The notes below the pieces were generated by a model, which made no database searches, was not told the origin of the DNA, and saw only the letters and a list, made by a program, of their open reading frames with translations. From a virus, in IMG/VR virus record IMGVR_UViG_3300023174_000074, positions 1 to 64,000 of that record: a stretch of DNA of 64,000 nt; one strand, given 5' to 3'. How positions within the stretch are numbered: position 1 is the first letter of the stretch; every line of letters starts with the position of its first letter. The translations under genes were made by a program, and so were the position numbers. Shown here in pieces: positions 1-64,000 of the stretch.

Positions 1-710
1 GTGGAACTTCAGGTACTTCAGGATCAGCAGGATCAGCAGGATCAGCAGGAACTTCAGGAACTAGCGGTACCTCAGGATCAGCAGGAACTTCAGGATCAGC
101 GGGTACTTCAGGATCAGCAGGTACATCAGGATCAAGTGGATCATCCGGTTTAAGTGGTGTTTCTGTTTACCCATATAACATCAACAGACTTTCTGGTGGC
201 AAATATTACCCTGTTATAGCATCACACTGGGCAAATACAAATGGTGTTCTAACTATAAATCAATTAGTAGTTATGAAAGCTATAATAGGAGCAACACAAT
301 CGTTCACTGGCTTAGCTTGTTTATCAGCTGGAACAGCTTCTGCAATGGCAAGAATGGTTGTATATTTAGATAATGGCTCTGGTGGAATAGGTGCTCTTGA
401 TTTTGATTCAGGACAAGTTTCAATAAGTGGTTCTGGTATAAAAGACTTTTCATTTGGTGGAACAAAAACGTATAGTGGAATAATATGGGTAGGTTATGTT
501 CCTCAATCAGTTTCTGGTTCAGTTAATAAGTTTCCAGCTTCGTTACTAGGTACTGATTTATTCGTAGCAGTTTCAAGTCCTTATTCAGTAGGACCTGGTA
601 TAGCATATGCATTAACTAGTATCACAGGAGCACCACCAAATCCATGGGGCGCTACTTATACTGATGTATCACCTTCAAGTTGTCCAATAATTTACTTAAA
701 AACACTATAA
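1..710 (+). CDS. 3' part of Ser/Gly/Thr-repeat fibre-like virion protein (5' truncated by window)
   Basis: Frame open from position 3 (GTSGTSGSAGSAG...) into the 273..710 ORF; (G-S/T-S)n repeats followed by a beta-rich C-terminal domain. Confidence 0.7.
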   Translation, partial: GTSGTSGSAGSAGSAGTSGTSGTSGSAGTSGSAGTSGSAGTSGSSGSSGLSGVSVYPYNINRLSGGKYYPVIASHWANTNGVLTINQLVVMKAIIGATQSFTGLACLSAGTASAMARMVVYLDNGSGGIGALDFDSGQVSISGSGIKDFSFGGTKTYSGIIWVGYVPQSVSGSVNKFPASLLGTDLFVAVSSPYSVGPGIAYALTSITGAPPNPWGATYTDVSPSSCPIIYLKTL

Positions 711-715
711 AAAAC

Positions 716-982
716 ATGAAACAATTTCAATTAGACAAACCTTATAAGTTTATTTACCAAAGAGAAATCATTAATGAGATTTCTAAAACTACAGATTTAC
801 TAGAACGTTCAGTAATAGACACAGGAACAGAAGTAAATGCACATATTTATTTTGAAGGGCAAACAGATCCTTTACAGTTAAGTCTATGGAACAGTGATAC
901 TACTCCAACTTATCAAACAATAGGAAACTGGACAGACGAACAAGTAAATAACAGAATTCTTGAAATATTACAATTAAGCTAA
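716..982 (+). CDS. hypothetical phage protein
   Basis: ATG at 716 after A-rich leader; IGNWTDEQV motif resembles small tail-associated proteins. Confidence 0.55.
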   Translation: MKQFQLDKPYKFIYQREIINEISKTTDLLERSVIDTGTEVNAHIYFEGQTDPLQLSLWNSDTTPTYQTIGNWTDEQVNNRILEILQLS

Positions 983-1176
983 TGCCTGTTCACACAACAA
1001 AAGACACAAAGGGATGTTATGCCCAATGGGGAGATCATGGAGCTAGATATTATTATGAATGTGGTAATAAAGAAGCTAGACAAAAAGCAAAAGCATCTGC
1101 ATACAAGCAAGGTCTTGCAACAGGAGAGTTTGTAGTAGAAATGGCTAATAAGGGAAACAAGAAAAGTAAATGTTAA
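982..1176 (+). CDS. small basic phage hypothetical protein
   Basis: TAATG overlap with upstream gene; WGxxGxxYYY motif. Confidence 0.6.
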   Translation: MPVHTTKDTKGCYAQWGDHGARYYYECGNKEARQKAKASAYKQGLATGEFVVEMANKGNKKSKC

Positions 1177-1529
1177 ACCAAGCACTTACTCAAGCATATA
1201 AACAAGTTATTCTTGATAACAGACTCTATGACACTGGAGCTCTTCATGCTTCTATTTCTGTTGATGCTACATTAAATGGTAATCAACTAGAGATAACAAT
1301 AAGTGCTCTTGATTACTTGAAATATCATCTAGAAAGTTATAGACTCACTGAAGATTTTACAAATAGGCCTGAATTTTCTAATGAAATAGGAAATATATAT
1401 GCTAAATATGTAGAAAATCAGGTGTTTAATGCAATAAGATATGGACTTATGTACATCAAGAAGATCAAGTGGTTCTTCAGGATCTTCCGGATCTTCCGGA
1501 TCTTCCGGATCTTCCGGTACTTCAGGTAG
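1170..1529 (+). CDS. neck/tail-completion-like protein, apparently truncated near 1440
   Basis: DTGALxxSI motif resembles HK97 gp10-like proteins; C-terminus runs out of frame into the SG repeat (FRIFRIFRI). Confidence 0.4.
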   Translation: MLNQALTQAYKQVILDNRLYDTGALHASISVDATLNGNQLEITISALDYLKYHLESYRLTEDFTNRPEFSNEIGNIYAKYVENQVFNAIRYGLMYIKKIKWFFRIFRIFRIFRIFRYFR

Positions 1530-2735
1530 TTCAGGATCATCCGGTTCAAGTGGATCTTCAGGTACAAGTGGATCAAGTGGTACTTCAGGATCAAGTGGAA
1601 GTAGTGGTACATCCGGTAGTTCAGGATCAAGTGGAACTTCTGGTTCATCCGGTTCAAGTGGTTCTGCTGGAACATCAGGTAGTTCAGGCTCAAGTGGCTC
1701 ATCAGGTAGCTCTGGTACAAGTGGTTCATCAGGATCTTCAGGTAGTTCAGGTACAAGCGGATCTTCCGGTAGTTCTGGATCAAGTGGATCATCCGGATCT
1801 AGTGGAACTTCTGGTTCTTCAGGATCAAGTGGTACATCAGGATCAAGTGGTTCTTCTGGAACTTCGGGATCATCAGGATCTGCTGGTACTTCGGGTGTAT
1901 CTGTGACAATACTGAATAACACGGATAACTACATCGTAACAGCAACAGGTACTGACAATCAGATTAACGGGGAATCTAAATTGACATTTGATGGTACTAT
2001 ATTAGCAGTTACGGGTAATAAAATTATCACAGGTACATCAACTTTTGGTAACGGAACATTTACAAAAGCAGGGTCCGCAACTGGGGATGTTATTTTAGAT
2101 AATAGTGGAACAGATACTCCTGGTGTTTTGTTTTATTACGGCAATAATTCAAATTATGGTATTGATAGCTGGAATGGGTCATTTGATGTTTTAAGTGGTC
2201 AGTTAGTTCATATCACAAATAAATTAAATGAAACTGGCGGAGCCGTAAAGATGGCGATAGACACATCAGGTAATCTGGTGATGACTGGTTTTATAAAAGC
2301 AAATGCATGGAGACCAGGTCAGGTAATTAATGATATTATTTTGAGTAATACCGAAGTAACTATCAGTACAACAACTATTGCAACTAGTAATTCTGATACC
2401 GATTTCTTAACTTATAGTTATACCCCATTAAGTGCTACAAGTTATTTAGTTATACATTATCATTTAGCTAGTTTTTCATTTGAGGGGGAACAGGTAATGA
2501 CTCATATTTTTCCAGAATAAAAGTAGATGGTGGAGAAATAACATATTCTAGACAAAGTACTGTAAATGGTAACCGTACGGGAGTATTATTCCCTCTTACT
2601 GGTAGATATACAAACTCTAATACTACTGCTAAATCAATAGTTGTTGCCGCAAGAAGAGATTCTGCAGACGATAGCATTACTATAGTGAATTCAGCAACAT
2701 CAATGTGGCTAAGAATAACAGAAATTGCCCGATAA
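1441..2735 (+). pseudogene. Ser/Gly-repeat tail-fibre-like gene, N-terminally truncated and frameshifted at a G5 run (2484-2488)
   Basis: ~150 aa (GSS/GTS)n, then fibre-like domain; -1 frame continues GTGNDSYFSRIKVDGG...MWLRITEIAR* to TAA 2733-2735. Confidence 0.6.
1465..1895 (+). repeat. degenerate 9-bp tandem repeat encoding G-S/T-S
   Basis: ggatcttcc/ggttcaagt/ggtacttca units seen directly. Confidence 0.9.
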
Positions 2736-2842
2736 ATATTATATTGGGCTGGGTTCAAACACTCAATCCATTATTCAGAAAATAGGATAATCCTTAGAAC
2801 TTTTCCGGATATTTCTGTATAATATCAATTAACACAAACTAA

Positions 2843-3250
2843 ATGGCAGTACAAATTTATTTACCAGAGAAAGTTTACGTGTCACCTAGCCCAATTCATG
2901 GCTATGGGGTTTTTGCTAAATCCCGAATTGGAAAAGGAGAGATTATAGAGGAATGCACAGTTATAGGTCTGGATCTTCATGTAAATGAATCGTGTTGGCA
3001 CGTGCTTGAACACTATCGATTTATGTGGCCTAGCTTTTCCCCGAATAAGCAGGTTATTCCAACCGGATATGGAGCACTTTACAATCACTCAAATTCACCA
3101 AACGCAACATGGAAAAGCTCTGAACAAAGGGAGACTTTTTTCTTCTATGCAATTAGAGATATAGAGCAGAACGAGGAGATCTTCACTTTTTATGGTGGTG
3201 AAGATTACTGGGGGCAAGGCAACCGCATGAAACCAGGAGAACTAAAGTAA
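2843..3250 (+). CDS. SET-domain protein lysine methyltransferase
   Basis: SPIHGYGVFA, YNHSxSPN and RDIxxNEEIxxxYG motifs. Confidence 0.9.
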   Translation: MAVQIYLPEKVYVSPSPIHGYGVFAKSRIGKGEIIEECTVIGLDLHVNESCWHVLEHYRFMWPSFSPNKQVIPTGYGALYNHSNSPNATWKSSEQRETFFFYAIRDIEQNEEIFTFYGGEDYWGQGNRMKPGELK

Positions 3251-3261
3251 ATATATAGTGT

Positions 3262-3687
3262 ATGAAGTACCTGCTAGAATATGAAAAATACAGCCCTGAC
3301 GAGGAATACAAATCCGATTCTAGAAGATCCCTTAATCTGGATCTTGTTAGGAAAACCGTTGATTATAAAAGACTAATAGATCTTGGATTCAAAGAGGATA
3401 CCTCGCATCAGCAAGAAATCAATAACACACTAAAATTTGTTAGATCAACAAATAATAAAAATGAGAAGGGCCACGATAAGGTATTCTACACTGTTCATCC
3501 AACGGGAAAGGTTAGAAGATACAACCCACTGAAAAACGAGGATAATCCGGGTGAAAGAATGGAGGGTAATGGCAACGACATAAAGGATTTCGGCAAGCCT
3601 TTTAGTAGACCATCAGAGTACGGAAAGGGTTTAAGATATCTTTGGCAGTATATTAAACGCAAACAAGAAAGAGGTAATTATAGATAA
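3262..3687 (+). CDS. hypothetical protein with capsid-targeting-like N-terminus
   Basis: ORF; starts MKYLLEYEKY; ATATATA motif upstream. Confidence 0.65.
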   Translation: MKYLLEYEKYSPDEEYKSDSRRSLNLDLVRKTVDYKRLIDLGFKEDTSHQQEINNTLKFVRSTNNKNEKGHDKVFYTVHPTGKVRRYNPLKNEDNPGERMEGNGNDIKDFGKPFSRPSEYGKGLRYLWQYIKRKQERGNYR

Positions 3688-3917
3688 TGTGTAATTGTAC
3701 ATCAAGCGGATTTGAATTTGAACCCATTAAAAGGGATATGTCAAAGGAGGAAAGTAAAATTCTAAATAAGTGGATATTAGACAATATGAACCGAAGGCTT
3801 CTGATACAGAATCCTATATACGATATATACAACGATATAATTGGATACATCACTAAGAATCCGGACGGCAATATCGTTCGTATTTTTAAAACCAATATAA
3901 AACAAATTTTAGATTAA
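3687..3917 (+). CDS. hypothetical protein
   Basis: ORF tightly packed in operon. Confidence 0.55.
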   Translation: MCNCTSSGFEFEPIKRDMSKEESKILNKWILDNMNRRLLIQNPIYDIYNDIIGYITKNPDGNIVRIFKTNIKQILD

Positions 3918-3921
3918 TAAT

Positions 3922-4383
3922 ATGTTTCACCCAACAGGAAAATTACCAAACGGAAAAACCTTAATCTGTATGATGGATGAGGAAGAAGAATTAGATAGCA
4001 TCATAGATGAATGTGGATCTTCAAAACAATATGTTAAAGCCGTTACCGAATGGCTAAACGAAAATGATTACTGCGTAGAATGCTGGCAGTTAAAAGAATA
4101 CCTTAAAGCTAAAGGTATGGAGGAAGGAAAAATGAATGAGGATATGGTTGCAGCAGCAGCGCCAGCACCAGGATTAGCTACTTTAGGTAATGTGTCAGGA
4201 ATGGGTAATCCATCACCTCCTAGCTCTGCAGGTGCTACTAATAGCGGATTTTATAATCCTGCTAATAACGGATCAGGGGATAAATTCACTAGTCTTACAG
4301 CAGGAACAGGAGCAGCTAGGAATAAGAAAGCAAAGACCGTTGATAACTATTTAGAATTCGTAAAGAAAAGAAAGAAGAAATAA
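3922..4383 (+). CDS. hypothetical protein with low-complexity C-terminal half
   Basis: ORF followed by terminator. Confidence 0.6.
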   Translation: MFHPTGKLPNGKTLICMMDEEEELDSIIDECGSSKQYVKAVTEWLNENDYCVECWQLKEYLKAKGMEEGKMNEDMVAAAAPAPGLATLGNVSGMGNPSPPSSAGATNSGFYNPANNGSGDKFTSLTAGTGAARNKKAKTVDNYLEFVKKRKKK

Positions 4384-4403
4384 TATTTCCATTAATATGA
4401 CAA

Positions 4404-4429
4404 GCCCGGTCGAAAGATCGGGTTTTTTT
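4404..4429 (+). terminator. intrinsic terminator
   Basis: GCCCGGTC-GAAA-GATCGGGT followed by T run. Confidence 0.85.
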
Positions 4430-4461
4430 CGATATATAGTATTGTAAAAAAAAGAAAATAG

Positions 4462-5034
4462 ATGAAAACATTTAAACATTTTAAAGGAGGTACTAACGAA
4501 GGTCTAGAGTTAGAAGGAGTAGAAATAACATCTACTCCTATGGTTTGCACACCGAAATCTCTTCCTGCTGATATCGTTGCAGTATTTGAAAAAAGATTAG
4601 CCGACGAATACACAGCACACTATACATATAGAAACGCAGCTAACTGGTGCAAGAACGCAAACTATAAAAAAGCAGCAGTTTATTTCGAAGGCGAAGCAGC
4701 CGAAGAATTAGAACATGCTAAAGGTTTACAGGATTACTTAACACAATGGAACATCCTTCCCCAGATTCCTGCAGTGATTGTACCTAACGAATTCGATTCT
4801 TTGGTTGGTATTATTGACGAGGCATATGATATCGAGTATAAATTACTTCAAAGCTATTCTGCTATGCAGCATGCTCTTTGTGACGTTCACCCAGCAACAT
4901 TTAACTTCATCCAAAAATATGTTGATATTCAGAATGAGTCAGTTGGAGTATATTCAGATTTATTAAATGCACTTATGCTGATCAACATCGATAACAAATT
5001 GGATCTTTTATTCTTCGAAGAAAGATACTTCTAA
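4462..5034 (+). CDS. ferritin-like protein
   Basis: E..A..Y, EELEHA, E...Q..E ferroxidase-type residues of the four-helix ferritin fold. Confidence 0.85.
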   Translation: MKTFKHFKGGTNEGLELEGVEITSTPMVCTPKSLPADIVAVFEKRLADEYTAHYTYRNAANWCKNANYKKAAVYFEGEAAEELEHAKGLQDYLTQWNILPQIPAVIVPNEFDSLVGIIDEAYDIEYKLLQSYSAMQHALCDVHPATFNFIQKYVDIQNESVGVYSDLLNALMLINIDNKLDLLFFEERYF

Positions 5035-5060
5035 TAACACATATAAATTATTTGATAGAT

Positions 5061-5090
5061 GCCGAGCTAATTAGCTCGGCTTTATTTTTT
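5061..5090 (+). terminator. intrinsic terminator (20-bp palindrome)
   Basis: GCCGAGCTAATTAGCTCGGC plus T-rich tail. Confidence 0.75.
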
Positions 5091-5115
5091 ATCCCGGGAC
5101 TATTCATTATATTTG
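5091..5115 (+). promoter_or_regulatory. ATCCCG-N11-TAnnTTTG promoter (Bacteroidota -7 box plus upstream box)
   Basis: ATCCCG 5091, TATATTTG 5108; same spacing at 7679-7703(-), 21558 and 54578. Confidence 0.7.
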
Positions 5116-5125
5116 CTAAAAAATA

Positions 5126-5371
5126 ATGAATATGGAAATAGCAAAACAAAAATTAAAACAATTTATTGACTCAAATTTTAATGAATTTAGTAATTTAGGT
5201 AAATCTGAGGTAACAGAAATCAGTGCTGAAGAATTTGATACTGACGTAATTAACTATTTAAAAACGTGTATCGAAAATAGATTTGATTATGAGGATATTT
5301 GTATTTATTACGTCGATCGTAAAATTGGAAAGACCACTAACGAAATTTGGGTTGAAAATATGAATTCATAA
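5126..5371 (+). CDS. hypothetical protein
   Basis: ORF downstream of promoter. Confidence 0.6.
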   Translation: MNMEIAKQKLKQFIDSNFNEFSNLGKSEVTEISAEEFDTDVINYLKTCIENRFDYEDICIYYVDRKIGKTTNEIWVENMNS

Positions 5372-5373
5372 AA

Positions 5374-6186
5374 ATGCCAGAAGGACCAGAAGTAAGAAGA
5401 ATGGCTGAGGGATTAGCCAAAAGAATAGTTAATAAAGAACTAACCGAGGCTGAAATACTTGGAGGAAAATGGATAAAGAAAGAACCCACCGGGATTTCAC
5501 TTATCAGGGAAGCATTATCAGCAGGACCACTTCAGGTTGACTGGGTTAAAGTCAAGGGTAAATTCATCTACGCTAAAATTGGTGACCTATACATGTGGAA
5601 TACATTAGGTATGAGCGGTGGATGGAGGGATCTTAGAGGAAAGCATTCCCATTTTGTACTTAGATTTTCCGACTCATCTGAGGTTTTCTTTGAGGATGTA
5701 AGAAGATTTGGCAACATATCCTTTTATCGCACCTACCAGGAGATTGAGAATAAATTGAAACAGGCAGGACCGGATATGCTGAATGAGAATGTCAGTCTGG
5801 AGACATTTATTAGCAGGCTACATAAAAGACCTAATAAAAATATCTGCCAATTGCTCATGGACCAGAAGGTTATCTCAGGAGTTGGCAACTATATAAAATC
5901 AGAAGCACTCTACCACTCTGGTATCAATCCACATATAACACCATCTGAGATGACTGATCCGCAGATAAAGTCGCTTTGGAGCTGGATATGTACCATAATA
6001 AAAACTTCGTATGAACAAGGAGGTGCAACACTAGCCACCTATACCGATATGGATAACAATCATGGGGACTTCGTTTTCTCATTCCGTGTATATCGTAAAG
6101 AATCAGATCCGCTAGGAAACAATGTTATCCACGAGATCACACCGGATGGTAGAATGACCCATTGGGTTCCCGAAATTCAAAAGTAA
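5374..6186 (+). CDS. Fpg/Nei-family DNA glycosylase/AP lyase (no zinc finger)
   Basis: N-terminal MPEGPEV, KGKF, DVRRFG, LMDQKVISGVGNYIKSE H2TH motif. Confidence 0.92.
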   Translation: MPEGPEVRRMAEGLAKRIVNKELTEAEILGGKWIKKEPTGISLIREALSAGPLQVDWVKVKGKFIYAKIGDLYMWNTLGMSGGWRDLRGKHSHFVLRFSDSSEVFFEDVRRFGNISFYRTYQEIENKLKQAGPDMLNENVSLETFISRLHKRPNKNICQLLMDQKVISGVGNYIKSEALYHSGINPHITPSEMTDPQIKSLWSWICTIIKTSYEQGGATLATYTDMDNNHGDFVFSFRVYRKESDPLGNNVIHEITPDGRMTHWVPEIQK

Positions 6187-6587
6187 TGGGAGGAAGAGAG
6201 ATACTAATACAGGAGGATTATCTGAAAGAGCCCTGGAAAATCATGGTTTGCTGTATCCTCCTAAATCAAACAAACAACAAGCAGGTAAGACCAATTTTAA
6301 GCTCCGTATTTGAGCTTATACCCAATCCTTTATCTACTATTGGATGTGATCCTGAAATGCTGGCAGCGGTCATAAAAACAACAGGATTTCAGAATGTAAA
6401 AGCATCTCGTATAATAAAACTTAGTCAAAAATGGGTTGATGGATTTGATGATGCTATCGATCTACCTGGGATAGGTAAATACGGAAGAGATTCTTGGGAG
6501 ATATTCGTTAACGGTAATGTTAACCTGGAGGTTACCGATAAAAAGCTTGACGCTTACCTAAGGGCTATTAATATACCTTCCAATTAG
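6186..6587 (+). CDS. MBD4-like HhH-GPD DNA glycosylase
   Basis: PWKIMVCCILLNQT, LPGIGKYGRDSWEIF, DKKLxxY. Confidence 0.85.
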   Translation: MGGREILIQEDYLKEPWKIMVCCILLNQTNNKQVRPILSSVFELIPNPLSTIGCDPEMLAAVIKTTGFQNVKASRIIKLSQKWVDGFDDAIDLPGIGKYGRDSWEIFVNGNVNLEVTDKKLDAYLRAINIPSN

Positions 6588-6668
6588 GAATAATTACTAT
6601 GCTTTTCATGTTACGCTTTTTAATAGGCATAACATACTCAACAAATTCTTCAAATAGTTTTATACGTC

Positions 6669-7667
6669 TCAAGCTTCGTCTATTATTTTTAAGCAAACTT
6701 CATTAACAAATTCTTCCATATCTTTTGGATCTATTGTGTCCACTGAGTCTGACATTTTGTGGCAGTTGAATAACATTTTGAAGTTTAGGTATTTACCATC
6801 CTTATTTATAACTGGGCTTTTTTCCTCAGTTACAGGAAGAGGATTAATCACAGTGCTGTTTATCCCATATTTCTTGAAGATTACTGAATCGTTAAATGGT
6901 ACGTTTACAATTGGACATTCGAATCTATTTGCGATCCAATCTGTTAAAGGTGTTCCCATTGCTCCTACAAAGAAACTTTTACCTCCTTTACCGGTTAGCT
7001 CTAAGTTAAGTACCCATTTACATTTGAAATCTCCTGCTTTGATTCTTTGTGCTAGCTGGTTAGATCCTATACCTCCGAATTCCTCGCCATCTAATATAAC
7101 GACATTTACTTCGGGTCTTAGCTTCTTAATCATTAAAGCGTTTATAACTGAGCAAGAATTATCATTGGCATTATCAGAATCTTTATTTACGATGTCATGA
7201 TGTGCTACGACAAATTTATCCGATGATCCAGGAAGAACGATATTGAAGTAGCTGTTAACATTTCTTTTAATCTCTCCTGCGATTGCTTTTAACTTTTCTG
7301 AATACTCGTCTTCTAATTGATAGAATTGTTCTTCGTGAAAATCATAAGCTTCTTCGTCGTCTTCTAATCCAGATTCTTTGAAGTCTGTATCTAGAGCTTC
7401 AACTTTTTCTCTAAATTCTTTATATAGATCTAAAGCTTCTTTTCTTTTTACCGGTGACAACGTATCTACGATATAACGGAAATCTCTCATCGTCACATCA
7501 GCTTCTCCGTTAGATTTGCTATCAGAGAAAGTATCTAACTCGTATTTAAGCCCCATCTGATCACAAAGATCAAGTATGAAATTTACTCTAGGTGTTGGAA
7601 GCTCTCCGTTTCTAAAGCAGTTTCCTAAATTTTTGACTTTACAAAAGTCGTATATCTTTGAATACAT
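6669..7667 (-). CDS. M28-family zinc peptidase
   Basis: AHHD, ANDNSCSV, DGEEFG, LEL, C-terminal HxxxD. Confidence 0.8.
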   Translation of the reverse strand: MYSKIYDFCKVKNLGNCFRNGELPTPRVNFILDLCDQMGLKYELDTFSDSKSNGEADVTMRDFRYIVDTLSPVKRKEALDLYKEFREKVEALDTDFKESGLEDDEEAYDFHEEQFYQLEDEYSEKLKAIAGEIKRNVNSYFNIVLPGSSDKFVVAHHDIVNKDSDNANDNSCSVINALMIKKLRPEVNVVILDGEEFGGIGSNQLAQRIKAGDFKCKWVLNLELTGKGGKSFFVGAMGTPLTDWIANRFECPIVNVPFNDSVIFKKYGINSTVINPLPVTEEKSPVINKDGKYLNFKMLFNCHKMSDSVDTIDPKDMEEFVNEVCLKIIDEA

Positions 7668-7708
7668 ATTGTTTTTTACAAATTTAATGAATTAATACGG
7701 GATAAAAA

Positions 7709-8014
7709 TTAATTTCTCTTTTTAGATGCTTTATCTTTAAATGAGTCTTTTATGTATCCTGTTATCTGAGCCCCTGATTTTTTACCTTCATTTAAAAATT
7801 TATTGAATTTCTCTGATTTACCCTCTTCGTCTAGAAAATCGTGAAAATATGCTGCCTCGAACATGGCGTCAAAAACTTCTGGAAGCTGCTGATTTTGTGT
7901 TTTGTAATTTCTTGAATTAACTCTAATTTCCGAATTTTGTCCTGGAACGTCTATGCTACCGGGTGAATCTAGCCATTCATTAATAAACATGTGGATATTT
8001 TTTAAATTTTTCAT
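7709..8014 (-). CDS. hypothetical protein with capsid-targeting-like N-terminus
   Basis: MKNLKNIHMFINE; GATATATA at 8020-8027 on minus strand. Confidence 0.6.
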   Translation of the reverse strand: MKNLKNIHMFINEWLDSPGSIDVPGQNSEIRVNSRNYKTQNQQLPEVFDAMFEAAYFHDFLDEEGKSEKFNKFLNEGKKSGAQITGYIKDSFKDKASKKRN

Positions 8015-8094
8015 CTTTTTATATATCTTACTGAAACTTAAATAAAGATTGAAATAAAAAGATAGTATCTATATAAAACATACACAAATAAAAA

Positions 8095-9492
8095 ATGATC
8101 GTAGACATTGAGAATAAAGGGGAATATCTTAAAGTATCACACTTCACGGAGGAAGGCGATTTATCTTTTTTAGATGTCCCTATTCCGGAATCAGAAAGAT
8201 TTGTTTGGGAAAAATGCAGTCCTAGCAATTCCTCTAAGGATAAAGAATGGAAAACCTGGACGGGTGACTCTGTAAAGAAACTAAAAACTAAAAAATACGA
8301 CAAATACAGGATGGCTCAGATTTTAATTGAGGCAGATCCTGAACTAACAGCTCCACTTTGGATATATCAAAATCCTAAGAAATATTTTGTCGATATTGAG
8401 GTTGAGATAACCGAGGATATGGCAGCAGCACTAGACACGGAGAATGCTAAAAATAGAGTCATTTCGATAGGTATTGCAACGGATAAATGTAAATTAATAG
8501 TTTTAGGTCTAGATCCACTGACTCCTGAACAGCAAGCTAGTATCTATAAGAAAACCAATGAATATTTCAAAAAGTTTGGCGACGAATGGTCTTTTAAATA
8601 TAAACAGTTTGAGACCGAATATGATATGTTGTACACATTCTTTAAAGAGCTTGGTCCTAAAATGCCAGTTATGACAGGATGGAACTGGCTAGGTTATGAC
8701 TGGCCCTATCTTATTAATAGAGCGAAGAAACTTGGGATTGATCCAAAAATTATTTCACCTGGCGGGTATCTTATAGGGAAACAACAGCTACCCGCTCATC
8801 TACTAATGTTTGACTACTTAGAAATCTACAAGAAGTGGGACAGAGTTATCAAGATTAAAGAAAGTAATAGATTGGATTACGTAGCAGACAAAGCAATAGG
8901 ACTTAAAAAAATTGAATATAATGGGACACTTCGAGACCTCTATCAATCAAACTTCGAAGACTTTATTTACTATAACGTAGTTGACTGCGCTTTAGTACAT
9001 TACATCGATCAGAAATTAAAGACAATGCAGACTTTCTTTAAAATAGCTATGATTAGCGGGGTGGAGATAAATAGATGCCTTTCTCCGGTTTGGTCAACAG
9101 AAGTATTAATGCTTAGGAAATTCTTAGATCGCAAACAGTTATTTGTCGTGGAAAACAGGGAGGAAGTACACGTAAAATTTGCGGGTGGATATGTTAAAGA
9201 ACCCATAACGGGACTACATGAATGGGTGGCATGCTATGACTTTGCGTCGCTATATCCAAATACAATGGTTCAGTGGAACATCTCACCAGAGGCATATAGA
9301 GGTAAAAATCCGGTAAATCCCAAAGATGATTGGATTAGGACAGCATCCGGAGCATGCTTTGCCTCCGACGAAGAAGATCCGATACTTAAAATAATTATTA
9401 AGGATTTGTACGCTAAACGTCGTAAAACGAAGGATAAAATGCTAGAGCTAGAATATGAAATCGATCAGCTGAAAAAAAAGATAGGTAAATAG
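8095..9492 (+). CDS. family B DNA polymerase, N-terminal subunit (3'-5' exonuclease plus motif A)
   Basis: DIE (ExoI), GWNxxxYD (ExoII), YNxxD (ExoIII), GGYV and DFASLYP; ends in the first fingers helix with no motif B or C. Confidence 0.92.
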   Translation: MIVDIENKGEYLKVSHFTEEGDLSFLDVPIPESERFVWEKCSPSNSSKDKEWKTWTGDSVKKLKTKKYDKYRMAQILIEADPELTAPLWIYQNPKKYFVDIEVEITEDMAAALDTENAKNRVISIGIATDKCKLIVLGLDPLTPEQQASIYKKTNEYFKKFGDEWSFKYKQFETEYDMLYTFFKELGPKMPVMTGWNWLGYDWPYLINRAKKLGIDPKIISPGGYLIGKQQLPAHLLMFDYLEIYKKWDRVIKIKESNRLDYVADKAIGLKKIEYNGTLRDLYQSNFEDFIYYNVVDCALVHYIDQKLKTMQTFFKIAMISGVEINRCLSPVWSTEVLMLRKFLDRKQLFVVENREEVHVKFAGGYVKEPITGLHEWVACYDFASLYPNTMVQWNISPEAYRGKNPVNPKDDWIRTASGACFASDEEDPILKIIIKDLYAKRRKTKDKMLELEYEIDQLKKKIGK

Positions 9493-9582
9493 AAAATAAA
9501 GAACATCGAGCCGCTTAAACCATATCGATATATAAAACCCAGCGGAAACACTCAAGTAAGTAAACAATTAAAAAAGACAAAT

Positions 9583-10062
9583 ATGGCAAACACAGACAAT
9601 CAATGCAAGGACCTTATTATTGAGGGGGATTACGTAAAGTCCACACACCACTTGGACACATTAATGACATTACAGAAGAATACTCAGGAGAATGTATATG
9701 GCTACGATTTCGCAAATCTCTCTTTGGGAGAAATTAAAGACTTTTGGCTTTGGAACACCAGAGCAATCGATGACGAAATTTCGGAAGCATATGACGCTCT
9801 AGGCGGGGTTTCAAATAATGGTGAAACATCAATAGGTAACGCAGTTTGGAAACCCTGGAAAAGTAATTACAAGAAAGGATATGAAATGAAAGTATCAGAT
9901 CTTTCTGAAGACGATGTTAAAGAGTTAAAAATGGAATTGGTGGATATCCAGCACTTTTTGTTCAATATGATGATTTCTGTTGGCATGAATGCGGAGGAGC
10001 TTTATGACTATTATTTAAGTAAGAATAAAGAGAATATCAGAAGAGCTAATAGCGGATACTAA
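9583..10062 (+). CDS. all-alpha dimeric dCTPase/dUTPase (MazG-like, T4 gp56-like)
   Basis: DEISE...WKPWK...ELVDIQHF...KNKENIRR..SGY. Confidence 0.8.
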   Translation: MANTDNQCKDLIIEGDYVKSTHHLDTLMTLQKNTQENVYGYDFANLSLGEIKDFWLWNTRAIDDEISEAYDALGGVSNNGETSIGNAVWKPWKSNYKKGYEMKVSDLSEDDVKELKMELVDIQHFLFNMMISVGMNAEELYDYYLSKNKENIRRANSGY

Positions 10063-10107
10063 TTCTTTCTGATCTTAGCAAAATAAAAAATAAAAATAAA
10101 CATTATT

Positions 10108-11088
10108 ATGAATCGTAACATTTTCATGCCCAGAGTGAATATTCTTCCCTATGAATATCCATCTCTTTTGGCATACAAAGACGCAATCCGCCACTCATAT
10201 TGGATTGACACAGAATTTAACTTTACCACAGATATTGATGATTTTAAAACTAAAATATCAGATCAGGAGCGTGAAGTTATAAAAAGATCAATGCTTGCGA
10301 TTGCTCAGATAGAGGTAAACGTTAAGACCTTTTGGGCTGATCTTTATAAGAGAATGCCAATAACTGAAATTGGCGATGTTGGTATGACCTTTGCTGAATC
10401 TGAAGTAAGACACAAAGACGCATACGCTAGATTAATTCGAATACTTGGTCTGGAAGAGGAATTTATGCATGTTGTTGAAATTCCTGCAATTAAAGACAGA
10501 ATAGCTTACCTAACTAAATATTTAGACGGTACAAGAAGTAAGGACAATAAAATGTATACTAAATCCGTTCTTTTATTTTCTTTATTCATAGAACACGTTA
10601 GCTTATTTAGTCAATTTTTGATTATGATGTCTTTCAATAAAGAAAAAAATCTTTTTAAGGGAATTTCAAATGTCGTTGAAGCTACTTCAAAAGAAGAAGA
10701 AATACACGGTAATTTTGGTTCAGAACTTATTAACATTATTAAAGAGGAAAATCCTGAATGGTTCGATAAAGAATTCGAACAATTGATCGATTCAGCTTGC
10801 AAAAAAGCGTATATTGCTGAATGTAAAATACTAGACTGGATCTTTGAACAAGGTGAACTAAGTTTCTTAACAAAAAATACTATTAAGAGTTTTATACAAA
10901 ATAGATTTAATAATTCTCTACAACGAATTGGCATGAAACCAGTTTTTGAAGTGGATTTTGCTGAAATAGAAAAAACTTTATGGTTCGATATTGAGATACT
11001 TTCAACTAAGGAGGGGGACTTTTTTTACAAGAAGCAAATCGAGTATTTTAAGAAAGGTAAGTCAATAACTGAAGATGATTTATTTTAA
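10108..11088 (+). CDS. nrdB: class I ribonucleotide reductase small subunit
   Basis: PYEYP, ExxH twice (EVRH, EEIH), DFF...Y C-terminus. Confidence 0.92.
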   Translation: MNRNIFMPRVNILPYEYPSLLAYKDAIRHSYWIDTEFNFTTDIDDFKTKISDQEREVIKRSMLAIAQIEVNVKTFWADLYKRMPITEIGDVGMTFAESEVRHKDAYARLIRILGLEEEFMHVVEIPAIKDRIAYLTKYLDGTRSKDNKMYTKSVLLFSLFIEHVSLFSQFLIMMSFNKEKNLFKGISNVVEATSKEEEIHGNFGSELINIIKEENPEWFDKEFEQLIDSACKKAYIAECKILDWIFEQGELSFLTKNTIKSFIQNRFNNSLQRIGMKPVFEVDFAEIEKTLWFDIEILSTKEGDFFYKKQIEYFKKGKSITEDDLF

Positions 11089-11326
11089 GGACGAAATGGA
11101 CGAAATCAATAGCCAGGATTTCGTACTAGGCGAATACCTATATATGGGAATGGCTAAATGTTCAAACGCAACAGTCGTAATTTCTATAGGATATAAAATA
11201 GATTATTGCTACAAGAAGGCAATGGAATTTCAAGCTTTAAATGAAAATATTGTTTTTTATAAAATTAATAAAGTTAAGGTTGGGAAATTAAAAAAATGTA
11301 AAGAATTTTTAATTGATAAAAAATAA
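11075..11326 (+). CDS. hypothetical protein
   Basis: ORF between nrdB and nrdA. Confidence 0.5.
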   Translation: MIYFKDEMDEINSQDFVLGEYLYMGMAKCSNATVVISIGYKIDYCYKKAMEFQALNENIVFYKINKVKVGKLKKCKEFLIDKK

Positions 11327-11341
11327 AAAAAATAAAAATAA

Positions 11342-12409
11342 ATGAGTTACGAAAAAAATTACTGGCTAAATGAAGACAGTAGAACATTTTTATCCAGAGG
11401 ATATATTACTGAATCACCAGAACAACGGATTAAAGATGTAGCAAACACCGCAGAAAAGTATCTAAAAATTGAAGGGTTTGCAAAAAAGTTTGAAGACTAT
11501 ATGACTAGAGGATTCTATAGTTTATCAACTCCTGTTTGGATTAACTTCGGTAAAGACAAAGGACTTCCTGTTAGTTGTTACGGTAGTAATGTTGATGATA
11601 CTTTAGATAGTATCTTAAATGGAAGCAGAGAAGTTGGAATGATGTCAAAATACGGAGGTGGAACTTCTGCATTTTTAGGAAACATCAGAGCAAGGGGTAC
11701 TGCAATTTCAACAGGTGGAAGTGCAGATGGGCCAGTTCACTATGCTAGATTATATGATACTACAGTTGATGTTTGTAAACAATCAGAGGCAAGAAGAGGA
11801 GCATGTGCAGTGTGGTTACCTGTTGAGCATAATGACATTTTAGAATTCTTAGATATTGGAACAGAAGGTAATCCCATTCAGAATTTACAATATGGGGTTA
11901 CTGTTACCGATAAATGGTTAGATGAAATGAAGGGTGGAGACTCAGATAAAAGAAAAATATGGGCTAAAATAATACAAAGACGTAGTGAATTTGGATTTCC
12001 GTATATCATGTTTAAGGACTCGTCAAATAGTAATTCACCATACAAAGAATTAGGACTTGAAATTACTGCAAGTAATTTATGTGTTGCTCCTTGGACTGAA
12101 GTAGATGTTAAAGTAGATGGAATTAAAAAAACAATGCCAATAATCATGTTAGATTGTTTATTTCAATATAACATGTATAAAACACTTGAAGTTAAATCAT
12201 TCAATACTAAAACATCTGAGGCTGAATATAAAAGAGTATTAGATAGTGCTATGACATCTAGCAAAGCTAAAGTTATGAAAATAACTGACGAGAATACTGG
12301 AAAGTCAATAACATGTACGCCTGATCATAAAGTGTATACAAGCAATAGAGGATATGTTATGGCTAAAGATTTAAAGGAAGATGATGAATTAGTTATAAAA
12401 AGTTCCTAA
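11342..12409 (+). CDS. nrdA: class I RNR large subunit N-fragment (no ATP cone) plus split intein N-half (12080-12409)
   Basis: STP..N, SC, GGG, RRGA, GFPY, SNL|CVAP; intein block B CTPDHKVYT. Confidence 0.92.
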   Translation: MSYEKNYWLNEDSRTFLSRGYITESPEQRIKDVANTAEKYLKIEGFAKKFEDYMTRGFYSLSTPVWINFGKDKGLPVSCYGSNVDDTLDSILNGSREVGMMSKYGGGTSAFLGNIRARGTAISTGGSADGPVHYARLYDTTVDVCKQSEARRGACAVWLPVEHNDILEFLDIGTEGNPIQNLQYGVTVTDKWLDEMKGGDSDKRKIWAKIIQRRSEFGFPYIMFKDSSNSNSPYKELGLEITASNLCVAPWTEVDVKVDGIKKTMPIIMLDCLFQYNMYKTLEVKSFNTKTSEAEYKRVLDSAMTSSKAKVMKITDENTGKSITCTPDHKVYTSNRGYVMAKDLKEDDELVIKSS

Positions 12410-12478
12410 AGTTTTATGTTCTGAGATAAAGTTACTAAATTATTTAGATATATAATTAAATAAAAATAACTTTATCTT

Positions 12479-13426
12479 ATGGACTATGAAAAAATATATA
12501 AGAATTTATGTACTTTGTGCCAAACAAAAAATATTAAAGAACGAATATCCAATAGAAATTTGAACGATAAACGCTTAAATGAAGATTACATCTATACTGA
12601 AAAACACCATATTATACCAAGACATGCCGGAGGAAATGATAATGTTCTAAATTTGGCTGAAATGCTACCGGAGGAACATTATATGGCACATTTATTAAGA
12701 TATAAAGCGTATAATGATAGAAATGATTTTTTAGCTATTAGATTTATGGTTAATGGCTATATTAATAAAAAAATATTAGCGGATAAGATCGATCTAAAAT
12801 TAAAAAATAAATTAGCTGCATCATTCAAACAAAATATTGCAATGTTTAGGAAAAACAATTCATGGCATAGCACTGAAGGTATTAAAAATATATCAGAAGC
12901 AAGAAAGGGTACTATGGTAGTTAAAGATAGTATAGAAAATAAAATCATAGGTTCAGTAGATATAAATCACCCTAATATCATATCAGGAAAATGGGTACAT
13001 CATACTAAAGGAAAAATATCGGTAATTTGTAAAAAAACAGGAATTAAAAAAAATATAACAGCTAAGGAATATGAAGATAATAAAGATAATTATGCCTACA
13101 ATGGAGGAAAGGTTAATGGTAAAAATAATCCAAGATTTAGCGGATTTTCCGACGAAGATTTAATTAAAATAGTGTCTGATTTTTCAATTAAAATGGATAT
13201 AGGATTTTTACTTCCATACCGTACTGTAGCAAATCATTATAGAAAATATGAAAAATATGAAAAACTACCAAAATCATTTAGTTCATTTAGATTCAATGGA
13301 TTGGGCGTTGTAGAATTACATAGACTAGCATCAGAAAAAACAGGATTAGAACTTAATATCTATTACTATAATGATCCAAAAATTAAAAACAAAATTAAAA
13401 ACAAAATTAAAAACATATTATGTTAA
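12479..13426 (+). CDS. MobE-like HNH homing endonuclease
   Basis: MDYEKIY...EKHHIIPRHAGGND...NL...EEHYMAHLL. Confidence 0.88.
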   Translation: MDYEKIYKNLCTLCQTKNIKERISNRNLNDKRLNEDYIYTEKHHIIPRHAGGNDNVLNLAEMLPEEHYMAHLLRYKAYNDRNDFLAIRFMVNGYINKKILADKIDLKLKNKLAASFKQNIAMFRKNNSWHSTEGIKNISEARKGTMVVKDSIENKIIGSVDINHPNIISGKWVHHTKGKISVICKKTGIKKNITAKEYEDNKDNYAYNGGKVNGKNNPRFSGFSDEDLIKIVSDFSIKMDIGFLLPYRTVANHYRKYEKYEKLPKSFSSFRFNGLGVVELHRLASEKTGLELNIYYYNDPKIKNKIKNKIKNILC

Positions 13427-14406
13427 AAATAGAATATTTAGAAGAAGAAATACCAGTATACGATATTACTGTTGAAGATAATCATAACTTTTATGCTGAT
13501 GATATTTTAGTGCATAACTGTTCAGAAATTCAATTACCTACGGATTCATTCAATTCCTTTGTGTGCTGTTTAGGTTCTATTAATCTACTGCACTGGGATG
13601 AAATTAAGGAAACCGATGCAATTGAAATTTATACGATGTTCTTAAATGCAGTTATGGACGAATTCATAAACAAGTCATTTAATATGCCCGGGATGAAAAG
13701 AGCATGGAGATTTGCAAATGATCATAGAGCGTTAGGACTTGGAGTACTAGGATATCATTCATTGTTTCAATCTAAACTAATCTCATTCGATTCTCTTAGA
13801 GCAAAGCAGTTAAACCACGAAATATTTTCAATATTAAAAGAAAAAAGTGAAGCGGCTTCAAGATTATTGCATGATGAGAAAGGTTACAAATCAATCAGAC
13901 CCGGATATGCTAATACAACGCTTATCGCAATTGCTCCAACAAAGAGTAGTTCATTCATTCTAGGACAGGTAAGTATGGGAATTGAACCGATTAAATCTAA
14001 TTATTTTATTAAGGATTTGGCGAAATCAAAAACAATTTATAAAAATCCTTTTTTAATCCAAGAGTTAGATAAGTATGACTTAAATACTCCGGAAGTCTGG
14101 GAGAGTATTTTAAAGAGAGATGGATCAGTTCAACATTTGGACTTTCCAACAAAGGGAGTTTTTAAATCATTTATTGAAATTTCTCCAAAGGAGATAATTT
14201 TACAGGCTGCTCAAAGACAAAAGCATATCGATCAGTCACAGTCTCTTAACCTAATGATACACCCTTCAGTGTCAGCAAAAGATATTAATCAATTATATCT
14301 CTATGCGCATGAGGAGGGGATTAAAACACTATATTACCAATTTAGTCAAAGCTCTGCCCAATCTTTTGCTAGGAATATATTGGAATGCTCTAGCTGTGAG
14401 GCTTAA
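13420..14406 (+). CDS. nrdA: split intein C-half (13420-13518) plus RNR large subunit C-fragment
   Basis: VYDITV...NF...LVHN|CSEI; CCLGSINL, RALGLG, APT..SS, DQSQSLN, KTLYY, C-terminal CxxC. Confidence 0.92.
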   Translation: MLKIEYLEEEIPVYDITVEDNHNFYADDILVHNCSEIQLPTDSFNSFVCCLGSINLLHWDEIKETDAIEIYTMFLNAVMDEFINKSFNMPGMKRAWRFANDHRALGLGVLGYHSLFQSKLISFDSLRAKQLNHEIFSILKEKSEAASRLLHDEKGYKSIRPGYANTTLIAIAPTKSSSFILGQVSMGIEPIKSNYFIKDLAKSKTIYKNPFLIQELDKYDLNTPEVWESILKRDGSVQHLDFPTKGVFKSFIEISPKEIILQAAQRQKHIDQSQSLNLMIHPSVSAKDINQLYLYAHEEGIKTLYYQFSQSSAQSFARNILECSSCEA

Positions 14407-14420
14407 AAAATATTACAGAA

Positions 14421-15047
14421 ATGGAAAGAATAAAAAATTTTCAGGATTTTGCTTTAAACGAAAGAGAACTTCCTGATAATCAAGGTAAAATACTGGTTAT
14501 TTTGGGATCACCTGGATCTGGTAAAGGTACATTATCGAAGGAATTGAAAAAAAAATATGATTTTATCCACTTATCAACTGGAGATCTTATAAGAAATTCA
14601 GAAGACGAGGATATTAAAAAAATCATAGATGCTGGTAATTTTTTACCTGACAATATGATGATAAAAATGCTCAGAAAAGAGTTAAGAAAAGTTGATCCTA
14701 GTTCTAATGTTATCCTGGATGGATTTCCTAGAACAATAAAGCAAGCTAAAAGATTAGATTCTCTTTTAGGTAGAATGGGATTAGGTTTAAATCATGCGAT
14801 TTATTTAGACCTCCCCGATAAGGTTGCTAAAGAGAGAATAAAAAGCAGAGCCAAAGAGGAGAACAGAAAGGATGATGCTAGTGAAGAAATTGTAGAGAAA
14901 AGGTTTAAAGAATACCACGAGAAAACATTTCCTCTTTTAGACTTCTATCAAAAAAGTCGTAAGCTTATAAAAATAGAGGCTAACGAGGGTAAGGATAAAG
15001 TTTTAAAACAAGTCAGAGAAAGACTTGGCTTAAAATCCAAAAAGTAA
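14421..15047 (+). CDS. adk: adenylate kinase
   Basis: GSPGSGKGT, HLSTGDLIR, ILDGFPRT, RKDD. Confidence 0.9.
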   Translation: MERIKNFQDFALNERELPDNQGKILVILGSPGSGKGTLSKELKKKYDFIHLSTGDLIRNSEDEDIKKIIDAGNFLPDNMMIKMLRKELRKVDPSSNVILDGFPRTIKQAKRLDSLLGRMGLGLNHAIYLDLPDKVAKERIKSRAKEENRKDDASEEIVEKRFKEYHEKTFPLLDFYQKSRKLIKIEANEGKDKVLKQVRERLGLKSKK

Positions 15048-15057
15048 AATTTAGATC

Positions 15058-15708
15058 ATGTCAGAAAGCATAGCTGGGAATTTTGTGAGGTCTCTAAAAG
15101 AGAAGCTTTCAGAAGAAAAAAATCAAATACAAAGGAAAAGAATCCTATTACAGGATTCTTTTGATATCATTCTCGAAGTGTTTAGAACACATTCGGATCT
15201 CGAGATAAGAACTATTAGGGATTTTGAAACTTCAGAGATATCTTTTTTTGTTGACGTTTACTCACCGTCGGATCAATACGAATCTATAAAAATTGCATTA
15301 GAAAAATCTGGCATTCTAATAAATTCAACAATGCTTGGTGAATATAAGTGCCTGTTTATTGTAGATCTTGAAAATAGATTGATAGCATCAGGGAATCCGC
15401 ATAACATATTCTCTATTGAAATTTTCTCAAAAAGGCTTAGAACTTTTAAGCTTAAAATATCACACTGTGATCCTAATTTTACATATTCTGTTTTTGAAAA
15501 AAATTACCATGAAATAAAATACTGGTATTATGAGAATTGCTCAATAGAGGTTAAATCGATAAGACTTAAGGATTTTGATAGGGATAAGGAAAAAATTAAT
15601 ATATCTGATGATGAAACCAATCATGAGATAGAAATGACATTCAATGAAATAGGTGAGCTAAATAATTTTAATTTATTTCAGAAAAAGGGGAGAAAAAACA
15701 AGAAATAG
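15058..15708 (+). CDS. hypothetical protein
   Basis: 216-aa ORF in operon. Confidence 0.6.
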   Translation: MSESIAGNFVRSLKEKLSEEKNQIQRKRILLQDSFDIILEVFRTHSDLEIRTIRDFETSEISFFVDVYSPSDQYESIKIALEKSGILINSTMLGEYKCLFIVDLENRLIASGNPHNIFSIEIFSKRLRTFKLKISHCDPNFTYSVFEKNYHEIKYWYYENCSIEVKSIRLKDFDRDKEKINISDDETNHEIEMTFNEIGELNNFNLFQKKGRKNKK

Positions 15709-15735
15709 ATCTATAATAATTAAAATATACAACCA

Positions 15736-17001
15736 ATGAATAAATCTAAGAAAAAGGCAGTCCCCATGGGGAAAATAAACCCCATAACTGCATCAATGTC
15801 AAAACCACCATCTAACAGACAAGAGATAACTCTATGCTTGGTTATGATTGTAAAAGATGAGGAAGACACAATAGCCAAATGTTTAAAAGCTGTTGCACCA
15901 TATATTTCATACTGGGTTATAGTTGACACCGGATCAAAGGATAATACTCTAAATGTCATCAGAGAAACGATGGCTGAACTTAATATAGAAGGTGAACTTC
16001 ACGAGAGACCTTGGGTTAACTTCGAAGTTAACAGAACGGAAAGTTTAGAATTAGCAAAAGGCCGATGCGATTATAGATGGATTATAGATGCGGATGATAC
16101 ATTCTACCCGGAATTTCCCGGGACAAATCCATTTGCGGGATTAAATAAAGAGCCGGATGGGTATCAAATCCTTTACAGATTAAACGCTTTACAGTATCAC
16201 AGGGTTCAGATAGTTAAATCTGATCAGGACTGGGTTTATAAAGGTGTTCTGCATGAATATCTGCATTTGGATAAACCGAATATAATACAAGATATAGTAC
16301 CAAACTCTTTTGTTATTGCCGACATCTCACCACTAAAAAGAGCTAACTCATTACAGGAAAAATATGCTAATGACGCTGAAATTCTTGAGAAGGCACTAGT
16401 GGATGAACCAGGTAACACCAGGTATATGTTCTATTTAGCTCAAAGTTATAGGGATTCCGAACAACATGATAAAGCTATCGAAGCCTACGAAAAAAGAATC
16501 AACATGGGGGAATGGCCAGAGGAGGTTTATTACTCTATGTACATGATCGCTAAAATCAAAGAGAAAATCGGAGCATCTAACGAGGAAGTTACCGAGTGCT
16601 ATTCTAGAGCTTGGGAATACCGTCCGGAAAGGCTAGAAGCGGTTTTCCATACGATGAGAAAACTTAGGGATCAAAAAAGATTCTTAATAGCATTTGCATA
16701 CGGAGACGTTGCTATAAAAACTAGGGGAACCGGTGATATCCTATTTGTAGAGCCGGAAATTTGGCAGTGGAGACTTTTAGATGAATATTCATTATGTGCT
16801 TATTATATAGGAAACCCTGATCTATCGATGGAAAAAACATCAGCAATCATAAATGCACCATTCTTTAATTCATTACCTGAAGAGGAGAAGGTAAGATTAA
16901 AGAAGAATATGGATTTTTATAAAAAGGGATCAGATGAGAAAATGAAGAAAATCCAGCAAATGCAAGCAGCTGAAAAAGCTCAGAAAATGCAAAAAAGATA
17001 A
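15736..17001 (+). CDS. GT2 glycosyltransferase with TPR repeats
   Basis: LVMIVKDE, VDTGSKD, IDADD, GVLHE; TPR-like FYLAQSY. Confidence 0.88.
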   Translation: MNKSKKKAVPMGKINPITASMSKPPSNRQEITLCLVMIVKDEEDTIAKCLKAVAPYISYWVIVDTGSKDNTLNVIRETMAELNIEGELHERPWVNFEVNRTESLELAKGRCDYRWIIDADDTFYPEFPGTNPFAGLNKEPDGYQILYRLNALQYHRVQIVKSDQDWVYKGVLHEYLHLDKPNIIQDIVPNSFVIADISPLKRANSLQEKYANDAEILEKALVDEPGNTRYMFYLAQSYRDSEQHDKAIEAYEKRINMGEWPEEVYYSMYMIAKIKEKIGASNEEVTECYSRAWEYRPERLEAVFHTMRKLRDQKRFLIAFAYGDVAIKTRGTGDILFVEPEIWQWRLLDEYSLCAYYIGNPDLSMEKTSAIINAPFFNSLPEEEKVRLKKNMDFYKKGSDEKMKKIQQMQAAEKAQKMQKR

Positions 17002-17028
17002 GATATATATAGAAAAAATATTAAATTA

Positions 17029-17565
17029 ATGAAGCATTTACTAGAATACGAATCGTACGAAAATCAGATAAACGAAGGCGCTATCCCTGTTTATGACGAG
17101 GTTGAATTTTTTAAAGATACCAAATCTAAGCCAGAAATGGAGATTAGATTTACCCAAATCCCTGCTGTTGTCGAGGGTCTTTTAGATAAAGTTGAAACCG
17201 GCGAATACTCTTCAGTTACTGTTACTGCAGATTTACCGTCTCAGGGTAAAAACGCTCCGGAATACGTCAGAGACATAATGACAAAGGAGAGAGAAAGAAT
17301 GGCAAAAAGACAACAAGCTATTCACGGTAGCAGAATCGAAAGAGCTGATAGACCAGAAGGTGAAGAATATAGGGATGAAATCAACGTTTTTGTTGACTCT
17401 GAATATACAGTCGAAGGTGTTGTTAAAGAGGACGGAAAAGATTATTTAATATGTATACCAGCTTCTTTTGTAAAAAAGGTTAAAAGAGAGCCAAGTTTAA
17501 AAGACTACTATACTGTTAAGATAGCACCACAGCAAATTATCGAGATTTATTTCACTAGAGCTTAA
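17029..17565 (+). CDS. hypothetical protein with capsid-targeting-like N-terminus
   Basis: MKHLLEYESYENQINE; GATATATA at 17002. Confidence 0.65.
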   Translation: MKHLLEYESYENQINEGAIPVYDEVEFFKDTKSKPEMEIRFTQIPAVVEGLLDKVETGEYSSVTVTADLPSQGKNAPEYVRDIMTKERERMAKRQQAIHGSRIERADRPEGEEYRDEINVFVDSEYTVEGVVKEDGKDYLICIPASFVKKVKREPSLKDYYTVKIAPQQIIEIYFTRA

Positions 17566-17590
17566 TTACTTTATCGCTTTAAATATATTA

Positions 17591-17623
17591 AACCCCAGTA
17601 TTTTTCAAATATTGGGGTTTTTT
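17591..17623 (+). terminator. intrinsic terminator
   Basis: AACCCCAGTATTT...AAATATTGGGGTT plus T run. Confidence 0.8.
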
Positions 17624-17689
17624 GTTGAAACTTTGACCGATCCGGTCATATAACTTTGGCCGGATTAGCCGGACTTAATTATATAAAAT

Positions 17690-19420
17690 ATGAGTAAAGT
17701 TAATAAAACCATTGAAGTCCTTACAGATTTTGAACACATTATAAAAAGACCAACAATCTATGTTGGTAGTGTAAAAAGAAGCGAGGAGACACTTCCTATA
17801 ATTGAAGCAGGAATCATTAAAAGTGTCTTAAAAGAGCATTCAGTTGGAATGTATAAGTTGTTTGATGAAGTGTTTTCTAACTCAGTAGACGAAGCAAAAA
17901 GGATGTCTACGGCAATGAAGAAAATAATCGTCGATGTTGATATAAAGGAGAACTCAGTTTCTATTACAGATACTGGTGACGGATTTACCAACGGATCAGC
18001 AATAAACAAAAAGAGCGGGCTTAGCAATATCGAGACCGCTGTTTCAATGCTTAGAGCAGGATCAAATTTCGATAATGACTCAATTACGGAAACCCTTGTA
18101 GGAACTAATGGTATGGGTGTTAGCTTGGTTAATGCCTTATCTAATGTGTTTGAGATAGAAACTGCTAACTCGAAAGAGGTTTATTTGCAGACCTGGAAAA
18201 CTTTTAAGGCATCAGCTGCTAAGGTTACTTCAAAGGCAAAAAATAGACAAACAGGAACCCGTGTAACATTTACCCCCAACAACCAAGTTTTTGATAATTC
18301 CAAATGGGATTATCAGACAATAAAATCATATCTTTGTTTAAAGAAAAGAGTACTTGAGACCGAAGCTAAAACCGCAAACCTCAAGATAGATTTCACCTGG
18401 AACGGTAAAGCTGAAAACATAACAAGTTTACTTTCCCCTGATTGGACAGCAAAAACCCCTATTGGGGAAATTCTGATTTGGGAGAAGACCACAGAATCAG
18501 GATCATTCTCTTTTGTCAACAGTGCATTATGTACGGGTATCCATCAGAAGATAATCCTAGATAGAATCAATGGGCAACTGGAGGATTCTTTAGGTCACCA
18601 CTTCTATGACACTTTGATTATTCTAAATCTTTCTCCTGGTATAGTTCGATTCGGTGACCAGAATAAGACAAAGTTCGTTTCAAAGAGAGAAGAAGTGGAA
18701 CCAACAATTGCAAAACATTTTGATCCAATTTTAGGAAGATTCTTCAAGAGCGAAGTTTATAAGAACATCAAGAAGGCAGTTGATGCTAGAAAGAAAGAAA
18801 CAGAGTTAAAGAAGATTAGAAGGGATAAGAAATCAATTAGAATAAAACAATCGAATAAGTATTTTCCTTCAGCATCCTCCAGGCCAGAAACATTATTTAT
18901 TGTAGAAGGATTATGTATAGATGAAAATGAAAAAATAAATATATGGAGGGAAGGAAATCTTATAGAGACGACATTAAGAGATGTTATAATAGGCGATGAG
19001 GTGGTAACGCATGCTAATAGAATTAGAAAAATAGTAAATAAGCAGAGAAAATTAAAGGAATGTGTTTCTATTAAATTATCCGACGGTACTGTTATAAAAC
19101 AGCCTAAGACTCATCAATATTACACGTATAATAAAATCACAAAAGACTTCTCATTTAAAAGGATTGATCAAATTGACATTTCTCACGATTGCTTGGTTAA
19201 ATCCAATCTCGGCAGCTTTATAGGAACACTAGAGGTTGTTGATTTTGCTAAGTCAGGGGATGAAAAATATCCTAATATTATATTTCTAGAGGATAATTCT
19301 TGGTATCAATTCAGCGATACCCATAAATATTGTGTTTATGATATAAAAAGCTCTGGGTTTACTATGGAATTAGGTAAGGATATTTCAATTGGCAATCTTA
19401 TATGTGTTTTCGATTTTTAA
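17690..19420 (+). CDS. type IIA topoisomerase ATPase subunit (GyrB/gp39-like) N-fragment plus split intein N-half (18914-19420)
   Basis: EHIIKRPTIYVG, EVFSNSVDE, DTGDG, GTNGMG GHKL motifs; TOPRIM LFIVEGL|CIDE. Confidence 0.9.
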   Translation: MSKVNKTIEVLTDFEHIIKRPTIYVGSVKRSEETLPIIEAGIIKSVLKEHSVGMYKLFDEVFSNSVDEAKRMSTAMKKIIVDVDIKENSVSITDTGDGFTNGSAINKKSGLSNIETAVSMLRAGSNFDNDSITETLVGTNGMGVSLVNALSNVFEIETANSKEVYLQTWKTFKASAAKVTSKAKNRQTGTRVTFTPNNQVFDNSKWDYQTIKSYLCLKKRVLETEAKTANLKIDFTWNGKAENITSLLSPDWTAKTPIGEILIWEKTTESGSFSFVNSALCTGIHQKIILDRINGQLEDSLGHHFYDTLIILNLSPGIVRFGDQNKTKFVSKREEVEPTIAKHFDPILGRFFKSEVYKNIKKAVDARKKETELKKIRRDKKSIRIKQSNKYFPSASSRPETLFIVEGLCIDENEKINIWREGNLIETTLRDVIIGDEVVTHANRIRKIVNKQRKLKECVSIKLSDGTVIKQPKTHQYYTYNKITKDFSFKRIDQIDISHDCLVKSNLGSFIGTLEVVDFAKSGDEKYPNIIFLEDNSWYQFSDTHKYCVYDIKSSGFTMELGKDISIGNLICVFDF

Positions 19421-19455
19421 GATCGAGGGAGATATATAAAATAAAGCCTTCGACT

Positions 19456-20850
19456 ATGAAAAAAATAAAATATGAAGTTAAAATAGGTCAATTTATTACA
19501 GATTTTAAAATTTCCGATCTTAATGATTCGTACAATGATCAAAAGATTCTTAGATACATGAAAGCATCTCTAATGAAAAGCGGGATTAATTATAATGATT
19601 TAATTAAAGAAAATCTAAATATTGACGTTGGAAAATGCCCGTTCTGTGGATCCGATAGTAAATATGAGATTTCATATTTAATAGATAGGCCTAAAAAAGT
19701 ACTAGATATACTCGGTATAGAGTACATAGTAAAAGGTGGAATGATAAATTATCATTGTAAGAGCGGGAAAAATAATTGTTCAGGCAGCCGTCTAAATTCA
19801 AATTCTATAGAATATATTTCTAATGCTTTTAAGATAAGCAAAGAAAAAGCTAGAGCATATATTATTGACCGTAATAAATCCCCCTTTTATGCGAAAAATC
19901 ACGATAGCAAGGAAGATTACAAGAAATTTCAAACCCGAAATTTGGATTGGTATATCTCTAAATATGGAGATTATGAGGGTAGATCAAGATATCAGAATTT
20001 TAAGGATAAAGTATCCAACGGGAATACAAAGGAATCTATAATAGCAAACCACGGAATAGATTCTTATAATGATATGATTAGAAGAAAGAAGGTTTGTACA
20101 ATTGAGCATTTTATTTCTAAATATGGCGAAGAATTAGGAAAATCTAAATTTGATGAATACAAGAAGTCTTTAGGGCTAACAAGAGATAATTATATAAAAA
20201 AATTTGGAAAGGATTCTTGGGATAAAAGAGCAGAAATCATAAAATATAAGAAATCTCTAGAATTCTATATTCAGAAGCTTGGAGAAGAAGAGGGGCGTAA
20301 AGATTTCAGAACTTTAAGGGAATCCTATAGCTTTAATAAGGAGAAGTATATTGAGAAGTACGGAGAAGAAAAATGGATAGAAAGATATAAGAATTTTAAT
20401 CTAAATTTTTATAGTAAAGAGGCATCGGTTTTCCTTAATAAGCTATTGGGTATGCTTATAGATCTAGAATTGCCGTTGAACAATATTAAGATGGAAAAGG
20501 ATGAGTTTTTTCTATGGGATACCGAATACAGAAGGATTTATTTTTATGATTTGTATTTCGAATGCTTTTCTAAAAAGATAATTGTTGAATATGATAATGA
20601 GTTTTGGCATCCAAAAAACGAAAATGATACCAGTGCTTGGGATAAACTTAAAATTGATCATAAATTTACAAAATCAGAAAAGATAGAGTATGACGAAAGA
20701 AAGAGAATGTTTGCTAAGTATAAGGGATATGATATAATAAATATTTCATACTCAGGACAAAAAAACCCACTAAGAAAAAATAACGAGGAACTTTGGGAGC
20801 CCTTATTGATAGAAGTTTTAAACAAAATAAAAAATATTATAAGATGTTAA
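19456..20850 (+). CDS. Vsr-like homing endonuclease with KYG repeats
   Basis: Repeated I.KYG helices; YSKE..F, FYDLY...IIVEYDNEFWH; likely ATG 19456. Confidence 0.8.
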   Translation: MKKIKYEVKIGQFITDFKISDLNDSYNDQKILRYMKASLMKSGINYNDLIKENLNIDVGKCPFCGSDSKYEISYLIDRPKKVLDILGIEYIVKGGMINYHCKSGKNNCSGSRLNSNSIEYISNAFKISKEKARAYIIDRNKSPFYAKNHDSKEDYKKFQTRNLDWYISKYGDYEGRSRYQNFKDKVSNGNTKESIIANHGIDSYNDMIRRKKVCTIEHFISKYGEELGKSKFDEYKKSLGLTRDNYIKKFGKDSWDKRAEIIKYKKSLEFYIQKLGEEEGRKDFRTLRESYSFNKEKYIEKYGEEKWIERYKNFNLNFYSKEASVFLNKLLGMLIDLELPLNNIKMEKDEFFLWDTEYRRIYFYDLYFECFSKKIIVEYDNEFWHPKNENDTSAWDKLKIDHKFTKSEKIEYDERKRMFAKYKGYDIINISYSGQKNPLRKNNEELWEPLLIEVLNKIKNIIRC

Positions 20851-21551
20851 CAATAGAACAAGAGAATTTTTTCCAGATTGTAGAAATTGAAAGTATATCC
20901 GAATCATTAGAAGTTTTAAATTGCATAGATTTAACAGTAGAGGATGACGAAAGCTTTGTTATCGGAAATGGCATTATTTCACATAATTCAGCTATGGGGT
21001 CTATACTACAGAAAAGAGATCCTAAGAAAGAAGCAGTCTATGCTCTAAAAGGAAAGATCAAGAATGCAAGGAGTTTATCAGATCTTTCAGACAACAGGGA
21101 GATATTAGAATTAATGCAGATCCTAAATCTAGATCCGGAGGGGCAAAATATACAATGTCCATTTGAGAGAGTCGTTATAGCTACCGATCAGGATCCTGAC
21201 GGAGCTCACATTACATCACTATTAATAAACCTATTTTATCTTTGGTTTCCCTGGATGATTAAGCAAGGTAGAATCCAATTCTTAGAAACACCATTGGTTA
21301 CCGTTGGGGATAAGGCTAAGAAATATTTTTATTCACTAGAGGAGTTTAAAAAAGGTACGGGAAGATCAGATAAAGGTAATGTCAGATACCTTAAGGGATT
21401 GGGATCTCTATCGTTGGAAGACTGGGATCATGTTATGAAGAATAAAAAAATAACAGTTCTAGTTGAGGACAAGAAAACTAAGTATCATTTAGATATGGCT
21501 TTTGGTAAGTCCTCAATGGAAAGAAAAAAGTGGTTAAGCTCAGTTGTTTAA
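20844..21551 (+). CDS. split intein C-half (20844-20987) plus topoisomerase II TOPRIM fragment (gp60-like)
   Basis: DLTVEDDESF...ISHN|SAMG; LKGKIKN, TDQDPDGAHI, YLKGLGS. Confidence 0.9.
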   Translation: MLTIEQENFFQIVEIESISESLEVLNCIDLTVEDDESFVIGNGIISHNSAMGSILQKRDPKKEAVYALKGKIKNARSLSDLSDNREILELMQILNLDPEGQNIQCPFERVVIATDQDPDGAHITSLLINLFYLWFPWMIKQGRIQFLETPLVTVGDKAKKYFYSLEEFKKGTGRSDKGNVRYLKGLGSLSLEDWDHVMKNKKITVLVEDKKTKYHLDMAFGKSSMERKKWLSSVV

Positions 21552-21586
21552 TTTTTAATCCCGAGGGATTTTATTATATTTACCGA

Positions 21587-22507
21587 ATGGAAAGAAGATA
21601 TGGTTATTGTTGTATAAATTTAAGTTTAGCTAAGGACAAAATCTCTACAAATAGAGGTATGGTCAAAAGGACATTTGAAGAAAAAGGTCTTCCTTATGCT
21701 TCCGAACTTGCACTAAAGAATGTTCAAGATCTCAAGAAAATCTTAGAGTGGAATAACGCTAACGACATTAGGATGTTCAGAATGTCAAGTGATATATTTC
21801 CCTGGTGTTCTGAATATGAAATAAGTGATCTTCACGATTACCAGGAGATCTCTCAAATTTTAAAGTCATGCGGGGATTATGCAAAGGAAACTAATCAGAG
21901 GATAACATTCCATCCATCTCCATATGGGGTTTTAGCATCAGAGAATCCTTCAGTTGTAAAAAAAGCACTAAAGGAGCTTAATCAGCATGGCGAGATATTC
22001 GATATTATGGGATTAGATAGAAATCACTTTTATCCTATAAACATACACGTAAACACTACAAAGCCAACCAAAGAAGCTGCTGCTATCAGATTCTGCGAAA
22101 ACTTCGAAATGTTATCGGAATCAACAAAATCTAGATTAGTCGTTGAGGTTGATGACAAGAAATCACAATATAATGCAGTTGATCTTTACCGTATGGTTTA
22201 CTCCAATATTAATATTCCAGTTACCTTCGACTACCTTCATAATAAATGTAATCCCTCACACTTAGACGAGAAACAAGCTCTTGCACTTTGTTTATCAACT
22301 TGGACAAAAGGAATCCCCGCTATTACACACTACTCGGATTCTAAAAAACTTTATGAGGATGAAACATCTAAGGAAGTTGCACACACTGACTGGATATGGG
22401 GTAATGTTGAAACTTATGGACTTGATTTCTCTATAGAATTTGAGGTAAAAATGAAGGATTTGGCTTTACTCAAATACATAAAAGAAAATAAAAAAATATT
22501 ATCATAA
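21587..22507 (+). CDS. uvsE: UV damage endonuclease
   Basis: GYCCIN, FRMSSDIFP, RITFHP, NIH, FDYLH, HYS, AHTD, EVKMKD. Confidence 0.9.
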   Translation: MERRYGYCCINLSLAKDKISTNRGMVKRTFEEKGLPYASELALKNVQDLKKILEWNNANDIRMFRMSSDIFPWCSEYEISDLHDYQEISQILKSCGDYAKETNQRITFHPSPYGVLASENPSVVKKALKELNQHGEIFDIMGLDRNHFYPINIHVNTTKPTKEAAAIRFCENFEMLSESTKSRLVVEVDDKKSQYNAVDLYRMVYSNINIPVTFDYLHNKCNPSHLDEKQALALCLSTWTKGIPAITHYSDSKKLYEDETSKEVAHTDWIWGNVETYGLDFSIEFEVKMKDLALLKYIKENKKILS

Positions 22508-22746
22508 TGAACGAAGAAGTACAGAACTTTGAGAATATGATTCTCGATAAAGAAAACACACAAGAGATTAAATATAATATCGATAGAGATATAGAGGCTT
22601 CAGTAAAGTATGAATATCTTTGTGAGAGTTTCGGTAAAGAAAAAGCAAATTCTGCTATTAAAGAAGCCGGATTGGAAATGGCAGATATCTATGATCTTGA
22701 TAATTTTAACATCATAGCAGAAATACTAAACAAATCTTCTATATAA
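22507..22746 (+). CDS. hypothetical protein
   Basis: TAATG-coupled ORF. Confidence 0.55.
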   Translation: MNEEVQNFENMILDKENTQEIKYNIDRDIEASVKYEYLCESFGKEKANSAIKEAGLEMADIYDLDNFNIIAEILNKSSI

Positions 22747-22749
22747 GAT

Positions 22750-23091
22750 ATGCACAGTGGCGATTTTTACATGGGGGATTTTATGATGGGCGGAAAGCAT
22801 CCACAATTTGAAATCATAAAAAAACATATAGAGAGGGCAGTGCAAGATCTTTTTATAGATTCTCTAAGAAGCAAAACCAATGACTTACTTTACGTGTTCG
22901 ACGAAGAATCACAGATAGACGGATTCACTGAAAGAATCCTTAATTACTGGGAGGAATTAGAGAATTATGAAGTTTGTAAAGAAGTCGTCGACTTAAGTAA
23001 TGATTTTAAGGAGAGATGGAAAAGCAGAGAATATTTAGAAGAATCAGCAGGAATTTCCCGACTAAAAAACCTTTTTAAATCTGAAGAATAA
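22750..23091 (+). CDS. hypothetical protein with UVR-like motif
   Basis: [14 protein letters not shown]. Confidence 0.55.
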
Positions 23092-23095
23092 TAAG

Positions 23096-24139
23096 ATGAA
23101 AGATTACTATCAAATACTAGGAGTTACCAAGGGGGCTTCGCTAGAAGAAATAAAAAAGGCCTACCGAAAGTTGGCTATAAAATATCATCCGGATAAAACT
23201 GGAAATGACCCAGCAGCGGAGGAAAAATTCAAAGAAGTCTCCGAAGCTTATGCTACACTATCAGACCCAAATAAAAAGAGCAAGTACGATAACCCCAATA
23301 CATTTGGTGGGATGGGTGGGGGAAATCCATTTGAACAATTCTGGAATGGAACGAATCCTTTCCAAAGTGGTGACTTCTCTTCTTTCTTTAACGGGCAAGG
23401 CAGAAGAACACAGGAGCCAATGATAAACAAAGGGAGAAACATAAACACTATAGTGGCTTTAACACTAGAAGAAATGATGACTGGTACAAATAAGAAGATC
23501 AAGCTTAATAGAAGAATTCATTGTGATCCATGCAAAGGCACAGGAGCAGAGAATGCAGATGTTATAAATTGTTCTGCATGCGGGGGAATAGGTAGGGTTA
23601 ATAAAACTGTTCAGTACCAATTTGGTGAAATGGTTACACAAGAAACATGTAGAGCTTGTGGAGGTCATGGATCTAAACCTAAAAAATCTTGCAATGAATG
23701 CTCAGGCACTGGAACTATTAGAAAAGACGAAGAGGTTGACTTCAATATACCTAAAGGATCTATATCCGGTGTTTCGTACGTACTTGCTGCTAAGGGAGAT
23801 TGGGCTAAGGCTCCTTCCAACCCAGGGGATCTCGTTATAACAGTAGAAGAATATGCTCATCCTGTTTATCGCAGAGATGGTGTAAATTTAATAAATGAAA
23901 AATATATTTCATTTAAGGAAATTTGTCTAGGTACCGAAATAGAATTTCCAAACTTAACTGGATCTAGCTTTAGAATAAAAATACCACCAGGAACACAGCC
24001 AGGCAAAATATTTAGATTAAAAGGTAAGGGGTTACCAGAATTTAATGGATTTGGAGCTGGTGATATACTGGTCCAGGTAAATGTAAAAATACCAGAATTC
24101 CTTACCGAAGAACAAATGAAAGCAATCGAACATTTTTAA
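23096..24139 (+). CDS. dnaJ: DnaJ chaperone
   Basis: J domain with HPD, G/F region, four CxxCxGxG repeats, C-terminal domain. Confidence 0.95.
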
Positions 24140-24142
24140 ACT

Positions 24143-24460
24143 ATGACTATACTATTTTTATTTCTCGGATGGTCCTTAACATCTCTAATAGTTAACGGAT
24201 CTATATTTGCACCATTTAGAAACTATCTGCTGGTAAAATCGCCATTCTTTGGTAAACTAGTATCTTGTATACAATGTACTGGACTATGGGCAGGTGTTAT
24301 AATCTTTGTTCCGCTCCTAGCATTGGATGAGGTTTCCCAAATATCAAGTTACGAATGGATAGGCTATGTTGCTTATCCAATAATACAAAGCGGTGTGGCA
24401 GTAATATTAGAATCATTCATAATTTATTTAGTTAAAGGATCAAGAAGCAATCAACAATAA
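24143..24460 (+). CDS. DUF1360-like membrane protein
   Basis: IFAPFR...LVSCIQCTGLW, hydrophobic segments. Confidence 0.6.
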   Translation: MTILFLFLGWSLTSLIVNGSIFAPFRNYLLVKSPFFGKLVSCIQCTGLWAGVIIFVPLLALDEVSQISSYEWIGYVAYPIIQSGVAVILESFIIYLVKGSRSNQQ

Positions 24461-24469
24461 AAATCTATA

Positions 24470-24976
24470 ATGTCGACAAACTTAAACATATCAGACCAGA
24501 TAAATCAACAATACAGAACTTACGCATTGTATGTTTTGCAAAGTAGAGGTATACCAAATTTCTATGATGCTTTAACTCCTGTTCAAAGGTTAATCCTAGA
24601 AAATTCTCCAGGTAAATTCAACAAGACTATTGGCTTGGTCGGAGAGGTAATTAAAACAGGGCTATATCACCACGGGGATTGTTTTTTATATAACACAAAG
24701 ATAAACCTAGCAGACGGAACACAGGTTTCGATAGGAGATTGGGCGGAAAAATTTCCGGATATTAAATTATTCGTATATTGCGTAGACGAAAACGGAGAAA
24801 AAACAATATCTTTAGGGCATTCCCCAAGGGTGGGTCAGATTACTGATGAAATGTTTGAGATCGAACTTGAAAATGGGGAGATATTTAAGTGCACAAAAAA
24901 TCACCCGTTTCTAACTAATAGAGGATGGATTAAAGCTGAGGATTTATTAGGTTCGGATGAGATAGTAAGCATCTAA
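24470..24976 (+). CDS. topoisomerase II cleavage subunit (GyrA/gp52-like) N-fragment plus split intein N-half (24680-24976)
   Basis: YALYV..RGIP..DALTPVQR, YHHGD|CFLY; block B CTKNHPFLT. Confidence 0.9.
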   Translation: MSTNLNISDQINQQYRTYALYVLQSRGIPNFYDALTPVQRLILENSPGKFNKTIGLVGEVIKTGLYHHGDCFLYNTKINLADGTQVSIGDWAEKFPDIKLFVYCVDENGEKTISLGHSPRVGQITDEMFEIELENGEIFKCTKNHPFLTNRGWIKAEDLLGSDEIVSI

Positions 24977-25013
24977 TAAATTTTTATCATCACGGGATAT
25001 ATAAAAATAAACC

Positions 25014-25916
25014 GTGATGATAAAGAAATGCTTATATTGTTCTAATAGATTTAAACAAAAAACTAGTTTTGTGAAATACTGTTCACCTAAATGCAAGTCT
25101 AGAGATAGATTTATAAAAATCCAATATGGAGAAAAATTTTTTAATATCTGGAAAGAAAATGCAATAAAATATCCAGATTTTTATAGTACGATAAAAAGAC
25201 CAAAGGATAGATTTAAAAATAAATGTCTAATGTGCGAAAAAGAATTTATCGAATTTAGAAAGTGCTGTAGTAGTGAATGTTCCCTGAAATTAAAAAAACA
25301 GACAACATTTAATTCTACTGGATCTGAGCATAATTTTGCAAAAAATTCAACATCAAGAACAGAGATGGATGATAATCTATTTAAAAATTTCGGAATAGTA
25401 AATATCTTTCAGAGGGAGGATGTAAAGTTGAAATTAAAAAATACGTGGATAGAAAATCACGGGGTTTCAAATCCTACCATTAATGCAAGCATTAGAAATA
25501 AGGTAAGAAAAACTAATGAAAATTCGGGGCGTTGGTTAAAAGCACACGAAAAAGATGAATTTGAGCTATATTGTTATCACGTAAAACAATTTACTAATTG
25601 GAATATGAATAGATTTGCATTAAAACTATGGGGGAATGAATTTTATAAGAATTGGGGATTTTATGAAAATCATCTAGATCATATATTTTCCAAAAAAGAA
25701 GGGTTTATGCAAAAAATCCCTGCTAATATAATAGGTAGCTTTGTAAATCTTAGAATGCTTCCACGTAAGGAAAATTTATCAAAGGGTATAAAATGTGATA
25801 TTACTAGCGAAGATTTATATAATCGTTATTTATTATTTGAAGAAGAGAATCCCGAAATATTAAGAGAAATAGAAACTATATTTAAAGAATCATTAAAATA
25901 TGTCAATAAAAATTAA
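25014..25916 (+). CDS. homing endonuclease (Cys clusters plus C-terminal HNH-like domain)
   Basis: CxxC/CSxxC motifs; HLDHIFS...NLRML...NLSKG; lies between intein halves. Confidence 0.75.
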   Translation: MMIKKCLYCSNRFKQKTSFVKYCSPKCKSRDRFIKIQYGEKFFNIWKENAIKYPDFYSTIKRPKDRFKNKCLMCEKEFIEFRKCCSSECSLKLKKQTTFNSTGSEHNFAKNSTSRTEMDDNLFKNFGIVNIFQREDVKLKLKNTWIENHGVSNPTINASIRNKVRKTNENSGRWLKAHEKDEFELYCYHVKQFTNWNMNRFALKLWGNEFYKNWGFYENHLDHIFSKKEGFMQKIPANIIGSFVNLRMLPRKENLSKGIKCDITSEDLYNRYLLFEEENPEILREIETIFKESLKYVNKN

Positions 25917-27219
25917 ATCAATAAAAAAAATTATCCTGGATTCTCCAAAGCCTTTTTATGATATAACGGTAGAAAAATATGCAAATTTTTCTATTGGTAA
26001 ATCTGGTATAGTAGTTCACAATTCATCTCTGTCCGGTGCTATATCAAAATTAGCTAGGCCTTTTGGCTGTGCTTTTAGCGTTCTTGAAGGTGATGGATTT
26101 TTTGGTTCACCCGTTAATCCAAGTCCATCTGCTCCCAGATACACGTCGGTTAAGATCAATAGCAGGATCAAAGATTTTTTATTCAAAAACTATGATCTTA
26201 ATGACAAGAACGAAGAGGGTGGACACGATTGGCTTCATGTTGAAGTTCCTATTGGATTACTAACTCACGTTGTTGGTATTGCAGTAGGGTACAGAAGTAA
26301 CATACTTCCTAGAAAATTAGAGGATATCATAGAGTATCTAAACGGATCTCCAAAATTGCTTAAGCCCTATTTTAAAGATTTCTCTGGTAAGATATCAAAA
26401 TTTAGAAATGAGGATAATACGTGGTTATTCGAAAGCGGATTTGATGTTGATGCTAAGAAAAAAACAATACACATCTATGATTTACCACCAGTAATGAGAT
26501 ATGATAGCTTTATTAATAAGCTAGATTCTAAATTAGAAAACTCTGGATGCGAATACAGAATAGAAAACAGATCACAAAGTAAGTGCGATCTGATAGTCTC
26601 ATTAAGAGGAATGGATAATGCAAGGTTTACCGAAATTGTTGAAATCATATCAAGACTATGTAAGATTATAGTTACCGAGGATGTTATATTTATTCGTGAC
26701 GGTGGAGTTATGGAATTCACTTCTGTCAAAGAGTACTTAGATCATTTCAAGGGTCATCTTGAATTGGTTAAATTAAAAAGGTTATTGAAGGATCTTAGCG
26801 ACTATTCTAAAGAGCTACAGTTTTTAGAAGCAAAACTAAAGTTTCTTAATTTCATGATATCTAAAAAAAGAACAAACGATGAGATCATAGCATTTCTCGG
26901 AGAATTTGAAAATTGGATATCACAGAGATTGCAGAGGATTGAAATAATAAGGCTAAGCTCTGACCACATTAAACAAACCGAGATTGATATCAAAGGGTTA
27001 AAAGAAAAAATAACCGAAGCTAAAAAGCTTGTAAAGGATCAGGAAAAAATACACAAAGAAGCGGCTAAGAAAATACAGGCATTGGGTAAAATTAGGTCAT
27101 TCAAACCCATGATAAATCTATTCGAAACAAATCAAATAGAAGGTATAGAGGTTTATCAGGTACCTGATGAAGAGGATACTGTAATTTCGGATGAAAATTT
27201 AGAAGAAAACGAAATTTAA
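25900..27219 (+). CDS. split intein C-half (25900-26022) plus topoisomerase II cleavage subunit C-fragment
   Basis: FYDITV...NF...VVHN|SSL; GDGFFGS, SAPRYT catalytic Tyr, GIAVGY; no GyrA beta-pinwheel. Confidence 0.9.
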   Translation: MSIKIKSIKKIILDSPKPFYDITVEKYANFSIGKSGIVVHNSSLSGAISKLARPFGCAFSVLEGDGFFGSPVNPSPSAPRYTSVKINSRIKDFLFKNYDLNDKNEEGGHDWLHVEVPIGLLTHVVGIAVGYRSNILPRKLEDIIEYLNGSPKLLKPYFKDFSGKISKFRNEDNTWLFESGFDVDAKKKTIHIYDLPPVMRYDSFINKLDSKLENSGCEYRIENRSQSKCDLIVSLRGMDNARFTEIVEIISRLCKIIVTEDVIFIRDGGVMEFTSVKEYLDHFKGHLELVKLKRLLKDLSDYSKELQFLEAKLKFLNFMISKKRTNDEIIAFLGEFENWISQRLQRIEIIRLSSDHIKQTEIDIKGLKEKITEAKKLVKDQEKIHKEAAKKIQALGKIRSFKPMINLFETNQIEGIEVYQVPDEEDTVISDENLEENEI

Positions 27220-27256
27220 TTGCAAAATCAATCTAGAACTATTAAATAATAAGAAA

Positions 27257-28018
27257 ATGAAATTAAGAATAACAAGCACCCAAAATTTTCTAGTCTTTTT
27301 AAAAAGACTTAAATCAGTAGAAAAAAGCGTAATCCTTGAATTGACAAAGGATAGCTTATTCTCCAAGGTTCACACTGCAGATAAAGCTGTTATGAAATAC
27401 ACCTGTATTTCGCTATCTGATGTTATGGAGGGTGACATCGATTGGGCAAAATTAAAAACTGATAGAGTTAAGATTGGCATTCTGGATGTTACAAGATTGA
27501 TGGAGGCATTCAAGCACTTCAGACCAGAGGAGGATGTTTATCTGGAACTTACCACAGATAATGTAGATGGAGATTGTGTATCCACTGAGGTTAAACTAAT
27601 ATCTGCTTCATTAAACATCAGATTAAGGTGTGCAGATCTAGGATTATTATCTTATGTCGAAGACAAAATTTTAGAAATGGTGCATTCTCAAGAAGATGCT
27701 GTTGCACAGTTTAAAATATACCAATCAGACTTTACGACAATCCTTTCTTTATGTGGATTAGAGACAAATTCAGAAGAGATATTAGCATTTGAGATAAACG
27801 AAAAGAATGCACACGCATTCGGTGATTCATTCAGATACAAACTTAATCTAGGTGCTTCTGAGATAACTACATCAGATCCGGTTATCTCTAATATCTATAA
27901 AGGCCAATTATCATATATGGAAGCTGAAACTTGCCAAATTTTCGTACATGATAACAGATTGGTTATGTGTTCTGAACAATCATCAACTTCTATTGCAATC
28001 GGATTAGTTGAAAAATAA
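27257..28018 (+). CDS. sliding clamp (T4 gp45-like)
   Basis: Size and pattern similar to gp45 (FLKRLKSV...IGILDVTRLMEAF); position next to polymerase. Confidence 0.6.
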   Translation: MKLRITSTQNFLVFLKRLKSVEKSVILELTKDSLFSKVHTADKAVMKYTCISLSDVMEGDIDWAKLKTDRVKIGILDVTRLMEAFKHFRPEEDVYLELTTDNVDGDCVSTEVKLISASLNIRLRCADLGLLSYVEDKILEMVHSQEDAVAQFKIYQSDFTTILSLCGLETNSEEILAFEINEKNAHAFGDSFRYKLNLGASEITTSDPVISNIYKGQLSYMEAETCQIFVHDNRLVMCSEQSSTSIAIGLVEK

Positions 28019-28031
28019 TAATTAATAATTA

Positions 28032-28964
28032 ATGAGCACAAGCAACATTTCATTTGTAACAGTATCTGATGACAGATATGGTCGTAAGGATGGTAAATAC
28101 TCATCAACTCAGGATTTTATTCTAGAAACTCTTAGAGGTAATTCCCATATGGGATTTTCTAATTTTTTCTTTTGGAAATTTAATGATATACTATCGACAG
28201 ATTTCTATAAGGATAATAAAAAGATGCTAGATAATTATGATCCTGCTATGAACGGTAGATGCTATAAGCCATTCACTATTCTAGAAGCTTTAAAGTCAAT
28301 AGGGGATGGAGATTTTTTAATATATAATGACGTTTCACCCGAGCATTGGACAAATCTATCATTCGATTCTTCGGTGTTTAGTCTTGACGTTATAAAAGAA
28401 CTGTGCAACTCAAACGGTGGTATACTTAGTACTGAAAGTGTTTGGATAGTTAATAACGAAGTTGCTCCACATACCCACGAGAACTTTACCACAGAGGCCT
28501 GTATGAATAGAATGGATATGCAAAAGTATCGCCATTCCATACAGCATGCTTCGGGTATGATAGTCTTTCAAAAATCCAAGAAAACCCTAGATTTTGTAAC
28601 AGAGTGGTTAAAATGGAATCTTATAGATGAGTGTGCTAGTTTATCATCATTGGACGAACCCATAAGGGATTTTTACGGAGTTGATGTTGGAAACTGCGGT
28701 AAGGTTGGGCACAGACACGATCAATCTATCTCCGGATTGCTTATAAATGATCTCAACGGGAAAATAGTTAAAAATCCAGGGGGATTTAATTTTCTGAATT
28801 TCTGCAGAAGAAATTTTGGATATGATTTCATTGAAACTAATCAGGGACCAAGTGATTATATTTACTGGAATACATTCGACGGAAGCAATTGGGTTTATCT
28901 AAAATCGCCAAGAAATCATGAAAATATAGCTAGGGTAACAAGTGATCCAACAAATTTAAGATAA
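28032..28964 (+). CDS. putative glycosyltransferase (GT-A-like)
   Basis: KPFTILEAL, LIYND, W..W, HRHDQSI motif. Confidence 0.7.
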   Translation: MSTSNISFVTVSDDRYGRKDGKYSSTQDFILETLRGNSHMGFSNFFFWKFNDILSTDFYKDNKKMLDNYDPAMNGRCYKPFTILEALKSIGDGDFLIYNDVSPEHWTNLSFDSSVFSLDVIKELCNSNGGILSTESVWIVNNEVAPHTHENFTTEACMNRMDMQKYRHSIQHASGMIVFQKSKKTLDFVTEWLKWNLIDECASLSSLDEPIRDFYGVDVGNCGKVGHRHDQSISGLLINDLNGKIVKNPGGFNFLNFCRRNFGYDFIETNQGPSDYIYWNTFDGSNWVYLKSPRNHENIARVTSDPTNLR

Positions 28965-29672
28965 ATGAATCAGGAAGAAATTAATGAAATAGAAGAAAGA
29001 ATAGAAAAACTCACTTCTCTAAAGAACGAGTTAAAGAACGAGGAACAGGCTGTAAAATTAACAATGAACTCGATATATGGGGCCATCGGAAACAATTGGT
29101 TTGTTTGTTTTAATCCTGACGTTGCCGAAGCTGTTACCTTACAGGGACAGGACCTGATTAAATATTCAGAAAAAGCGCTACATAAATACTTCCATGAGTA
29201 TTGGCATGTTGACAAGGAGCTTCATGAAAAGCTAGAATTAACTACAGTTAAAAGAGTTTCCAAACCTCTCGTAATCTATGGGGACACGGATTCAGTTTTT
29301 TCCGAGAGTATTCTTACGATACAGAATGGTTTGGGTGAGGAAAGAAAAATCCCGATTGGCTATTTATTTAACGAATTGAAAATAACTGAAGATGCATATT
29401 GTGACAATAGAGGTAATGAAATAATAGAACCAGATAATTTGGCATCTCTAAATTATATTAATGAATATCTAACATTTTCACCAATCAAAAAAATAATAAG
29501 ACATAAAGTCAGAAAAGCAAAATGGAAACTTGTTACTGAAACTGGTAAGGAAGTGATAGTAACTAATGACCATTCTCTTACTGTATTTAGAGACGGGATT
29601 AAGATCCACATAAAGGCAAGCGAAATTAATATTGATACCGATCTAGTTTTAGAGGTTTCTGTCGATATATAA
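28965..29672 (+). CDS. DNA polymerase B middle fragment (motifs B and C) plus split intein N-half (29292-29672)
   Basis: QAVKLTMNSIYG, VTLQGQ, YGDTD|SVF; block B VTNDHSL. Confidence 0.92.
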   Translation: MNQEEINEIEERIEKLTSLKNELKNEEQAVKLTMNSIYGAIGNNWFVCFNPDVAEAVTLQGQDLIKYSEKALHKYFHEYWHVDKELHEKLELTTVKRVSKPLVIYGDTDSVFSESILTIQNGLGEERKIPIGYLFNELKITEDAYCDNRGNEIIEPDNLASLNYINEYLTFSPIKKIIRHKVRKAKWKLVTETGKEVIVTNDHSLTVFRDGIKIHIKASEINIDTDLVLEVSVDI

Positions 29673-29689
29673 TACAAATTATATAATAT

Positions 29690-30847
29690 ATGGAGACAGC
29701 AATAATAAAAATGTTAATTACAAAATACAGAAGGGATAAAACAATAGAATCATGGAAGGTCCTCGAAAACCTAATAGAAGATAAATCATACTGTAGAGAT
29801 TGCAACGGATCTATATTCTATCCAAATTCATTAATTCGTTTAGGTAAAGACGGAAATGTAAAATATGAAACTAATAATCCCTGTTCAAGATCATTTAAGA
29901 ATGTAGGTGGTAATAAATATTATTTATCTGTATGTTCATTTTGTCTGGATAAAAAATTTGATGAATATTCGGGTATGAATAAATCTAGAGTATTCAATGT
30001 TATGAACAGAATAACCAGATATGCATATAATATTCCTGATGATGTTGCTAATGAATTTACTAAAACTACCGCAGTGACATTGGAAAATTTGGTGAAAAAA
30101 TATGGTGAAAATGACGGTAAACTTAGATGGGAAAAATATAGAAATTTACAGGCTGTTACTAATACATTCGAATATAAGAAAGAAAAATACGGATGGAACA
30201 AATCAGACTTTGATGAATTTAACCAATCTAGAGCTATAACAGAAAAGAACCTTGTAAATAGACATGGTGAGGAGAAAGGTAAAGAAATATTTAGCGAATA
30301 TTGTAAAAAACAAACAACTAACGGTAAGACACTGGAATGGTTCATAATGAAACATGGATATGCTGACGGTCTGGCTATTTTTGATAAGATGCTTAATGCT
30401 AAACTAAAGGGTATGGAAGGAATTGGTGCATATTCTAATATGTCCCAGGATTTTTTTGATTCATTAGATGCAGAATTCGGTAATATTTTTAAAACAATAT
30501 ATTATAGAAAAAACGGAGAAGAAAAGAGAATAGTGATAAATGTTGATGGTAAATATAAATTATATTACCTAGATTATTTTATACCTGAGCTGAATATAGC
30601 TGTAGAATTTTTTGGTAATTATTATCATGCAAATCCACAAAAGTATAAAGATCCAGAAGCTGTTATTAAATTTTCTAGACTTTATAATGTTGGCGAAATT
30701 TGGGAAAGAGATAGATTAAGAATAGAAAATTTAGAAAAACATCACGGAATAAGAACTATAGTTGTATGGGAATCAGATTACTATAAAAATAAAAATAATG
30801 ATAAATTTTATAAGAATATTGTTAAATTATGTATAGAGAAGAAATAA
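29690..30847 (+). CDS. Vsr-like homing endonuclease with KYG repeats
   Basis: KKYG/RHG repeats; YS..SQ.FF, YLDYF...AVEFFGNYYH, D..R, VVWESD. Confidence 0.85.
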   Translation: METAIIKMLITKYRRDKTIESWKVLENLIEDKSYCRDCNGSIFYPNSLIRLGKDGNVKYETNNPCSRSFKNVGGNKYYLSVCSFCLDKKFDEYSGMNKSRVFNVMNRITRYAYNIPDDVANEFTKTTAVTLENLVKKYGENDGKLRWEKYRNLQAVTNTFEYKKEKYGWNKSDFDEFNQSRAITEKNLVNRHGEEKGKEIFSEYCKKQTTNGKTLEWFIMKHGYADGLAIFDKMLNAKLKGMEGIGAYSNMSQDFFDSLDAEFGNIFKTIYYRKNGEEKRIVINVDGKYKLYYLDYFIPELNIAVEFFGNYYHANPQKYKDPEAVIKFSRLYNVGEIWERDRLRIENLEKHHGIRTIVVWESDYYKNKNNDKFYKNIVKLCIEKK

Positions 30848-31809
30848 AAGCAACAACCAGATTTTCAAAAATAGTATCATGCGAACAAATTGGTGAATTT
30901 GAGGACGAGTATGTATATGATCTCGAAATAGACGAGGAGGGTTATGATAATCAAACTTTTTTTGCTAATGACATATTGGTGCATAATTCTAATTATGTGA
31001 CCTTTCAAGAGGTAGTAGATTCTTGTGATTGGAAAGGTGATCCTAAAGATCTTATCCTACAGATAAACGAACATAGGCTAGCAGAATATCTTAAGACATG
31101 TTTTGAAAAGTATTCTAAAAAATGGGGTACTCAAAACTACCAGGATTTTGAGATGGAGAACTTGGCTATAAATGGTATATTCTTAGGAAAGAAGAAGTAT
31201 GTTACTAATCTGGTTTATGCAGACGGCCTACATATGGAGCCGCTCTCACAAATGAAAACAGTAGGGGTGGAAATGATTAAAGGTGGAACCCCACCTTTCG
31301 TAAGAGATAAATTGATCTACCTGACAAAATTCATTTTCTCTAAAGGACGTAGTTTTGATATCAGAGAGTTTGTGAAGGAGCTTAAGGAGATTAAAAGGGA
31401 TTTTAAAATACAGGAACCTAGGAACATCTCTGCTGCAATAGCAATTAATAACTATGAAAAGTATATCCTCAATGACGTAACGGAATTAGAAGTCACAAAG
31501 GGGTGTCCTATTCAAGTTAGAGCAGCAGCTTACCATAACTATTTGCTGAATAGATCCAAATACAAAGACAAATACCCGTTAATTAGAAGTGGAGAAAAAA
31601 TCAACTATTATTTCGTTAAGACTAAGTCCATTATGGACAACAACGTTTTTGCATATTCCCAAGGAACATATCCTTATGAATATGCACCACCTATCGACCA
31701 CGATATGCAGTTTACAAAGACCATATTAGATCCAATCAATCGATTTATTGAGGTTATGGGATATAATAGTATAAGTCCAAATTTATTCCTAATAAACGCT
31801 CTATTTTAA
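30829..31809 (+). CDS. split intein C-half (30829-30987) plus DNA polymerase B C-terminal fragment
   Basis: YVYDLEI...FFANDILVHN|SNY; KKKY, GVE..K..TP, GCPIQVRAA, SGEKI. Confidence 0.92.
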   Translation: MYREEIKATTRFSKIVSCEQIGEFEDEYVYDLEIDEEGYDNQTFFANDILVHNSNYVTFQEVVDSCDWKGDPKDLILQINEHRLAEYLKTCFEKYSKKWGTQNYQDFEMENLAINGIFLGKKKYVTNLVYADGLHMEPLSQMKTVGVEMIKGGTPPFVRDKLIYLTKFIFSKGRSFDIREFVKELKEIKRDFKIQEPRNISAAIAINNYEKYILNDVTELEVTKGCPIQVRAAAYHNYLLNRSKYKDKYPLIRSGEKINYYFVKTKSIMDNNVFAYSQGTYPYEYAPPIDHDMQFTKTILDPINRFIEVMGYNSISPNLFLINALF

Positions 31810-31813
31810 TATA

Positions 31814-32032
31814 ATGGGTTTCAACAAAAGATACATTCAGGAATTAGAAGTACTGAAGGAAAAAAGAAAGATGTACGCTTCTGATAATGAGTTTTTGGAT
31901 GCCGTTGTTGGAAAATCAGATGCACTAACAGGACCAAAGGAATCTGTGGATTATTTAGATTCTCTTTATGAAAAAATAAAATCCCTAGAGGAGAGGGAAC
32001 GCACCTATGGAGAACATACTAGAAAATTATGA
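31814..32032 (+). CDS. hypothetical protein
   Basis: MGFNKRY start; in operon. Confidence 0.6.
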   Translation: MGFNKRYIQELEVLKEKRKMYASDNEFLDAVVGKSDALTGPKESVDYLDSLYEKIKSLEERERTYGEHTRKL

Positions 32033-32258
32033 TTCGTATCGTAGATTCATTTTAGAGGAGACCGAATTAGTACTTAGGGAAAGAAAAAGATATATTCAGA
32101 CAAACTCTATAGGCTCTGTAACCAAGCTATTTAATCTTGATCAAATGATCGATTTCTTTTATCTGGAGGAAGAATATGAAATTGTTCAGGAATTAAGCGA
32201 ATTAAAGAAGGCAATAATGGTTAAACACTTTTTAAGAGACCCGATAAGTGATATATAG
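32007..32258 (+). CDS. hypothetical protein with UVR-like motif
   Basis: MIDFFYLEEEYEIVQEL. Confidence 0.55.
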   Translation: MENILENYDSYRRFILEETELVLRERKRYIQTNSIGSVTKLFNLDQMIDFFYLEEEYEIVQELSELKKAIMVKHFLRDPISDI

Positions 32259-32280
32259 CATAAAATAAATTACGCATTAG

Positions 32281-33741
32281 ATGGAATTAAATCGAATAAT
32301 GGACTTTTCGGAGTTTATAAACGAAGCTAGCTCAGTTAAGCCCCATGTTGTGATGCTAATAGGGGGTGGAACAAACGAATTCTCGAGATCTTTTGAAAAA
32401 GAGTGCAAAAGAAAAGGGATTCGTGTAAATGTCCTTGATATTGATTCTACTGAGGTTGAAATTGGCGAAAAAGGCCACATAATCAAAGAGGGTAAGCAGG
32501 TAGTTAAGATAGATCCAGCATCAACGGTAATTATAGCTAGATCTGGTGTTTTAAAATCGACCCACAACAAGGAGGTTCTTACAAAATTAGAAAATGCTAA
32601 ATATTTCGTTGTAAATAGGTTAAAACCTATGGAGGTGTGCGAGAACAAATTCATTACCTGCGACATACTAGAAGCTGCTGGTATACCTGTACCAAAATAC
32701 GCATTGGTAACCTCAGAAGATACCATGGAAGATGCGGTTAAAAAGATAGGTGGCAAATTCCCAGTGGTTATGAAGCTTCTTACCGGATCTAAAGGCATAG
32801 GTGTATCCATAGTGGATTCATTCAATTCCCTAAAATCGGTTTTCCAAACAATAAGAAAACTTGATGAAACCAGCGAGATTATGATACAGGAAAAGATCGA
32901 AGCTAAATACGATTTAAGAATACACGTTCTAATAAAAGATGTAGGTATAAAAGATCCAACCGATGCTGACAATTTTAAAATCATTGGAGCAATGAGAAGA
33001 AATGCGGTAGGAAAAGACTTTAGAACTAATTATTCTCTTGGTGGGACGGTTCAAAAGGTAAAGCTAACCAAAGAAATAGAAGAAGTCGCAATTAAATCAG
33101 CAAGTGTAACAGGGTGTAACTGGAGTGGGGTTGATATAATGATAGACGAAAAAGACGGAACACCATACGTTTTAGAAGTAAATTCTTCGCCAGGAACAGA
33201 GGGTATATCAAAAGCTTTAGGTACCCCTATTGTTAATGATGTTATCGAATTTGTTATGGATAGAGAGAATTGGGTATTACCTAAAACGCAAATAGGATAT
33301 TTGGAAGTGGTGGATATAGAAGGTCTTGGTGAAGTGGTAGGAAAATTTGATACAGGTAACGGAACTTTGTGCTGCTGCCTACATGGTGATAAAATAGAGC
33401 AAAAGGGTAAAATGCTTCATTTTGAAATAGGTCCTAAGAAATTCAACAAAAAAATAATAGGATACACTGATATTTCAGGTGGTATACATACTAAAGGCAC
33501 TAAAAAATACCCAACTATAGAGATGAATTTTAAATTTATGGGAATGGATATTACTGCTGAGGTAGCTGTATTAGACAGAGGACATAAAAGCACACCATTT
33601 TTGGTAAATAGAAAAACTATGTTGCCTATGAATATAATTATAAACCCCGATAATAAATTTATAGTTACTAAAAAACCAGAAGGATATAATCAATATAAGG
33701 CAAAAGGTAAACCCCATTCAGGCATAGAATTTAAAAAATAA
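32281..33741 (+). CDS. RimK-family ATP-grasp ligase fused to RimK-associated retropepsin-like protease
   Basis: NKF, VPK, FPVVMK..GSKGIGV, QE, DLR, FRTNYSLGG, GVD, LEVNSSPG; C-terminal KFDTG. Confidence 0.88.
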   Translation: MELNRIMDFSEFINEASSVKPHVVMLIGGGTNEFSRSFEKECKRKGIRVNVLDIDSTEVEIGEKGHIIKEGKQVVKIDPASTVIIARSGVLKSTHNKEVLTKLENAKYFVVNRLKPMEVCENKFITCDILEAAGIPVPKYALVTSEDTMEDAVKKIGGKFPVVMKLLTGSKGIGVSIVDSFNSLKSVFQTIRKLDETSEIMIQEKIEAKYDLRIHVLIKDVGIKDPTDADNFKIIGAMRRNAVGKDFRTNYSLGGTVQKVKLTKEIEEVAIKSASVTGCNWSGVDIMIDEKDGTPYVLEVNSSPGTEGISKALGTPIVNDVIEFVMDRENWVLPKTQIGYLEVVDIEGLGEVVGKFDTGNGTLCCCLHGDKIEQKGKMLHFEIGPKKFNKKIIGYTDISGGIHTKGTKKYPTIEMNFKFMGMDITAEVAVLDRGHKSTPFLVNRKTMLPMNIIINPDNKFIVTKKPEGYNQYKAKGKPHSGIEFKK

Positions 33742-33752
33742 ATAAAAACAAT

Positions 33753-33935
33753 ATGAGCAGTCAACAAGAAAAAACGGAAAAGATACAGGTACTTCTATCT
33801 GAGGAGGATTTAACAGATCTTAGTAGAAAAATCGCAAAAAGAGCATTGGCTAAAGGCGATGCACCGGTATCCATATCTCACTATGTTAGAAAACTAATCA
33901 GAAGAGATTTAGGTAAAACTACTGATGAGGACTAA
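33753..33935 (+). CDS. ribbon-helix-helix DNA-binding protein
   Basis: KIQVLLSEEDL...SISHYVRKLI pattern. Confidence 0.6.
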   Translation: MSSQQEKTEKIQVLLSEEDLTDLSRKIAKRALAKGDAPVSISHYVRKLIRRDLGKTTDED

Positions 33936-34213
33936 TCCTTATTAAAGAAGTCTTTAAAAGATAATACCCTGTTTGGTTCGCCTTGCTGGGTATTTTTTTG
34001 TTCCGACCCTTCTTCCTCAGCTTCCCCGCCTTTAGTCTCTGGTTCGATGTCTTCCACTGTTTCCTGTCCAGCCTCTATTTCTGAGTTAGCATCTTCTTCA
34101 TGCTCTATCTCAAGCTGATCCCAAGATCCTTGACCTTCTTCCCTTCCTATTTCGGGATTTAATTGCGAGGCATCCGTAGATATCTCGTCTCCTTGTAATT
34201 GTTCGTCTTCCAT
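33932..34213 (-). CDS. acidic hypothetical protein
   Basis: E-rich; C-terminal RVLSFKDF. Confidence 0.55.
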   Translation of the reverse strand: MEDEQLQGDEISTDASQLNPEIGREEGQGSWDQLEIEHEEDANSEIEAGQETVEDIEPETKGGEAEEEGSEQKNTQQGEPNRVLSFKDFFNKD

Positions 34214-34242
34214 TTAGATATATTTTAGATGATATATATTGT

Positions 34243-34560
34243 ATGAAAAAAATACTGGAATTCTCCGACTACTTGGACGATTTGGATCTTAATCCAGAGG
34301 AACAAGCTGAAATTAGAAATTGGCTAAAGAAATATGAGAAGTATTTCAATTTCCATGATAGCGGGAATTTTATGGATTCTGTTGATCAGATTACCAATGA
34401 TGCACTTAATCAGCTAGGTATAGATAAATCTAAGAAAGATGAGGTTCAAAGTTATATAGAAAGCATATATGACTTGTCTGATGGAATTTCAGTCATAATG
34501 GCACCGAATCCGGAGATTAATTATAATGGTATTGATCAGGTTCAAAGATTTCAGTACTAG
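34243..34560 (+). CDS. hypothetical protein with capsid-targeting-like N-terminus
   Basis: MKKILEFSDY; GATATATA at 34231. Confidence 0.6.
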   Translation: MKKILEFSDYLDDLDLNPEEQAEIRNWLKKYEKYFNFHDSGNFMDSVDQITNDALNQLGIDKSKKDEVQSYIESIYDLSDGISVIMAPNPEINYNGIDQVQRFQY

Positions 34561-34610
34561 CATTTGTGTTTTACATTTTATTGTTCTAAGTAAAGAAAAA
34601 TAGAAATTAT

Positions 34611-34640
34611 AAAAATTCAGATTCATCTGAATTTTTTTTT
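34611..34640 (+). terminator. intrinsic terminator
   Basis: AAAAATTCAGAT/ATCTGAATTTTT. Confidence 0.65.
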
Positions 34641-34682
34641 GTTTTCTGACTACAATAGAAATTAACGAATAATTTTTAATAT

Positions 34683-35618
34683 ATGAGGCCTACTAAAGCA
34701 ATATATGTTGATTGGTTTATGCCAAGAAAAAAAAGAGGAGAGATTAGCAAATTCAAAAAACCTTGGGAGATCGCTATGATCATAAGATCAACACATTTCT
34801 GCAAGGAGTATAATAACTTAAGCCCTATTTTATACTGTGATTCTGAGATCTATGAATATTACAAGGAAGTTGGATTAGATAGATGCTTTGACGAAATCAG
34901 ACCTATATTACCAACTATCCCTGACTTTGACCCGTCAATATTTTGGTCGGCTGGAAAATTTATAGCGATAAATGATGTTGATGAAAATTTTCTGATGATA
35001 GATTTGGATGCTGAAGTTAGATTCGAGATTGATTTTTCCAATTGTGATGTTTTCTGTGCTCACGCCGAAGGAATATTAGAAAACGATCTTGTACACTATC
35101 CAGATCCTGGATTAATAGACACGAATGGATACTTTACAAGCAAATATGGATTTAATTGGGATAAAAAAGCTTATAACACTAGTTTACTTTACTTTAAAGA
35201 CCTCCAAATTGCAAAAGAATATGCTACAGAGGCTTTGAATTTCATTCGCGGTACGGACAAAATAAACCCATCATTTGAGATCGCCTACATATTGTTACCA
35301 GAGCAAAGATTTTTGTATGAATTTTGTAAGTATAATCAGCTTAAGGTTTCCCGTCTTATAAGCGGGATATATCAACCGGAAGATAAACTGAGAAAAACTA
35401 AATGCTTTTTTGATAATTCTAATATAGACGAAATAACTGATAGAGGATTCCTCCATGTATGGGGATTCAAGAAAAAAATATTCAATATCGAGGACGAAGA
35501 GCAAGCTCTTTTCGGTAAGCTAATATCTTCTAGACTAAACTTGAAGGATCATATAATAGAATGCGTGATTAAGAACAAAGAATTATATGGGTCCAAAAAT
35601 ATACATCTTGATGATTAG
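34683..35618 (+). CDS. nucleotide-diphospho-sugar transferase-like protein
   Basis: FWSAGKF, IDLD (DxD), AYNTSLL, EQRFL, HVWG. Confidence 0.65.
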   Translation: MRPTKAIYVDWFMPRKKRGEISKFKKPWEIAMIIRSTHFCKEYNNLSPILYCDSEIYEYYKEVGLDRCFDEIRPILPTIPDFDPSIFWSAGKFIAINDVDENFLMIDLDAEVRFEIDFSNCDVFCAHAEGILENDLVHYPDPGLIDTNGYFTSKYGFNWDKKAYNTSLLYFKDLQIAKEYATEALNFIRGTDKINPSFEIAYILLPEQRFLYEFCKYNQLKVSRLISGIYQPEDKLRKTKCFFDNSNIDEITDRGFLHVWGFKKKIFNIEDEEQALFGKLISSRLNLKDHIIECVIKNKELYGSKNIHLDD

Positions 35619-35670
35619 ATATATACAAAATGCGGTACTCTCAATATATAAAGATCACCCTTCACTATCA

Positions 35671-36560
35671 CCAGAAGAGGTCAGAAAATATCAGGCGTTG
35701 GCCACAGTTAGCAGAATAAAAGGTTATTTATAATGAGATATTTAAAAACATATCGGGTATTTGAATCTGCACCAACCCTTACTGAAGACCAGTTTGGATG
35801 GCTTAATAGGTGCACACAAGGAAGCTGGAAACTGAATCACACAACTGGACTACTTGATGTGGATGGTTATTTTGGTTGTGACCAACAAGATCTAACGGAT
35901 TTTAAAGGTGTTGCATTTGGTCATGTTAAAGGAAATTTCTATTGTTATAACAATCAGCTTACTAGCCTGGTGGGAGCACCTCAGACCGTTGGTGGGGGTT
36001 TCTATTGTAACAATAATCAGCTCACCAGTCTTGATGGAGCACCTCAGACCGTCAGTAGTTTCTCTTGTGAGAACAATCGCCTCACCAGTCTGAAGGGTGC
36101 ACCTCAGAGCGTTGACGGTGATTTCTATTGTTATAACAATCTCCTCACCAGCCTGGAGGGAGCACCTCGGACCGTTGGCAGGGGTTTCTCTTGTCACGAC
36201 AATCAGCTCACCAGTCTGGAGGGAGCACCTCAGACCGTTGATGGGAGTTTCTTTTGTTACCACAATCTCCTCACCAGTCTGGAGGGAGCACCTCAGACCG
36301 TTGTCTGGAATTTCTCTTGTAACGGTAATCCGGTATCTAAAGAAACATTAGCATCTATTTTTGCACTAATGAAGAAAGGAAAGAGTTATCAGCAAGCTTT
36401 AGAAGAGCACTGGCCTAAGATGGGAAATGATGATAGAGCTCTAATGTATAAGCAAATGCCTAATCTGCCACCAGAAGAGGTCAGGAAGTACCAGGCGTTG
36501 GCCACAGTTAACAGAATGAAAGGTTATTTATAATGAGATATTTAAAAACATATCGGGTAT
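35671..36560 (+). repeat. ~90-bp direct repeats (35671-35760 and 36471-36560) flanking the LRR gene
   Basis: CCAGAAGAGGTCAG...GGTTATTTATAATGAGATATTTAAAAACATATCGGGTAT present twice, 800 bp apart. Confidence 0.9.
35733..36533 (+). CDS. leucine-rich-repeat protein (22-aa FxCxxNxLTSLEGAPxxV units)
   Basis: About seven 66-bp tandem repeats at ~35930-36330; N-terminus MRYLKTYRVFES. Confidence 0.85.
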   Translation: MRYLKTYRVFESAPTLTEDQFGWLNRCTQGSWKLNHTTGLLDVDGYFGCDQQDLTDFKGVAFGHVKGNFYCYNNQLTSLVGAPQTVGGGFYCNNNQLTSLDGAPQTVSSFSCENNRLTSLKGAPQSVDGDFYCYNNLLTSLEGAPRTVGRGFSCHDNQLTSLEGAPQTVDGSFFCYHNLLTSLEGAPQTVVWNFSCNGNPVSKETLASIFALMKKGKSYQQALEEHWPKMGNDDRALMYKQMPNLPPEEVRKYQALATVNRMKGYL

Positions 36561-36615
36561 ATTTATACATCTTCGAAACAAATAGTTTAACGCAATCTAT
36601 AGATACATAATAAAC

Positions 36616-36995
36616 GGGTCATCAAGGTATTGATTGGCAGAGTTCGTTCTTTGAGATGCAGGCAGAGTTAGTATCGGAAACTCTTAAATAACCTATACGA
36701 AGCTTTAAACGGCAAAAAATCAGTTTGGGACGTTATCAACGCGTTTGGTACACCCGTAGCTGAGGTTGAGTTAGCTTACGCTGCATAACCTCCGGAGTCT
36801 CACTTACTCCGTTTAAAAAAATGTGAACACATTACTTCTTAGTGTCAGAAGCAAAATATCATTCAGTTAGTTGAAGAAAAGGAACTGCGTTAACCCAATC
36901 TTATATTTTGTAGAATTAGAAAATTTTACTAAGCCTGTGAATGAGTCCTTTGACTATCTGAGCAAGACGGGGGTTCAATTCCTCCATGATCCACC
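36616..36995 (+). ncRNA. ssrA: tmRNA
   Basis: Acceptor stem GGGTCAT/ATGATCC-A with G3:U pair; T-arm GGGGG-TTCAATT-CCTCC; tag ORF 36711-36788 GKKSVWDVINAFGTPVAEVELAYAA*. Confidence 0.92.
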
Positions 36996-37052
36996 GACGC
37001 GATTTCGTACTTTAGTTTAGATATATAAACTAAACTAAACTAAAGTACAGAA

Positions 37053-37895
37053 ATGGCAAGAAAGGAACACAAATATCACTTTATTTACAAAATAGTAAAT
37101 ATTAAGAGCGGTAAATATTACATAGGTATGCACTCAACTCATAATCCAGATGACGGTTATATGGGTGGGGGAAAAAGAATTACCAATTCAGTAAGAAGAC
37201 ATGGTAAGGAATCTCACACCAAAGAAATTTTGGAATATTTTGATGATAGAGAATCATTAAGACAACGAGAAATTGAATTAGTTAACGAGGAGCTTCTAAA
37301 TGATCCAATGTGTATGAATTTGCAACCAGGTGGCGGCGGAGGAATAAGTAGTCCTGAGCATATGCAAAAATTTTCTAAAGCTGGAACTAAAGCATTTCAG
37401 GAAAAGCTGAAAGATGAGGTGTACAGAAATAAATTTATTGAGAGCACGAAAGAATGTAGGGAAAGGGGACTTGCTAAATACAAAGAATTGATAGAATCAG
37501 GGGTTCTTAAAATGGATTCTTTTAAAGGTAAAACACATACCACTGAAACTATTTCAAAGATGAAAGAATCAAAAAAATTTCATGGCATAGGGAATAAAAA
37601 TTCTCAATTTGGGAAGAAATGGATAAAGAATATAGAAACTATGGAATGTATAAAAATAGATTCATCTGAATATGAAAAATATATAGATTTAGGATGGGAA
37701 AGTGGAAGATTCTCAGATTCAGCTGGATCTACTGCTAAATTGACAGAATCCCAAGTTATTGAAATAAAAAATATGTTATCTGGGAATATTAGGGTATCCG
37801 AGATAGCTAGAATTTTCCAAATATCAATAACAACAATTAGAAAAATAAATCGGGGTGATATCTGGACCCATGTTAATTTAAACAGGTTGAATTAA
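37053..37895 (+). CDS. free-standing GIY-YIG homing endonuclease (Seg-like)
   Basis: FIYKIVN...YYIGMH, YMGGG, RE..L..N; NUMOD3-like FKGKTHTTET; C-terminal HTH. Confidence 0.88.
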   Translation: MARKEHKYHFIYKIVNIKSGKYYIGMHSTHNPDDGYMGGGKRITNSVRRHGKESHTKEILEYFDDRESLRQREIELVNEELLNDPMCMNLQPGGGGGISSPEHMQKFSKAGTKAFQEKLKDEVYRNKFIESTKECRERGLAKYKELIESGVLKMDSFKGKTHTTETISKMKESKKFHGIGNKNSQFGKKWIKNIETMECIKIDSSEYEKYIDLGWESGRFSDSAGSTAKLTESQVIEIKNMLSGNIRVSEIARIFQISITTIRKINRGDIWTHVNLNRLN

Positions 37896-37984
37896 AACAT
37901 AAGATTACTTTAATCGGAAGAATAATTTATGAAACAAATGTGTATAAGTAATATATAATAAACAAATTAAAAAAAAATAAATTT

Positions 37985-38284
37985 ATGCAAATTTTAATTG
38001 TCTTAGCAATTCTATTGGGCTCTTTCTTCATTGGATATTTGTTATTTAAGGGAAAGAAAAAACCAGCAGTAACCGTACCCGAGGTTGTAAAAGAAGAATC
38101 ACAAGTAACAGTAGAAACCCACACTATATCTACATCAGAATTAGAAAATCCGGAATCTGAAAAAAAGCAGCCAAAATTAAAAGCTGTAAAGAAGGCTAAG
38201 ACAAAATCGGTTAAAAAAGAGATTGTAGTTAAAAAAGAAAAAAAGTCAAAGGATAAAGAAAATGATATGCTTCTTTTAAGTTAA
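37985..38284 (+). CDS. membrane-anchored Lys-rich protein
   Basis: N-terminal transmembrane helix. Confidence 0.6.
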   Translation: MQILIVLAILLGSFFIGYLLFKGKKKPAVTVPEVVKEESQVTVETHTISTSELENPESEKKQPKLKAVKKAKTKSVKKEIVVKKEKKSKDKENDMLLLS

Positions 38285-38303
38285 CAGATAAAGAAACTAT
38301 ATT

Positions 38304-38336
38304 AAAAATCCTGCTAACTTTTAGCAGGATTTTTTT
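38304..38336 (+). terminator. intrinsic terminator
   Basis: AAAAATCCTGCTAA/TTAGCAGGATTTTT. Confidence 0.85.
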
Positions 38337-38412
38337 ATGATAAATTTTTTTTAACCGGAATCTTAATATAGATTTGTATAAAATAAAAATTGTACTAACT
38401 ATTAAAAAAGAA

Positions 38413-38808
38413 ATGGACAACAGAATTCACACATTAAGAAGGGCTACACAGAAAATGGGTATTAAATTTTCCCGTATGTTAAATCCGCGGGACAATTCAA
38501 AAATGGATCAAAGCGAAAGAAAAGCATCATATATTTTTAGAAAATTGTTAAACGATCCCGAATCGGAGCTTCTTATTTTTGGAAATTATTACATCAGGTC
38601 ACACGACAAGTCGATGCTTTTGGTTTTAGGCAACGGACAGATCTCTATAGTTGGATACAGCGTTCGGCTTTCACAAAAAACTGAAAATGTATTAGCAAAC
38701 ACATTCATTGAAGAGGTTGAAAAAAGGAAAAATCAAATGGAAACCGAAGATAATAATAATGTTCAACACAGCCTTAAGACGATAATAAAAAAGCTAAATG
38801 AAAAATAA
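38413..38808 (+). CDS. hypothetical protein
   Basis: ATG 38413 downstream of TAGATTTG -7 box. Confidence 0.6.
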   Translation: MDNRIHTLRRATQKMGIKFSRMLNPRDNSKMDQSERKASYIFRKLLNDPESELLIFGNYYIRSHDKSMLLVLGNGQISIVGYSVRLSQKTENVLANTFIEEVEKRKNQMETEDNNNVQHSLKTIIKKLNEK

Positions 38809-39100
38809 TAAATTTAATGCGATATTCTGGGTTGGTGTAATTCCCATTATATTTAGCCTCATAATCATAACATCGGGTATATTATACTCTGCTTTCGGAA
38901 CAAAACAGAATCACTCAGTAACAGAAATCACTTCTGCAAAACAGGATCAGCATAAGCCGGAAAAAGTTTATATTCATGACACCGTATATGTAAAAGTACC
39001 CCAGGTTTGTCATAAAGAACACGTTGAAAATAAGCCAGTAACATCAGGGCAAACAAAAGATGTTACCGACACTAATGATGCGGGCAATTCAACCAATTAA
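38798..39100 (+). CDS. membrane protein
   Basis: N-terminal transmembrane helix; IHDTVYV motif. Confidence 0.6.
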   Translation: MKNNKFNAIFWVGVIPIIFSLIIITSGILYSAFGTKQNHSVTEITSAKQDQHKPEKVYIHDTVYVKVPQVCHKEHVENKPVTSGQTKDVTDTNDAGNSTN

Positions 39101-39117
39101 AATAAAGCTAGTAACTA

Positions 39118-39777
39118 ATGCCAACCTTAGTATTCATATCAGATACCCACACTAAGCACTATGAAATAGACAGCCAACTCAAAGAAATCCACCAAAATCA
39201 CCCCGATGCTATATTGGTTCATGCAGGTGATATTTCATACAGGGGGAGAGTTTGGGAAGTTGAAGAATTTATCGAGTGGTATGCAAGTTTACCATTTAAG
39301 AATAAAATCATGATCGCAGGAAATCATGATTTTTTATTTGAGACTGAACCTGATAAATACAAAGAAATTATCGATAGACTAGGTCAAGATATAATATATT
39401 TAGAAGATAGCGGGATAGAGCTAGAGGGTTTAAAATTTTGGGGTAGTCCAGTAACACCATGGTTTCATAATTGGGCATTTAATAGAGTTGCCGAGAAAAT
39501 AAATGCACATTGGAATCTTATTCCTAATGACATTAATGTTCTAATAACTCATGGCCCGCCATATCTAACACTCGATGCTACTAAAAGTGGGCTTAGAGTC
39601 GGATGTCGCAGTTTATCTGAAAAAATAAAGGATCTCACTGATTTAAAAATCCACGTTTTTGGACACATCCACGAGGCTTCAGGTATAGTTGAAAAGAATG
39701 GTGTAACATACATAAATGCAAGCATACTAGATCTTTACTACGAGGTAAGAAATTCTCCAGTAATTTTAAGCATATAG
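39118..39777 (+). CDS. calcineurin-like metallophosphoesterase
   Basis: ISDTH, HAGD, AGNHD, ITHGPP, FGHIHE. Confidence 0.9.
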   Translation: MPTLVFISDTHTKHYEIDSQLKEIHQNHPDAILVHAGDISYRGRVWEVEEFIEWYASLPFKNKIMIAGNHDFLFETEPDKYKEIIDRLGQDIIYLEDSGIELEGLKFWGSPVTPWFHNWAFNRVAEKINAHWNLIPNDINVLITHGPPYLTLDATKSGLRVGCRSLSEKIKDLTDLKIHVFGHIHEASGIVEKNGVTYINASILDLYYEVRNSPVILSI

Positions 39778-39823
39778 TGAAATTTATTTAATGAACTATT
39801 CTAGAACTATTATAACTTAAGTC

Positions 39824-40618
39824 ATGGCAGGCATAAAAACTTTTTATAAACCAGGAGAAGCAATTAAATGGACCAAGGAGGAACTATTTAATCACGGATA
39901 TGTTGTTAAAACAGAAAGGTGGCAGGGAATAGAATCACCTGATGATATGTGGGAAACAATGAATCATTCATTTCAGTTTTTTATGCCACACACAATAGAA
40001 GAGTTGGCAACTGAGATTAGACCCAATCTTCCTTGGGCAGATGAACATTTTGAGGAAAGAGTTGGCGGACAACCTTTGAATCCCCCGCCTTCTCATGTTA
40101 GATGGCCTTTTGCCCAGAAGAACAATTCTCAATTTGGTGGTCATGAACAATTTTCGCACACATACCCAGAAAGAATCTGGTCTAGGTTTGCTGGTGATAA
40201 ATTCGAACATATAGATGAACCACGCAAAGGGATCAGATACGAATATGGTGATTTTGGAGATGTGCTGGATCTGATGGAAAGGGAACCTTTCACAAGACAA
40301 GCATTTTTACCAATTTGGTTTCCTGAAGATACAGGAACAGTTCACGGAGAACGTGTACCTTGTACCTTGGGATATCAGTTTATTAGAAGAGGCAATTGGC
40401 TTCATGTGACATATTACATAAGATCGTGTGATTATATAAGACACTTTAGAGACGATGTTTATATGGCATGCAGAAAGCTTATGTGGTTGTTAGACAACCT
40501 AAAACAAAGGGATCCAGAAAGGTGGTCTGATGTTACCCCGGGATACTTTGTTATGCACATAACATCTTTACATTGTTTTAATAGCGAAAGGGGCATATTG
40601 AAACAGTCTAAGATGTAA
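39824..40618 (+). CDS. thymidylate-synthase-fold enzyme, probable dCMP hydroxymethylase/methylase
   Basis: TRQA..PIW, VPCT, YYIRSCDYIRHFRDD (Asp at the specificity position), SLH. Confidence 0.75.
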   Translation: MAGIKTFYKPGEAIKWTKEELFNHGYVVKTERWQGIESPDDMWETMNHSFQFFMPHTIEELATEIRPNLPWADEHFEERVGGQPLNPPPSHVRWPFAQKNNSQFGGHEQFSHTYPERIWSRFAGDKFEHIDEPRKGIRYEYGDFGDVLDLMEREPFTRQAFLPIWFPEDTGTVHGERVPCTLGYQFIRRGNWLHVTYYIRSCDYIRHFRDDVYMACRKLMWLLDNLKQRDPERWSDVTPGYFVMHITSLHCFNSERGILKQSKM

Positions 40619-40637
40619 AAAAATAACTAAATTCACT

Positions 40638-40814
40638 ATGAACAAGGAACTACAAATTGCAAAAACTTATGAAGATCTTAAAAACTTTATCATTAAGATC
40701 TCACACGAAACACCAAATAATATAGAACTGGGTGATAAAATTAGAGAAATATCAAATTATCTGAAGGAAAACAAGTCTTCAGATATCAAAGAACCCAATA
40801 ATAACTCAATTTAA
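40638..40814 (+). CDS. small hypothetical protein
   Basis: 58-aa ORF with PNNIELGDKIR. Confidence 0.5.
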   Translation: MNKELQIAKTYEDLKNFIIKISHETPNNIELGDKIREISNYLKENKSSDIKEPNNNSI

Positions 40815-40815
40815 T

Positions 40816-41100
40816 ATGGAAAACGCAGAAAATAAAAAATCGGAATTAATTGGATTTAAAGCTCCAAACAAAGAAATGCTTAAGTATTATGGTGATCTTT
40901 ACGAGAGAAATCAAGCCAAATGGATACGTAGATCTTCTTTAGAGGCTGAACATCTCGGTTCCGAATTCCAGTTCGAAGGTAAAGATATGAAGTTAATGGG
41001 AACTATAGATGCTGTGCTAATGCTTGTAAAAGACTCTGATGATAATTACTATCGTATGAATTGTAACACCATATCAGAAATAGTAACGGGGAAAAGATAA
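40816..41100 (+). CDS. hypothetical protein
   Basis: ORF in operon. Confidence 0.55.
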   Translation: MENAENKKSELIGFKAPNKEMLKYYGDLYERNQAKWIRRSSLEAEHLGSEFQFEGKDMKLMGTIDAVLMLVKDSDDNYYRMNCNTISEIVTGKR

Positions 41101-41324
41101 TGGTCGAGTTCTACGTAAAAACACAGGATCCTAAATCACACATAGAAGCTTGTTCTTTAATCAATTACTTTAACTGTAAAATAATAACCGATAGAGTTTG
41201 TGAAAAGAATGAGTCTTTTTATGGTGTTTTTTACGTTAGCACCACAGAAGAAGCATTTGAGGTATTTAGCGAAATCTCCATTGGAATAACCGTACAATAT
41301 CCTAAGGGAAAAACCCTACGATAA
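41100..41324 (+). CDS. hypothetical protein
   Basis: TAATG-coupled ORF. Confidence 0.5.
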   Translation: MVEFYVKTQDPKSHIEACSLINYFNCKIITDRVCEKNESFYGVFYVSTTEEAFEVFSEISIGITVQYPKGKTLR

Positions 41325-41409
41325 TTTACAAAAATCTTTAAATACTTAAATTCTTCCGGATATATAATTAGCCATTTTTTGAAAATCTGGTAAAATTAAC
41401 CAAAAGACC

Positions 41410-41793
41410 ATGGAAGAAAAAGATATAACGAGCACGTTTTTAATGAAACAGATCTTAGATGAGCTGAATCATCTTAAAACTAACATGCCTAATGGCGAAC
41501 TTAAGCATCTGCAAACTACCATGGAGGATTTAAAAAAAGATCAAAAATCGATGAAAGATGACATTTCTGATATGAAGAAAAAGCTTCTTGATCCAGAAAC
41601 GGGGGTTATAGTTAAAGTTAACGAAAACACTAAATTTAGATTAGCTGAAGAAAACCGATACGACGATTATATGAAATTTAATATTGATGTCGATTCTCTT
41701 AAGAAATGGCAGGGCGGAGTTAATAAAGCTCTTTGGATTATATTTGGAGCTATATTGGCAATTGCACTAAAAGTTATTTTTGCGGTAGGATAA
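41410..41793 (+). CDS. coiled-coil protein with C-terminal transmembrane helix (holin/XhlA-like)
   Basis: Heptad pattern plus terminal hydrophobic helix; GATATATA at 41359. Confidence 0.55.
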   Translation: MEEKDITSTFLMKQILDELNHLKTNMPNGELKHLQTTMEDLKKDQKSMKDDISDMKKKLLDPETGVIVKVNENTKFRLAEENRYDDYMKFNIDVDSLKKWQGGVNKALWIIFGAILAIALKVIFAVG

Positions 41794-41816
41794 ATTCGAC
41801 CACCATTTATAAACAG

Positions 41817-41849
41817 CCCTCATGTTAATATATAGTGTGAGGGTTTTTT
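41817..41849 (+). terminator. intrinsic terminator
   Basis: CCCTCAT...GTGAGGG plus T6. Confidence 0.65.
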
Positions 41850-41927
41850 GTTTATAAAAATACAGATCCTACTATGTCCAGAACCGCTATAATTTAGCAA
41901 ATTAAATAAACATCAGATAATGATCCA

Positions 41928-42113
41928 GTGAAAGAAAATGAGAAAAAAACATATAACAAGAACTTAGAACTTTATTCGTTGATACTAAAAGGGAAAATCA
42001 AGGGTAAGACTGAAATATTAGAGTGTATAAGATTGCTTGAATATTTTGAGGATTATGAAAAATGTGAGCATCTGATTAATGTAATAAAAGAGATAGATAA
42101 TCCAACAACATAA
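41928..42113 (+). CDS. small protein with UVR-like motif
   Basis: LEYFEDYEKCEHL. Confidence 0.5.
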   Translation: MKENEKKTYNKNLELYSLILKGKIKGKTEILECIRLLEYFEDYEKCEHLINVIKEIDNPTT

Positions 42114-42204
42114 GAAGAACTTGGAAAGAAAAATGGATAGAGTTATATTTGAAAATGCAATAGCTACCATGAAAAAATATGGAGTCGGCAGTATATTGTC
42201 AACA

Positions 42205-43612
42205 AAGATATATCATTTTAGCATGAAAATGTATTCAAACAGAAGGAAAGAACTAAATGCTTTAAAAAAAGTGTTGCAACAGGAAAATGAAAACGATTAA
42301 ACTTCCATATAAAACCAGCGAAGATCTAACTTCTGTACTTAAGCAATATTCGTCTATTGTCAGGTATAGTTATAATCGGTTTCTTGAAGGTAAAACCGAA
42401 AAGAATATAAGGGAATTAACCAAATCATTAAATAACATTAATACACTAAACTCTTGGTTAGTTCAATGCGGGATTAAAGAGGCTAAAGCAATACAAACAA
42501 GATTTAAGAATGAAAAAGTTACATTTGGGGGTAAGTTTAATCTTATCAACAGACTTAAAAATAAGATAACTAATGATGAATATCGGCTTAAAAGATTAAG
42601 TCCTATAAACATTCAGGGCGAAGAACTTAAACAGGGGAATCGCTTATTTAAGCTGGATATAATTGAAAATAATCAAATCATTTTTAAATTAAATAGGTTA
42701 ACCCATATAAAATTAGAATTGCCTAATTTAAGAAATAACATAAAGAAAGAATTGTTTAAACTTCAACAACTTAATGAAGTCAAACAAAACCAAAAAGGAT
42801 ATACATATTCGATTAGATTTGACTTAAACAATATCTACATAAGTTTTGAAGAATTTAAAACAGAAAAAGTTAAAATACTAAACGAAAATAGATGCATAGG
42901 TATAGATTTAAACCCAGATACAATAGGAATTTCTATTTTAGATAGGGGAAATGTAATTTATACCCATGAATTTAGCTTGAAACCAATATTTAACAAAATA
43001 TTGAATGAAAAATTAAGCTCTAAATCGGATAGAATGAAGTTTTTTCAGAATAAATTAAAGTTTGAAACATTTGAAATAAGTAAATCGATAACTAAATTAG
43101 CAAAACAATTTAATTGTAAATCTGTTTTTATTGAGGATTTAGATTTTAAAAGTTCTTCAACTATTAAACTATCAAACAGAAAGAATAAAAATCTTTGGAA
43201 AAGAGAATTGTTTATTAATAACTTAACCAAAAGATTAAATATAGAAGGGATTAAACTATATTCAGTTAATCCGGCTTATTCGAGTTTTATCGGGAATTTA
43301 ATGCACGACTATACTGATGCAGTAAATGCTTCAATAGAAATAGCAAGAAGAGGATTTGAATATAGAATAAAGAAAAACAAGACAGGATTTTATCCAAATC
43401 TGTTGGTAAAACACCAATGGAAGGAAATGGCTACCAAATATACAGATTGGAAAAAATTCTTTATTGAAATAAAAAACTTGAAATTGAAATATCGGGTTTC
43501 ATTAGAAGATTGTAAAAAATCATTTAATGTTTTTCAGCAAAATTCAGCATCAAAAAGCATGGTCTTAAATTATGTTTTTTATGATTAACTATTTAATTTA
43601 ATGAATTTTGTA
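42205..43612 (+). mobile_element. non-autonomous IS607-derived element (tnpA tail remnant plus tnpB); ends approximate
   Basis: IYHFSMKMYSNRRK resembles the IS607 serine-transposase C-terminus and overlaps the tnpB start; appears to interrupt a small gene. Confidence 0.6.
42287..43588 (+). CDS. tnpB: TnpB-family RuvC nuclease lacking the zinc finger
   Basis: RYSYNR, IGIDLN (RuvC I), FIEDL (II), VNPAYSS, DAVNASIEIARR (III). Confidence 0.85.
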   Translation: MKTIKLPYKTSEDLTSVLKQYSSIVRYSYNRFLEGKTEKNIRELTKSLNNINTLNSWLVQCGIKEAKAIQTRFKNEKVTFGGKFNLINRLKNKITNDEYRLKRLSPINIQGEELKQGNRLFKLDIIENNQIIFKLNRLTHIKLELPNLRNNIKKELFKLQQLNEVKQNQKGYTYSIRFDLNNIYISFEEFKTEKVKILNENRCIGIDLNPDTIGISILDRGNVIYTHEFSLKPIFNKILNEKLSSKSDRMKFFQNKLKFETFEISKSITKLAKQFNCKSVFIEDLDFKSSSTIKLSNRKNKNLWKRELFINNLTKRLNIEGIKLYSVNPAYSSFIGNLMHDYTDAVNASIEIARRGFEYRIKKNKTGFYPNLLVKHQWKEMATKYTDWKKFFIEIKNLKLKYRVSLEDCKKSFNVFQQNSASKSMVLNYVFYD

Positions 43613-43841
43613 TTTTATTATGAATCTACAGAGGAATTTGAAAAGTGTACATACATAAAGAAATTCTTTGAAGAGCTAGAAAAAGAGGGCAAAGAATCCA
43701 AAATATATGAAGATATAGCAGGAGCTACAGGAGAAAGTTTTTCAGATAAAGCCTATAATTTTTAATCACTCATTCCTTGTTATATAATCGAAACCTTTGA
43801 TTAAAAAAGAATATAACAAAGAATAAACTTAACACTTGCTA

Positions 43842-45398
43842 ATGAAGTTTGAAGAATTAAACGACGAGCAAATATCTAAAATGTCAGATATTTACTGGAA
43901 TAGAGATTTGACATGGGATCAGAGAATGAAAAGCCTAAGTGATCTTATTGGAAAATCAGAACGAACTATCCAAAATTGGATTTCCAAATTAGGTATAACG
44001 GAAAAAGCATTAACAGAGTCACCGCAGTACATAAGGGCCAAAGAAAAAAAATTCGATAAGAAGAAGAAAAGGTTTATAATTACCTGGGCACAAAATGATA
44101 CTCCTGTTAATGAGGATTTTATACTAAACATAGAGGCTTACGCCAAAGTAATAGATGCAGATATTCACGTTATTGCAGGAAGATATAAAAACCCAACTTC
44201 GGTTTTCTCTGATAAAAGTTACGATGAGTGGTCAAATAGAATCTCAATATATCTTGATGCCAATCGCCACGAGGTTCATAAACATATGTGGATCATGTCA
44301 GATGTTAAAATCCAACCTACCGCAGTAGATCCGATGACAGGATTACAGGGTATGAGTGGAATTAATTCCTGTGTCTTTGGATCACCGAAAGTTCACATGG
44401 AAACAATTCCAGTTCTTGAAGGGAATCTACCTAAGATGATGATGACCACAGGGGCATGTACTCTTAAGAACTACACAGATTCCAAATCAGGAAAGAAAGG
44501 TGAATTCCATCATACACTAGGTTTTGTCGTTGTAGAGATAAAGGATGTGAATATATTTTTTGCCAGACAGGTTACAGCTACGGATAATGGCGATTTCTGT
44601 GATTTATATTACAAAGTTGAGAAGGGTGAGGTTTCTAAAATTAATTCAATTGCAGCTGCTGTACTCGGTGATATTCACTATGGTCAACATGACGAAAGAG
44701 TAATCTCCAAAACACTAGAGCTATTCAAAAATTTAAAACCAGATCATGTAATCCTACATGACGTTTTTGATGGCCTGTCTATTAACCACCACGAATCAAA
44801 AGATCCCTTTATACAATATCAAAGGGAAATAGACGGAACAAATTCACTGAGAGGCGAAGTTGAGGTAATGCTTAATGGATTAAAAAGTTTCGAAGATTAT
44901 AACGTTGTAATAGTTAGAAGTAACCACGACGACTTCTTAGATAGATGGCTAAAAGGAACAGATTGGAGGAAGACTGCCACTATGAAAAATTCCATTGAGT
45001 ACATGGAATATAGCGCATTGCTTCTTAAAGGAGCAGCGCCAAACGGTGTTATCCCATATTTAATAAATCAGGAGTATCCTAAATATAGAACTTTAGGCAG
45101 AAGTGATAGCTTTGTTATTAATGGCTGGGAATTAGCTCAACATGGTGATGTAGGATCAAACGGATCTAGGGGTTCTTTATTACAGTTCAGAAAATTAAAC
45201 ACTAAGATCGTAGTTGGACATTACCATTCGCCAGGAAGAAAGGACGGAGCACTTGCAGTCGGTACTTCAACTAAACTAAGAGTTAACTATAACATTGGAC
45301 CAAGTGGATGGCTTCAGTCGCATGTGATAATCCACCATGATGGTAAAGCTCAGCACATTAGTTTCATCAAAGGTGAATTCACCACGCTTAAATCATAA
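43842..45398 (+). CDS. HTH plus calcineurin-like phosphoesterase domain protein
   Basis: GKSERTIQNW HTH; GDIH, HDVFD, SNHD, QHGD, GHYH. Confidence 0.75.
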   Translation: MKFEELNDEQISKMSDIYWNRDLTWDQRMKSLSDLIGKSERTIQNWISKLGITEKALTESPQYIRAKEKKFDKKKKRFIITWAQNDTPVNEDFILNIEAYAKVIDADIHVIAGRYKNPTSVFSDKSYDEWSNRISIYLDANRHEVHKHMWIMSDVKIQPTAVDPMTGLQGMSGINSCVFGSPKVHMETIPVLEGNLPKMMMTTGACTLKNYTDSKSGKKGEFHHTLGFVVVEIKDVNIFFARQVTATDNGDFCDLYYKVEKGEVSKINSIAAAVLGDIHYGQHDERVISKTLELFKNLKPDHVILHDVFDGLSINHHESKDPFIQYQREIDGTNSLRGEVEVMLNGLKSFEDYNVVIVRSNHDDFLDRWLKGTDWRKTATMKNSIEYMEYSALLLKGAAPNGVIPYLINQEYPKYRTLGRSDSFVINGWELAQHGDVGSNGSRGSLLQFRKLNTKIVVGHYHSPGRKDGALAVGTSTKLRVNYNIGPSGWLQSHVIIHHDGKAQHISFIKGEFTTLKS

Positions 45399-45454
45399 AA
45401 AAAGGATCAGATAGATCATAGATAAAATAAAAAAATCAATTAATAATAAAAATA

Positions 45455-46058
45455 ATGATAGAAAATAATAATCCACCTCTTCTACGCGAGCTAAAATTTA
45501 TAGCTGGCGTAGACGAGGTGGGCTGAAGGAAGAGGATGTTTAAGCGGACCTGTTGTTGCTGCGGTAGTTATTATGCCAAAGGATTTTTATGATTCTAGAA
45601 TTAAAGATAGCAAAGCTATCAAAAGTTTAAAGAAAAGAGAAGAGGCAGAAGCTCTAATAAAAGAGTATGCAATATCATGGGGTATAGGTGCTGCATCTCC
45701 ACAGGAGATAGATCAAATGAATATTTTACAAGCCACATTTCTAGCAATGAAAAGAGCTATAGATTCATGTAAGATAGTTCCTGATTTTCTCTATGTTGAC
45801 GGCGATAGATTTCCTGGACATAAAGAAATAAATTATGAATGCGTTATAAAAGGAGACTCTAAGGTTCCTTGCATATCAGCAGCATCAATACTAGCTAAAG
45901 TCCACCGGGATAGACTGATGAAATCAATTAGCCAGGAATTTCCGAATTATTTATGGGAGAAGAACGTTGGATACGGTACTCCAGAACACATCTCAGCAAT
46001 AAAAGAAGTTGGCTTATCTAAGCATCACAGAAAAACATTTTGTCAAAACTTTATATAA
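45455..46058 (+). pseudogene. rnhB: ribonuclease HII interrupted by a 7-nt insertion with in-frame TGA (possible recoding)
   Basis: ATG 45455...IAGVDEVG-TGA(45524); +1 frame resumes GRGCLSGPVVAA; DSK, VDG, KGD, AASILAKVHRD, GYGT..H. Confidence 0.8.
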
Positions 46059-46059
46059 T

Positions 46060-46344
46060 ATGGAAGATAATGCAATAGAACTAAAAGGAGAAAAAGCTAC
46101 GATAGCAGATCCACACGAAAATTTCAAAGACGCCGAATGGGTTTTCCAATTCGATGACGAAGCTCCGGTGGTATTTGCATGGAGCGACAGCTCAGAAGAA
46201 CCGGGAGATGTTACCATCACACTTAAGCCAAATGTGAAAAGTAGAATTACTTTTACTAATATAGACGGAAATAAGGTAATGAGTCTTTACTCTCGACCGA
46301 TAACAGGGGAAACTGTAAAAATTAGGGAGAGTCAAATAAAATAG
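46060..46344 (+). CDS. hypothetical protein
   Basis: ATG 46060 directly after rnhB stop. Confidence 0.55.
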   Translation: MEDNAIELKGEKATIADPHENFKDAEWVFQFDDEAPVVFAWSDSSEEPGDVTITLKPNVKSRITFTNIDGNKVMSLYSRPITGETVKIRESQIK

Positions 46345-46354
46345 AGAAGCATTT

Positions 46355-46840
46355 ATGGTATATACAACTAAAAAAATAATGCAGAATTATATTTTAAATG
46401 CGGAGATAATGTCCAATAGAAAATTCACGTCTAGAGAGATGTTGGACATTAAATCAGTAATGGAATTAAGGGAAGATTTCATTATCTTGTATAGCATCTT
46501 TATTGATTGTATGGAATCTAACTTTAATGGATGCTTAGAAATCTATGTTGAGGATCTCGAATTAGACACAGATCTACAAAACGATCTGGAAAAAGTAGTT
46601 AAAGATCTGGATTCAATTATACCAGGTGGTTTATCAAACGATTCAAAAATAGAGTGGACGACAGGAACCCCTGCCATAAACACGGTTTGGTATAAAGATA
46701 ATGGTAATTGGTTCGAAAGAATTTCTGAATCGGAAAGAGAATTCTTTAGTGATTCGAATTTCGAAGACGATGACTATGATAATCCATTTAGAGGTTATAA
46801 TGATCTTTCAAATGGACAAGAAGGAGATGATTTCTGGTAA
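46355..46840 (+). CDS. acidic hypothetical protein
   Basis: ORF. Confidence 0.55.
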   Translation: MVYTTKKIMQNYILNAEIMSNRKFTSREMLDIKSVMELREDFIILYSIFIDCMESNFNGCLEIYVEDLELDTDLQNDLEKVVKDLDSIIPGGLSNDSKIEWTTGTPAINTVWYKDNGNWFERISESEREFFSDSNFEDDDYDNPFRGYNDLSNGQEGDDFW

Positions 46841-46864
46841 TAAACAAGTGATTATATATAAAAC

Positions 46865-47802
46865 GTATTGAAGGGTGCCTTTCGTACTTAGTGTCCCGGG
46901 TCAAAATGACCTTAGAGTTGTTAGCAATAGCAGCGATGGGATTTTAAAAAAAAGAAAAAGGTAAATGAAAAACAACACAATCGGAGTACAGAGTACTCCA
47001 AAACCACAAGCTTGGGTAGCCGTATCCAACAACAGACAAAAAATCTACGGCGCAAAGGATGATCTAGTTTATCTAGACAGCGGACAGGAGTTTCAAATCG
47101 AGCTCTATAATCCAACACCAACATCCTATTTAGCTAAAATCTATCTCAATGACAAGGTTATCAGTAACTCGGGTTTAGTACTTAGACCTGGACAAAGATA
47201 CTTCTTGGATCGTTTCATCGATGAGAAGAAGAAATTCTTATTTTCGACTTACGATGTTGATGCTACAGATGAGGTTAAAGAGGCAATTAAAAACAACGGT
47301 AAGGTAAAGGTTGAGTTCTACCCAGAACAAACAAATTACAGTTTCACGCTTTCGACTGGCACAACCTATGTTCCTTACCATCAAACTTGGATAAACAATC
47401 CAGGAACAGTAAATCCAACTATTTTCGGGGGAACTACTGCACCTAATGTTTACTTTACACAAACTTCATCAATCGGGGGTAATCCAATTATCTACTCTTC
47501 TAACAGCTTATCTGGGGTAGTTAACTGCTCAACTGCGGGTTCATTTGAAACTGGTAGAGTAGAAAAAGGTGAAAAATCCGATCAGGACTTTGGAAAAGAT
47601 TCGGGTAGTTACTCCTGGTATTGTTGTTACACATCAGAGTATCAAATTCTTCCGAGATCAGTTAAACCAGTAGAGGTTACTGAGATTAGAGATTATTGTA
47701 CAGTATGTGGAACAAGATCAAAGAAAAAAACATGGAAATTCTGCCCTAACTGTGGCGAATCTCTAGATCAATAAATTTCGTACAAAGGCACCCATTCAAT
47801 AC
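46865..47802. repeat. 23-bp imperfect inverted repeat enclosing one gene (arms 46865-46887 and 47780-47802)
   Basis: GTATTGAAGGGTGCCTTTCGTAC vs GTACAAAGGCACCCATTCAATAC. Confidence 0.88.
46965..47774 (+). CDS. hypothetical protein with beta-sandwich-like N-domain and C-terminal zinc ribbon
   Basis: EFQIELYNP...LVLRPGQRYFLDRF; YCTVCG...FCPNCG. Confidence 0.75.
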   Translation: MKNNTIGVQSTPKPQAWVAVSNNRQKIYGAKDDLVYLDSGQEFQIELYNPTPTSYLAKIYLNDKVISNSGLVLRPGQRYFLDRFIDEKKKFLFSTYDVDATDEVKEAIKNNGKVKVEFYPEQTNYSFTLSTGTTYVPYHQTWINNPGTVNPTIFGGTTAPNVYFTQTSSIGGNPIIYSSNSLSGVVNCSTAGSFETGRVEKGEKSDQDFGKDSGSYSWYCCYTSEYQILPRSVKPVEVTEIRDYCTVCGTRSKKKTWKFCPNCGESLDQ

Positions 47803-47856
47803 TTTTTACACGAAATTTTATTTGGCTTTTACAGTAGAACCTATAAATACAAAACA

Positions 47857-49791
47857 TTGAGAGTTTTTTACATTGTACCACATCTGTCTACCGGTGGGAT
47901 GCCTGAGTATCTAAAGAATAAAATAGACAAAATTAAAGACGAAGCGGAAGTTTGGGTGTTTGAACAAAAACACGAAGTTTCTTATATTACCATTAGGAAA
48001 AGAATAGAATCCATAATAGGCCGAGAAAGAATAGTAACCTGGGGAGACAAGCCAGAGGACATCTTGATTAGGGCTATCAAAGAAATGAAGCCTGATATTA
48101 TCCACTTTGAAGAACCCTGTGAGCAATTCTTAAGTCACCATTTGCTGGATATTATATTCTCTGATGATAGAGAATATAAGATATTCGAAACAATGCATGA
48201 CTCGTCAGTTTCATCTAGAGAAAAAATATACCTACCTGATAAATTCATAGTTATTAGTCCTTGGCAGGTTAGTCTTCTAAAAGATCTTAATGTACCGATA
48301 GAGGTTGTCGAGCATGCGATATCCAAGAAACCTGGAAGGGATTACCATGAAAGCAGGGCGAAATTAGGCCTAGATCCCAATAAAAAACACATAATCCAAA
48401 TTGGTATATTTACTCCAAGAAAGAACCAGAGAGAAACTGCTGAACTCGCTAAATTACTACCAGAGATAGAATTCCATTTCATCGGAACCTTAGCCGATAA
48501 CTTTAAATGGTATTGGGAACCGGTTACAAGTAATCTTCCTGCTAATTGTAAAATATGGGGAGAAAGAGATGACGTTGATTTATTCTATCAGGCAGCAGAT
48601 CTTGTTATATTTCCTTCGATACCTTTATTCAATGATAAAGAAACAAGTCCACTCGTTATAAAGGAAGCTATATCTTGGAAATCACCATTGCTTCTAAGGA
48701 ATCTTTCAGTATACGTTGACATGTATCAGGAATCAAACACTCTGAAATTCTTCAGAAGTGAAGATAAGAGTGAAATATTAAACCAGATAAGAGAAATATT
48801 AGAAATCAAAAAAGAATTAAAGATAAGCAATAAGAGCGATATGTTTGTGCATAGATTCTCCCCTGAAAATAATAGAATTGATATAGTTTACATTGGGGAT
48901 AGCAGAAACATAAACGAGATTGAATGTGACGTTTATGTTAAAGACATAGACAGTGGATCTAATATATTCCATTGTGGAATAAGATTTAATCTGGGTGGAT
49001 CGTACTGGATAATTCCCATTCCGATTCACATCTACGATTTCCAAAATAATCCAAACTTTGGAGGATTTCTCATTGAATATAGACAGGAAAACGATGTAAT
49101 CTCTGAATCTGTAATTAGATTCAGAAACGTAAGCAAGAAGATCTGTAGACTTGATACAAAAGATCCAATATTTAGAAACTATGAAGAATTCTTTACCGAT
49201 CGAATATATGGAACTATGACCGACTGTATATCCAGGAAAGGGGTTGCTATAGATGTTGGTGCTAATGTTGGATTGTTTACTGAATTCTGTCTAGACGCAG
49301 GATTTGCAAAAGTTTATTCAATCGAACCAAATCCACTAGCTGCAAATGAATTCAGAAAGATGCACTCCGATAATCCCAATGTTATTTTTGAAGAAATAGC
49401 TTTAACTGGTAACGGAGAGGATGTTAGTCTTAGCGTAGATCCAGGAAACACTCTGGTTTCGAGTATAGCAAAAACAATAAGCAATAATACTGTCTTAGTA
49501 AAATCAGAAACACTGAATTCTCTAATCGAAAGAGTCGGTGAGATAGATTTACTTAAAATCGATATCGAAGGTGCTGAGTATGATTTGCTAGAGGTGACAG
49601 ATATTGGATTGCTAGCTAAAGCTAATAACATAATTTTAGAATTCCATGATAATAATGACGGTAGAGTTAATAAGCTAACAGAGAAATTAATCAGTGCAGA
49701 TTTTGAGGTTAAGCTTTATAATGAATTAATACAGTATGAGGTTGATGACAGCGCAGATCATGGGGTAATATTTGCAAAAAAGAAAATATAA
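47857..49791 (+). CDS. GT4 glycosyltransferase fused to FkbM-family methyltransferase
   Basis: PHLSTGG, RKNQ, ETSPLVIKEA; DVGANVG, EPN, KIDIEGAE. Confidence 0.85.
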   Translation: MRVFYIVPHLSTGGMPEYLKNKIDKIKDEAEVWVFEQKHEVSYITIRKRIESIIGRERIVTWGDKPEDILIRAIKEMKPDIIHFEEPCEQFLSHHLLDIIFSDDREYKIFETMHDSSVSSREKIYLPDKFIVISPWQVSLLKDLNVPIEVVEHAISKKPGRDYHESRAKLGLDPNKKHIIQIGIFTPRKNQRETAELAKLLPEIEFHFIGTLADNFKWYWEPVTSNLPANCKIWGERDDVDLFYQAADLVIFPSIPLFNDKETSPLVIKEAISWKSPLLLRNLSVYVDMYQESNTLKFFRSEDKSEILNQIREILEIKKELKISNKSDMFVHRFSPENNRIDIVYIGDSRNINEIECDVYVKDIDSGSNIFHCGIRFNLGGSYWIIPIPIHIYDFQNNPNFGGFLIEYRQENDVISESVIRFRNVSKKICRLDTKDPIFRNYEEFFTDRIYGTMTDCISRKGVAIDVGANVGLFTEFCLDAGFAKVYSIEPNPLAANEFRKMHSDNPNVIFEEIALTGNGEDVSLSVDPGNTLVSSIAKTISNNTVLVKSETLNSLIERVGEIDLLKIDIEGAEYDLLEVTDIGLLAKANNIILEFHDNNDGRVNKLTEKLISADFEVKLYNELIQYEVDDSADHGVIFAKKKI

Positions 49792-49795
49792 AAAA

Positions 49796-52153
49796 ATGAG
49801 AATAGCACAAATAACCCCCGGAATAATACAGATTCCACCAAATGGATGGGGAGCAGTAGAAAAGATAATCTGGGAATATACAAAGGTATTAAGAAGACTC
49901 GGACATGGGGTCGAAATCATTTATACTGATGATGTTAAACCAGGAGAGTGGGATATCGTTCACGTACATGTGGCCAACCTAGCTTTATTACTAAAGGAGA
50001 GAGGAATACCTTATGTGTTTTCACATCACGATCATCATGCTTATTATCTAGGGAAAGACTCTGAAGTTTATAGACAAAATCTAGAAGCTATAAAAGGATC
50101 AGTTCTATCTTTTGTACATGCTAAATATCTTATAGATTATTTTGGATCATTACCACAATTAAGATATCTTAGCCATGGGGCTAATCTTAAGGATTATTAT
50201 TTTGAAGACAGGTCTATCGATCTTCTTGATAATGGACCAAGCCTAATTATGATGGCAAACAATGGTTTACTTGTAGATCCTTTATTTGATAGAAAGGGAT
50301 TCATACCAGGAATAGAATGCGCTAGCATATTAGATCTTCCGATTACTATAATCTGTCCTAGTAAAAATAACAAAGAGTTCTTTGAGAAGAATGCAGGCGT
50401 TGCTTCGTACCGTAAGCTAAATGTGATCTACGACATGAATTATGAAGATTCACTAGCAGAGATGAGAAAGCACCATGTCTTTTTGAATCCTGGAGCTATT
50501 GAGGCTGGGCATCCAAATCTAACAGTTACCGAAAGTATCGCCATGGGTATTCCTGTAGTTGGACTAATGGAATCTAATTTAAGAGGGATGAAAAGAATAG
50601 AGTCTGCAGATACTAAAGATTTAGTAGATGGAGTTGAAGAAGTTCTACAAAAGTATTCTCAGTATGTTCTAGAGTGTAGGGATCAAAGAAGCTTAATATC
50701 ATGGGAGGTTGTCGTTTCGAGAATGCTTATGGATTACGCATCATTTGGTAAGATATCTCAGAAGGATCTCATACTCAACGATTATAGGGGCATACCGAAA
50801 AGAATAGAAAAGAAGGAGGATCACGGATTCTACTCTTGGTTTAAAAGAGATCCGCATTTTTATAAATGCTCATATCCAGAAGGTGAAGGCCAAGCTATAT
50901 TTTTCAGAGATGCTAGAACTGGATCAATTAAATCTTTTCTTAATGTAGGTAAAAGTAAAAGAGCATGGTCAACCGTTCCCGATGATCGAGCTAAGTACAT
51001 TGATTGGGAAATAGTTATAAAAGACGGATCTGATGTTCTTAAAACTATTAAGATGGATTTAAGCAATCAGCATGTTCTGATCGAGGATGGAAACATAAGA
51101 AGAAATGACATCAAGGACATTATCAAGGACTTTGTGTCTTTGACTAAGTGCATTCCTTCGATATCTGAAAAGTCTAAATACTTAGAGGATATTCATATCC
51201 CGCATTTTAAATATAGCGGTGATGATGAATCTGGTTTTTATAGGGTTTTAAATACAGATCAGATCATATCTTTCTTTAGTCCCAATTATGTTAAGGATAA
51301 TAATCCGCTTATAATTTTAAAAACTTCGGCACTGGGAGACACTATATCTTTCATGCCTTATGCAGACGAATATGCTAGAAGACTAGGAATTAAATGTGAC
51401 GTGGTCAGTAACTTTGGATTTCTCTATGAAGATTTATATCAGAATGTGAACACAATACAGATGCCGACTGATTTAAGCACGTATACTGACATTATATGCT
51501 GTGACTATATCTATGACTTGCCTTTACAATTAGGCTTTGCTAAACAGCTAGGATTAGCCGATATGGGCAAGATCAGACCTCGGTTAAAGAAGTCTGGTAA
51601 GTCATCTCCTCTGAATAAGAAATATGTTTGCTTTTCCAGCCATAGTACTGCACAGGCTAAGCACTGGAACAATAACAATTCTTGGGAAAAGCTATGTGAT
51701 ATGCTACAGAAGAAAGGTCTTGTCCCTGTTTGCATAGATCGATATTACAGCTTTGGTAGCGAGGGTAATTGGAACGAGATTCCTAAGAACTGTATGAATA
51801 AGACCGGCATGGATCTTACTGAAATGATGCACTGGATCGAACACTGCGAATTCTTTGTTGGCCTTTCTAGTGGGCTTTCTTGGGTAGCACATGCACTAGA
51901 CAAAAAGGTGGTTGTGATATCGGGAGTAACCACAAAGGACAATGAATTTGATGATGATTGCATTAGAATCCATAGAGATGACGTTTGTAATTCCTGCTTT
52001 AATACACCCGAAAGATTCCCATTTGACCCGGGTGATTGGTTTTGGTGTCCAGTACACAAAGGAACAGCCAGACAATTTGAGTGCACCAAGAGAATCTCTG
52101 CAAAACAGGTTATGGATGCGATAGATTCTAGGGGCTGGTCAAAAATAAAGTAG
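49796..52153 (+). CDS. GT4 glycosyltransferase fused to TibC/Aah-like (autotransporter heptosyltransferase) domain
   Basis: PPNGWGAVE, EAGHPNL..TES; ALGDTI, STAQAKHWNN, FVGLSSGLSW, CNSC...WCPVHKGTARQFEC. Confidence 0.85.
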   Translation: MRIAQITPGIIQIPPNGWGAVEKIIWEYTKVLRRLGHGVEIIYTDDVKPGEWDIVHVHVANLALLLKERGIPYVFSHHDHHAYYLGKDSEVYRQNLEAIKGSVLSFVHAKYLIDYFGSLPQLRYLSHGANLKDYYFEDRSIDLLDNGPSLIMMANNGLLVDPLFDRKGFIPGIECASILDLPITIICPSKNNKEFFEKNAGVASYRKLNVIYDMNYEDSLAEMRKHHVFLNPGAIEAGHPNLTVTESIAMGIPVVGLMESNLRGMKRIESADTKDLVDGVEEVLQKYSQYVLECRDQRSLISWEVVVSRMLMDYASFGKISQKDLILNDYRGIPKRIEKKEDHGFYSWFKRDPHFYKCSYPEGEGQAIFFRDARTGSIKSFLNVGKSKRAWSTVPDDRAKYIDWEIVIKDGSDVLKTIKMDLSNQHVLIEDGNIRRNDIKDIIKDFVSLTKCIPSISEKSKYLEDIHIPHFKYSGDDESGFYRVLNTDQIISFFSPNYVKDNNPLIILKTSALGDTISFMPYADEYARRLGIKCDVVSNFGFLYEDLYQNVNTIQMPTDLSTYTDIICCDYIYDLPLQLGFAKQLGLADMGKIRPRLKKSGKSSPLNKKYVCFSSHSTAQAKHWNNNNSWEKLCDMLQKKGLVPVCIDRYYSFGSEGNWNEIPKNCMNKTGMDLTEMMHWIEHCEFFVGLSSGLSWVAHALDKKVVVISGVTTKDNEFDDDCIRIHRDDVCNSCFNTPERFPFDPGDWFWCPVHKGTARQFECTKRISAKQVMDAIDSRGWSKIK

Positions 52154-52189
52154 GCTCACCGAGGATAAATAGTAGTAAAAAAAACGTTA

Positions 52190-52771
52190 ATGAAAAAATT
52201 AATATTACTATTATTACCGACCTTAGTATTTGGTCAGAAACTTAGAGAGTCGGTTAAGGTAAAAACACCGATATATGAAGTAATATATAATGAAAAATTA
52301 GAGCAGCCAACTTGGATCAAGTACACGGTTCAATGCCCGGCAGGAACAGCTTCTAGAACAGGTATTGACTTTTACACCAATGATTCTATTAAAACTTCAG
52401 ATGCAGCTGATTACGTGAATAATGTCTATGATAAAGGCCATTTAGCTCCAGCAGCTGATTTTAATTGCACCAAAGAGCTTTTATATCAAACTTTTAGCTA
52501 CTTAAACTGCGCTTTACAGAATCAATACCTAAATAGAGGAGTATGGAGAATGCTAGAAGAACATGAAAGAGAATTGGCTAAGACTGAAAAGGTTACTGTT
52601 ACTATAACCCTTGTTTTTGATAAAAAATCGATCTTATTGCCATCAGGAGCCACTGTACCTAGTGGATTTTATAAAACAATCCACTTAAAAAAGTCTAAAA
52701 AGACGATAAAGTATTATTTTCCTAATGAGGCCCCGGTTAAGTCTAAATACACCGAATACATAATTAAATAA
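52190..52771 (+). CDS. secreted DNA/RNA non-specific endonuclease
   Basis: Signal peptide; YDKGHLAPAADF, N..LQ...LNRGVW..LE, VPSGFYK. Confidence 0.9.
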   Translation: MKKLILLLLPTLVFGQKLRESVKVKTPIYEVIYNEKLEQPTWIKYTVQCPAGTASRTGIDFYTNDSIKTSDAADYVNNVYDKGHLAPAADFNCTKELLYQTFSYLNCALQNQYLNRGVWRMLEEHERELAKTEKVTVTITLVFDKKSILLPSGATVPSGFYKTIHLKKSKKTIKYYFPNEAPVKSKYTEYIIK

Positions 52772-52810
52772 ACGAAAAGGATATATACATAAACATAAAA
52801 AACACAGAAA

Positions 52811-53224
52811 ATGGAAAGAATAGTATCATTTGAAGACTTTAAGAAAAAAGCTATGGAAATAGCGGAGGACGACAACATGGAGGGAGGACAAGAAAAACAA
52901 CACTACATGTTTTTCGCAAACTTAACTTCCATCAAACATTACATAGAAGAGATTCTTAAAATGGATCCAGGAGAAGTTGATAAACACCTTAAGAATGGTC
53001 ACGATTGGGCTGCTGATCATATTGCTACTTCTAAAGACGATATTCAAGAAGTTGCTGATTGGATCAGAAACGAAATGGAAGGTGAAGGATCATCCGAAGA
53101 ATCAGGAGAAGAATCAGGAGAAGAATCAGGAGAAGAAATGATCGAACCAGAAAACATAGAAGTTGAAGTAGAAGACGAGGAAAAACCCGAAGAAGACGAA
53201 GAGGGTGAAGAAGACGAAGACTAA
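52811..53224 (+). CDS. hypothetical protein with capsid-targeting-like N-terminus and acidic tail
   Basis: MERIVSFEDF; YMFF.NL...GHDWAADHI; GATATATA at 52780. Confidence 0.65.
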   Translation: MERIVSFEDFKKKAMEIAEDDNMEGGQEKQHYMFFANLTSIKHYIEEILKMDPGEVDKHLKNGHDWAADHIATSKDDIQEVADWIRNEMEGEGSSEESGEESGEESGEEMIEPENIEVEVEDEEKPEEDEEGEEDED

Positions 53225-53243
53225 TTAAAATCAGATAATATTT

Positions 53244-53273
53244 AAAGCCAGATATAACTATCTGGCTTTTTTT
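53244..53273 (+). terminator. intrinsic terminator
   Basis: AAAGCCAGATA/TATCTGGCTTT plus T run. Confidence 0.85.
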
Positions 53274-53319
53274 GTGGAACTTTGTACCGATAGAGTTCTA
53301 TGAAAAATAAATCATTTTT

Positions 53320-53955
53320 ATGGAAATAGGATTCGCAGAAAGCTTTGGTGATAGCATCAAAAAATTAATAAGACACAACACATGGTGGTATAAAACCTAC
53401 TCGCTCTTCAGATACGACATTCCAAGATTTTTGAAGAATGTTTGGAAATTCAGAAAGCCCCTAGCAAATCACTACTGGTGGGATCATCATGCTTTACTAG
53501 AGTTCATGGAAATTGGATTAGCCGATATGGGGGACAAGATGGAAAAGTATGGAATGGAGGTTGACATCAGCAGGCTCAAAAAAGTTAAAGCTATGAAGAG
53601 AGCTGCAGAGCTTATTAGGAACTATAATGAGGATCTTTATATCGAAATGGCAGAGGCAGAATTAGGTGAGGTTATACACCGCGAATGGGAATTTGAAGAA
53701 GTAGAGGATAAACCCGGGTATTCAAGATTAGTTGATAACGAAACCGAAGAAGAGAAGGTCCACAACAGAAAGGTATTTGAAAGATCTAGGGAAATAGGTG
53801 AGCAAGAATGGAAAGAACTCTGGAGGATCTTACAAGGGCAAGAGAATGAGGGATATCAGAAAATATTCAAATCTCTGGCAGAGGAAGAGAAAAAAGAGGA
53901 AGATCACTACTATAAATGGTTTGACGGAACGGATCTTCGTGGATGGTGGGATTAA
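53320..53955 (+). CDS. conserved phage hypothetical protein
   Basis: WWD...GWWD C-terminus. Confidence 0.65.
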   Translation: MEIGFAESFGDSIKKLIRHNTWWYKTYSLFRYDIPRFLKNVWKFRKPLANHYWWDHHALLEFMEIGLADMGDKMEKYGMEVDISRLKKVKAMKRAAELIRNYNEDLYIEMAEAELGEVIHREWEFEEVEDKPGYSRLVDNETEEEKVHNRKVFERSREIGEQEWKELWRILQGQENEGYQKIFKSLAEEEKKEEDHYYKWFDGTDLRGWWD

Positions 53956-53964
53956 ATAATAGAC

Positions 53965-54570
53965 ATGTCTGATATTAAGCACACTGAAAAAACAATACAG
54001 AAGAATCTGGAGAAAAGATTCGATAGCGGAAATATTAAATACACCGCAGGGAATCTTTATCTCTTCAAGGACGACTGGGAAACCGATTTTTTGGTAGTTC
54101 AGAAAAGCGGGTACTGCTATGAGATAGAAATAAAAATAAGCAGATCTGATTTCTTCAATGATTTTAAAAAGAAGAATAAGCACCTTATACTGAATGAGGG
54201 TATCTTCATGAAGAAAAAGTATAAATACCACACTGATCAGGTAACAAAAAAAAGAATATCTGAGCATTACTACGGCCCAATAGAATGGAAATTCAGGCCA
54301 AATAAGTTTTATTATTGCGTTCCTGAGGGATTGGTTAAAAAAGAAGAAGTCCCAGATTATGCCGGGTTAATGTACGTAAGTTCTTATGGTGTGGTTACTA
54401 CTATAAAGGAGCCAAGATTTTTACACAAAGAAAAAATTGAACTAACAAAAAAACTTTGCGATAAATTCTATCACTATTGGAAAAACACGAGGTGCAGTCT
54501 CAGATTACTTGAGGATCAGAATAAACTATATGAAGCTCAAATAAAAAATTTAAAAGAATCCAGTGTTTAA
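53965..54570 (+). CDS. MmcB-like PD-(D/E)XK nuclease
   Basis: ETDFL...YEIEIKISRSDF..D..K, PNKFYYCVP, YAGL. Confidence 0.7.
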   Translation: MSDIKHTEKTIQKNLEKRFDSGNIKYTAGNLYLFKDDWETDFLVVQKSGYCYEIEIKISRSDFFNDFKKKNKHLILNEGIFMKKKYKYHTDQVTKKRISEHYYGPIEWKFRPNKFYYCVPEGLVKKEEVPDYAGLMYVSSYGVVTTIKEPRFLHKEKIELTKKLCDKFYHYWKNTRCSLRLLEDQNKLYEAQIKNLKESSV

Positions 54571-54609
54571 TTTTTTAATCCCGTGATTGGTTATTACATT
54601 TGTAAAAAG

Positions 54610-54942
54610 ATGGAAGAAAAGAGTAGAAAGAAAAAGGTTACCACAATCAATAAGATAGTTAAGGAATATAAAGATGCTACCACAAAGGAAATTTGGGAGG
54701 GGGTAAGGGATAACTTTCTTTTTGGATTTATCGGAGCTACACTTGTGGTTTTTATATCAACAAGGGTTGATTTTGCGGTATTGATTGGATATCTTGTTTA
54801 TTATTCTTATATGGGGCGAATCGTAAATAGGCCCAAGTATGTAACGGATTTAGGCAAGCTAATAGTTTTCCCCTTCCCGTCAGCTTTAGGTGCATTTACC
54901 GGATATAAGATATCATATTTACTAGTCAATTATCTATCATAA
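54610..54942 (+). CDS. membrane protein
   Basis: Hydrophobic segments; ATG 54610 after TACATTTG. Confidence 0.6.
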   Translation: MEEKSRKKKVTTINKIVKEYKDATTKEIWEGVRDNFLFGFIGATLVVFISTRVDFAVLIGYLVYYSYMGRIVNRPKYVTDLGKLIVFPFPSALGAFTGYKISYLLVNYLS

Positions 54943-54943
54943 A

Positions 54944-55681
54944 ATGTTAATAAAAAATCAAACCCCTTATTTAGGAAAGATCAAATTGAAATTTGAAAAG
55001 TCACCCTGGTATTCTTCAGGAAACAACAAACTTAATAAAATCCACTTAAATCTGGGATTCACTAAGTTGGTCTCTAGGATTTATATTAGAAGGGATCTTA
55101 ATGGGTTTATTTCTGATCCCGAGAAGGTTAAACTCATTAATCTGTATACTGGAGGAATTATAGGAGAGCATAAATTCAATAATGACGAATACATTTTAGA
55201 AAACTCGTTTCTAGCTCCAGATGGAACATATCTAGGTGATCTGTCCGATGGATGGAGATATTACAAAAATCTGATGATTGTAACTCTGAAAAAACCGAAT
55301 GGAGTTGCTTTACTTTTAGAAAAAAATTTTTTCCATATCCCTTCTGGAAGAAAGGGTGTGGTTGAAGATTATTTTTTATCTTTTGTAAAGGGATATTATG
55401 GATATAGCCACAGAGGTGGAAACACATTTAGATTAGGCGACAGGTTATTTGATGAAAATTACGTTCCTGTTGAATCTGATTACATTAAGAAAGAGTGGGA
55501 CAAGTATAAAAAATTAGCTAATAAGGCGGAGATCAGAAACAGAAAAGACGGATGGCTAAAGGATGGTGACGCGTTTGAAATAGCATCGATTATACCATTT
55601 AATAGAAGAGGAAAGATAACGATAAGTACATGGGGAGAAGCTGAACAAGCCGCTATCAACATGTCAAATTATTTAAGCTAA
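54944..55681 (+). CDS. hypothetical phage protein
   Basis: GYSHRG..F..GD.LF motif. Confidence 0.6.
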   Translation: MLIKNQTPYLGKIKLKFEKSPWYSSGNNKLNKIHLNLGFTKLVSRIYIRRDLNGFISDPEKVKLINLYTGGIIGEHKFNNDEYILENSFLAPDGTYLGDLSDGWRYYKNLMIVTLKKPNGVALLLEKNFFHIPSGRKGVVEDYFLSFVKGYYGYSHRGGNTFRLGDRLFDENYVPVESDYIKKEWDKYKKLANKAEIRNRKDGWLKDGDAFEIASIIPFNRRGKITISTWGEAEQAAINMSNYLS

Positions 55682-55731
55682 ACGAAACTAAACAATATTT
55701 AAAAATATAAAATAATATAATCTAAAATAAA

Positions 55732-56718
55732 ATGAAAACCAGGGAAATTGGGAAAAGAGTAAGGGAAAAACTAGGTCTGCAGGAAGACATTGGGATAGAG
55801 TTTAATGAAGTTGATTACCATCACATTTTAGAAGATGAAGAAAAAAAGATGGATTTTGATCAATGGTCTGTGATGGGAGACGGGAGTTATCTCCCAGCAC
55901 CAAAGGCTGAAAAACGACTCCCTGCAGGTCTATATGAATTTGAATGGAGTAACCGGGCTAATGAGTGGTGTGTAATGAGACAAGCCATTAACACCGACGA
56001 GCTATACGAGCTACCAACTGCAGAAATTGGGGAGATTCTAACCGATATAAAAGCATTCTGGAAAAAGGCAGAGCTCTATAAATCATATAAGCTTATGCAC
56101 AAAAGGGGTATTCTTTTATACGGCGATCCCGGATGTGGTAAATCAGGCATTTTACAGCTTTGTATGATCCACATCATCAGAGAGTTATCTGGGATTGTTA
56201 TTAATATCAAAAACGAAGACTCAATTAAAGCATATATTGAAATGGTTCCTAAATTAAGACAGATTGAACCAGATAGACCCCTTGTCGTTATGATAGAAGA
56301 TATTGATAGCGTTGCAGGGGATAGCAATTATTCAACTTCTGTTTTGCTTAATATACTTGACGGAATTAAGCAAATTGAAAATGTTGTCTACATAGCAACT
56401 ACAAACTACCCAGAAAAATTAGAAGAGAGAATCACAAATAGACCTTCTCGTTTTGATAGGAGATATTACGTGGCTCCTCCTTCTAGAGAAGTAAGAAAAT
56501 CTTATCTTTTAAATAAGATAGGGGAGAATAAAATTACAATCGATATCGAAAAATGGTTAGATGATACAGCGGATCTCTCGATGTCTCATTTAAAGGAGCT
56601 ATTTATTTCTGTTGTTTTATTAGATAATAAATACGAGAATGCAATAGAACATCTAAAAGGAATGAAAAAAACACCAAGAGGAAAAAATCAAAAACAAGTT
56701 GGGTTCACTTCATATTAA
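55732..56718 (+). CDS. AAA+ ATPase
   Basis: GILLYGDPGCGKS, IEDID, LLNILDG, ATTNYPE, RPSRFDR. Confidence 0.9.
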   Translation: MKTREIGKRVREKLGLQEDIGIEFNEVDYHHILEDEEKKMDFDQWSVMGDGSYLPAPKAEKRLPAGLYEFEWSNRANEWCVMRQAINTDELYELPTAEIGEILTDIKAFWKKAELYKSYKLMHKRGILLYGDPGCGKSGILQLCMIHIIRELSGIVINIKNEDSIKAYIEMVPKLRQIEPDRPLVVMIEDIDSVAGDSNYSTSVLLNILDGIKQIENVVYIATTNYPEKLEERITNRPSRFDRRYYVAPPSREVRKSYLLNKIGENKITIDIEKWLDDTADLSMSHLKELFISVVLLDNKYENAIEHLKGMKKTPRGKNQKQVGFTSY

Positions 56719-56869
56719 ATATGAAAAACAGGGATCACATACTAATAAGAATAGCGAGAAATATAGCTGATATCAATCACCAACGAGCTAAAAAATTGTT
56801 ATTTAAAGTATTAGAGACACATATTGAATCATGGTGGAATTAAAAATATCATAAAATTTTTGATATTGA

Positions 56870-56966
56870 ATATAACGGTGGCGATTGGCGAAGTAAAAGC
56901 CTTGCACTACCGTTGATGTTCAGCACTACACTTGATGGCTTTTATTTTGCCAATTGCGTGTTAGCG
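56870..56966 (+). other. attC-like recombination site 1
   Basis: ATATAAC...GTTAGCG ends; internal arms GCGATTGGCGAAGTAAAAGCC / GGCTTTTATTTTGCCAATTGC. Confidence 0.65.
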
Positions 56967-57015
56967 GTTCGGGCTTCTCCGCTTTTAGAAGTCCAAAATT
57001 TAATAACAAAAAAAA

Positions 57016-57246
57016 ATGAAAAGAGAATTTAATGTTTACAAAAGTTGGTTCGCTGGATTTAGAGCAAAAGATTTGTTTCCAATATTCAGTTTTACCAAAA
57101 ATGTTCAAGGCTGGTTTTTTACTCGTGTATGGTCATTGAATTGGTTTACTTACGCTTTGTCGTTTAGTTTGACAAAAACAAGCGATTTGAACGAAGATAG
57201 AAGTTTGTCACACGAGAAAAATGTCAAACGGTATATGCTGTCTTAG
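57016..57246 (+). CDS. cassette-borne hypothetical protein
   Basis: Single ORF between two attC-like sites. Confidence 0.55.
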   Translation: MKREFNVYKSWFAGFRAKDLFPIFSFTKNVQGWFFTRVWSLNWFTYALSFSLTKTSDLNEDRSLSHEKNVKRYMLS

Positions 57247-57252
57247 CCTGAC

Positions 57253-57307
57253 CGCTAACGGATTGCAGCTATGCGCTCGTTTTAATGGCGCATAGGTGCT
57301 GTTATGT
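57253..57307 (+). other. attC-like recombination site 2
   Basis: CGCTAAC...GTTATGT ends; internal GCAGCTATGCGC / GCGCATAGGTGC. Confidence 0.65.
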
Positions 57308-57339
57308 GATGTGCTTTTATTAACCGAAAATAAATTATT

Positions 57340-57678
57340 ATGAACAAATCAATAGAAATAACCGATTGTAAAAACAGGACACCGGAACAGGTTGTGCTGG
57401 GTTATAAAACGGCATTGGTTGAAGATGTGTTTCATCAAGGTATGAAAAAAACAGCAATGCAACAACTAATTGATGAAATAGTTGAACATCTTACTTATGA
57501 TGATGATTTAACTGATGATAATAGAACAACTCTTGAAACTATTAGATTGAGATGTTTAGGAAAATTATCAATGGAGAAAGATCAAATAATTAACACCTTT
57601 AAAGATGCGCAAGTTTTTAAAGTTATGAATGATGAAACAAGAGCAGAACAATACTACTACAAAATATATGGAAAATAA
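57340..57678 (+). CDS. hypothetical protein (KTAMQ family)
   Basis: KTAMQQL...MEKDQI...AEQYY...Y. Confidence 0.6.
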   Translation: MNKSIEITDCKNRTPEQVVLGYKTALVEDVFHQGMKKTAMQQLIDEIVEHLTYDDDLTDDNRTTLETIRLRCLGKLSMEKDQIINTFKDAQVFKVMNDETRAEQYYYKIYGK

Positions 57679-57875
57679 CATAGAAACAATTGCAAAAAGA
57701 TATTGGGAAATATACAACTCTTTTGAAGGACAAACCCATTTAATTGATGTAGAAATGGAAGTAATTAATATGTTAGCAGAAGAGTTATTCTACAATGGGA
57801 ATATGGATAACATGCCAAAAGTATTAACTCATATGTATTTTTTAGGAAAAATTAATCAACAATTTGAAAAAGAAA

Positions 57876-58295
57876 ATGGACAATAGAAAAACCGCAATGC
57901 AAGAATTGTTTGATAATTTAGAATCAATTGATATAAAAGTACCAATTGGAGTTAAACAAATATTCCTTGAAAAAGAGAAAGAGCAAATAGCTGACACTTT
58001 CTACTCAGGTTATGAAGATAGAGATTTGTTCCAACACGGACATGATTATTACGATAAAATGTATGAAAGAAACGGTTGGCAAGGTATTATATTTCTTGGA
58101 GAAGTTGATGATGTAAAAATCTATTATGATAGTTATCATCCTGAACAAACATTGACAGTTGAATTAAATGAAGATAAAACGGAAATGGTTTATATCATTA
58201 GTCCGTATGATGATATTGAAATATTTGATGGAATTAAAAAAAATATTATTGTATCTGAAAAACCGACCACACTAGAAAAAACAATTAAAATATGA
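57876..58295 (+). CDS. hypothetical protein (KTAMQ family), paralog of 59119..59541
   Basis: Near-identical DNA to 59119-59530. Confidence 0.7.
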   Translation: MDNRKTAMQELFDNLESIDIKVPIGVKQIFLEKEKEQIADTFYSGYEDRDLFQHGHDYYDKMYERNGWQGIIFLGEVDDVKIYYDSYHPEQTLTVELNEDKTEMVYIISPYDDIEIFDGIKKNIIVSEKPTTLEKTIKI

Positions 58296-58702
58296 ACAAA
58301 AAAGAAATCATCAAAAAATGGAAAAAAAGCGGTCTATTAGATAACCTTACTAAAATGGATAAAGATAGTCCGATGTTAAAAGTTATTGAATCAATTAAAG
58401 AACAACGAATAAACGAATTTCCAAATATAGAACCAATGAATAAAGTAAACGAGGCTGGTTACAATGAATCAACCAAATTTGGTCCTTCAGAAAACAACCC
58501 ACCATACATCTCAGACGACTTTCAAATAGGTCCTGATGGTGCCTATGAACACAATGAAATAGTTCATATACAACAACAGTTAATCGATTTGTTATACTCA
58601 CAAGTAATAGACTTATCAATGATGTCTAAAATTGAATTAGGTGATAATGTCATTGCTGAGATTAAACGATTAAAATCTATTATAGATGAAAAGACTACTT
58701 AG
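58292..58702 (+). CDS. hypothetical protein
   Basis: KWKKSGLL; ISDDFQIGPDGAYEH. Confidence 0.6.
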   Translation: MNKKEIIKKWKKSGLLDNLTKMDKDSPMLKVIESIKEQRINEFPNIEPMNKVNEAGYNESTKFGPSENNPPYISDDFQIGPDGAYEHNEIVHIQQQLIDLLYSQVIDLSMMSKIELGDNVIAEIKRLKSIIDEKTT

Positions 58703-58877
58703 AATTATTATTGGACTTCCGCTATGTCCAGTTCCGATGTTTTTAGGAACTTGGATATGGCTATTTTCAAACACTAAAGATTCATGGATAGAGAGTATTG
58801 GGTATCTTACTTGGAATTTAGCATCGGGAGATTGGGATAAATTACCAGAATAAAAACAATTAAAATAAAAAATAAAC

Positions 58878-59108
58878 ATGGCAGATTTTTCAAAACAATG
58901 GTGTGAAATTAATGATACTAGTATGCCTAGTGATTTCGACATTTTAGAAGAGGCAAATAATATTAAACCTAATCATTATATTCCTATGATATGTGAAGGA
59001 TATGGTTTTGTAGCAATAGGTAAAGATGAGCATGATGATATTATATTAGCATTTAAAGATAATGAAGGTAATATTAAATGGGAAACTTATAACAGCGTTA
59101 TTAAATAA
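58878..59108 (+). CDS. hypothetical protein
   Basis: MADFSKQW...ICEGYG. Confidence 0.6.
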   Translation: MADFSKQWCEINDTSMPSDFDILEEANNIKPNHYIPMICEGYGFVAIGKDEHDDIILAFKDNEGNIKWETYNSVIK

Positions 59109-59118
59109 AACAAAAATT

Positions 59119-59541
59119 ATGGACAATAGAAAAACATCAATGCAAGAATTGTTTGATAATTTACAAGCAATTGATATATCTGTACCAAATGGAGTTAAAC
59201 AAATATTCATTGAAAAAGAAAAACAACAAATAGAAGATGCTTTTTACTCAGGTTATGAGGATAGAGATTTGTTTAAACATGGTGATGATTACTACAATAA
59301 AATGTATGAAAAAAATGGTTGGCAAGGTATTATATTTCTTGGAGAAGTTGATGATGTAAAAATATACTATGATAGTTATCATCCTGACCAAACGCTGACA
59401 GTTGAATTAAATGAAGATAAAACGGAAATGGTTTATATCATTAGTCCGTATGATGATATTGAAATATTTGATGGAATTAAAAAAAATATTATTGTATCTG
59501 AAAAGCCAACTACATTGGAAAAAATAATTACAAATGAATAA
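59119..59541 (+). CDS. hypothetical protein (KTAMQ family), paralog of 57876..58295
   Basis: Near-identical DNA to 57876-58290. Confidence 0.7.
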   Translation: MDNRKTSMQELFDNLQAIDISVPNGVKQIFIEKEKQQIEDAFYSGYEDRDLFKHGDDYYNKMYEKNGWQGIIFLGEVDDVKIYYDSYHPDQTLTVELNEDKTEMVYIISPYDDIEIFDGIKKNIIVSEKPTTLEKIITNE

Positions 59542-59755
59542 TCTAGATAACAAACTACCCTGTCAAAAAGAATATGTTTTTGACAACAGAGAAGTTAAAA
59601 CCTCATTACCCGGGGCTGAACTATCTGATGTTGATAGTTTGAAATATTTTTTTCAAAAATACATATCTTCAGTTGAAAATACAAAACCAAGTCAAAGTAT
59701 GGCGAATATACTGAAAGCATGGATTGATATTATACAGCAAAAATCAAATAAATAA
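59534..59755 (+). CDS. hypothetical protein
   Basis: ORF in operon. Confidence 0.5.
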   Translation: MNNLDNKLPCQKEYVFDNREVKTSLPGAELSDVDSLKYFFQKYISSVENTKPSQSMANILKAWIDIIQQKSNK

Positions 59756-59757
59756 AA

Positions 59758-60399
59758 ATGAATAAATTAGATAAAGATTATTGTAACCTACTTCAAGATA
59801 TCTTGGATAATGGTGTACAAAAAGAAACTAGAAATGGTGGTACTTTGAGTGTATTTGGAAGACAAATACGTCACAAAATGAGCGATGGGTTTCCGTTGCT
59901 AACTTCAAAACACATAAAGTTCGATTTGATCGTTTCCGAGCTCATTTGGTTCCTTCAAGGTCGAACTGATTTAAGATGGTTACTGGAGCAAGGAAATACT
60001 ATCTGGGTGGGGGACGCTCACAAGCGATTTATATTAGCAACGTCTGAAGATGAATATCAAGAGCCGACAGAAGATGCAAGAAAAAGATTTATTGATAAAA
60101 TCAAAAATGATAAAGAATTTAGTGATAGATTCGGGGATCTTGGTCCAATTTACGGATTTCAGTGGAGAAATTGGGGTAAAGATTTTAAACAAGTATTAAA
60201 TGAAACGGGAGATAAGGTTTATGATATAACAACAACTGGTATAGACCAAATCGCAAACCTAATCCACGACCTTAAAACAAATCCAGACTCAAGACGATTA
60301 ATGGTTAATGCTTGGAACGTTGCAGATTTGCCGGTTACTGATTATAAAACAGACGACGAACTCTATCAAGATTACTTAAAAGATATAGGAAAATCATAA
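59758..60399 (+). CDS. thyA: thymidylate synthase N-terminal fragment with 22-aa added tail
   Basis: TRNGGTLSVFG, FPLLT, ELIWFL.G, DLGPIYGFQWR, DQI, PDSRRLMVNAWN; stops before PPCH. Confidence 0.9.
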   Translation: MNKLDKDYCNLLQDILDNGVQKETRNGGTLSVFGRQIRHKMSDGFPLLTSKHIKFDLIVSELIWFLQGRTDLRWLLEQGNTIWVGDAHKRFILATSEDEYQEPTEDARKRFIDKIKNDKEFSDRFGDLGPIYGFQWRNWGKDFKQVLNETGDKVYDITTTGIDQIANLIHDLKTNPDSRRLMVNAWNVADLPVTDYKTDDELYQDYLKDIGKS

Positions 60400-60448
60400 A
60401 AACTATTACCCTCCTTAGATATATAAATAAAAAGGAGGTAATACCATT

Positions 60449-61339
60449 ATGATTATATATAAGACAACAAATTTAGTGAACGGTAAGATTTACATAGGAC
60501 AGGACAAATATAACAATCCAAGATATCTTGGATCTGGAAAAATTTTACATCTTGCTTTTAAAAAATATAGCGTTGAAAACTTTATCAAAGAAATAATTGA
60601 AGAGTGTGAATCAAAAGAACACTTGGATGAAAGAGAAAGGTATTGGATAAACTTTTACAAGTCAACTGATAGAAATATTGGATATAATATAGCGTTAGGT
60701 GGAAATGGCGGGGACACTATTTCAAATCATCCGGATAAAGATTTAATTAGACAAAAACATTCAGAATGGATGCAAGAAAACAATCCAACCAGAGGTAGAA
60801 AGAGGAGTGAAGATGAAATGGAAAGATGGAAAGATTCTTTTGTTGGAAAATATAAAGGTGAAAACAGTCTAAACTTTGGAAAAAAACATAATGGTGATTC
60901 AAAGATTAAAATGTCAGAAGCTAGAAAAAAATGGCATGAAACCTTAACAGAAGAAGAAAGAAATAGCATTAGCGATAAAATAAGCAAATTAAATAAAGGT
61001 AAAGAAGGTTATTGGAAAGGAAAAGATAATACTAATCATTCCGACTGGATGAAACAAAATAACCCGATGAAAGGTAGAACCCACACTGATGAAATTAAGC
61101 AAAGAATATCTGATGCTAATAAAAAACCTAAGTCTGATGAAACGAAAAGAAAACTTAGTGAAGCTAACAAAGGTAAAAAACCAGGAAACATAGTTAAGGT
61201 TGAAATAGGGGGAATTGTTTATGAAAGTCTAACAGAAGCTTCTATTAAAACTGAGATAAATTTATCAACATTAAGAAATCGAATTAAATCAAAAAATGTT
61301 AAATACTTAAATTACAAAATATATGAATCAGCTAAGTAA
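60449..61339 (+). CDS. GIY-YIG homing endonuclease with NUMOD3 repeats
   Basis: IIYKTTNLVNGKIYIGQ, YLGSG, RERYWI, GYNI..GG.GG; NUMOD3 and terminal NUMOD1/HTH-like region. Confidence 0.9.
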   Translation: MIIYKTTNLVNGKIYIGQDKYNNPRYLGSGKILHLAFKKYSVENFIKEIIEECESKEHLDERERYWINFYKSTDRNIGYNIALGGNGGDTISNHPDKDLIRQKHSEWMQENNPTRGRKRSEDEMERWKDSFVGKYKGENSLNFGKKHNGDSKIKMSEARKKWHETLTEEERNSISDKISKLNKGKEGYWKGKDNTNHSDWMKQNNPMKGRTHTDEIKQRISDANKKPKSDETKRKLSEANKGKKPGNIVKVEIGGIVYESLTEASIKTEINLSTLRNRIKSKNVKYLNYKIYESAK

Positions 61340-62042
61340 AGAAGAGTTTTTAGAAAAACTAAAAACTGACAAAGATTTTAATTTCAGATATGGAAGAAAA
61401 CATATTACAGAAGGAAAAATGGTACTTCCTCCTTGTCACTATGGATTTCAAGTTTATACAAGAGAAATGTCAGTTCAAGAAAGACAGAAGTATGATAATC
61501 ATTTTGATAGTTTAATTGGTGAATACCCAGACCATCATATTACATTAGATAAAAGAGGAGTACCTCGTAGAGCAATCTCGTTAATGTGGAATCAACGAAG
61601 TTGTGATGTGGGTCTCGGCATCCCCTTTAATATAGCATCTTACGGGTTGTTATTAGAGATAATCGCTAAAGCAGTTAATATGGTTCCTGATGAATTGATT
61701 GGAAATTTAGGTGACACACACTTATACTTAAACCATATTGAACAAGCAAAGGAGCAGATTGGTAGAGAGTTGAGTTTGGAAGAAAGGTTATCTTTAGTTA
61801 AAAATAATGTAATGAGTTTTGATGAATTATCCAAAGCAAATTATGATGAATTTTTTAAAAAGAATAATATACCGAACAGAACTAGAGAACCATACCCATT
61901 ACCAACATTAAAAATTGTGGGTTACCCTGAAGAATATAAGCATCCAAATGACGAACGACTATTTGAAGAGTTTGACATATCTGACTTTCAACTTGAAAAT
62001 TACCAATCACACTCAACTATTAAAATGCCTTTATCAAACTAA
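61323..62042 (+). CDS. thyA: thymidylate synthase C-terminal fragment with 31-aa added head
   Basis: MVLPPCHYGFQ, QRSCDVGLGIPFNIASY, GDTHLYLNH, IKMPLSN. Confidence 0.9.
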   Translation: MNQLSKEEFLEKLKTDKDFNFRYGRKHITEGKMVLPPCHYGFQVYTREMSVQERQKYDNHFDSLIGEYPDHHITLDKRGVPRRAISLMWNQRSCDVGLGIPFNIASYGLLLEIIAKAVNMVPDELIGNLGDTHLYLNHIEQAKEQIGRELSLEERLSLVKNNVMSFDELSKANYDEFFKKNNIPNRTREPYPLPTLKIVGYPEEYKHPNDERLFEEFDISDFQLENYQSHSTIKMPLSN

Positions 62043-62055
62043 AAAAATATAAATT

Positions 62056-62292
62056 ATGGAAAACTACAAATCGGATTACTACAATCCAGAAACACTTAAA
62101 AAATCAGAAGTTGAAACTAAAATACCTGTTAGTTTAGTTAATAAGGTTAAGCAAACACTAGATAAATTGGAAGGCTACATGATAACACCAACGATGGTTA
62201 ATCCCAAATATGATTCAGTAACATTCGGGATCATGGATATGACTAATAGAACATTAAAATATAGAGTTTCAATCACACCAAATTACCTTTAA
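62056..62292 (+). CDS. hypothetical protein
   Basis: ORF in operon. Confidence 0.5.
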   Translation: MENYKSDYYNPETLKKSEVETKIPVSLVNKVKQTLDKLEGYMITPTMVNPKYDSVTFGIMDMTNRTLKYRVSITPNYL

Positions 62293-62315
62293 GTAATTAA
62301 TACATATATATAACC

Positions 62316-62780
62316 ATGAAAAAACTAATTATTACAGCACTGCTGTGTTTACTTAGTCTAACCGACTATAGCCAAACATCCAAATTAGACTCATTTATCA
62401 ATACATGGGTGGGTGCTCCATATCGCTATGGTGGAACTACACTTAAAGGTATTGATTGTTCGGGTTTTGTACAGAAAATGTATGAGGAGGTATTTAATAT
62501 ACTTATTCCCCGAACAGCTAAAACACAATACAAAGTAGCTACCAAAGTATCTAAAGATGAGATATCTATTGGTGACTTGTTGTTCTTTATAAGTCCCAAC
62601 AGTCCATCAGGATGGCATGTGGCTATTTATTTAGGTAATAATTTATATGCACACGCTGCTAATAAACGAAAAGGAGTAGTGATGAGTGAATTAACAACGA
62701 ATGTGAGGAAACGAATATACTCTGTTGGTAGATTTGAGAGTCCAAAAGTCGATTTGTATTTTTATTTAAAAGAAATTTAA
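62316..62780 (+). CDS. secreted NlpC/P60 peptidoglycan hydrolase
   Basis: Signal peptide; G.PYRYGG..GIDCSGF, PRTA..Q, GDLLFF, HVAIYLG. Confidence 0.92.
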   Translation: MKKLIITALLCLLSLTDYSQTSKLDSFINTWVGAPYRYGGTTLKGIDCSGFVQKMYEEVFNILIPRTAKTQYKVATKVSKDEISIGDLLFFISPNSPSGWHVAIYLGNNLYAHAANKRKGVVMSELTTNVRKRIYSVGRFESPKVDLYFYLKEI

Positions 62781-62784
62781 AGTT

Positions 62785-63219
62785 ATGAGATACGCAATTA
62801 CATCAATGTATGCTAACCCAATTCATCCTGGACACATCGAGTGTCTTAAATTATCTAAAGAAATAGCGGATGAGGTATGGGTTATAGTGAACAACGATAA
62901 ACAAGCTGAATTAAAACGTGGTGTCCCATCATTCCAAGATGAACAATATAGGAAGGAAATAGTGGGAGCAATACGGTATGTGGATTATTCCTTTGTATCA
63001 ACTGATGAGGATGAGTCAGTATGTAAATCAATACGGGCACTACATAGTGCTATTTTAAATATTGACCATGATGCTGAGATTGTCTTTACAAAAGGTGGAG
63101 ACAGGTTCGCTGATGAAATACCTGAGAAAAAAGTATGTGACGAACTGAGTATCCAAATCATTGATAAGTTAGGAGAAAAAACACACCACTCGAGTCAAAT
63201 TATAAAAGTATTCAATTAA
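62785..63219 (+). CDS. cytidylyltransferase-like nucleotidyltransferase (TagD/RfaE-II type)
   Basis: PIHPGH, VIVNND, KGGDR, HSS. Confidence 0.85.
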   Translation: MRYAITSMYANPIHPGHIECLKLSKEIADEVWVIVNNDKQAELKRGVPSFQDEQYRKEIVGAIRYVDYSFVSTDEDESVCKSIRALHSAILNIDHDAEIVFTKGGDRFADEIPEKKVCDELSIQIIDKLGEKTHHSSQIIKVFN

Positions 63220-63261
63220 CGAAAAAAACCCAACAGTAAATAAAATTGTGGCATTAAAACT

Positions 63262-63495
63262 ATGAAAATAATAAATACAAAATTTAAAATAGGAGACAAA
63301 GCATATAAGCCGAAAGGATATAAATTTCCTTGTACCATCGTCTCTGTATTTAAAACTTCTGGTGGCGATATTAGGGTTGTTGCAGAAATGGAAGGATATG
63401 GGTTGTTACATATATTCAACGAAAATCAACTAGAAATTAAAGACAGCTATGAACAAATTGAAGAAGATCTCAGAATCCCAGGAGCCGGTTGTTAA
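63262..63495 (+). CDS. SH3-fold protein resembling DfrB/R67 type II dihydrofolate reductase
   Basis: FKIGDKAYKPKGYKFPCTIVSVF.T...VVAE...GLLHIF....LE aligns by eye with the R67 core. Confidence 0.5.
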   Translation: MKIINTKFKIGDKAYKPKGYKFPCTIVSVFKTSGGDIRVVAEMEGYGLLHIFNENQLEIKDSYEQIEEDLRIPGAGC

Positions 63496-63524
63496 CAAAA
63501 ATATCTAAACACAAAAAGTTATAA

Positions 63525-63887
63525 ATGATAGAAGAAAGGCCATGGGGATTTTACGAGATCCTACTTGAAACCGAATACACCAAGGTAAAACAGATAACGG
63601 TAAACCCCGGGCAGAAACTGTCGTATCAATACCACTCAAAAAGAAAAGAGTTCTGGACGATAGTTAAGGGAACAGCAACGATAATTTTGGACGATGAAAA
63701 TATTCTTGTTTTTCAAGGAGAATCTATCGATATCCCTTTGCGGGCTAAGCACAGAATCATAAACGAAACAGCCCAACCAATAATTTTTATAGAGGTTCAA
63801 ACAGGAAGTTATTTTGGAGAGGATGATATAATCAGAATCGATGATGAATACGGAAGAGAAATAAATATATCAAATTTATCTAGATAA
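63525..63887 (+). CDS. mannose-6-phosphate isomerase type II cupin domain
   Basis: RPWGFY, VKQITVNPGQKLSYQYH..R.E.W, HRI.N, IEVQTGSYFGEDDIIR. Confidence 0.9.
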   Translation: MIEERPWGFYEILLETEYTKVKQITVNPGQKLSYQYHSKRKEFWTIVKGTATIILDDENILVFQGESIDIPLRAKHRIINETAQPIIFIEVQTGSYFGEDDIIRIDDEYGREINISNLSR

Positions 63888-63888
63888 C

Positions 63889-64000
63889 ATGGAAAATAAT
63901 GTAAATCAAAATAAAACGGAAATGGATATTTTAACCTTTCACCCAATTAAAAAGTCGGATCTTGGATTTCATGGAAATCTTTTTGGTGGGCAACTATTAA
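63889..64000 (+). CDS. hotdog-fold acyl-CoA thioesterase (3' truncated by window)
   Basis: SDLGFHGNLFGGQLL. Confidence 0.7.
   Translation, partial: MENNVNQNKTEMDILTFHPIKKSDLGFHGNLFGGQLL

Follow-up and report, generated by a model that had tools for sequence, protein, structure and literature searches.

The window, a 64,000-nt stretch of viral DNA (positions 1 to 64,000 of IMG/VR record IMGVR_UViG_3300023174_000074), comes from a large, uncultured freshwater lake phage of roughly the 350-kb class. Four of its genes, namely nrdA, those for both subunits of a type II topoisomerase, and that for a family B DNA polymerase (PolB), are each laid out as an intein N-half (IntN) ending in a stop codon, a free-standing endonuclease gene, and an intein C-half (IntC). 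The features are as follows.

8095..9492, +, PolB N-terminal piece, 465 aa, covering the exonuclease region and the first part of the polymerase domain (PF00136 positions 16-143; phrog_2062, E 3e-71)
11342..12079, +, NrdA N-extein, 246 aa, ending ASNL (Ribonuc_red_lgN and lgC matches; 15/15 junction identity)
12080..12409, +, NrdA IntN and stop, 109 aa (coding to 12406), Cys1, block B TPDH (Intein_splicing 22-94, E 3.9e-6)
12410..12478, +, nuclease 1 leader, a hairpin whose loop is A/T-rich and promoter-like, its 3′ arm ending at the start codon
12479..13426, +, nuclease 1, free-standing gene for an HNH homing endonuclease, 315 aa (E 1.3e-22 to phrog_655, "homing endonuclease")
13420..13518, +, NrdA IntC, 33 aa, ending HN, its ATG overlapping the nuclease stop (Intein_splicing 125-155, E 1.8e-6)
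13519..14406, +, NrdA C-extein, 295 aa, starting at the Cys of the CSEIQ motif (Ribonuc_red_lgC, E 1e-51)
17690..18913, +, GyrB-like (topoisomerase II large subunit) N-extein, 408 aa, ending VEGL (HATPase_c)
18914..19420, +, GyrB IntN and stop, 168 aa (coding to 19417), unusually long, Cys1
19421..19455, +, nuclease 2 leader hairpin, loop motif GATATATAA (z -3.68; 1/200 shuffles fold as well)
19456..20850, +, nuclease 2, free-standing Vsr-like homing endonuclease gene, 464 aa (phrog_22677)
20844..20987, +, GyrB IntC, 48 aa, ending HN (Intein_splicing 118-155, E 2e-3; six-frame 2.4e-5)
20988..21551, +, GyrB-like C-extein, 187 aa, starting SAMGS, +1 Ser (Toprim and TOPRIM_C matches)
24470..24679, +, GyrA-like (topoisomerase II) N-extein, 70 aa, ending YHHGD (DNA_topoisoIV positions 1-62)
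24680..24976, +, GyrA IntN and stop, 98 aa (coding to 24973), Cys1, block B TKNH (Intein_splicing 3-93, E 9.1e-6)
24977..25016, +, nuclease 3 leader hairpin, 15-bp stem, start codon within the 3′ arm
25017..25916, +, nuclease 3, free-standing endonuclease gene, 299 aa, two Cys4 clusters and then a conserved DH...N...N
25900..26022, +, GyrA IntC, 41 aa, ending HN, net charge +4 (Intein_splicing 122-155)
26023..27219, +, GyrA-like C-extein, 398 aa, starting SSLSG, +1 Ser (DNA_topoisoIV, E 2.4e-30)
28965..29291, +, PolB middle extein, 109 aa, running from motif B to YGDTD (PF00136 147-235)
29292..29672, +, PolB IntN and stop, 126 aa (coding to 29669), Ser1, block B TNDH (Intein_splicing 13-89, E 1.4e-6)
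29668..30838, +, PolB nuclease cassette, 1,171 bp, delimited by the contiguous mini-intein allele of a relative, L113
29690..30847, +, nuclease 4, free-standing Vsr-like homing endonuclease gene, 385 aa (model pLDDT 80.9)
30829..30987, +, PolB IntC, 53 aa, ending HN (Intein_splicing 119-155, E 5e-5)
30988..31809, +, PolB C-extein, 273 aa, starting SNYVT, +1 Ser

The first-pass annotation had placed four split-intein loci at these positions, and their translations and boundaries were confirmed to the base. The same is true of the C-half lengths (33-53 aa), of the overlap between C-half starts and nuclease 3′ ends (7, 7, 17, and 19 nt for NrdA, GyrB, GyrA, and PolB, respectively), and of the junction ATGTTAA common to the NrdA and GyrB loci. 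The breaks fall at catalytic motifs: SNL/C, EGL/SA, HHGD/SS, and YGDTD/S. On each side of all four junctions, 15 of 15 residues are identical to those of intein-free relatives. PolB is in three pieces: its N-terminal part is encoded by a gene of its own, 19.5 kb upstream of the others, and this break carries no intein.

All eight intein halves retain the expected splicing residues, with Cys or Ser at residue 1, a T/SxxH block B, and HN at the C-half end followed by a +1 Cys or Ser. The Pfam Intein_splicing model matches seven of the eight at the expected model positions (E 1.4e-6 to 2e-3), all with scores below the curated cut-off. A six-frame search with this model over the whole 126,808-bp record gave no match beyond these seven, the GyrB IntN being missed. 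This half has no Pfam match; its block B is probably the SDTH near its end, and hhalign comparison with the block B regions of the other IntN halves gave E 3e-4 at 39% probability. A homologue 54% identical to it occurs in the relative L110, and the half is exactly missing from empty alleles. Its nearest named Atlas clusters are HINT families, which is a lead only.

Of the four nucleases, only those of the GyrB and PolB loci are Vsr-like. Residues 244-385 of the nuclease 4 model match Vsr (1cw0, Z 12.0; 1vsr, Z 10.9, rmsd 2.6, 112 aligned) and the catalytic domain of I-Bth0305I (3r3p, Z 9.6, 96 of 97 residues), while the N-terminal 240 residues form a separate, mostly helical region with a Cys cluster. 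Nuclease 2 is related to nuclease 4 (blastp E 5e-6), and invariant D...E...H columns are common to both in alignment. Its start is most likely 19456, past the hairpin, rather than 19402. The NrdA nuclease is of the HNH type and shows a weak match to the McrA HNH motif. Nuclease 3 is probably HNH as well: searches yielded no convincing fold or family match, only weak HNH-domain fold matches (best Z 3.9) and a DUF7487 match below cut-off, and the residues invariant in 15 sequences are C5/C8/C22/C26, C70/C73/C83/C84/C88, and D221/H222/N244/N253. Stable leader hairpins were also found for nuclease 1 (-21 kcal/mol, z -3.95) and nuclease 3 (-27.2 kcal/mol, z -8.53), with 0 of 200 shuffles folding as well in either case, and for nuclease 4 (z -2.93). 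None of the four leaders contains the exact late-promoter octamer that Dassa et al. reported; the window has seven matches to it, all outside the leaders and fewer than the chance mean of 14. In the only RNA run listed, 5% of sampled words were present.

The limits of the PolB cassette are clear from L113, which carries the same PolB intein as one open reading frame, with an IntC 98% identical to that of the window. Window DNA matches L113 on either side of the 1,171-bp insert, and in 60-nt bins the flanks are 95-100% (left) and 90-100% (right) identical. The insert brings with it the nuclease ORF and its leader, as well as the stop of the IntN and a new IntC start. This pair records presence or absence of the cassette and is compatible with either gain or loss.

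Occupancy of the four sites varies among relatives. At the NrdA site, 54 of 80 loci are empty, 17 hold a different contiguous intein, five hold the same split intein with its nuclease, and four have the site off locus. The five (L001-L004 and L023) carry the nuclease in the same place at 68-69% identity to the window, with IntN at 82% and IntC at 91-94%. A common set of 29 loci was used for the other three sites. GyrB comprised 13 empty and 16 off locus, with N- and C-exteins contiguous in 13 relatives; GyrA comprised 24 empty, two split with nuclease, one split but nuclease-deleted, and two off locus; and PolB comprised 26 empty (middle and C-exteins contiguous in 26/29), two split with nuclease, and one off locus. 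In L111, the PolB IntN, IntC, and nuclease are 79%, 98%, and 74% identical to those of the window; here, as in the NrdA relatives, the intein halves are more conserved than the nucleases. The nearest complete relative (348,582 bp, CheckV 100%) has exteins 95-98% identical and no intein match at all. Genes that are split but lack a nuclease gene occur in L110 (GyrB), L084 (GyrA), and L123 (PolB), where the spacers still read as remnants of nuclease ORFs. Metagenomes from the same lakes hold comparable forms: in contigs from runs X5 and X7, position 18909 is followed directly by 20994, giving an intein-free GyrB allele, and run X3 joins 19425 to 20798, giving a nuclease-deleted form at a depth of 73.9. 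Because empty sites, a contiguous mini-intein allele, and nuclease-deleted split forms all exist in relatives or lake metagenomes, the elements are real and mobile. Together, the relatives preserve nearly every stage in the rise and decay of a fractured gene.

In all likelihood, then, the four loci are independent fractured genes whose products are joined by trans-splicing split inteins, and which behave as mobile cassettes with free-standing endonucleases. Each enzyme (class I ribonucleotide reductase alpha, the GyrB-like and GyrA-like phage topoisomerase II subunits, and the family B polymerase) would be made as two polypeptides, the upstream one ending in a class 1 split intein N-half and the downstream one starting with the C-half. 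Once associated, the halves would form a HINT domain and splice in trans, restoring the interrupted catalytic motif, as the intact catalytic residues suggest. The homing endonuclease gene between them has its own hairpin-embedded, promoter-like leader, and its overlap with the C-half gene probably couples the two translationally. The endonuclease cassette appears to be a separate mobile unit that integrates into a mini-intein loop, the usual place of nested endonuclease domains, and its insertion would turn a cis-splicing intein into a split one, if the direction of change is as supposed. The whole intein and nuclease unit, or the cassette alone, could then spread to susceptible alleles during co-infection, and later decay of the nuclease gene would leave the split-intein genes side by side, with a short 3′ remnant of it.

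An alternative is that the halves stay unspliced, their intein-derived tails serving as non-covalent docking domains. Inteinless assembly of this kind is documented for the mobE-split nrdA of Aeromonas phage Aeh1 in the available text of Crona et al. 2011 (PMC3045599), which Dassa et al. also cite. Here, however, all four inteins keep the full catalytic set, as do relatives with identities as low as roughly 25-60%, no part of any element is better conserved than its IntC half, and the breaks lie inside catalytic motifs, so that 150-220 extra residues would occupy the active site; docking is accordingly improbable. It is very unlikely that the four genes are non-functional pseudogenes ruined by selfish insertions, with the phage relying on host enzymes or other copies. 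Intein-free alleles do predominate among relatives, and the source record is 46% complete (CheckV), so intact second copies may lie elsewhere in the genome. Against this, the exteins are all open, without frameshifts, and 84-98% identical to uninterrupted relatives; no second PolB match occurs within the 126.8 kb of the record; both intein halves are intact in nuclease-deleted forms; and the architecture is kept in relatives with exteins at 26-35% identity, which argues for long-term maintenance. Finally, there is a negligible chance that contiguous inteins with nested endonucleases were broken by sequencing errors or chimeric assembly: the sequence was assembled from a metagenome, and X1, the run that matches it best and whose contigs span all four loci with 0 differences, may be its source sample and hence perhaps not independent, but each nuclease ORF is set apart from the IntN ORF by a stop and spacer and has its own start codon and leader, six-frame matches spanning three junctions hold one to three stops each, X5 and X7 contigs from other studies match locus pieces with 0-1 differences, and the same stops and frames recur in independent assemblies at 40-82% identity (L001-L004, L023, L094, L106, L111, and L112), in the cultured phage PTm1, and in LR756500.1, which excludes sequencing errors as the origin of the stops.

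If trans-splicing does take place, the four pairs may be mutually orthogonal, as the first-pass annotation proposed. The inteins are very divergent, aligning with one another over only 20-46 residues of motif blocks, and of the 16 divergent split inteins in the available text of Pinto et al. 2020, 15 proved orthogonal. Against orthogonality, all IntC halves but one are strongly acidic (net -8, -11, and -10), and as these three have the same charge polarity, charge steering cannot separate them. Another point against it is the 52% identity between the NrdA and PolB IntC halves across 25 aligned positions (NrdA IntC residues 13-33).

To the first-pass annotation, split inteins in both topoisomerase subunits appeared uncommon. 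This stands for print, as a literature search found no paper on them, but not for sequence data: both subunits are fractured in the GenBank huge phage LR756500.1, and one or the other in relatives. Also already known is a three-piece polymerase with a VSR endonuclease in Tenacibaculum phage PTm1, a marine phage in culture that infects a Bacteroidota host. PTm1/PTm5 (AP019524.1) carry the annotations "intein-containing split DNA polymerase precursor" and "VSR endonuclease". PTm1 shares with the window the three-piece PolB, the YGDTD/S site, the intein family (IntN 47%, IntC 60% identical), and a Vsr-like nuclease between the halves that is homologous to nuclease 4 (28% identity, E 2e-26). It differs in its exteins (25-30% identical) and in having the PolB N-piece 2 kb upstream, versus 19.5 kb here.

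The Aes123 PolB1, CP21 PolB1, and LCGC14 PolB2 inteins of the Mootz laboratory, as described in the available text of PMC11923092 and PMC12707363, are likewise naturally split inteins of large-phage PolB that use Ser instead of Cys as nucleophile and have IntN halves of ~115-126 aa. The window PolB intein has one non-catalytic Cys per half and is thus not strictly cysteine-less. Since no Aeromonas or Campylobacter phage was among the 20 phage records matched by tblastn with its IntN, this intein belongs, at tblastn sensitivity, to a different lineage. I-Bth0305I (PDB 3R3P) resides in a group I intron of recA according to the available text of Taylor et al. 2011 (PMC3239194), unlike the window nucleases, and neither phmmer nor a 9-sequence profile gave a nuclease match to its sequence.

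Contiguous bacterial inteins number 50 in GyrA and 33 in GyrB in the available text of Novikova et al. 2015 (PMC4760082); these occupy the same host protein families, but are cis-splicing and in cellular gyrases. Those in the window are split, lie in phage T4-type topoisomerase II subunits, and are accompanied by free-standing nucleases. The Synechocystis GyrB intein sits at the equivalent Toprim position, EGx/SA. The mycobacterial GyrA site, by the active-site Tyr, differs from HHGD/SS.

The closest precedent is the fractured-gene arrangement of Dassa, London, Stoddard, Schueler-Furman, and Pietrokovski 2009 (PMC2677866; gp41-1 to -8, NrdA-1 to -7, NrdJ-1/2, IMPDH-1, DnaE, ligase, and terminase), to which these loci had been assigned; each anatomical feature listed in its available text was found here. 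Shared traits include the layout, an NrdA insertion directly N-terminal to the thiyl-radical Cys, phage origin, a hairpin ahead of each nuclease start, Vsr-like nucleases (at two loci here), and halves of both charge polarities, while the IntC lengths (33-53 aa) and nuclease/IntC overlaps (7-19 nt) fall inside its ranges of 33-54 and 6-69. Differences include IntN halves of 126 and 168 aa, above its 88-105. Its hosts, as given in the same text, are without topoisomerase II or PolB ("gyr" and "topoisomerase" have 0 occurrences), and its nucleases are GIY-YIG and Vsr-like only. Because its data are short read assemblies, neither co-residence in a single genome nor an allelic series was visible there. 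Relative to that text, what is new is the presence of topoisomerase genes among the hosts and, at two loci, nucleases of the HNH type, one of them only probable.

The layout of four fractured loci described in the first-pass annotation was reproduced by translation of + strand ORFs and mapping of their boundaries. At each locus, an N-terminal intein half (IntN) ending in a stop codon is followed by a free-standing nuclease gene and then by a C-terminal intein half (IntC).

Fractured loci on the + strand (break in the host protein, intein halves, and intervening nuclease gene)
NrdA: break between ...ASNL and CSEIQ...; IntN of 109 aa, Cys first; IntC of 33 aa, HN last; nuclease 1 at 12479-13426
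GyrB-like subunit: break between ...VEGL and SAMGS...; IntN of 168 aa; IntC of 48 aa; nuclease 2 at 19456-20850
GyrA-like subunit: break between ...YHHGD and SSLSG...; IntN of 98 aa; IntC of 41 aa; nuclease 3 at 25017-25916
PolB: break between ...YGDTD and SNYVT...; IntN of 126 aa, Ser first; IntC of 53 aa; nuclease 4 at 29690-30847

Pfam matches identify the host proteins as NrdA (Ribonuc_red_lgN/lgC), GyrB (HATPase_c, Toprim, and TOPRIM_C), GyrA (DNA_topoisoIV), and PolB (DNA_pol_B). When the junctions were compared with uninterrupted relatives, 15 of 15 residues were identical on each side at all four loci, so excision of the predicted intein together with the nuclease would restore a normal protein with no residue lost or gained. 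The GyrB site corresponds to the Toprim EGDSA motif, and the +1 Ser at the GyrA site to Ser83 of E. coli GyrA. The NrdA insertion falls immediately before the thiyl-radical cysteine, the site described by Dassa et al. 2009 (PMC2677866). Nucleotide identity calculated per 30 nt in the exteins beside the sites gave no consistent dip indicative of a co-conversion tract. At the +1/+2 codons (window 13519-13524 and 20988-20993, compared with the relatives' loci L006 and L082), the Ser codon family differs between filled (intein-bearing) sites with TCA and empty (intein-free) sites with AGC or AGT, and the protein is the same. This difference may represent target-site variation affecting nuclease cleavage.

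Seven of the eight intein halves are matched by the Pfam Intein_splicing model, N-halves at model positions of about 3-94 and C-halves at about 118-155, with E-values of 1.4e-6 to 2e-3 and every score under the curated cut-off of 35.8 bits. Searching all six frames of the record with this model returned the same seven halves and nothing else, and a scan for ...HN[CST] near ORF starts returned an unrelated minus-strand ORF in addition to the four C-halves. IntC ends in HN and is followed by Cys or Ser at all four loci. In the N-halves of NrdA, GyrA, and PolB, the T and H of block B are invariant in alignment A5, and the Pfam positions agree.

The half missed by Pfam is the GyrB IntN. It possesses Cys1 and has a 54%-identical homologue in another phage, its last 55 residues align to the block-B region of other IntN families (hhalign, E 3e-4, probability only 39%), and its nearest named ESM Atlas clusters are mostly HINT families, which serves as a lead only. 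Some 60-70 additional residues appear to separate its blocks A and B. Based on Cys1, the hhalign match, and the HINT neighbours in the Atlas, this is the weakest of the four N-half assignments. A by-eye placement of block B at His67 or in the THANR stretch found no support from hhalign, which puts it, with uncertainty, at the C-terminal SDTH. The PolB intein has Ser1 and Ser+1, yet each of its halves contains one Cys, and in this it differs from cysteine-less split inteins of the Aes123 PolB1 type, which have no Cys anywhere.

The nucleases between the halves appear to be of two kinds. Nuclease 4, modelled from a nine-sequence alignment (pLDDT 80.9), is predicted to have a Vsr fold. Its residues 244-385 match E. 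coli Vsr (1cw0, Z 12.0; 1vsr, Z 10.9, rmsd 2.6 over 112 residues) and the catalytic domain of I-Bth0305I (3r3p, Z 9.6, 96 of 97 residues); Foldseek alone gave just E 0.05-0.5 for Vsr and I-Bth0305I entries. Within the alignment of nuclease 4 homologues, D295, E306, and H313 are invariant across the nine sequences, and the Vsr catalytic residues named in Dassa et al. 2009 (PMC2677866) are Asp51/His69/Asp97. Nuclease 2, a homologue of nuclease 4 by blastp (E 5e-6) with the same three invariant D/E/H columns, is likewise predicted to be Vsr-like. Nuclease 1 matches phrog_655 “homing endonuclease” (E 1.3e-22), and its HH...N...H stretch aligns weakly to the McrA HNH motif (E 0.22). Nuclease 3 is a probable HNH nuclease. 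Among 15 homologues, two Cys clusters are conserved and DH...N...N is invariant; its model (pLDDT 80.8) gave weak HNH-domain matches (Z 3.9 and 3.7, Foldseek probability <=0.51). Its pairwise blastp similarity to nucleases 2 and 4 was not significant.

Other searches with the nucleases were uninformative. Comparison of all four with PDB chains by phmmer returned nothing meaningful (CP47, a Fab, and weak HNH rows), the nine-sequence nuclease profile searched against PDB chains returned lumazine synthase at E 1.4 only, and NCBIfam gave zero families for any of the four. Pfam had no rows for nucleases 1 and 4, and those for nucleases 2 and 3 were all sub-threshold or spurious. A helical repeat suspected in nucleases 2-4 was discarded when a regular expression for it found zero matches. 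Beyond the window, the record holds a further Vsr-like gene (69977-70774; blastp E 4e-12 against nuclease 4) that overlaps the next ORF, and a further HNH gene (98989-100050); intein halves are not found beside either one. In the GenBank record LR756500.1, the GyrB halves flank a nuclease (locus L125; 6635-7651, minus strand) whose N-terminal part resembles nuclease 2 (35%, E 5e-28) and whose C-terminal part resembles nuclease 3 (28%, E 4e-10), which suggests that DNA-binding and catalytic modules are shuffled among such nucleases.

At each of the four loci, a hairpin precedes or embeds the nuclease start.

Leader hairpins (z-score, and shuffled sequences that fold as well)
Nuclease 1 leader: z -3.95; 0/200 shuffles
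Nuclease 2 leader: z -3.68; 1/200 shuffles (tighter folding window; wider initial window non-significant, z -0.36)
Nuclease 3 leader: z -8.53; 0/200 shuffles
Nuclease 4 leader: z -2.93; 2/200 shuffles (tighter folding window; wider initial window non-significant, z -0.92)

The hairpin loops of all four leaders contain a common motif, GATATATAA, which is a candidate promoter. It has 14 + strand occurrences in the record and is also located ahead of other genes, among them a GIY-YIG gene that splits thyA and the Vsr-like gene at 69,977. The T4-type late promoter TATAAATA, reported in the hairpin of 10 of 16 leaders by Dassa et al. 2009 (PMC2677866), had seven matches in the window, none of them in a nuclease leader, and the octamer was not enriched. 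In the PolB hairpin, the 5′ arm is intein coding sequence that is present in the cassette-free allele too, and the first bases of the nuclease ORF form the 3′ arm. The 3′ ends of the nuclease genes overlap the starts of the C-half genes by 7, 7, 17, and 19 nt; such overlaps of 6-69 bp are described at 15 loci in Dassa et al. 2009 (PMC2677866). An overlap of 7-19 nt suggests that the nuclease ORF may be translationally coupled to the C-half gene. The first-pass annotation had recognized the fractured-gene arrangement of Dassa et al. 2009, and the anatomical features tested were indeed found at all four loci, the late-promoter octamer excepted.

The window is the first 64 kb of an IMG/VR record of 126,808 bp (CheckV completeness 46%), with long ORFs nearly all on the + strand and a G+C content of 27-39%. 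Its closest complete relative, the record behind L082, is 348,582 bp long, which implies that the window's source is a large phage. Runs containing the window's sequence are lake and freshwater metagenomes from 11 studies dated 2013-2023. Among cultured phages, the nearest relative at the polymerase locus is Tenacibaculum phage PTm1, which infects a Bacteroidota host and has a genome of 225 kb.

Neighbouring genes
21530-22507: UvdE-type UV endonuclease (E 2.2e-46)
23096-24139: DnaJ-like chaperone, judged from its translation
32281-33741: RimK-like ATP-grasp protein with a long C-terminal extension

PolB is encoded by three genes (window 8095-9492 and 28965-31809), the first two parts of which are 19.5 kb apart. 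The first break falls between Pfam model positions 143 and 147 and is without an intein. This first split looks ancestral to the phage group, since the middle piece likewise begins at residue 1-17 in all relatives examined. In PTm1, the N-terminal piece is 2 kb upstream.

Occupancy of the sites varies among relatives, as classified by tblastn of each fetched locus with the window's pieces. The best 80 loci for the NrdA site comprised 54 empty sites, 17 with another intein, five with a split intein plus nuclease, and four that do not reach the site. The 17 represent a different, contiguous intein lineage encoded in a single ORF (13 of 375-376 aa with LAGLIDADG-like motifs, and four of 239 aa), and the five split loci have the window's intein and a nuclease 1 homologue that is 68-69% identical. 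Two loci (L044 and L055, at 1802-2872) possess a second contiguous intein of ~357 aa at NrdA residue 78/79 besides the 239-aa intein at the thiyl site. At the GyrA site, 24 of 29 loci were empty, two were split with a nuclease 3 homologue (L094 and L106), one was split without a nuclease gene (L084), and two were uncovered. The 29 loci counted for GyrA gave 13 empty and 16 uncovered GyrB sites, and 26 empty, two fractured, and one uncovered PolB sites. An extra locus from a search with IntN only, L110, has a split GyrB without a nuclease gene. Among the four loci whose exteins are 86-98% identical to those of the window (L081-L083 and L105), all are without GyrA and GyrB elements, and three are without the PolB element. 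The complete 348.6-kb record behind L082 gave zero intein matches.

Four more distant partial records gave 6-7 half-intein matches apiece, which indicates that multiple split inteins per genome are usual in this phage group and not special to the window. Additional fractured hosts were read from translations of loci L126-L132 in relatives' records G002-G005. One is a helicase with a DExH-like motif, interrupted immediately ahead of a CHQ motif; the others read as a UvsX-like recombinase, a class II-like reductase, and an NrdA that two split inteins divide into three genes. In LR756500.1 (462 kb, unannotated), adjacent GyrB-like and GyrA-like genes are both fractured at the window's two sites, with nuclease genes between the halves of both. 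Its exteins are 26-35% identical to those of the window, and its GyrA IntN and IntC are 45% and 62% identical, respectively; that the inteins are more similar than the host proteins fits horizontally moving elements. PTm1 has a three-piece PolB with an annotated “VSR endonuclease”, the PolB IntN also finds matches in Lak phages, and inteins with 36-44% identity to the NrdA IntN occur in NrdA of Yersinia, Klebsiella, and Campylobacter phages.

A search with the PolB IntN identified 13 loci, where the family occurs as one uninterrupted ORF in four (L113, L114, L117, and L120), as a split intein with a 78-183-nt spacer from IntN stop to IntC start in four (L115, L116, L119, and L123), and as a split intein with a nuclease 4 homologue in five (L111, L112, L118, L121, and L122). 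The classes of L117 and L118 come from tblastn of the fetched loci, as the classifying script could not place their extein ends. The contiguous allele L113 has neighbouring genes of 85-98% nucleotide identity to the window and a 98%-identical IntC. On the left, its DNA agrees with that of the window as far as GTCGATA, and on the right the agreement resumes at AAGAAATA; 60-nt bins are 95-100% identical in the left flank and 90-100% in the right. The 1,171 extra bases in the window (29668-30838) provide one IntN codon plus a stop, the leader, the nuclease ORF, and a new ATG with three IntC codons. L113 and the window therefore constitute a clean filled-versus-empty pair for a nuclease cassette within an intein, in which either state could have been first.

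Recombination appears to act inside the intein as well. The first ~120 nt of the PolB intein (window 29279-29400) are 42-45% identical to L113, versus 85-100% elsewhere, and a contig of metagenome run X3 joins 29293 to 29402 with 105 other letters replacing that patch. The divergent patch looks like recombination within the intein N-half.

On their sequence, the split forms without a nuclease gene are not primitive. Spacers of 100-125 nt in L110 and L084 are open in the nuclease frame and end in peptides whose homology to the C-terminus of nuclease 2 or nuclease 3, respectively, is clear, and the spacer of L123 includes a fragment resembling the middle of nuclease 4. All three retain the segment that overlaps the C-half start, which would fit a role of this segment in carrying translation signals of the C-half gene.

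Contigs from metagenome runs were taken to show presence, not frequencies, and their depths were not taken as population shares. X1 contigs span the four loci with zero differences, although the window may itself derive from this sample; a depth contrast in this run (46.6 for the GyrB cassette contig versus about 95 for its neighbours) was likewise left out of population shares. Contigs of X5, from another study, cover the GyrA IntN through its stop codon and leader, portions of nuclease 4, and the region of the NrdA IntC, in each case with 0-1 differences. An intein-free GyrB allele is present in X5 and X7 (two studies, 2019 and 2013), where 18909 is joined to 20994 with ten other letters between. 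A contig of X3 (depth 73.9) joins 19425 to 20798, so that both halves of the GyrB intein remain, together with ~50 nt from the end of nuclease 2, while 1,372 bp of nuclease 2 are missing. Joints with a side of <30 letters, including 24997 to 25816 in X3, were left out. At window position 18844, 70 nt before the GyrB intein site, X1 and X5 contigs diverge into the same unrelated sequence, which is either a rearrangement or a third allele. Near-identical phages show the site empty, filled by a contiguous mini-intein, filled by an intein plus the 1,171-bp cassette, and filled by a split intein from which the nuclease is deleted.

The interrupted enzymes are most likely completed by protein trans-splicing, since the catalytic residues are intact in all halves and all relatives, the insertions sit inside catalytic motifs, and the intein halves are more strongly conserved than the nucleases. 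The rival explanations considered were docking of the halves without splicing, pseudogenes, and artefact. The four inteins can be aligned with each other over just 20-46 residues. By the rule of thumb from Pinto et al. 2020, in which 15 of 16 divergent inteins were orthogonal, cross-reaction among the four pairs would be unlikely. Two features call for caution on this point. Three of the C-halves are strongly acidic (net charge -8, -11, and -10), and only that of GyrA is basic (+4). Split-intein association has been described as including an electrostatic “capture” step, and with three C-halves of the same acidic polarity, capture by itself cannot sort three of the four pairs. In addition, the NrdA and PolB C-halves share 52% identity over 25 aligned positions, including residues 13-33 of the NrdA IntC.

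A possible reading, held tentatively and judged somewhat on the doubtful side, is that the cassettes parasitise inteins rather than host genes by homing into mini-intein DNA, and that selection in cells making four split inteins has produced a naturally orthogonal set. The matching flanks of the PolB filled/empty pair suggest the former. If the reading is true, this phage population is a living record of every step in split-intein birth and decay, and the selection is that of cells making four split inteins at once (three to four in relatives). An orthogonal set that includes three same-polarity pairs would also mean that partner choice is encoded by something beyond bulk electrostatics. The proposal in Dassa et al. 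2009 (PMC2677866) that a free-standing endonuclease invading a mini-intein gives rise to a split intein is still treated as a model in a 2025 preprint on actinobacteriophage inteins. With the allelic stages side by side, it becomes directly testable with defined substrates.

The window supplies four natural split-intein pairs, complete and resident in the same genome, of which one uses only Ser nucleophiles; close and distant homologues are available for each. They are raw material for orthogonal protein-ligation toolkits and a natural test of split-intein partner specificity when three pairs share charge polarity. The type II topoisomerase subunits of large phages emerge as regular targets, which is a concern for annotation, as such genes are readily called as fragments.

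The arrangement itself is already known from Dassa et al. 2009 (PMC2677866). Vsr-like nucleases are found at two loci here (GyrB and PolB), as in that study. In contrast, HNH-type genes are located at two loci here, whereas Dassa et al. report none at intein-bearing loci and mention HNH only for the intein-less nrdA of Aeh1. PolB split inteins of large phages are likewise known and in use, for example Aes123 PolB1, CP21 PolB1, and LCGC14 PolB2 (PMC11923092, PMC12707363). Bacterial GyrA and GyrB inteins of the contiguous type are well documented (PMC4760082); for split inteins in phage topoisomerase II, no publication was found among open-access full texts, and further hosts may be listed in supplementary tables such as those of Dassa et al. 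2009 and the Jug-phage paper. A 2026 paper in Sci Adv on gut jumbo phages refers to genes fragmented by endonucleases and to Intein_splicing proteins, but not to the details described here. Relative to these systems, the added value of the present finding is a four-pair set complete in one genome, together with an unusually complete allelic series.

Follow-up and report, generated by a model that had tools for sequence, protein, structure and literature searches.

Promoter-like words within start-burying leader hairpins of homing nuclease genes in a large uncultured phage

How might a selfish nuclease gene lodged in an essential gene be kept silent on its host gene's message and still be expressed? 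The question is raised by a fragment of a large uncultured phage in which selfish nuclease genes split essential genes, and of which a window of 64,000 nt within a 126.8-kb contig was analysed. The first-pass annotation had proposed that six homing nuclease genes in the window share a hairpin cassette with an internal promoter, recurring across HNH, Vsr-like and GIY-YIG families. All six genes lie on the + strand, and split-intein halves flank four of them. In the RNR large subunit, the two intein halves (11342-12409 and 13420-14406) enclose a free-standing HNH-type gene (12479..13426; PHROG 655 homing endonuclease, 1e-22; weak Pfam HNH), and those of the topoisomerase II large subunit (TopoL; 17690-19420 and 20844-21551) a free-standing Vsr-like gene (19456..20850; PHROG 22677). 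The topoisomerase A (GyrA/ParC-like) subunit (TopoA; 24470-24976 and 25900-27219) surrounds a probable homing nuclease of DUF7487 type (25014..25916) with an HNH-like motif recognised by eye, and the C-terminal half of PolB (28965-29672 and 30829-31809) surrounds a second free-standing Vsr-like gene (29690..30847; PHROG 22677, 5e-45; PHROG 3339). At the split-intein loci the end of the nuclease gene and the start of the downstream ORF overlap by 7-19 nt, and these four arrangements are "fractured genes". The split-intein setting had been overlooked in the first-pass annotation.

The fifth nuclease gene, encoding a free-standing, SegE-like GIY-YIG protein (37053..37895; PHROG 314, 3e-36; weak Pfam SegE_GIY-YIG), lies directly 3′ of a phage tmRNA gene (36616..36996, + strand; Rfam RF00023, 48.1 bits, E 6e-16). 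The sixth, an I-TevI-like GIY-YIG/NUMOD3 gene (60449..61339; Pfam NUMOD3 9e-17, GIY-YIG and I-TevI_DNA-bd), separates two pieces of thymidylate synthase (td; 59758-60399 and 61323-62042) that carry no intein, and an Rfam search at E<=10 found no group I intron at td. The claimed recurrence across three nuclease families holds less firmly for some members: the Vsr-like family profile matched Vsr chains only, at E 0.03, so that the Vsr-like assignment of the TopoL and PolB nucleases is statistically weak, and the TopoA nuclease as an HNH enzyme is only a lead. By sequence comparison, the C-terminus of the TopoL nuclease resembles those of the PolB nuclease and of the nuclease at 69977, one of three further nuclease genes on the contig outside the window (69977, 84424 on the minus strand, and 98989). 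No seventh homing nuclease was found among the 82 ORFs scanned in the window; the ORF at 21530-22507 is a UvdE repair enzyme.

The word GATATATAA and the inverted repeats around it were confirmed before all six genes. In coordinate order, the distance from the first base of the word to the gene start is 32, 25, 18 (21 if counted to the in-frame ATG), 26, 33 and 31 nt, as proposed (about 18-33 nt), and the geometry is the same at all six leaders although the arms, as had been noted, are unrelated in sequence. The 5′ arm begins shortly after the upstream stop codon or tmRNA end, and the 3′ arm sets in 2-18 nt past the word. The RNR leader hairpin (12418..12484, + strand, as are all six) holds GATATATAA (12447-12455) in its apical part within 24 enclosing pairs, two of them G.U, and its 3′ arm extends into the ATG at 12479. 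The TopoL hairpin (19405..19472; 21 pairs, 3 G.U) surrounds GATATATAA at 19431-19439 with a core stem of 19423-19429/19447-19453, and the 15-bp TopoA hairpin (24981..25026; GATATATAA at 24996-25004) includes both candidate start codons, 25014 and 25017, in its 3′ arm. The PolB leader (29652..29700) has a weak outer stem of 8-9 bp with 3 G.U; here the motif (29664-29672) is included in an inner A-U stem, and its TAA doubles as the stop codon of the upstream ORF. The tmRNA-adjacent hairpin (36999..37057; 20 pairs) carries GATATATAA in its loop (37020-37028) and pairs the first two bases of the ATG (37053), and in the td hairpin (60392..60454; GATATATAA at 60418-60426) the 5′ arm is an anti-Shine-Dalgarno sequence (60404-60416), the 3′ arm has AAGGAGG (60432-60443) and the outer helix pairs the ATG (60449). 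A Shine-Dalgarno sequence is present only in the td leader, the others burying the start codon itself together with an A-rich leader. In agreement with the proposed occlusion of the start in read-through RNA, every one of the six MFE folds pairs at least two of the three bases of the start codon. Nine G.U pairs occur across the six hairpins.

Each leader was compared with 200 dinucleotide shuffles, none of which folded as well as the RNR (z -5.3), TopoA (z -7.6), tmRNA-adjacent (z -8.1) or td (z -3.9) hairpins; 3 of 200 did so for TopoL (z -2.3) and 10 of 200 for PolB (z -2.0). For each of the 41 GATATATA sites on the contig, the energy of pairing between its two flanks was also calculated. 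Five window nuclease sites, at -15.7 to -25.8 kcal/mol, took ranks 1-5 (TopoL ranking 5th), compared with -10.0 kcal/mol for the best of 32 non-nuclease sites, whereas PolB ranked 16th (-7.9 kcal/mol); the Mann-Whitney p value against the 32 was 0.0003 for the six window sites and 0.009 for all nine nuclease sites. Flank pairing was ordinary at 69977, 84424 and 98989 (-4.3 to -7.5 kcal/mol), though GATATATA lies upstream of each. Two of these genes, 69977 and 84424, lie behind co-directional genes without a strong stem, and read-through alone is therefore no predictor of a hairpin. A third measure, the cost of opening positions -18 to +6 in read-through RNA, was computed for 201 gene starts on the contig: TopoA, the tmRNA-adjacent gene, td and RNR ranked 1 to 4 in that order (14.5-20.3 kcal/mol; non-nuclease starts, median 4.2, maximum 14.0), with TopoL 45th and PolB 51st. 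Thus the RNR, TopoA, tmRNA-adjacent and td hairpins are far above background, TopoL shows a moderate excess and PolB is indistinguishable from background. The claim of a cassette common to six genes stands for the motif, which precedes all nine nuclease genes on the contig, and not for the strong hairpin, found at only four to five of the nine.

That the PolB inverted repeat, and possibly the TopoL one, arose by chance in A/T-rich sequence is a serious possibility, to which we give a little less than an even chance. Besides the shuffle counts and ranks above, the outer stem is lost in a near relative of the PolB locus (L069); against chance, both sites share the geometry of the strong ones, TopoL retains its high flank-pairing rank, and clear hairpins, with an ATAAATA word, are present in L080 and L083, which are distant relatives of PolB type.

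Folding with and without the 5′ arm bore out the expected release: in RNA starting 6 nt after the motif the opening cost drops from 6-20 to 1-3 kcal/mol, and removal of the 5′ arm leaves a cost of 0.9-2.7 kcal/mol at each of the nine nuclease genes. Where transcription starts, whether translation is repressed and any timing belong to the proposed mechanism, in which each nuclease gene would have its own leader, made up of a 5′ arm, the 8-9 nt word GATATATA(A) and a 3′ arm that enters the start codon or stops within a few bases of it. Read-through RNA from the upstream gene (the N-terminal half of RNR, either topoisomerase subunit, PolB or td; or tmRNA) would carry both arms and bury the start region, so that no nuclease would be translated from the host gene's message. 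An internal promoter would start RNA in the loop, probably 4-6 nt after the word, and this transcript, lacking the 5′ arm, would be open for translation and would also carry the downstream gene half. The combination of read-through silencing and release by an internal promoter is, in our judgement, the probable explanation, at about two chances in three.

Related copies of the tmRNA-type leader (24, of which 23 distinct) were aligned to the structure with a covariance model, so that the counts lean towards it: 79.7% of cells are paired, compared with no more than 43.3% after sliding of the partner column, both-sided changes occur at 8 of 20 pairs, and none of 500 shuffles reached the stem score. 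By this alignment the stem is conserved through compensatory change. G.U pairs are frequent (16 of 23 copies at one position, 7 of 23 at another), which fits sense-strand RNA and not DNA. The most invariant pairs are those formed by the first two bases of the ATG (23/23 and 19/23), GATA(T/A)ATA keeps its place in the loop amid otherwise variable loop bases, and the base of the stem is conserved in sequence, not merely in pairing. In relatives this leader lies downstream of at least nine different tRNA species, and thus travels with the nuclease gene. Five of the 24 copies fit the stem model poorest (30.9-45.8 bits; three from L029, one from L037 and L036:648), and those from L029 and L037 have much weaker stems by eye. 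RNR-type relatives retain a hairpin, which in L010, with a nuclease 52% identical, is a wholly different 16-bp stem; three of seven td-type relatives are without both the word and the anti-Shine-Dalgarno arm. No relatives of the TopoL nuclease, nor in IMG/VR of the TopoA nuclease, were found.

Covariation shows that pairing matters, not why. As conserved RNA structures with another job, the hairpins could be processed by an RNase III-type enzyme or act as 3′ stabilisers, and so separate or protect the message of the gene half, or of the tRNA or tmRNA precursor, upstream from that of the nuclease, start burial being incidental. At four sites the 20-24 pairs of the stem would suffice for a double-strand RNase, and each hairpin opens a few bases past the upstream stop codon or tRNA/tmRNA 3′ end. 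We consider this unlikely: in every leader the 3′ arm extends as far as the start codon, the pairs with the ATG are the most invariant, and a pure processing site leaves the promoter word in the loop unexplained. Intrinsic terminators were ruled out, as a U-tract is absent after every stem in the six leaders.

The release step proposed above depends on the word being a promoter. GATATATAA has nine occurrences in the window where 2.55 would be expected, a count reached in 1 of 100 shuffles, and among 8-mers in the 45 nt before gene starts GATATATA comes first in both frequency and enrichment (30 of 200 genes, 24-fold). An ORF start lies within 50 nt at 34 of the 41 GATATATA sites, compared with 15% of random positions; placement is strand-coherent just 5′ of ORFs, spacing is bimodal and an ATG follows 3-5 nt past the word at nine sites. 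No conserved -35 element was found at GATATATA sites, and by its distribution the word behaves like a -35-less promoter. The T4-type TATAAATA is depleted in the window (7 versus 14.1 expected). The late expression envisaged in the first-pass annotation found no support in the sequence: GATATATA also stands before many genes that are not structural, among them the one heading the nrd cluster (9527), and a temporal switch between promoter classes is therefore not evident. The loop word also matches the resident genome, since records with GATAAATA leaders hold GATAAATA 31, 11 and 9 times, the reversed control word 3, 2 and 2 times and GATATATA almost never, and records with GATATATA loops have the opposite pattern.

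A slightly more doubtful reading than RNA processing is that GATATATA is no promoter, or is silent inside the leaders, and that the hairpins keep nuclease translation low permanently on all transcripts. In its favour, the genome is A/T-rich and the word A/T-only, two relatives contain the reversed control fairly often (24 and 53 versus 43 and 93), and permanent tuning-down of a toxic nuclease is plausible; the enrichment and placement of the word, its retention amid varying loop bases and its switching along with the resident genome's enriched word argue otherwise. Action of the palindromes as DNA, as a cruciform or as an operator around the promoter for a repressor or the nuclease itself, has a precedent in I-TevI, which represses its own late promoter through an overlapping operator (PMC2988022), and would suit the sequence-conserved base of the tmRNA-type stem, but is very improbable, since a G.U pair corresponds to a C.A mismatch in the complementary strand and has no meaning in duplex DNA, such palindromes are absent at the 32 non-nuclease sites, and arms unrelated among six sites leave no common repressor.

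The preferred reading, silencing on read-through RNA and release from an internal promoter, has close counterparts. The precedent given in the first-pass annotation was accurate: translational control is described for I-TevI, I-TevII, I-TevIII, segB and Aeh1 mobE (Edgell, Gibb and Belfort 2010, Virol J 7:290, PMC2988022), where a hairpin sequesters the RBS or start on upstream-derived transcripts and a promoter in or beside it gives transcripts unable to form it. The leaders here likewise have a hairpin predicted to sequester the start and a putative internal promoter, the GIY-YIG gene adjoins tmRNA/tRNA as T4 segB lies in a tRNA cluster, and the td nuclease is similar to I-TevI in domain content; unlike the T4 case described there, with early/middle and late classes and mapped starts, one promoter class was identified here.

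In the marine fractured genes described by Dassa et al. (2009, Nucleic Acids Res 37:2560, PMC2677866), a hairpin was reported in 15 of 16 nuclease leaders, 10 of them with TATAAATA, and was interpreted, by analogy with Aeh1 mobE, as a means of sequestering the RBS. The design is thus not new. Shared with that account are an N-intein half ending the upstream ORF and a C-intein half beginning the downstream one, a free-standing Vsr-like or GIY-YIG nuclease gene between them whose 3′ end overlaps the downstream start, an RNA hairpin before the nuclease start, often with a promoter word, and hosts among replication and nucleotide-metabolism genes. Unlike the leaders described there, which came from short marine read assemblies, have two conserved arm motifs and carry the T4-type word, four here occur on one large-phage contig, with unrelated arms and GATATATA(A) in the loop, and HNH-type nucleases too sit in split inteins. 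The phage fragment thus adds a different promoter word to a design known from T4-type phages and marine fractured genes, the resident phage's own word presumably taking the place of the T4 late word. The nearest relatives of the phage PolB are in huge uncultured phages and Lak phages. The td locus, split without a detectable intron unlike T4 td, resembles Aeh1 nrdA, described as genes-in-pieces cut by mobE with no intron or intein (Crona et al. 2011, Nucleic Acids Res 39:1381, PMC3045599), in that a free-standing nuclease gene, with no intein involved, divides the host gene into two ORFs, the host gene being td here and nrdA there. The short tails on both td fragments fall inside a mobile high-identity block.

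PHROG and Pfam scans of the 82 ORFs in the window identified six homing nucleases and no others, each named here after its host gene: RNR, TopoL (topoisomerase II large subunit), TopoA (GyrA/ParC-like subunit), PolB, tmRNA (adjacent to a tmRNA gene) and td. Inverted repeats were found at all six nuclease starts, exactly where the first-pass annotation had placed them. The hairpin loop of each leader contains the promoter-like word GATATATA(A), with the 5′ arm before it and the 3′ arm after it, toward the nuclease ATG; nine copies of GATATATAA occur in the window against 2.55 expected, and six of these are located 18-33 nt before the six nuclease starts. In minimum free energy (MFE) folds of the six leaders the word is enclosed by 9-24 pairs, 2-18 nt separate it from the 3′ arm, and the start codon has two or all three of its bases paired at each site. 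The td 5′ arm is an anti-Shine-Dalgarno (anti-SD) sequence, and the other five leaders bury an A-rich, SD-less leader together with the AUG.

Controls were drawn from the whole contig, an IMG/VR virus record of 126,808 nt (completeness estimate 46%) whose first 64 kb are the window, and comprised every one of its 41 GATATATA sites and 201 callable gene starts. Flank pairing was calculated as the duplex energy of the 30 nt upstream against the 40 nt downstream of the word, which was preferred to counts of enclosing pairs in MFE folds of 93-nt windows, the latter being too noisy. The tmRNA, TopoA, td, RNR and TopoL sites occupied ranks 1-5 of 41 (-25.8 to -15.7 kcal/mol), so that five window nuclease sites outranked all 32 non-nuclease sites, the best of which reached -10.0, but the PolB site did not (-7.9, rank 16 of 41). 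Flank pairing was ordinary (-4.3 to -7.5) at the three nuclease genes of the contig beyond the window (69977; 84424 on the minus strand; 98989, HNH), and Mann-Whitney comparison with the 32 non-nuclease sites gave p=0.0003 for the six window sites and p=0.009 for all nine. The energy to open positions -18 to +6 in read-through RNA, the transcript from the upstream gene that holds both hairpin arms, was 20.3 for TopoA, 17.5 for tmRNA, 15.3 for td and 14.5 for RNR (ranks 1-4 of 201), relative to a median of 4.2 and a maximum of 14.0 for non-nuclease starts, with TopoL and PolB ranking 45 and 51, respectively. Comparison with shuffled sequences gave z scores of -7.6 (TopoA), -8.1 (tmRNA), -3.9 (td), -5.3 (RNR), -2.3 (TopoL) and -2.0 (PolB). 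The anatomy of the leaders and its excess over matched controls are thus matters of observation, and the start-burying hairpin is unambiguous at four sites (RNR, TopoA, tmRNA and td), moderate at TopoL and not above background at PolB. A chance origin of the hairpin at PolB, and perhaps at TopoL, is quite plausible, somewhat short of an even chance. The earlier proposal that all nuclease genes share the cassette holds for the promoter word, present at nine of nine nuclease genes on the contig, and fails for the strong hairpin, which is absent from PolB and from the three genes beyond the window.

Folding the leaders without the 5′ arm, as RNA begun 6 nt beyond the word, reduced the opening cost to 0.9-2.7 kcal/mol, as the first-pass annotation had anticipated. 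The published gating mechanism is the best reading of these leader sequences, with proposed transcription starts and a proposed effect on translation: read-through RNA would fold and block nuclease translation, and RNA from the internal promoter, lacking the 5′ arm, would allow the nuclease to be translated. It is unlikely that the same hairpins serve instead as an RNase III site or a stabiliser. An intrinsic terminator was rejected as there is no T-run after any of the six stems; a terminator scan also listed none of them, but its loop limit of 8 nt would exclude stems of this kind. Clear intrinsic terminators were found at 17590-17620 (14-bp stem and T-run) and at 4395-4430 (G+C-rich stem and T-run, immediately before the GATATATA at 4431), indicating that the phage uses ordinary terminators, unlike the nuclease hairpins.

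Both the design and its interpretation, as well as the connection with fractured genes, have already appeared in two papers. Dassa et al. 2009 (PMC2677866) report that 15 of 16 nuclease leaders have an RNA hairpin before the start and that 10 of these hairpins contain the late-promoter word TATAAATA, and read the hairpins as sequestration of the ribosome binding site like that of Aeh1 mobE; a T4 review (PMC2988022) describes the same arrangement for I-TevI, I-TevII, I-TevIII, segB and Aeh1 mobE. The basic mechanism is therefore not new and the finding is mainly confirmatory. What is new is the lineage and its promoter word, the evidence from covariation, and the tracking of the resident genome by the loop word; new too is that one contig holds five split host genes, four of which have split inteins. 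Control of this type, known from T4-type phages and from marine read assemblies, is thereby extended to another large-phage lineage with a different word, and the contig's six leaders, whose stems are unrelated, form a compact natural test set for insulation by transcript source versus timing. In the literature library searched, no paper turned up that describes such control in Lak, huge or jumbo phages; a moraphage paper (PMC12619734) reports homing nucleases paired with antitoxins, and "intein" is absent from its main text and hairpins are unmentioned in the passages retrieved.

The word in the hairpin loop has a promoter-like distribution genome-wide. In the 45 nt before gene starts no 8-mer is more frequent or more strongly enriched than GATATATA (30 of 200 genes, 24-fold), and at 34 of its 41 sites an ORF of at least 50 codons starts within 50 nt on the same strand, compared with 15% of random positions (p ~1e-21). 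It is the single promoter-like word recognised on the contig. No conserved -35-like element was seen at GATATATA sites, and a sigma-70 consensus scan gave no excess (74 and 80 found versus 88.5 and 86.0 in shuffles). The T4-type late promoter TATAAATA is depleted in the window (7 versus 14.1 expected) and was rejected for the leaders, which differ from the T4 type in using GATATATA(A); the td leader alone contains TATAAATA, through overlap (60422). Spacing from word to start is bimodal, 3-5 nt at nine sites and 13-30 nt at most others, and examples of an ATG 3-5 nt after GATATATA occur at window 34231 and 8027 (minus strand) and at contig 71345, 102171, 120248 and 125385. If the word is a promoter element, the short spacing class suggests that transcription starts 4-6 nt after it and that the messages of this class are leaderless. 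The alternative that the word is not a promoter, in which case repression of the nuclease would be permanent, is set against this promoter-like behaviour and is slightly less likely than an RNase III or stabilising role. Two pairs of back-to-back GATATATA on opposite strands, at contig 98959/98977 and 125368/125385, form palindromes serving divergent genes; one of the two pairs precedes the HNH nuclease gene at 98989, which has no enclosing hairpin. In a metatranscriptome (X1), about a tenth of the sampled sequence words were present, only as contigs of a relative; its matches to 11000-30999 were 22 short pieces, and among the eight pieces listed there were no informative ends, showing neither starts nor expression. 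One X1 joint, linking 19607 to 29668 at depth 2, was attributed to misassembly of two similar leaders.

IMG/VR relatives were obtained for four of the six nuclease queries, to which comparison was confined; the TopoA and TopoL nucleases had none there. The tmRNA-type GIY-YIG family comprises 26 loci and additional tandem copies, each beginning ~54 nt beyond a tRNA or tmRNA 3′ end, with at least nine different tRNA species preceding them; this position resembles that of T4 segB. These nucleases occur singly or in tandem inside large tRNA arrays at relatives' loci L024, L025, L028, L029, L032 and L036. Covariance-model alignment of the tmRNA-type leaders at E<=1e-4 included 24 copies (23 distinct), and although an alignment fitted to structure favours the pairing count, 79.7% of cells in the stem were paired versus at most 43.3% when partners were slid, changes on both sides were seen at 8 of 20 pairs, and 0 of 500 shuffles were as high. 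The raw sequences display whole-stem replacements. Covariation over 24 natural copies is evidence that the hairpin structure is kept by selection, of a kind not met in the passages of the earlier papers. A DNA-level operator formed by the palindromes is very improbable, as G.U pairs are common in the tmRNA-type stems, pointing to sense-strand RNA, and the arms are unrelated among sites. The lowest stem-model scores (30.9-45.8 bits) belonged to three L029 copies, L037 and L036:648, and the L029 copies and L037 have much weaker stems by eye.

The other leader types with relatives were less uniform. RNR-type relatives retain the hairpin; in L010, whose nuclease shares 52% identity, the geometry is kept by an unrelated stem of 16 bp, and GATATATA is absent. 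The word and an 8-12-bp anti-SD stem are kept in four of seven td-type relatives, with one compensatory pair, and the three more distant td-type relatives have neither. PolB-type relatives were mixed, with L071 equal to the window, L069 having lost the outer stem, and the distant L080 and L083 having clear hairpins with ATAAATA.

The loop word GATA(T/A/C)ATA is retained in 23 of 24 tmRNA-type loops (L036:648 reads T-ATAAATA), and the loops of certain relatives carry GATAAATA or ATAAATA. Five relatives' records (G001-G005, those of L032, L036, L037, L016 and L026) were enriched in one of two 8-mers, either GATAAATA or GATATATA, and in each the leader loop matched the resident word: the three records with GATAAATA loops contain 31, 11 and 9 copies of GATAAATA (reversed control 3, 2 and 2) and 1, 0 and 2 of GATATATA, and the two with GATATATA loops contain 43 and 93 copies of GATATATA (control 24 and 53) and no excess of GATAAATA. 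Cassettes that cross lineages may re-tune the loop word to the resident promoter while selection keeps the hairpin.

Late translation of the nucleases, as the first-pass annotation had it, found no support. On the contig the word precedes an NTP pyrophosphohydrolase-like gene (9527, the first of the nrd cluster), an ATP-grasp gene, an endolysin gene, 17029 and many small genes, and was not seen before any ORF annotated as a head or tail gene. As the host-gene clusters may use the same promoter word as the nucleases, switching from early to late may not be what the gate does. The strong terminator at 17590-17620 separates 17029 from TopoL and indicates that TopoL is not fed from the copy of the word at 17002, which, with the word at the head of the nrd cluster and elsewhere, suggests that the gate may sort transcripts by origin and not by time. 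It may be a transcript-source insulator, such that the nuclease would be translated only from RNA of its own promoter and never from the abundant RNA of host genes or of tRNA or tmRNA precursors. A large-phage lineage that probably infects Bacteroidota may use GATATATA as a promoter word without a -35 element, and several mRNAs of this lineage may be leaderless, given the nine sites where the ATG follows the word at 3-5 nt. A joint reading in which this promoter, leaderless mRNAs, a re-tuned loop word and a transcript-source insulator all hold is possible but doubtful.

Four of the nucleases (RNR, TopoL, TopoA and PolB) are flanked by split-intein halves, an arrangement overlooked in the first-pass annotation. 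The RNR large subunit is encoded at 11342-12409 and 13420-14406 around the nuclease at 12479-13426, the topoisomerase II large subunit at 17690-19420 and 20844-21551 around 19456-20850, the GyrA/ParC-like subunit at 24470-24976 and 25900-27219 around 25014-25916, and the C-terminal half of PolB at 28965-29672 and 30829-31809 around 29690-30847. With all matches under the curated cut-off (E 1e-6 to 2e-3), the N part of Pfam Intein_splicing (profile 3-94) ends the upstream ORF in RNR, TopoA and PolB, and the C part (profile 118-155) begins the downstream ORF in these three and in TopoL, the N-intein half of TopoL being based on junction reading alone. The inteins have Cys or Ser at position 1 and end in His-Asn followed by Cys or Ser, and their junctions interrupt catalytic motifs of the host enzymes. 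Each nuclease ORF overlaps the ATG of the downstream fragment, by 7, 7, 17 and 19 nt in the four intein cases and by 17 nt at td. The four loci have the fractured-gene arrangement of Dassa et al. 2009, and their split inteins, one each in RNR, PolB and the two topoisomerase subunits, are candidates for natural trans-splicing. PolB is in three pieces (8095-9492, 28965-29672 and 30829-31809); the N-terminal piece, which holds the exonuclease and the beginning of the polymerase domain, is separated from the middle piece downstream by 19.5 kb, and the break between them is without an intein. A split intein is the only link between the middle and C-terminal pieces. PHROGs 2062 and 1918 match the PolB halves separately, showing that a two-gene PolB is recurrent among phages. 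Uninterrupted alleles without intein or nuclease were found in relatives for RNR (L043, 167-1870) and the PolB C-terminal half (L007, 5383-5925), indicating that the insertions are polymorphic.

The fifth split gene, td (59758-62042), is cut into two ORFs by an I-TevI-like nuclease and has no intein. A group I intron was not supported, with no Rfam match at gathering score nor at E<=10 on 60200-61600, although Rfam can miss introns with large ORFs; in this the locus appears unlike T4 I-TevI in td. Each td fragment forms a complete ORF, with a start and a stop of its own, and bears a short tail (~21 and ~32 residues), and the N-fragment tail, the sole tail compared, is conserved in seven of seven td-type relatives. 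The nuclease shares 91% identity with its L038 counterpart, compared with 55-57% for the td halves. Identity to L038 is 70-96% within a mobile block (~60232-61463) that spans the hairpin and the tails of both fragments, and 20-81% in the remainder of td. The tails may be assembly tails carried in by the mobile element, such as those reported for Aeh1 NrdA (Crona et al. 2011, PMC3045599).

The spread of the nucleases over the HNH, Vsr-like and GIY-YIG families was only partly upheld. The HNH nuclease starting at 12479 (RNR) and the GIY-YIG nucleases starting at 37053 (tmRNA) and 60449 (td) were clear in the PHROG and Pfam scans, and the DUF7487-type nuclease starting at 25014 (TopoA) has an HNH-like motif by eye. 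The putative Vsr-like nucleases starting at 19456 (TopoL) and 29690 (PolB) have a common C-terminal domain; a 13-member profile of their family, which includes 69977, matched only three Vsr chains in PDB, weakly (E 0.028-0.036), and the family's match in Pfam was just a weak one to REase_MTES_1575. Searched one by one against PDB sequences, the four nucleases still unassigned gave only matches at chance level, photosystem CP47 among them. An ORF at 21530-22507 was rejected as a seventh homing nuclease (Pfam UvdE, 2e-46); this UvdE-type UV-damage endonuclease gene lies directly 3′ of the C-terminal topoisomerase fragment. The tmRNA gene (36616-36996) was detected by Rfam, although ARAGORN found zero tRNA or tmRNA genes in the window. 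Megablast of 8 kb of the window against a phage collection gave no match, and the nearest relatives of the PolB N-terminal piece are uncultured huge phages of 460-735 kb and Prevotella Lak phages, at 30-39% identity. The window has a G+C content of ~33% with nearly every gene on the plus strand. It contains a RimK-like ATP-grasp gene at 32281-33741 (Pfam RimK, 7e-35), and a transposase-family gene lies beyond it toward the far contig end (125935-126348, minus strand; PHROG 2577, 8e-39).

Follow-up and report, generated by a model that had tools for sequence, protein, structure and literature searches.

The 64,000-nucleotide stretch of DNA analyzed here (the window) is part of the genome of a freshwater huge phage related to Lak, and it carries a gene whose mRNA appears to be closed on itself. 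The two sequences flanking this gene very probably pair in the RNA as a helix, P0, which joins the start of the mRNA to the bases just past the stop codon and abuts a three-way junction in the leader. Patterns of substitution among relatives indicate that evolution has maintained both P0 and the junction as RNA structures of the sense strand. The reading that we favor, with reasonable though far from complete confidence, is that they form a cis-acting closed architecture of one monocistronic phage mRNA, which would stabilize the message and raise its expression.

The enclosed ORF (46965..47774, + strand) encodes a 269-aa protein with an N-terminal Ig-like beta-sandwich, a low-complexity linker, and a C-terminal zinc ribbon. 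By sequence it is a conserved huge-phage gene, with 1164 homologues that occur at one copy per genome, none bearing an informative name. Pfam returned zinc-ribbon matches only, below the cut-off; PHROGs gave no match for the product, and a PDB profile search yielded only zinc-ribbon or L33-like tails (E 0.07-0.6). An AF2 model of the product had a mean pLDDT of 53.7, and the best result of a structure search (Z 6.8), to generic Ig/MSP folds, lay within background. Directly upstream of the left arm of P0 is the putative promoter, a promoter-like motif, TATATATAAAA (46853..46863, + strand). Nine of the 10 matches to ATATATAWA in the window are on the + strand, and in the whole record, which is 10.6% intergenic, 11 of the 12 distinct + strand sites are intergenic and lie 11-134 nt ahead of an ORF start. 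A TATA-like element just 5' of the left arm was seen in most relatives (by eye, uncounted), and a strict regular expression found it in 19/42 loci. Transcription very probably starts just past this motif; if the start lies 6-8 nt after it, the outer 3-5 bp of the stem would fall outside the RNA. The leader is separated from the ORF by an A-rich linker with AAGG (46948..46964, + strand), the presumed ribosome-binding region, which is unpaired in the minimum free energy (MFE) structure; the columns after the junction are also A-rich in the 63 aligned rows described below. RNA-library contigs cover 46897-47788, a weak indication in that contigs give neither ends nor strand. The four sequencing runs checked consist of contigs only and are silent on starts, ends, strand, and level (X19 and X20 contain just parts, or diverged relatives). 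RNA-library cover is absent from some stretches beside the gene, for example at 47820-48300, which in contig data is uninformative.

The left arm of P0, GTATTGAAGGGTGCCTTTCGTAC (46865..46887, + strand), would be the 5'-terminal segment of the mRNA. The right arm, GTACAAAGGCACCCATTCAATAC (47780..47802, + strand), begins 5 nt after the TAA stop codon (47772-47774) and is followed by T5 at 47803-47807, as the original prediction had said. Both arms were defined from the sequence, an inverted-repeat search, and RNAduplex. They are mutually reverse-complementary save for one extra base each (C46883, and A47794 or T47795) and make up the longest inverted repeat within 46000-48600 in the repeat search. 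The 23-bp near-perfect stem with two single-base bulges that had been predicted was confirmed: RNAduplex gave -34.9 kcal/mol, compared with -12.6 ± 3.0 kcal/mol for dinucleotide shuffles of the 3' region, of which 0/200 were as good. By local-alignment score it comes 5th of the 4950 pairings between intergenic regions of the 126.8-kb source record; RNAduplex applied to whole intergenic regions gave meaningless long interrupted duplexes, and local alignment was used for this ranking.

Relatives were assembled in two rounds, a first set of 25 loci or sources and a second of 80 newly fetched metagenome loci. Measured against shuffles, P0 stood out (0/200 as good) at 14 of the 25 first-round loci and (0/100 as good) at 48 of 68 second-round loci. 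In a 64 × 64 matrix of arms from dereplicated loci, cognate arms paired at a mean of -21.6 kcal/mol, versus -11.0 kcal/mol (sd 5.1) for noncognate ones, with the cognate partner among the best three in 38/64 rows; P0 was at or below -20 kcal/mol in 41/64 loci, spread over 12 arm-sequence families. The geometry of P0 is conserved, unlike the arm sequence. Across 42 loci, the gap between the left arm and P1, the closing helix of the junction, is 0-5 nt (median, 1; 0 in 17), the gap between the stop codon and the right arm is 2-15 nt (median, 8), and the helix core is about 10-27 bp (median, 18.5), the trimming rule having mis-parsed L095 and L099 (2 and 7 bp). Single-pair compensations are seen in close relatives (GTATTA/TAATAC in L003, CATAC/GTATA in L009, and AAAGGTGCC/GGCACCTTT in L007-L010). 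Such compensatory changes, together with wholesale replacement of both arms in many relatives, support the earlier proposal that the mRNA ends pair as a panhandle. The 15 first-round duplexes comprise 313 Watson-Crick and 12 G:U pairs, and A:C accounts for 0/3 single mismatches. The presence of G:U pairs and the absence of A:C mismatches point to sense-strand RNA for both P0 and the junction, with the reservation that RNAduplex treats G:U as paired and A:C as mismatched, which by itself accounts for part of the G:U excess. The expectation that homologous genes would have paired flanks and covariation held in part: about two-thirds of the relatives have P0, and the junction covaries, whereas about one-third lack a significant P0, which is therefore dispensable for the gene. 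The first-round loci without it include all 4 distinct Lak loci, L017/L018, L031, and L034; at 9/68 second-round loci at least 10/100 shuffles were as good, and P0 was weaker than -14 kcal/mol in 19 of the 64 loci in the matrix.

Paired flanks of this kind could also act in DNA, as transposon terminal inverted repeats, the borders of an invertible segment, or an integron-like cassette. The same record does contain small genes bounded by 22-28-nt inverted repeats, and the arms, if joined, would make an imperfect palindrome with extrahelical bases that is superficially attC-like, yet we find a DNA-level role scarcely credible. All of the record's cassettes start with GTTAT and end with ATAAC, and none of the P0 arm families catalogued has such conserved termini. 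Neighbors are conserved in the window clade (the upstream ORF is common to 10 loci and the downstream ORF to 9), and the 1164 homologues occur one to a genome. There is no direct repeat outside the arms (AAAAC versus TTTTT), no transposase or recombinase was seen among the scanned adjacent ORFs, and the left arm abuts an RNA helix, with pairs that include G:U and never A:C. Inversion between the arms, which the original prediction had raised as something to look for, found no backing, as no inversion or deletion joint occurs in the four runs (contigs only, in which rare variants could be missed). Like our locus, the GTTAT...ATAAC cassettes have a lone ORF directly flanked on both sides by inverted repeats of 15-28 nt, but they have conserved core termini, lie in arrays, and carry cargo that is without repeats in most other phages (median flank score of 14 over 76 loci). 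P0 lacks such core termini; its genomic position is fixed, the gene that it encloses is conserved, and an RNA junction lies next to it. Integron attC sites carry the cores RYYYAAC and GTTRRRY at their boundaries, lie in an array or by an integrase, and are variable in presence. An integron attC cassette was rejected here: the arms start with GTATTG and end with CAATAC, the ends of other arm families are unrelated, and the flanking genes are conserved in the window clade. Also rejected was an IS element or MITE, given the lack of a target-site duplication, an enclosed protein with only sub-cut-off zinc-ribbon matches, and the presence of a single copy in the 126.8-kb record.

The junction that P0 abuts occupies 46888..46947 (+ strand) and was delineated by the MFE fold, RNAalifold, a covariance model (R1) built from 22 sequences, and covariation counts. 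P1 pairs 46888-46897 with 46938-46947 (TTAGTGTCCC/GGGATTTTAA) and encloses two hairpins, P2 (46898-46903 with 46907-46912; GGTCA-AAA-TGACC) and P3 (46917-46923 with 46928-46934; GTTGTTA-GCAA-TAGCAGC), all on the + strand, as are the joining strands J2/3 (46913-46916) and J3/1 (46935-46937), which read U-N-G-A and R-A-W. The MFE of 46850-46964 is -26.5 kcal/mol (z -2.4; 3/200 shuffles as good), and this fold reproduces the predicted one, in which P1 closes two hairpins; the GNRA loop GCAA is present in the window and is not conserved in the alignments of relatives. R1 matches the window at 46884-46951 with 81.3 bits and occurs once per locus in 25/25 first-round sources, 22 of them training sequences. 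It also matches the sense strand upstream of the homologous gene in 68/80 new metagenome loci, at least 5 of which share bit scores with training sequences and are probably near-identical to them. In the 63 distinct rows from the new loci, 90.6% of cells are paired, versus 38.9-50.3% with slid partners, 22/23 pairs show two-sided change, and the covariation score is 0.719 versus at most 0.248; the first set gave 86.5% versus 38-49%, with two-sided change in 19/23 pairs, all of these counts coming from alignments that were fitted to the R1 structure and so favor it. Covariation thus supports RNA-level structure in the leader, which had been proposed from the window alone. The junction residues U, G, A, and A are invariant in 63/63 rows, part of about 5 invariant positions in all, and two near-invariant wobbles (U:G in 62/63 rows and G:U in 51/63) would be A:C mismatches on the opposite strand.

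Comparison with Rfam agreed with the initial view that no known riboswitch or ribozyme is present, as no family matched the leader or arms at gathering or permissive thresholds, in the window or in 12 relatives. Rfam 15, searched with 46800-47000 at E<=10, gave two chance matches (13-15 bits, against cut-offs of 70-80), and 12 diverse relatives searched at E<=0.5 gave nothing on the leader or arms. In these comparisons the 67-nt three-way junction is a conserved RNA motif that matches no Rfam family, and searches of open-access main texts turned up no RNA motif or UTR pairing described in Lak or other huge phages. The sole Rfam match in the whole window at the gathering score is a tmRNA, at 36616-36996. 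In the hammerhead consensus the core strands are CUGANGA and GAA, and the strand carrying the cleavage site joins stems III and I. A hammerhead ribozyme was rejected for our leader, in which the junction strands are 0 nt, U-N-G-A, and R-A-W and an Rfam ribozyme match is absent.

Riboswitches combine a highly conserved ligand-binding core with an expression platform, and the junction might serve as a regulatory sensor, binding a trans-acting factor (its own protein product, a different protein of phage or host, or a small ligand), with P0 coupling that binding to translation or decay. Like autoregulatory leaders, the motif has been linked with a single gene family, at protein identities as low as 31-40%; its invariant U, G, A, and A and near-invariant wobbles are typical of recognition sites, and the product has a zinc ribbon. 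We regard a sensor as a minor but real possibility. About five invariant positions are few for a metabolite-binding core, and no expression platform was found, neither a terminator nor an RBS-sequestering alternative appearing beside the junction in the MFE fold or the left-arm/RBS matrix. In that matrix the left arm and the ribosome-binding region paired at -7.8 kcal/mol for cognate and -6.6 kcal/mol (sd 2.3) for noncognate combinations, with the cognate one among the best three in 4/41. Sequestration of the RBS by the left arm was accordingly rejected as a general mechanism, there being no overall cognate signal and a 7-bp match in the window clade only. Of 10 huge-phage records that are long or complete, 9 carry the junction once, as does the window's own record; in the 735-kb phage LR756501 a second copy precedes an unrelated gene, apparently vWA-like from its DESGSM motif. 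That second copy, together with the retention of the junction in L032 and L033, whose protein lacks the zinc ribbon, weakens the case for autoregulation through the zinc ribbon.

At the 3' end, a weak local hairpin, AAATTTCGT/ACGAAATTT, with a U-rich tail (47773..47823, + strand; stems 47773-47781 and 47810-47818) is a probable terminator. With covarying changes of sequence it recurs in 13/17 window-clade relatives folded; its energy is a modest -5 to -10 kcal/mol, and in the window it folds no better than shuffles (z -0.55). Since this hairpin encloses the right arm in its loop and excludes full-length P0, the two folds are alternatives between which the RNA must switch or select. Such exclusivity would suit a role for the arms in 3'-end transcription control, the 5' arm being either the upstream strand of the terminator or a competitor of the local hairpin that allows read-through into the downstream glycosyltransferase genes; the T5 after the right arm in the window and T-runs in L098, L082, L094, and L103 would fit as well. 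The T-run, however, is missing in close relatives (the bases after the right arm are AAATT in L007, AATCA in L008, ACCCC in L010, and ACTCT in L011), the local hairpin has little stability, and the downstream gene possesses a TATAAATA motif of its own (47842-47849). An independent canonical terminator, moreover, follows the right arm in most other clades (L020, L032, L033, L054, L064, L072, and L078), so P0 is not needed for 3'-end protection. We judge transcription control of this sort very unlikely, and the original suggestion of a terminator with an ~890-nt loop fails as a general reading, given a T-run that is not conserved within the clade and separate terminators elsewhere.

In the closed, stabilizing architecture that we favor, the first ~20 nt of the RNA (the left arm) would pair with ~20 nt starting 5 nt past the stop codon. 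P0 abuts P1, which makes stacking of the two plausible, and the A-rich ribosome-binding region and the whole ORF would then lie in a single closed loop whose two ends meet the same helical stack. Such a clamp would hide the 5' terminus and leave almost no naked untranslated RNA, which might shield the message from endonucleases and from decay that depends on the 5' end, and lead to higher expression; it may also hold the stop codon beside the start region. The function of the arrangement would accordingly be mRNA stabilization or a boost to translation. A local 5' hairpin, such as L034 has, would be a simpler means of 5'-end protection.

The possible stacking of P0 on P1 also bears on RNase III, whose processing stems flank rRNAs and T7 early mRNAs and whose substrate is ~20 bp or more of near-continuous double-stranded RNA. 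P0, alone or stacked on P1, might be cut to excise or mature a monocistronic mRNA: the window's stem, with its 23 bp and its bulges, amounts to roughly two turns of helix, and next to the 10-bp P1 even a short P0 could present a stacked duplex of ~20 bp or more. We nevertheless consider processing improbable, since with cores in the range given above many P0 helices are too short alone, and the gene, with a promoter-like motif and a terminator-like hairpin of its own, has no need of excision. There is a rather slim chance that the mRNA works as a prokaryotic closed loop, in which P0 and P1 keep the stop codon, ~8 nt away from the helix, close to the A-rich start region, ~17 nt away, so that terminating ribosomes or 30S subunits return directly to the start codon of the ORF just translated. 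Self-coupled re-initiation could multiply output in hosts of a group in which initiation is poor without Shine-Dalgarno pairing, with the junction as a docking or stand-by platform. Ribosome recycling of this kind, if true, would give bacteria an equivalent of the closed loop of eukaryotes.

To our knowledge, few bacterial or phage mRNAs are closed by end pairing; hok, hbs, and icaR are the textbook cases, each found singly. Here compensatory evolution has preserved the same end-paired design in dozens of huge-phage lineages, beside a new 67-nt junction motif found in 11/11 huge-phage records searched. These loci offer a natural, sequence-diverse test set for the effect of 5'-3' pairing on bacterial decay and translation, a candidate high-expression or stability module for the hosts of these phages, and a well-supported new family for RNA databases. 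Bacterial 16S and 23S rRNA processing stems are long-range helices in which sequences just 5' and 3' enclose an entire gene product, and P0 is likewise formed by sequences flanking a whole gene. The rRNA stems are RNase III substrates in a noncoding precursor, whereas P0 encloses a translated ORF and is in many cases shorter than ~20 bp. In the Staphylococcus aureus icaR mRNA, the 3' UTR reportedly pairs with the Shine-Dalgarno region, repressing translation and inviting RNase III, whereas the phage ribosome-binding region stays unpaired in the MFE fold. Pairing of the icaR 3' UTR with the 5' UTR of the same mRNA is described in PMC3868564.

Type I toxin-antitoxin systems of the hok kind comprise a small toxin ORF and an antisense RNA. 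In hok mRNA, the tac/fbi fold-back pairs the 5' and 3' ends of the full-length message, closing and stabilizing it; the closed form is described as blocking translation by sequestering the mok Shine-Dalgarno sequence until 3' processing opens hok (PMC9841398). The phage gene shares with hok a 5'-3' end pairing conserved by covariation, but its ribosome-binding region is unpaired in the MFE fold and shows no general complementarity to the left arm, and its 269-aa Ig-like/zinc-ribbon ORF is not a small toxin. [quoted passage not shown] As described there, the helix limits ribonuclease access and links stability to translation, and like P0 it is a long-range 5'/3'-UTR helix of a monocistronic mRNA beside a structured leader (PMC5737220). 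The hbs helix is an experimental case, and the phage helix is supported by covariation across dozens of lineages. There is no homology between the two, and the phage helix differs in that it probably takes the very 5' end of the RNA, abuts a conserved three-way junction, and starts 2-15 nt past the stop codon.

Comparison of sequences across relatives showed that the 269-aa gene at 46965..47774 (+) is accompanied by two covarying, sense-strand RNA structures with a fixed geometry: P0, a long-range helix between an arm on the 5' side of the gene and an arm 3' of its stop codon, and a three-way-junction leader (46888-46947; helices P1, P2, and P3). The window sequence reads, in order, a promoter-like motif, TATATATAAAA (46853-46863, +), the left arm (46865-46887, +), the stop codon (47772-47774, +), the right arm (47780-47802, +), and a T5 run (47803-47807, +), with one extra base in each arm. 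On rereading, the coordinates and sequences that the original prediction gave for the arms were exact, and the junction that it drew is the minimum-free-energy fold of the leader. The arm pair was the longest inverted repeat of 46000-48600 in a repeat search, ranked 5th among 4950 intergenic-region pairs of the whole record, and formed a duplex of -34.9 kcal/mol, against -12.6 ± 3.0 in dinucleotide shuffles (0 of 200 as good).

The upstream regions of the first-round loci (22 from IMG/VR and 11 from GenBank phages) were alignable, and RNAalifold recovered P1, P2, and P3. R1, a covariance model of the junction built on 22 sequences with 23 pairs, gave exactly one match in each of 25 of 25 sources, always immediately upstream of the gene; a single match over the whole 126.8-kb record; and, among 10 huge-phage records (270 to 735 kb), one match in 9 and two in the other. 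The motif lay upstream of the gene in 68 of 80 further metagenome loci, and 3 of the 12 loci lacking an upstream match have less than 100 nt of upstream flank; at one locus, L077, an additional match lay downstream of the gene. The original prediction had looked to covariation of the flanks among homologs, and the junction does covary: in 63 distinct new rows, aligned by fitting to R1 itself and with at least 5 of the new loci looking near-identical to its training sequences, 90.6% of cells were paired (38.9 to 50.3% with 3' partners slid by 1 to 3 columns), 22 of 23 pairs changed on both sides, and the covariation score was 0.719, compared with at most 0.248, and was attained by 0 of 500 column shuffles. 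The first set, likewise fitted to R1, gave 86.5%, 19 of 23 pairs, and 0.577. The joining strands are 0 nt (P1/P2), U-N-G-A (P2/P3), and R-A-W (P3/P1), their U, G, A, and A being invariant in 63 of 63 rows. Wobble pairs, U:G in P3 (62 of 63 rows) and G:U in P1 (51 of 63), point to sense-strand RNA, since such pairs exist on that strand only. An Rfam search of the window and relatives found no family matching the leader, in agreement with the first reading, which had recognized no familiar riboswitch or ribozyme.

P0, as judged from predicted pairing, is also evolutionarily maintained. Among close relatives of the window locus (the window clade), single pairs are altered on both sides (GTATTA with TAATAC in L003, CATAC with GTATA in L009, and AAAGGTGCC with GGCACCTTT in L007-L010), and the arms of other clades have very different sequences with pairing retained (TGTGTTAACTCC/GGAGTTAACA in L020 and TTTATAGCTGTTCG/CGAACAGCTATAAA in L032). 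Against shuffles, 14 of 25 first-round loci had 0 of 200 as good, 1 had 1 of 200, and 10, including all Lak loci, gave no signal; for 68 new loci, the counts per 100 shuffles were 0 in 48, 1 to 5 in 11, and at least 10 in 9. Cognate arms of 64 dereplicated loci averaged -21.6 kcal/mol, versus -11.0 (SD, 5.1) for 4032 noncognate combinations, and the cognate arm was the best partner in 20 of the 64 rows and within the best three in 38. Energies were -20 or better in 41 loci, weaker than -14 in 19, and between these values in 4; single linkage grouped the 41 strong loci into 12 arm families, with a G-N-G-C-C core common to many. The duplexes of 15 first-round loci comprise 313 Watson-Crick and 12 G:U pairs, with three 1x1 mismatches (C:U, C:U, and G:A) and no A:C among them; those of 43 loci comprise 777 and 49, RNAduplex listing canonical pairs only, by construction.

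Such arms might instead be a DNA element, and the record does contain, at about 87 to 90 kb, small genes bounded by 22- to 28-nt inverted repeats. In all, ORFs with repeats of 15 to 28 nt lie within 87.2-90.3 kb of the record (L116 2203-2424, 3704-4253, 4611-4963, and 5082-5323) and at 56870-57310 in the window. All these repeats start with GTTAT and finish with ATAAC; close homologs of one cargo gene (L119-L123) have the same termini around changed inner sequence, and most of its distant homologs have no repeats. By their sequences, these ORFs form a cassette-like system distinct from P0, which, unlike the cassettes, lacks common termini, keeps its position between conserved neighbor genes (window clade), encloses a conserved gene, adjoins an RNA junction, and contains G:U pairs. 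Inversion between the arms, raised in the original prediction, left no trace in contigs from one DNA and three RNA-library runs, where neither an inversion nor an excision joint was seen. We consider a DNA element extremely unlikely.

Spacing was measured in 42 loci: the gap between the paired left arm and P1 is 0 to 5 nt (median, 1; no gap in 17 loci), and that between the stop codon and the right arm is 2 to 15 nt (median, 8). The median length of their helix cores is 18.5 bp. Because P0 adjoins P1 and the right arm is near the stop codon, stacking of P0 on P1 is feasible, and the loop made up of the A-rich linker and the ORF is closed at a single point. In most loci, the left arm is closely preceded by a TATA-like motif, and the same motif, of the (G)ATATATAAA type, has 12 plus-strand sites in the record (9528, 17003, 19432, 24997, 35644, 37021, 46854, 60419, and 62304 in the window; 69954, 103536, and 125386 beyond it), 11 of them intergenic and 11 to 134 nt before an ORF. 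With this motif just before the arm and upstream of ORFs, the transcript probably begins with the left arm itself. Short inverted repeats lie on either side of several of these sites (e.g., 24997, 37021, and 60419), and the motif looks like a phage promoter set within hairpins. A GGAAC(T)TT block, seen by eye about 17 to 25 nt upstream of the TATA-like motif in L047, L048, L054, L055, L057, L065, L067, L073, L084, L103, and L104, suggests a two-block promoter for the enclosed gene in those lineages.

We favor, as the probable role of P0, an end clamp that would hide the 5' terminus, leave little naked UTR, and so stabilize a strongly expressed message. Metatranscriptome contigs on the gene (46897-47512 and 47502-47788 at ≥99% identity in one library; 47212-47460 in a second) show presence in RNA libraries only. 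Handing of ribosomes from the stop codon back to the start codon of the same ORF, which the closed loop might permit, seems rather unlikely, and use of the long helix as an RNase III site improbable. [quoted passage not shown] A search of an open-access literature collection found no description of this end pairing with a junction for huge phages.

A terminator with an ~890-nt loop had also been proposed. Close relatives do not conserve the T run behind the right arm, and other clades have a canonical terminator downstream of that arm, so that this proposal is not sustained as a general reading and control of transcription at the 3' end by P0 appears very unlikely. In the window clade, a weak A/U-rich hairpin with a U-rich tail behind it (47773-47781 with 47810-47818 in the window, +, by repeat search and folding) carries the right arm in its loop; of 17 relatives folded, 13 have this hairpin with a changed sequence. 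Only 7 nt link the right arm to the 3' strand of the hairpin, which would make full P0 plus hairpin an impossible pseudoknot; the two must therefore alternate, and the simplest order would be the hairpin first, at termination, and P0 later. Just before the downstream glycosyltransferase/FkbM-methyltransferase ORF (47857-49791) stands TATAAATA (47842-47849, +), which we take to be the T4 late-promoter consensus, and the enclosed gene and this ORF thus seem to be separately promoted.

The junction might alternatively be a sensor that binds a factor, a tentative and on balance unlikely reading. The AlphaFold model of the 269-aa protein (29-row alignment; mean pLDDT, 53.7) has a β-sandwich at residues 15-121 (moderate confidence), a disordered S/T/N-rich linker, and a C-terminal CxxC...CxxC ribbon; a fold search gave generic Ig/MSP matches only (Z ≤ 6.8), and none of the family's 1164 members (E ≤ 0.001) is informatively named. 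L032 and L033 have another tail in place of the ribbon, and the 735-kb phage LR756501.1 (L197) has a second junction copy (371695-371758, −; 56.9 bits) upstream of a 215-aa DESGSM-motif protein, presumably vWA-like, the first of four small ORFs in a run; both disfavor simple autoregulation through the zinc ribbon. Homologs 31 to 39% identical occur in Prevotella Lak phages and in 460- to 735-kb "uncultured phage" genomes. The Lak loci L026-L030 (Lak-A/B/C) keep the junction, with no long-range arms seen, and have in-frame TAG, first at codon 10 or 23; full-length proteins were obtained only with TAG as a sense codon.

The window covers the opening 64 kb of the 126.8-kb IMG/VR virus record, which has an estimated completeness of 46%. 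Almost every gene has the same orientation, the GC content is about 33%, and near-identical DNA is present in lake and freshwater metagenomes. A full-length tmRNA at 36616-36996 (+) scored 48.1 bits against an Rfam gathering score of 47, and ARAGORN reported no tRNA or tmRNA over the window. Of the inverted repeats in the record, the best (118501-118541/125883-125923; 41 nt; score, 72) has arms 7.3 kb apart; an A/T-rich one (43592-43628/45412-45450; score, 37; 8th of 4950 intergenic pairs) flanks a 520-aa "DNA transfer protein" gene (43836-45398) and may be due to chance in A/T-rich DNA. An intergenic element of about 40 nt, TTTTTTATCCCGGG...TTTGTAAAAAA, is repeated in both orientations at 5083, 7668 (−), 54568, 85346, and 105644 and may be a second promoter class.
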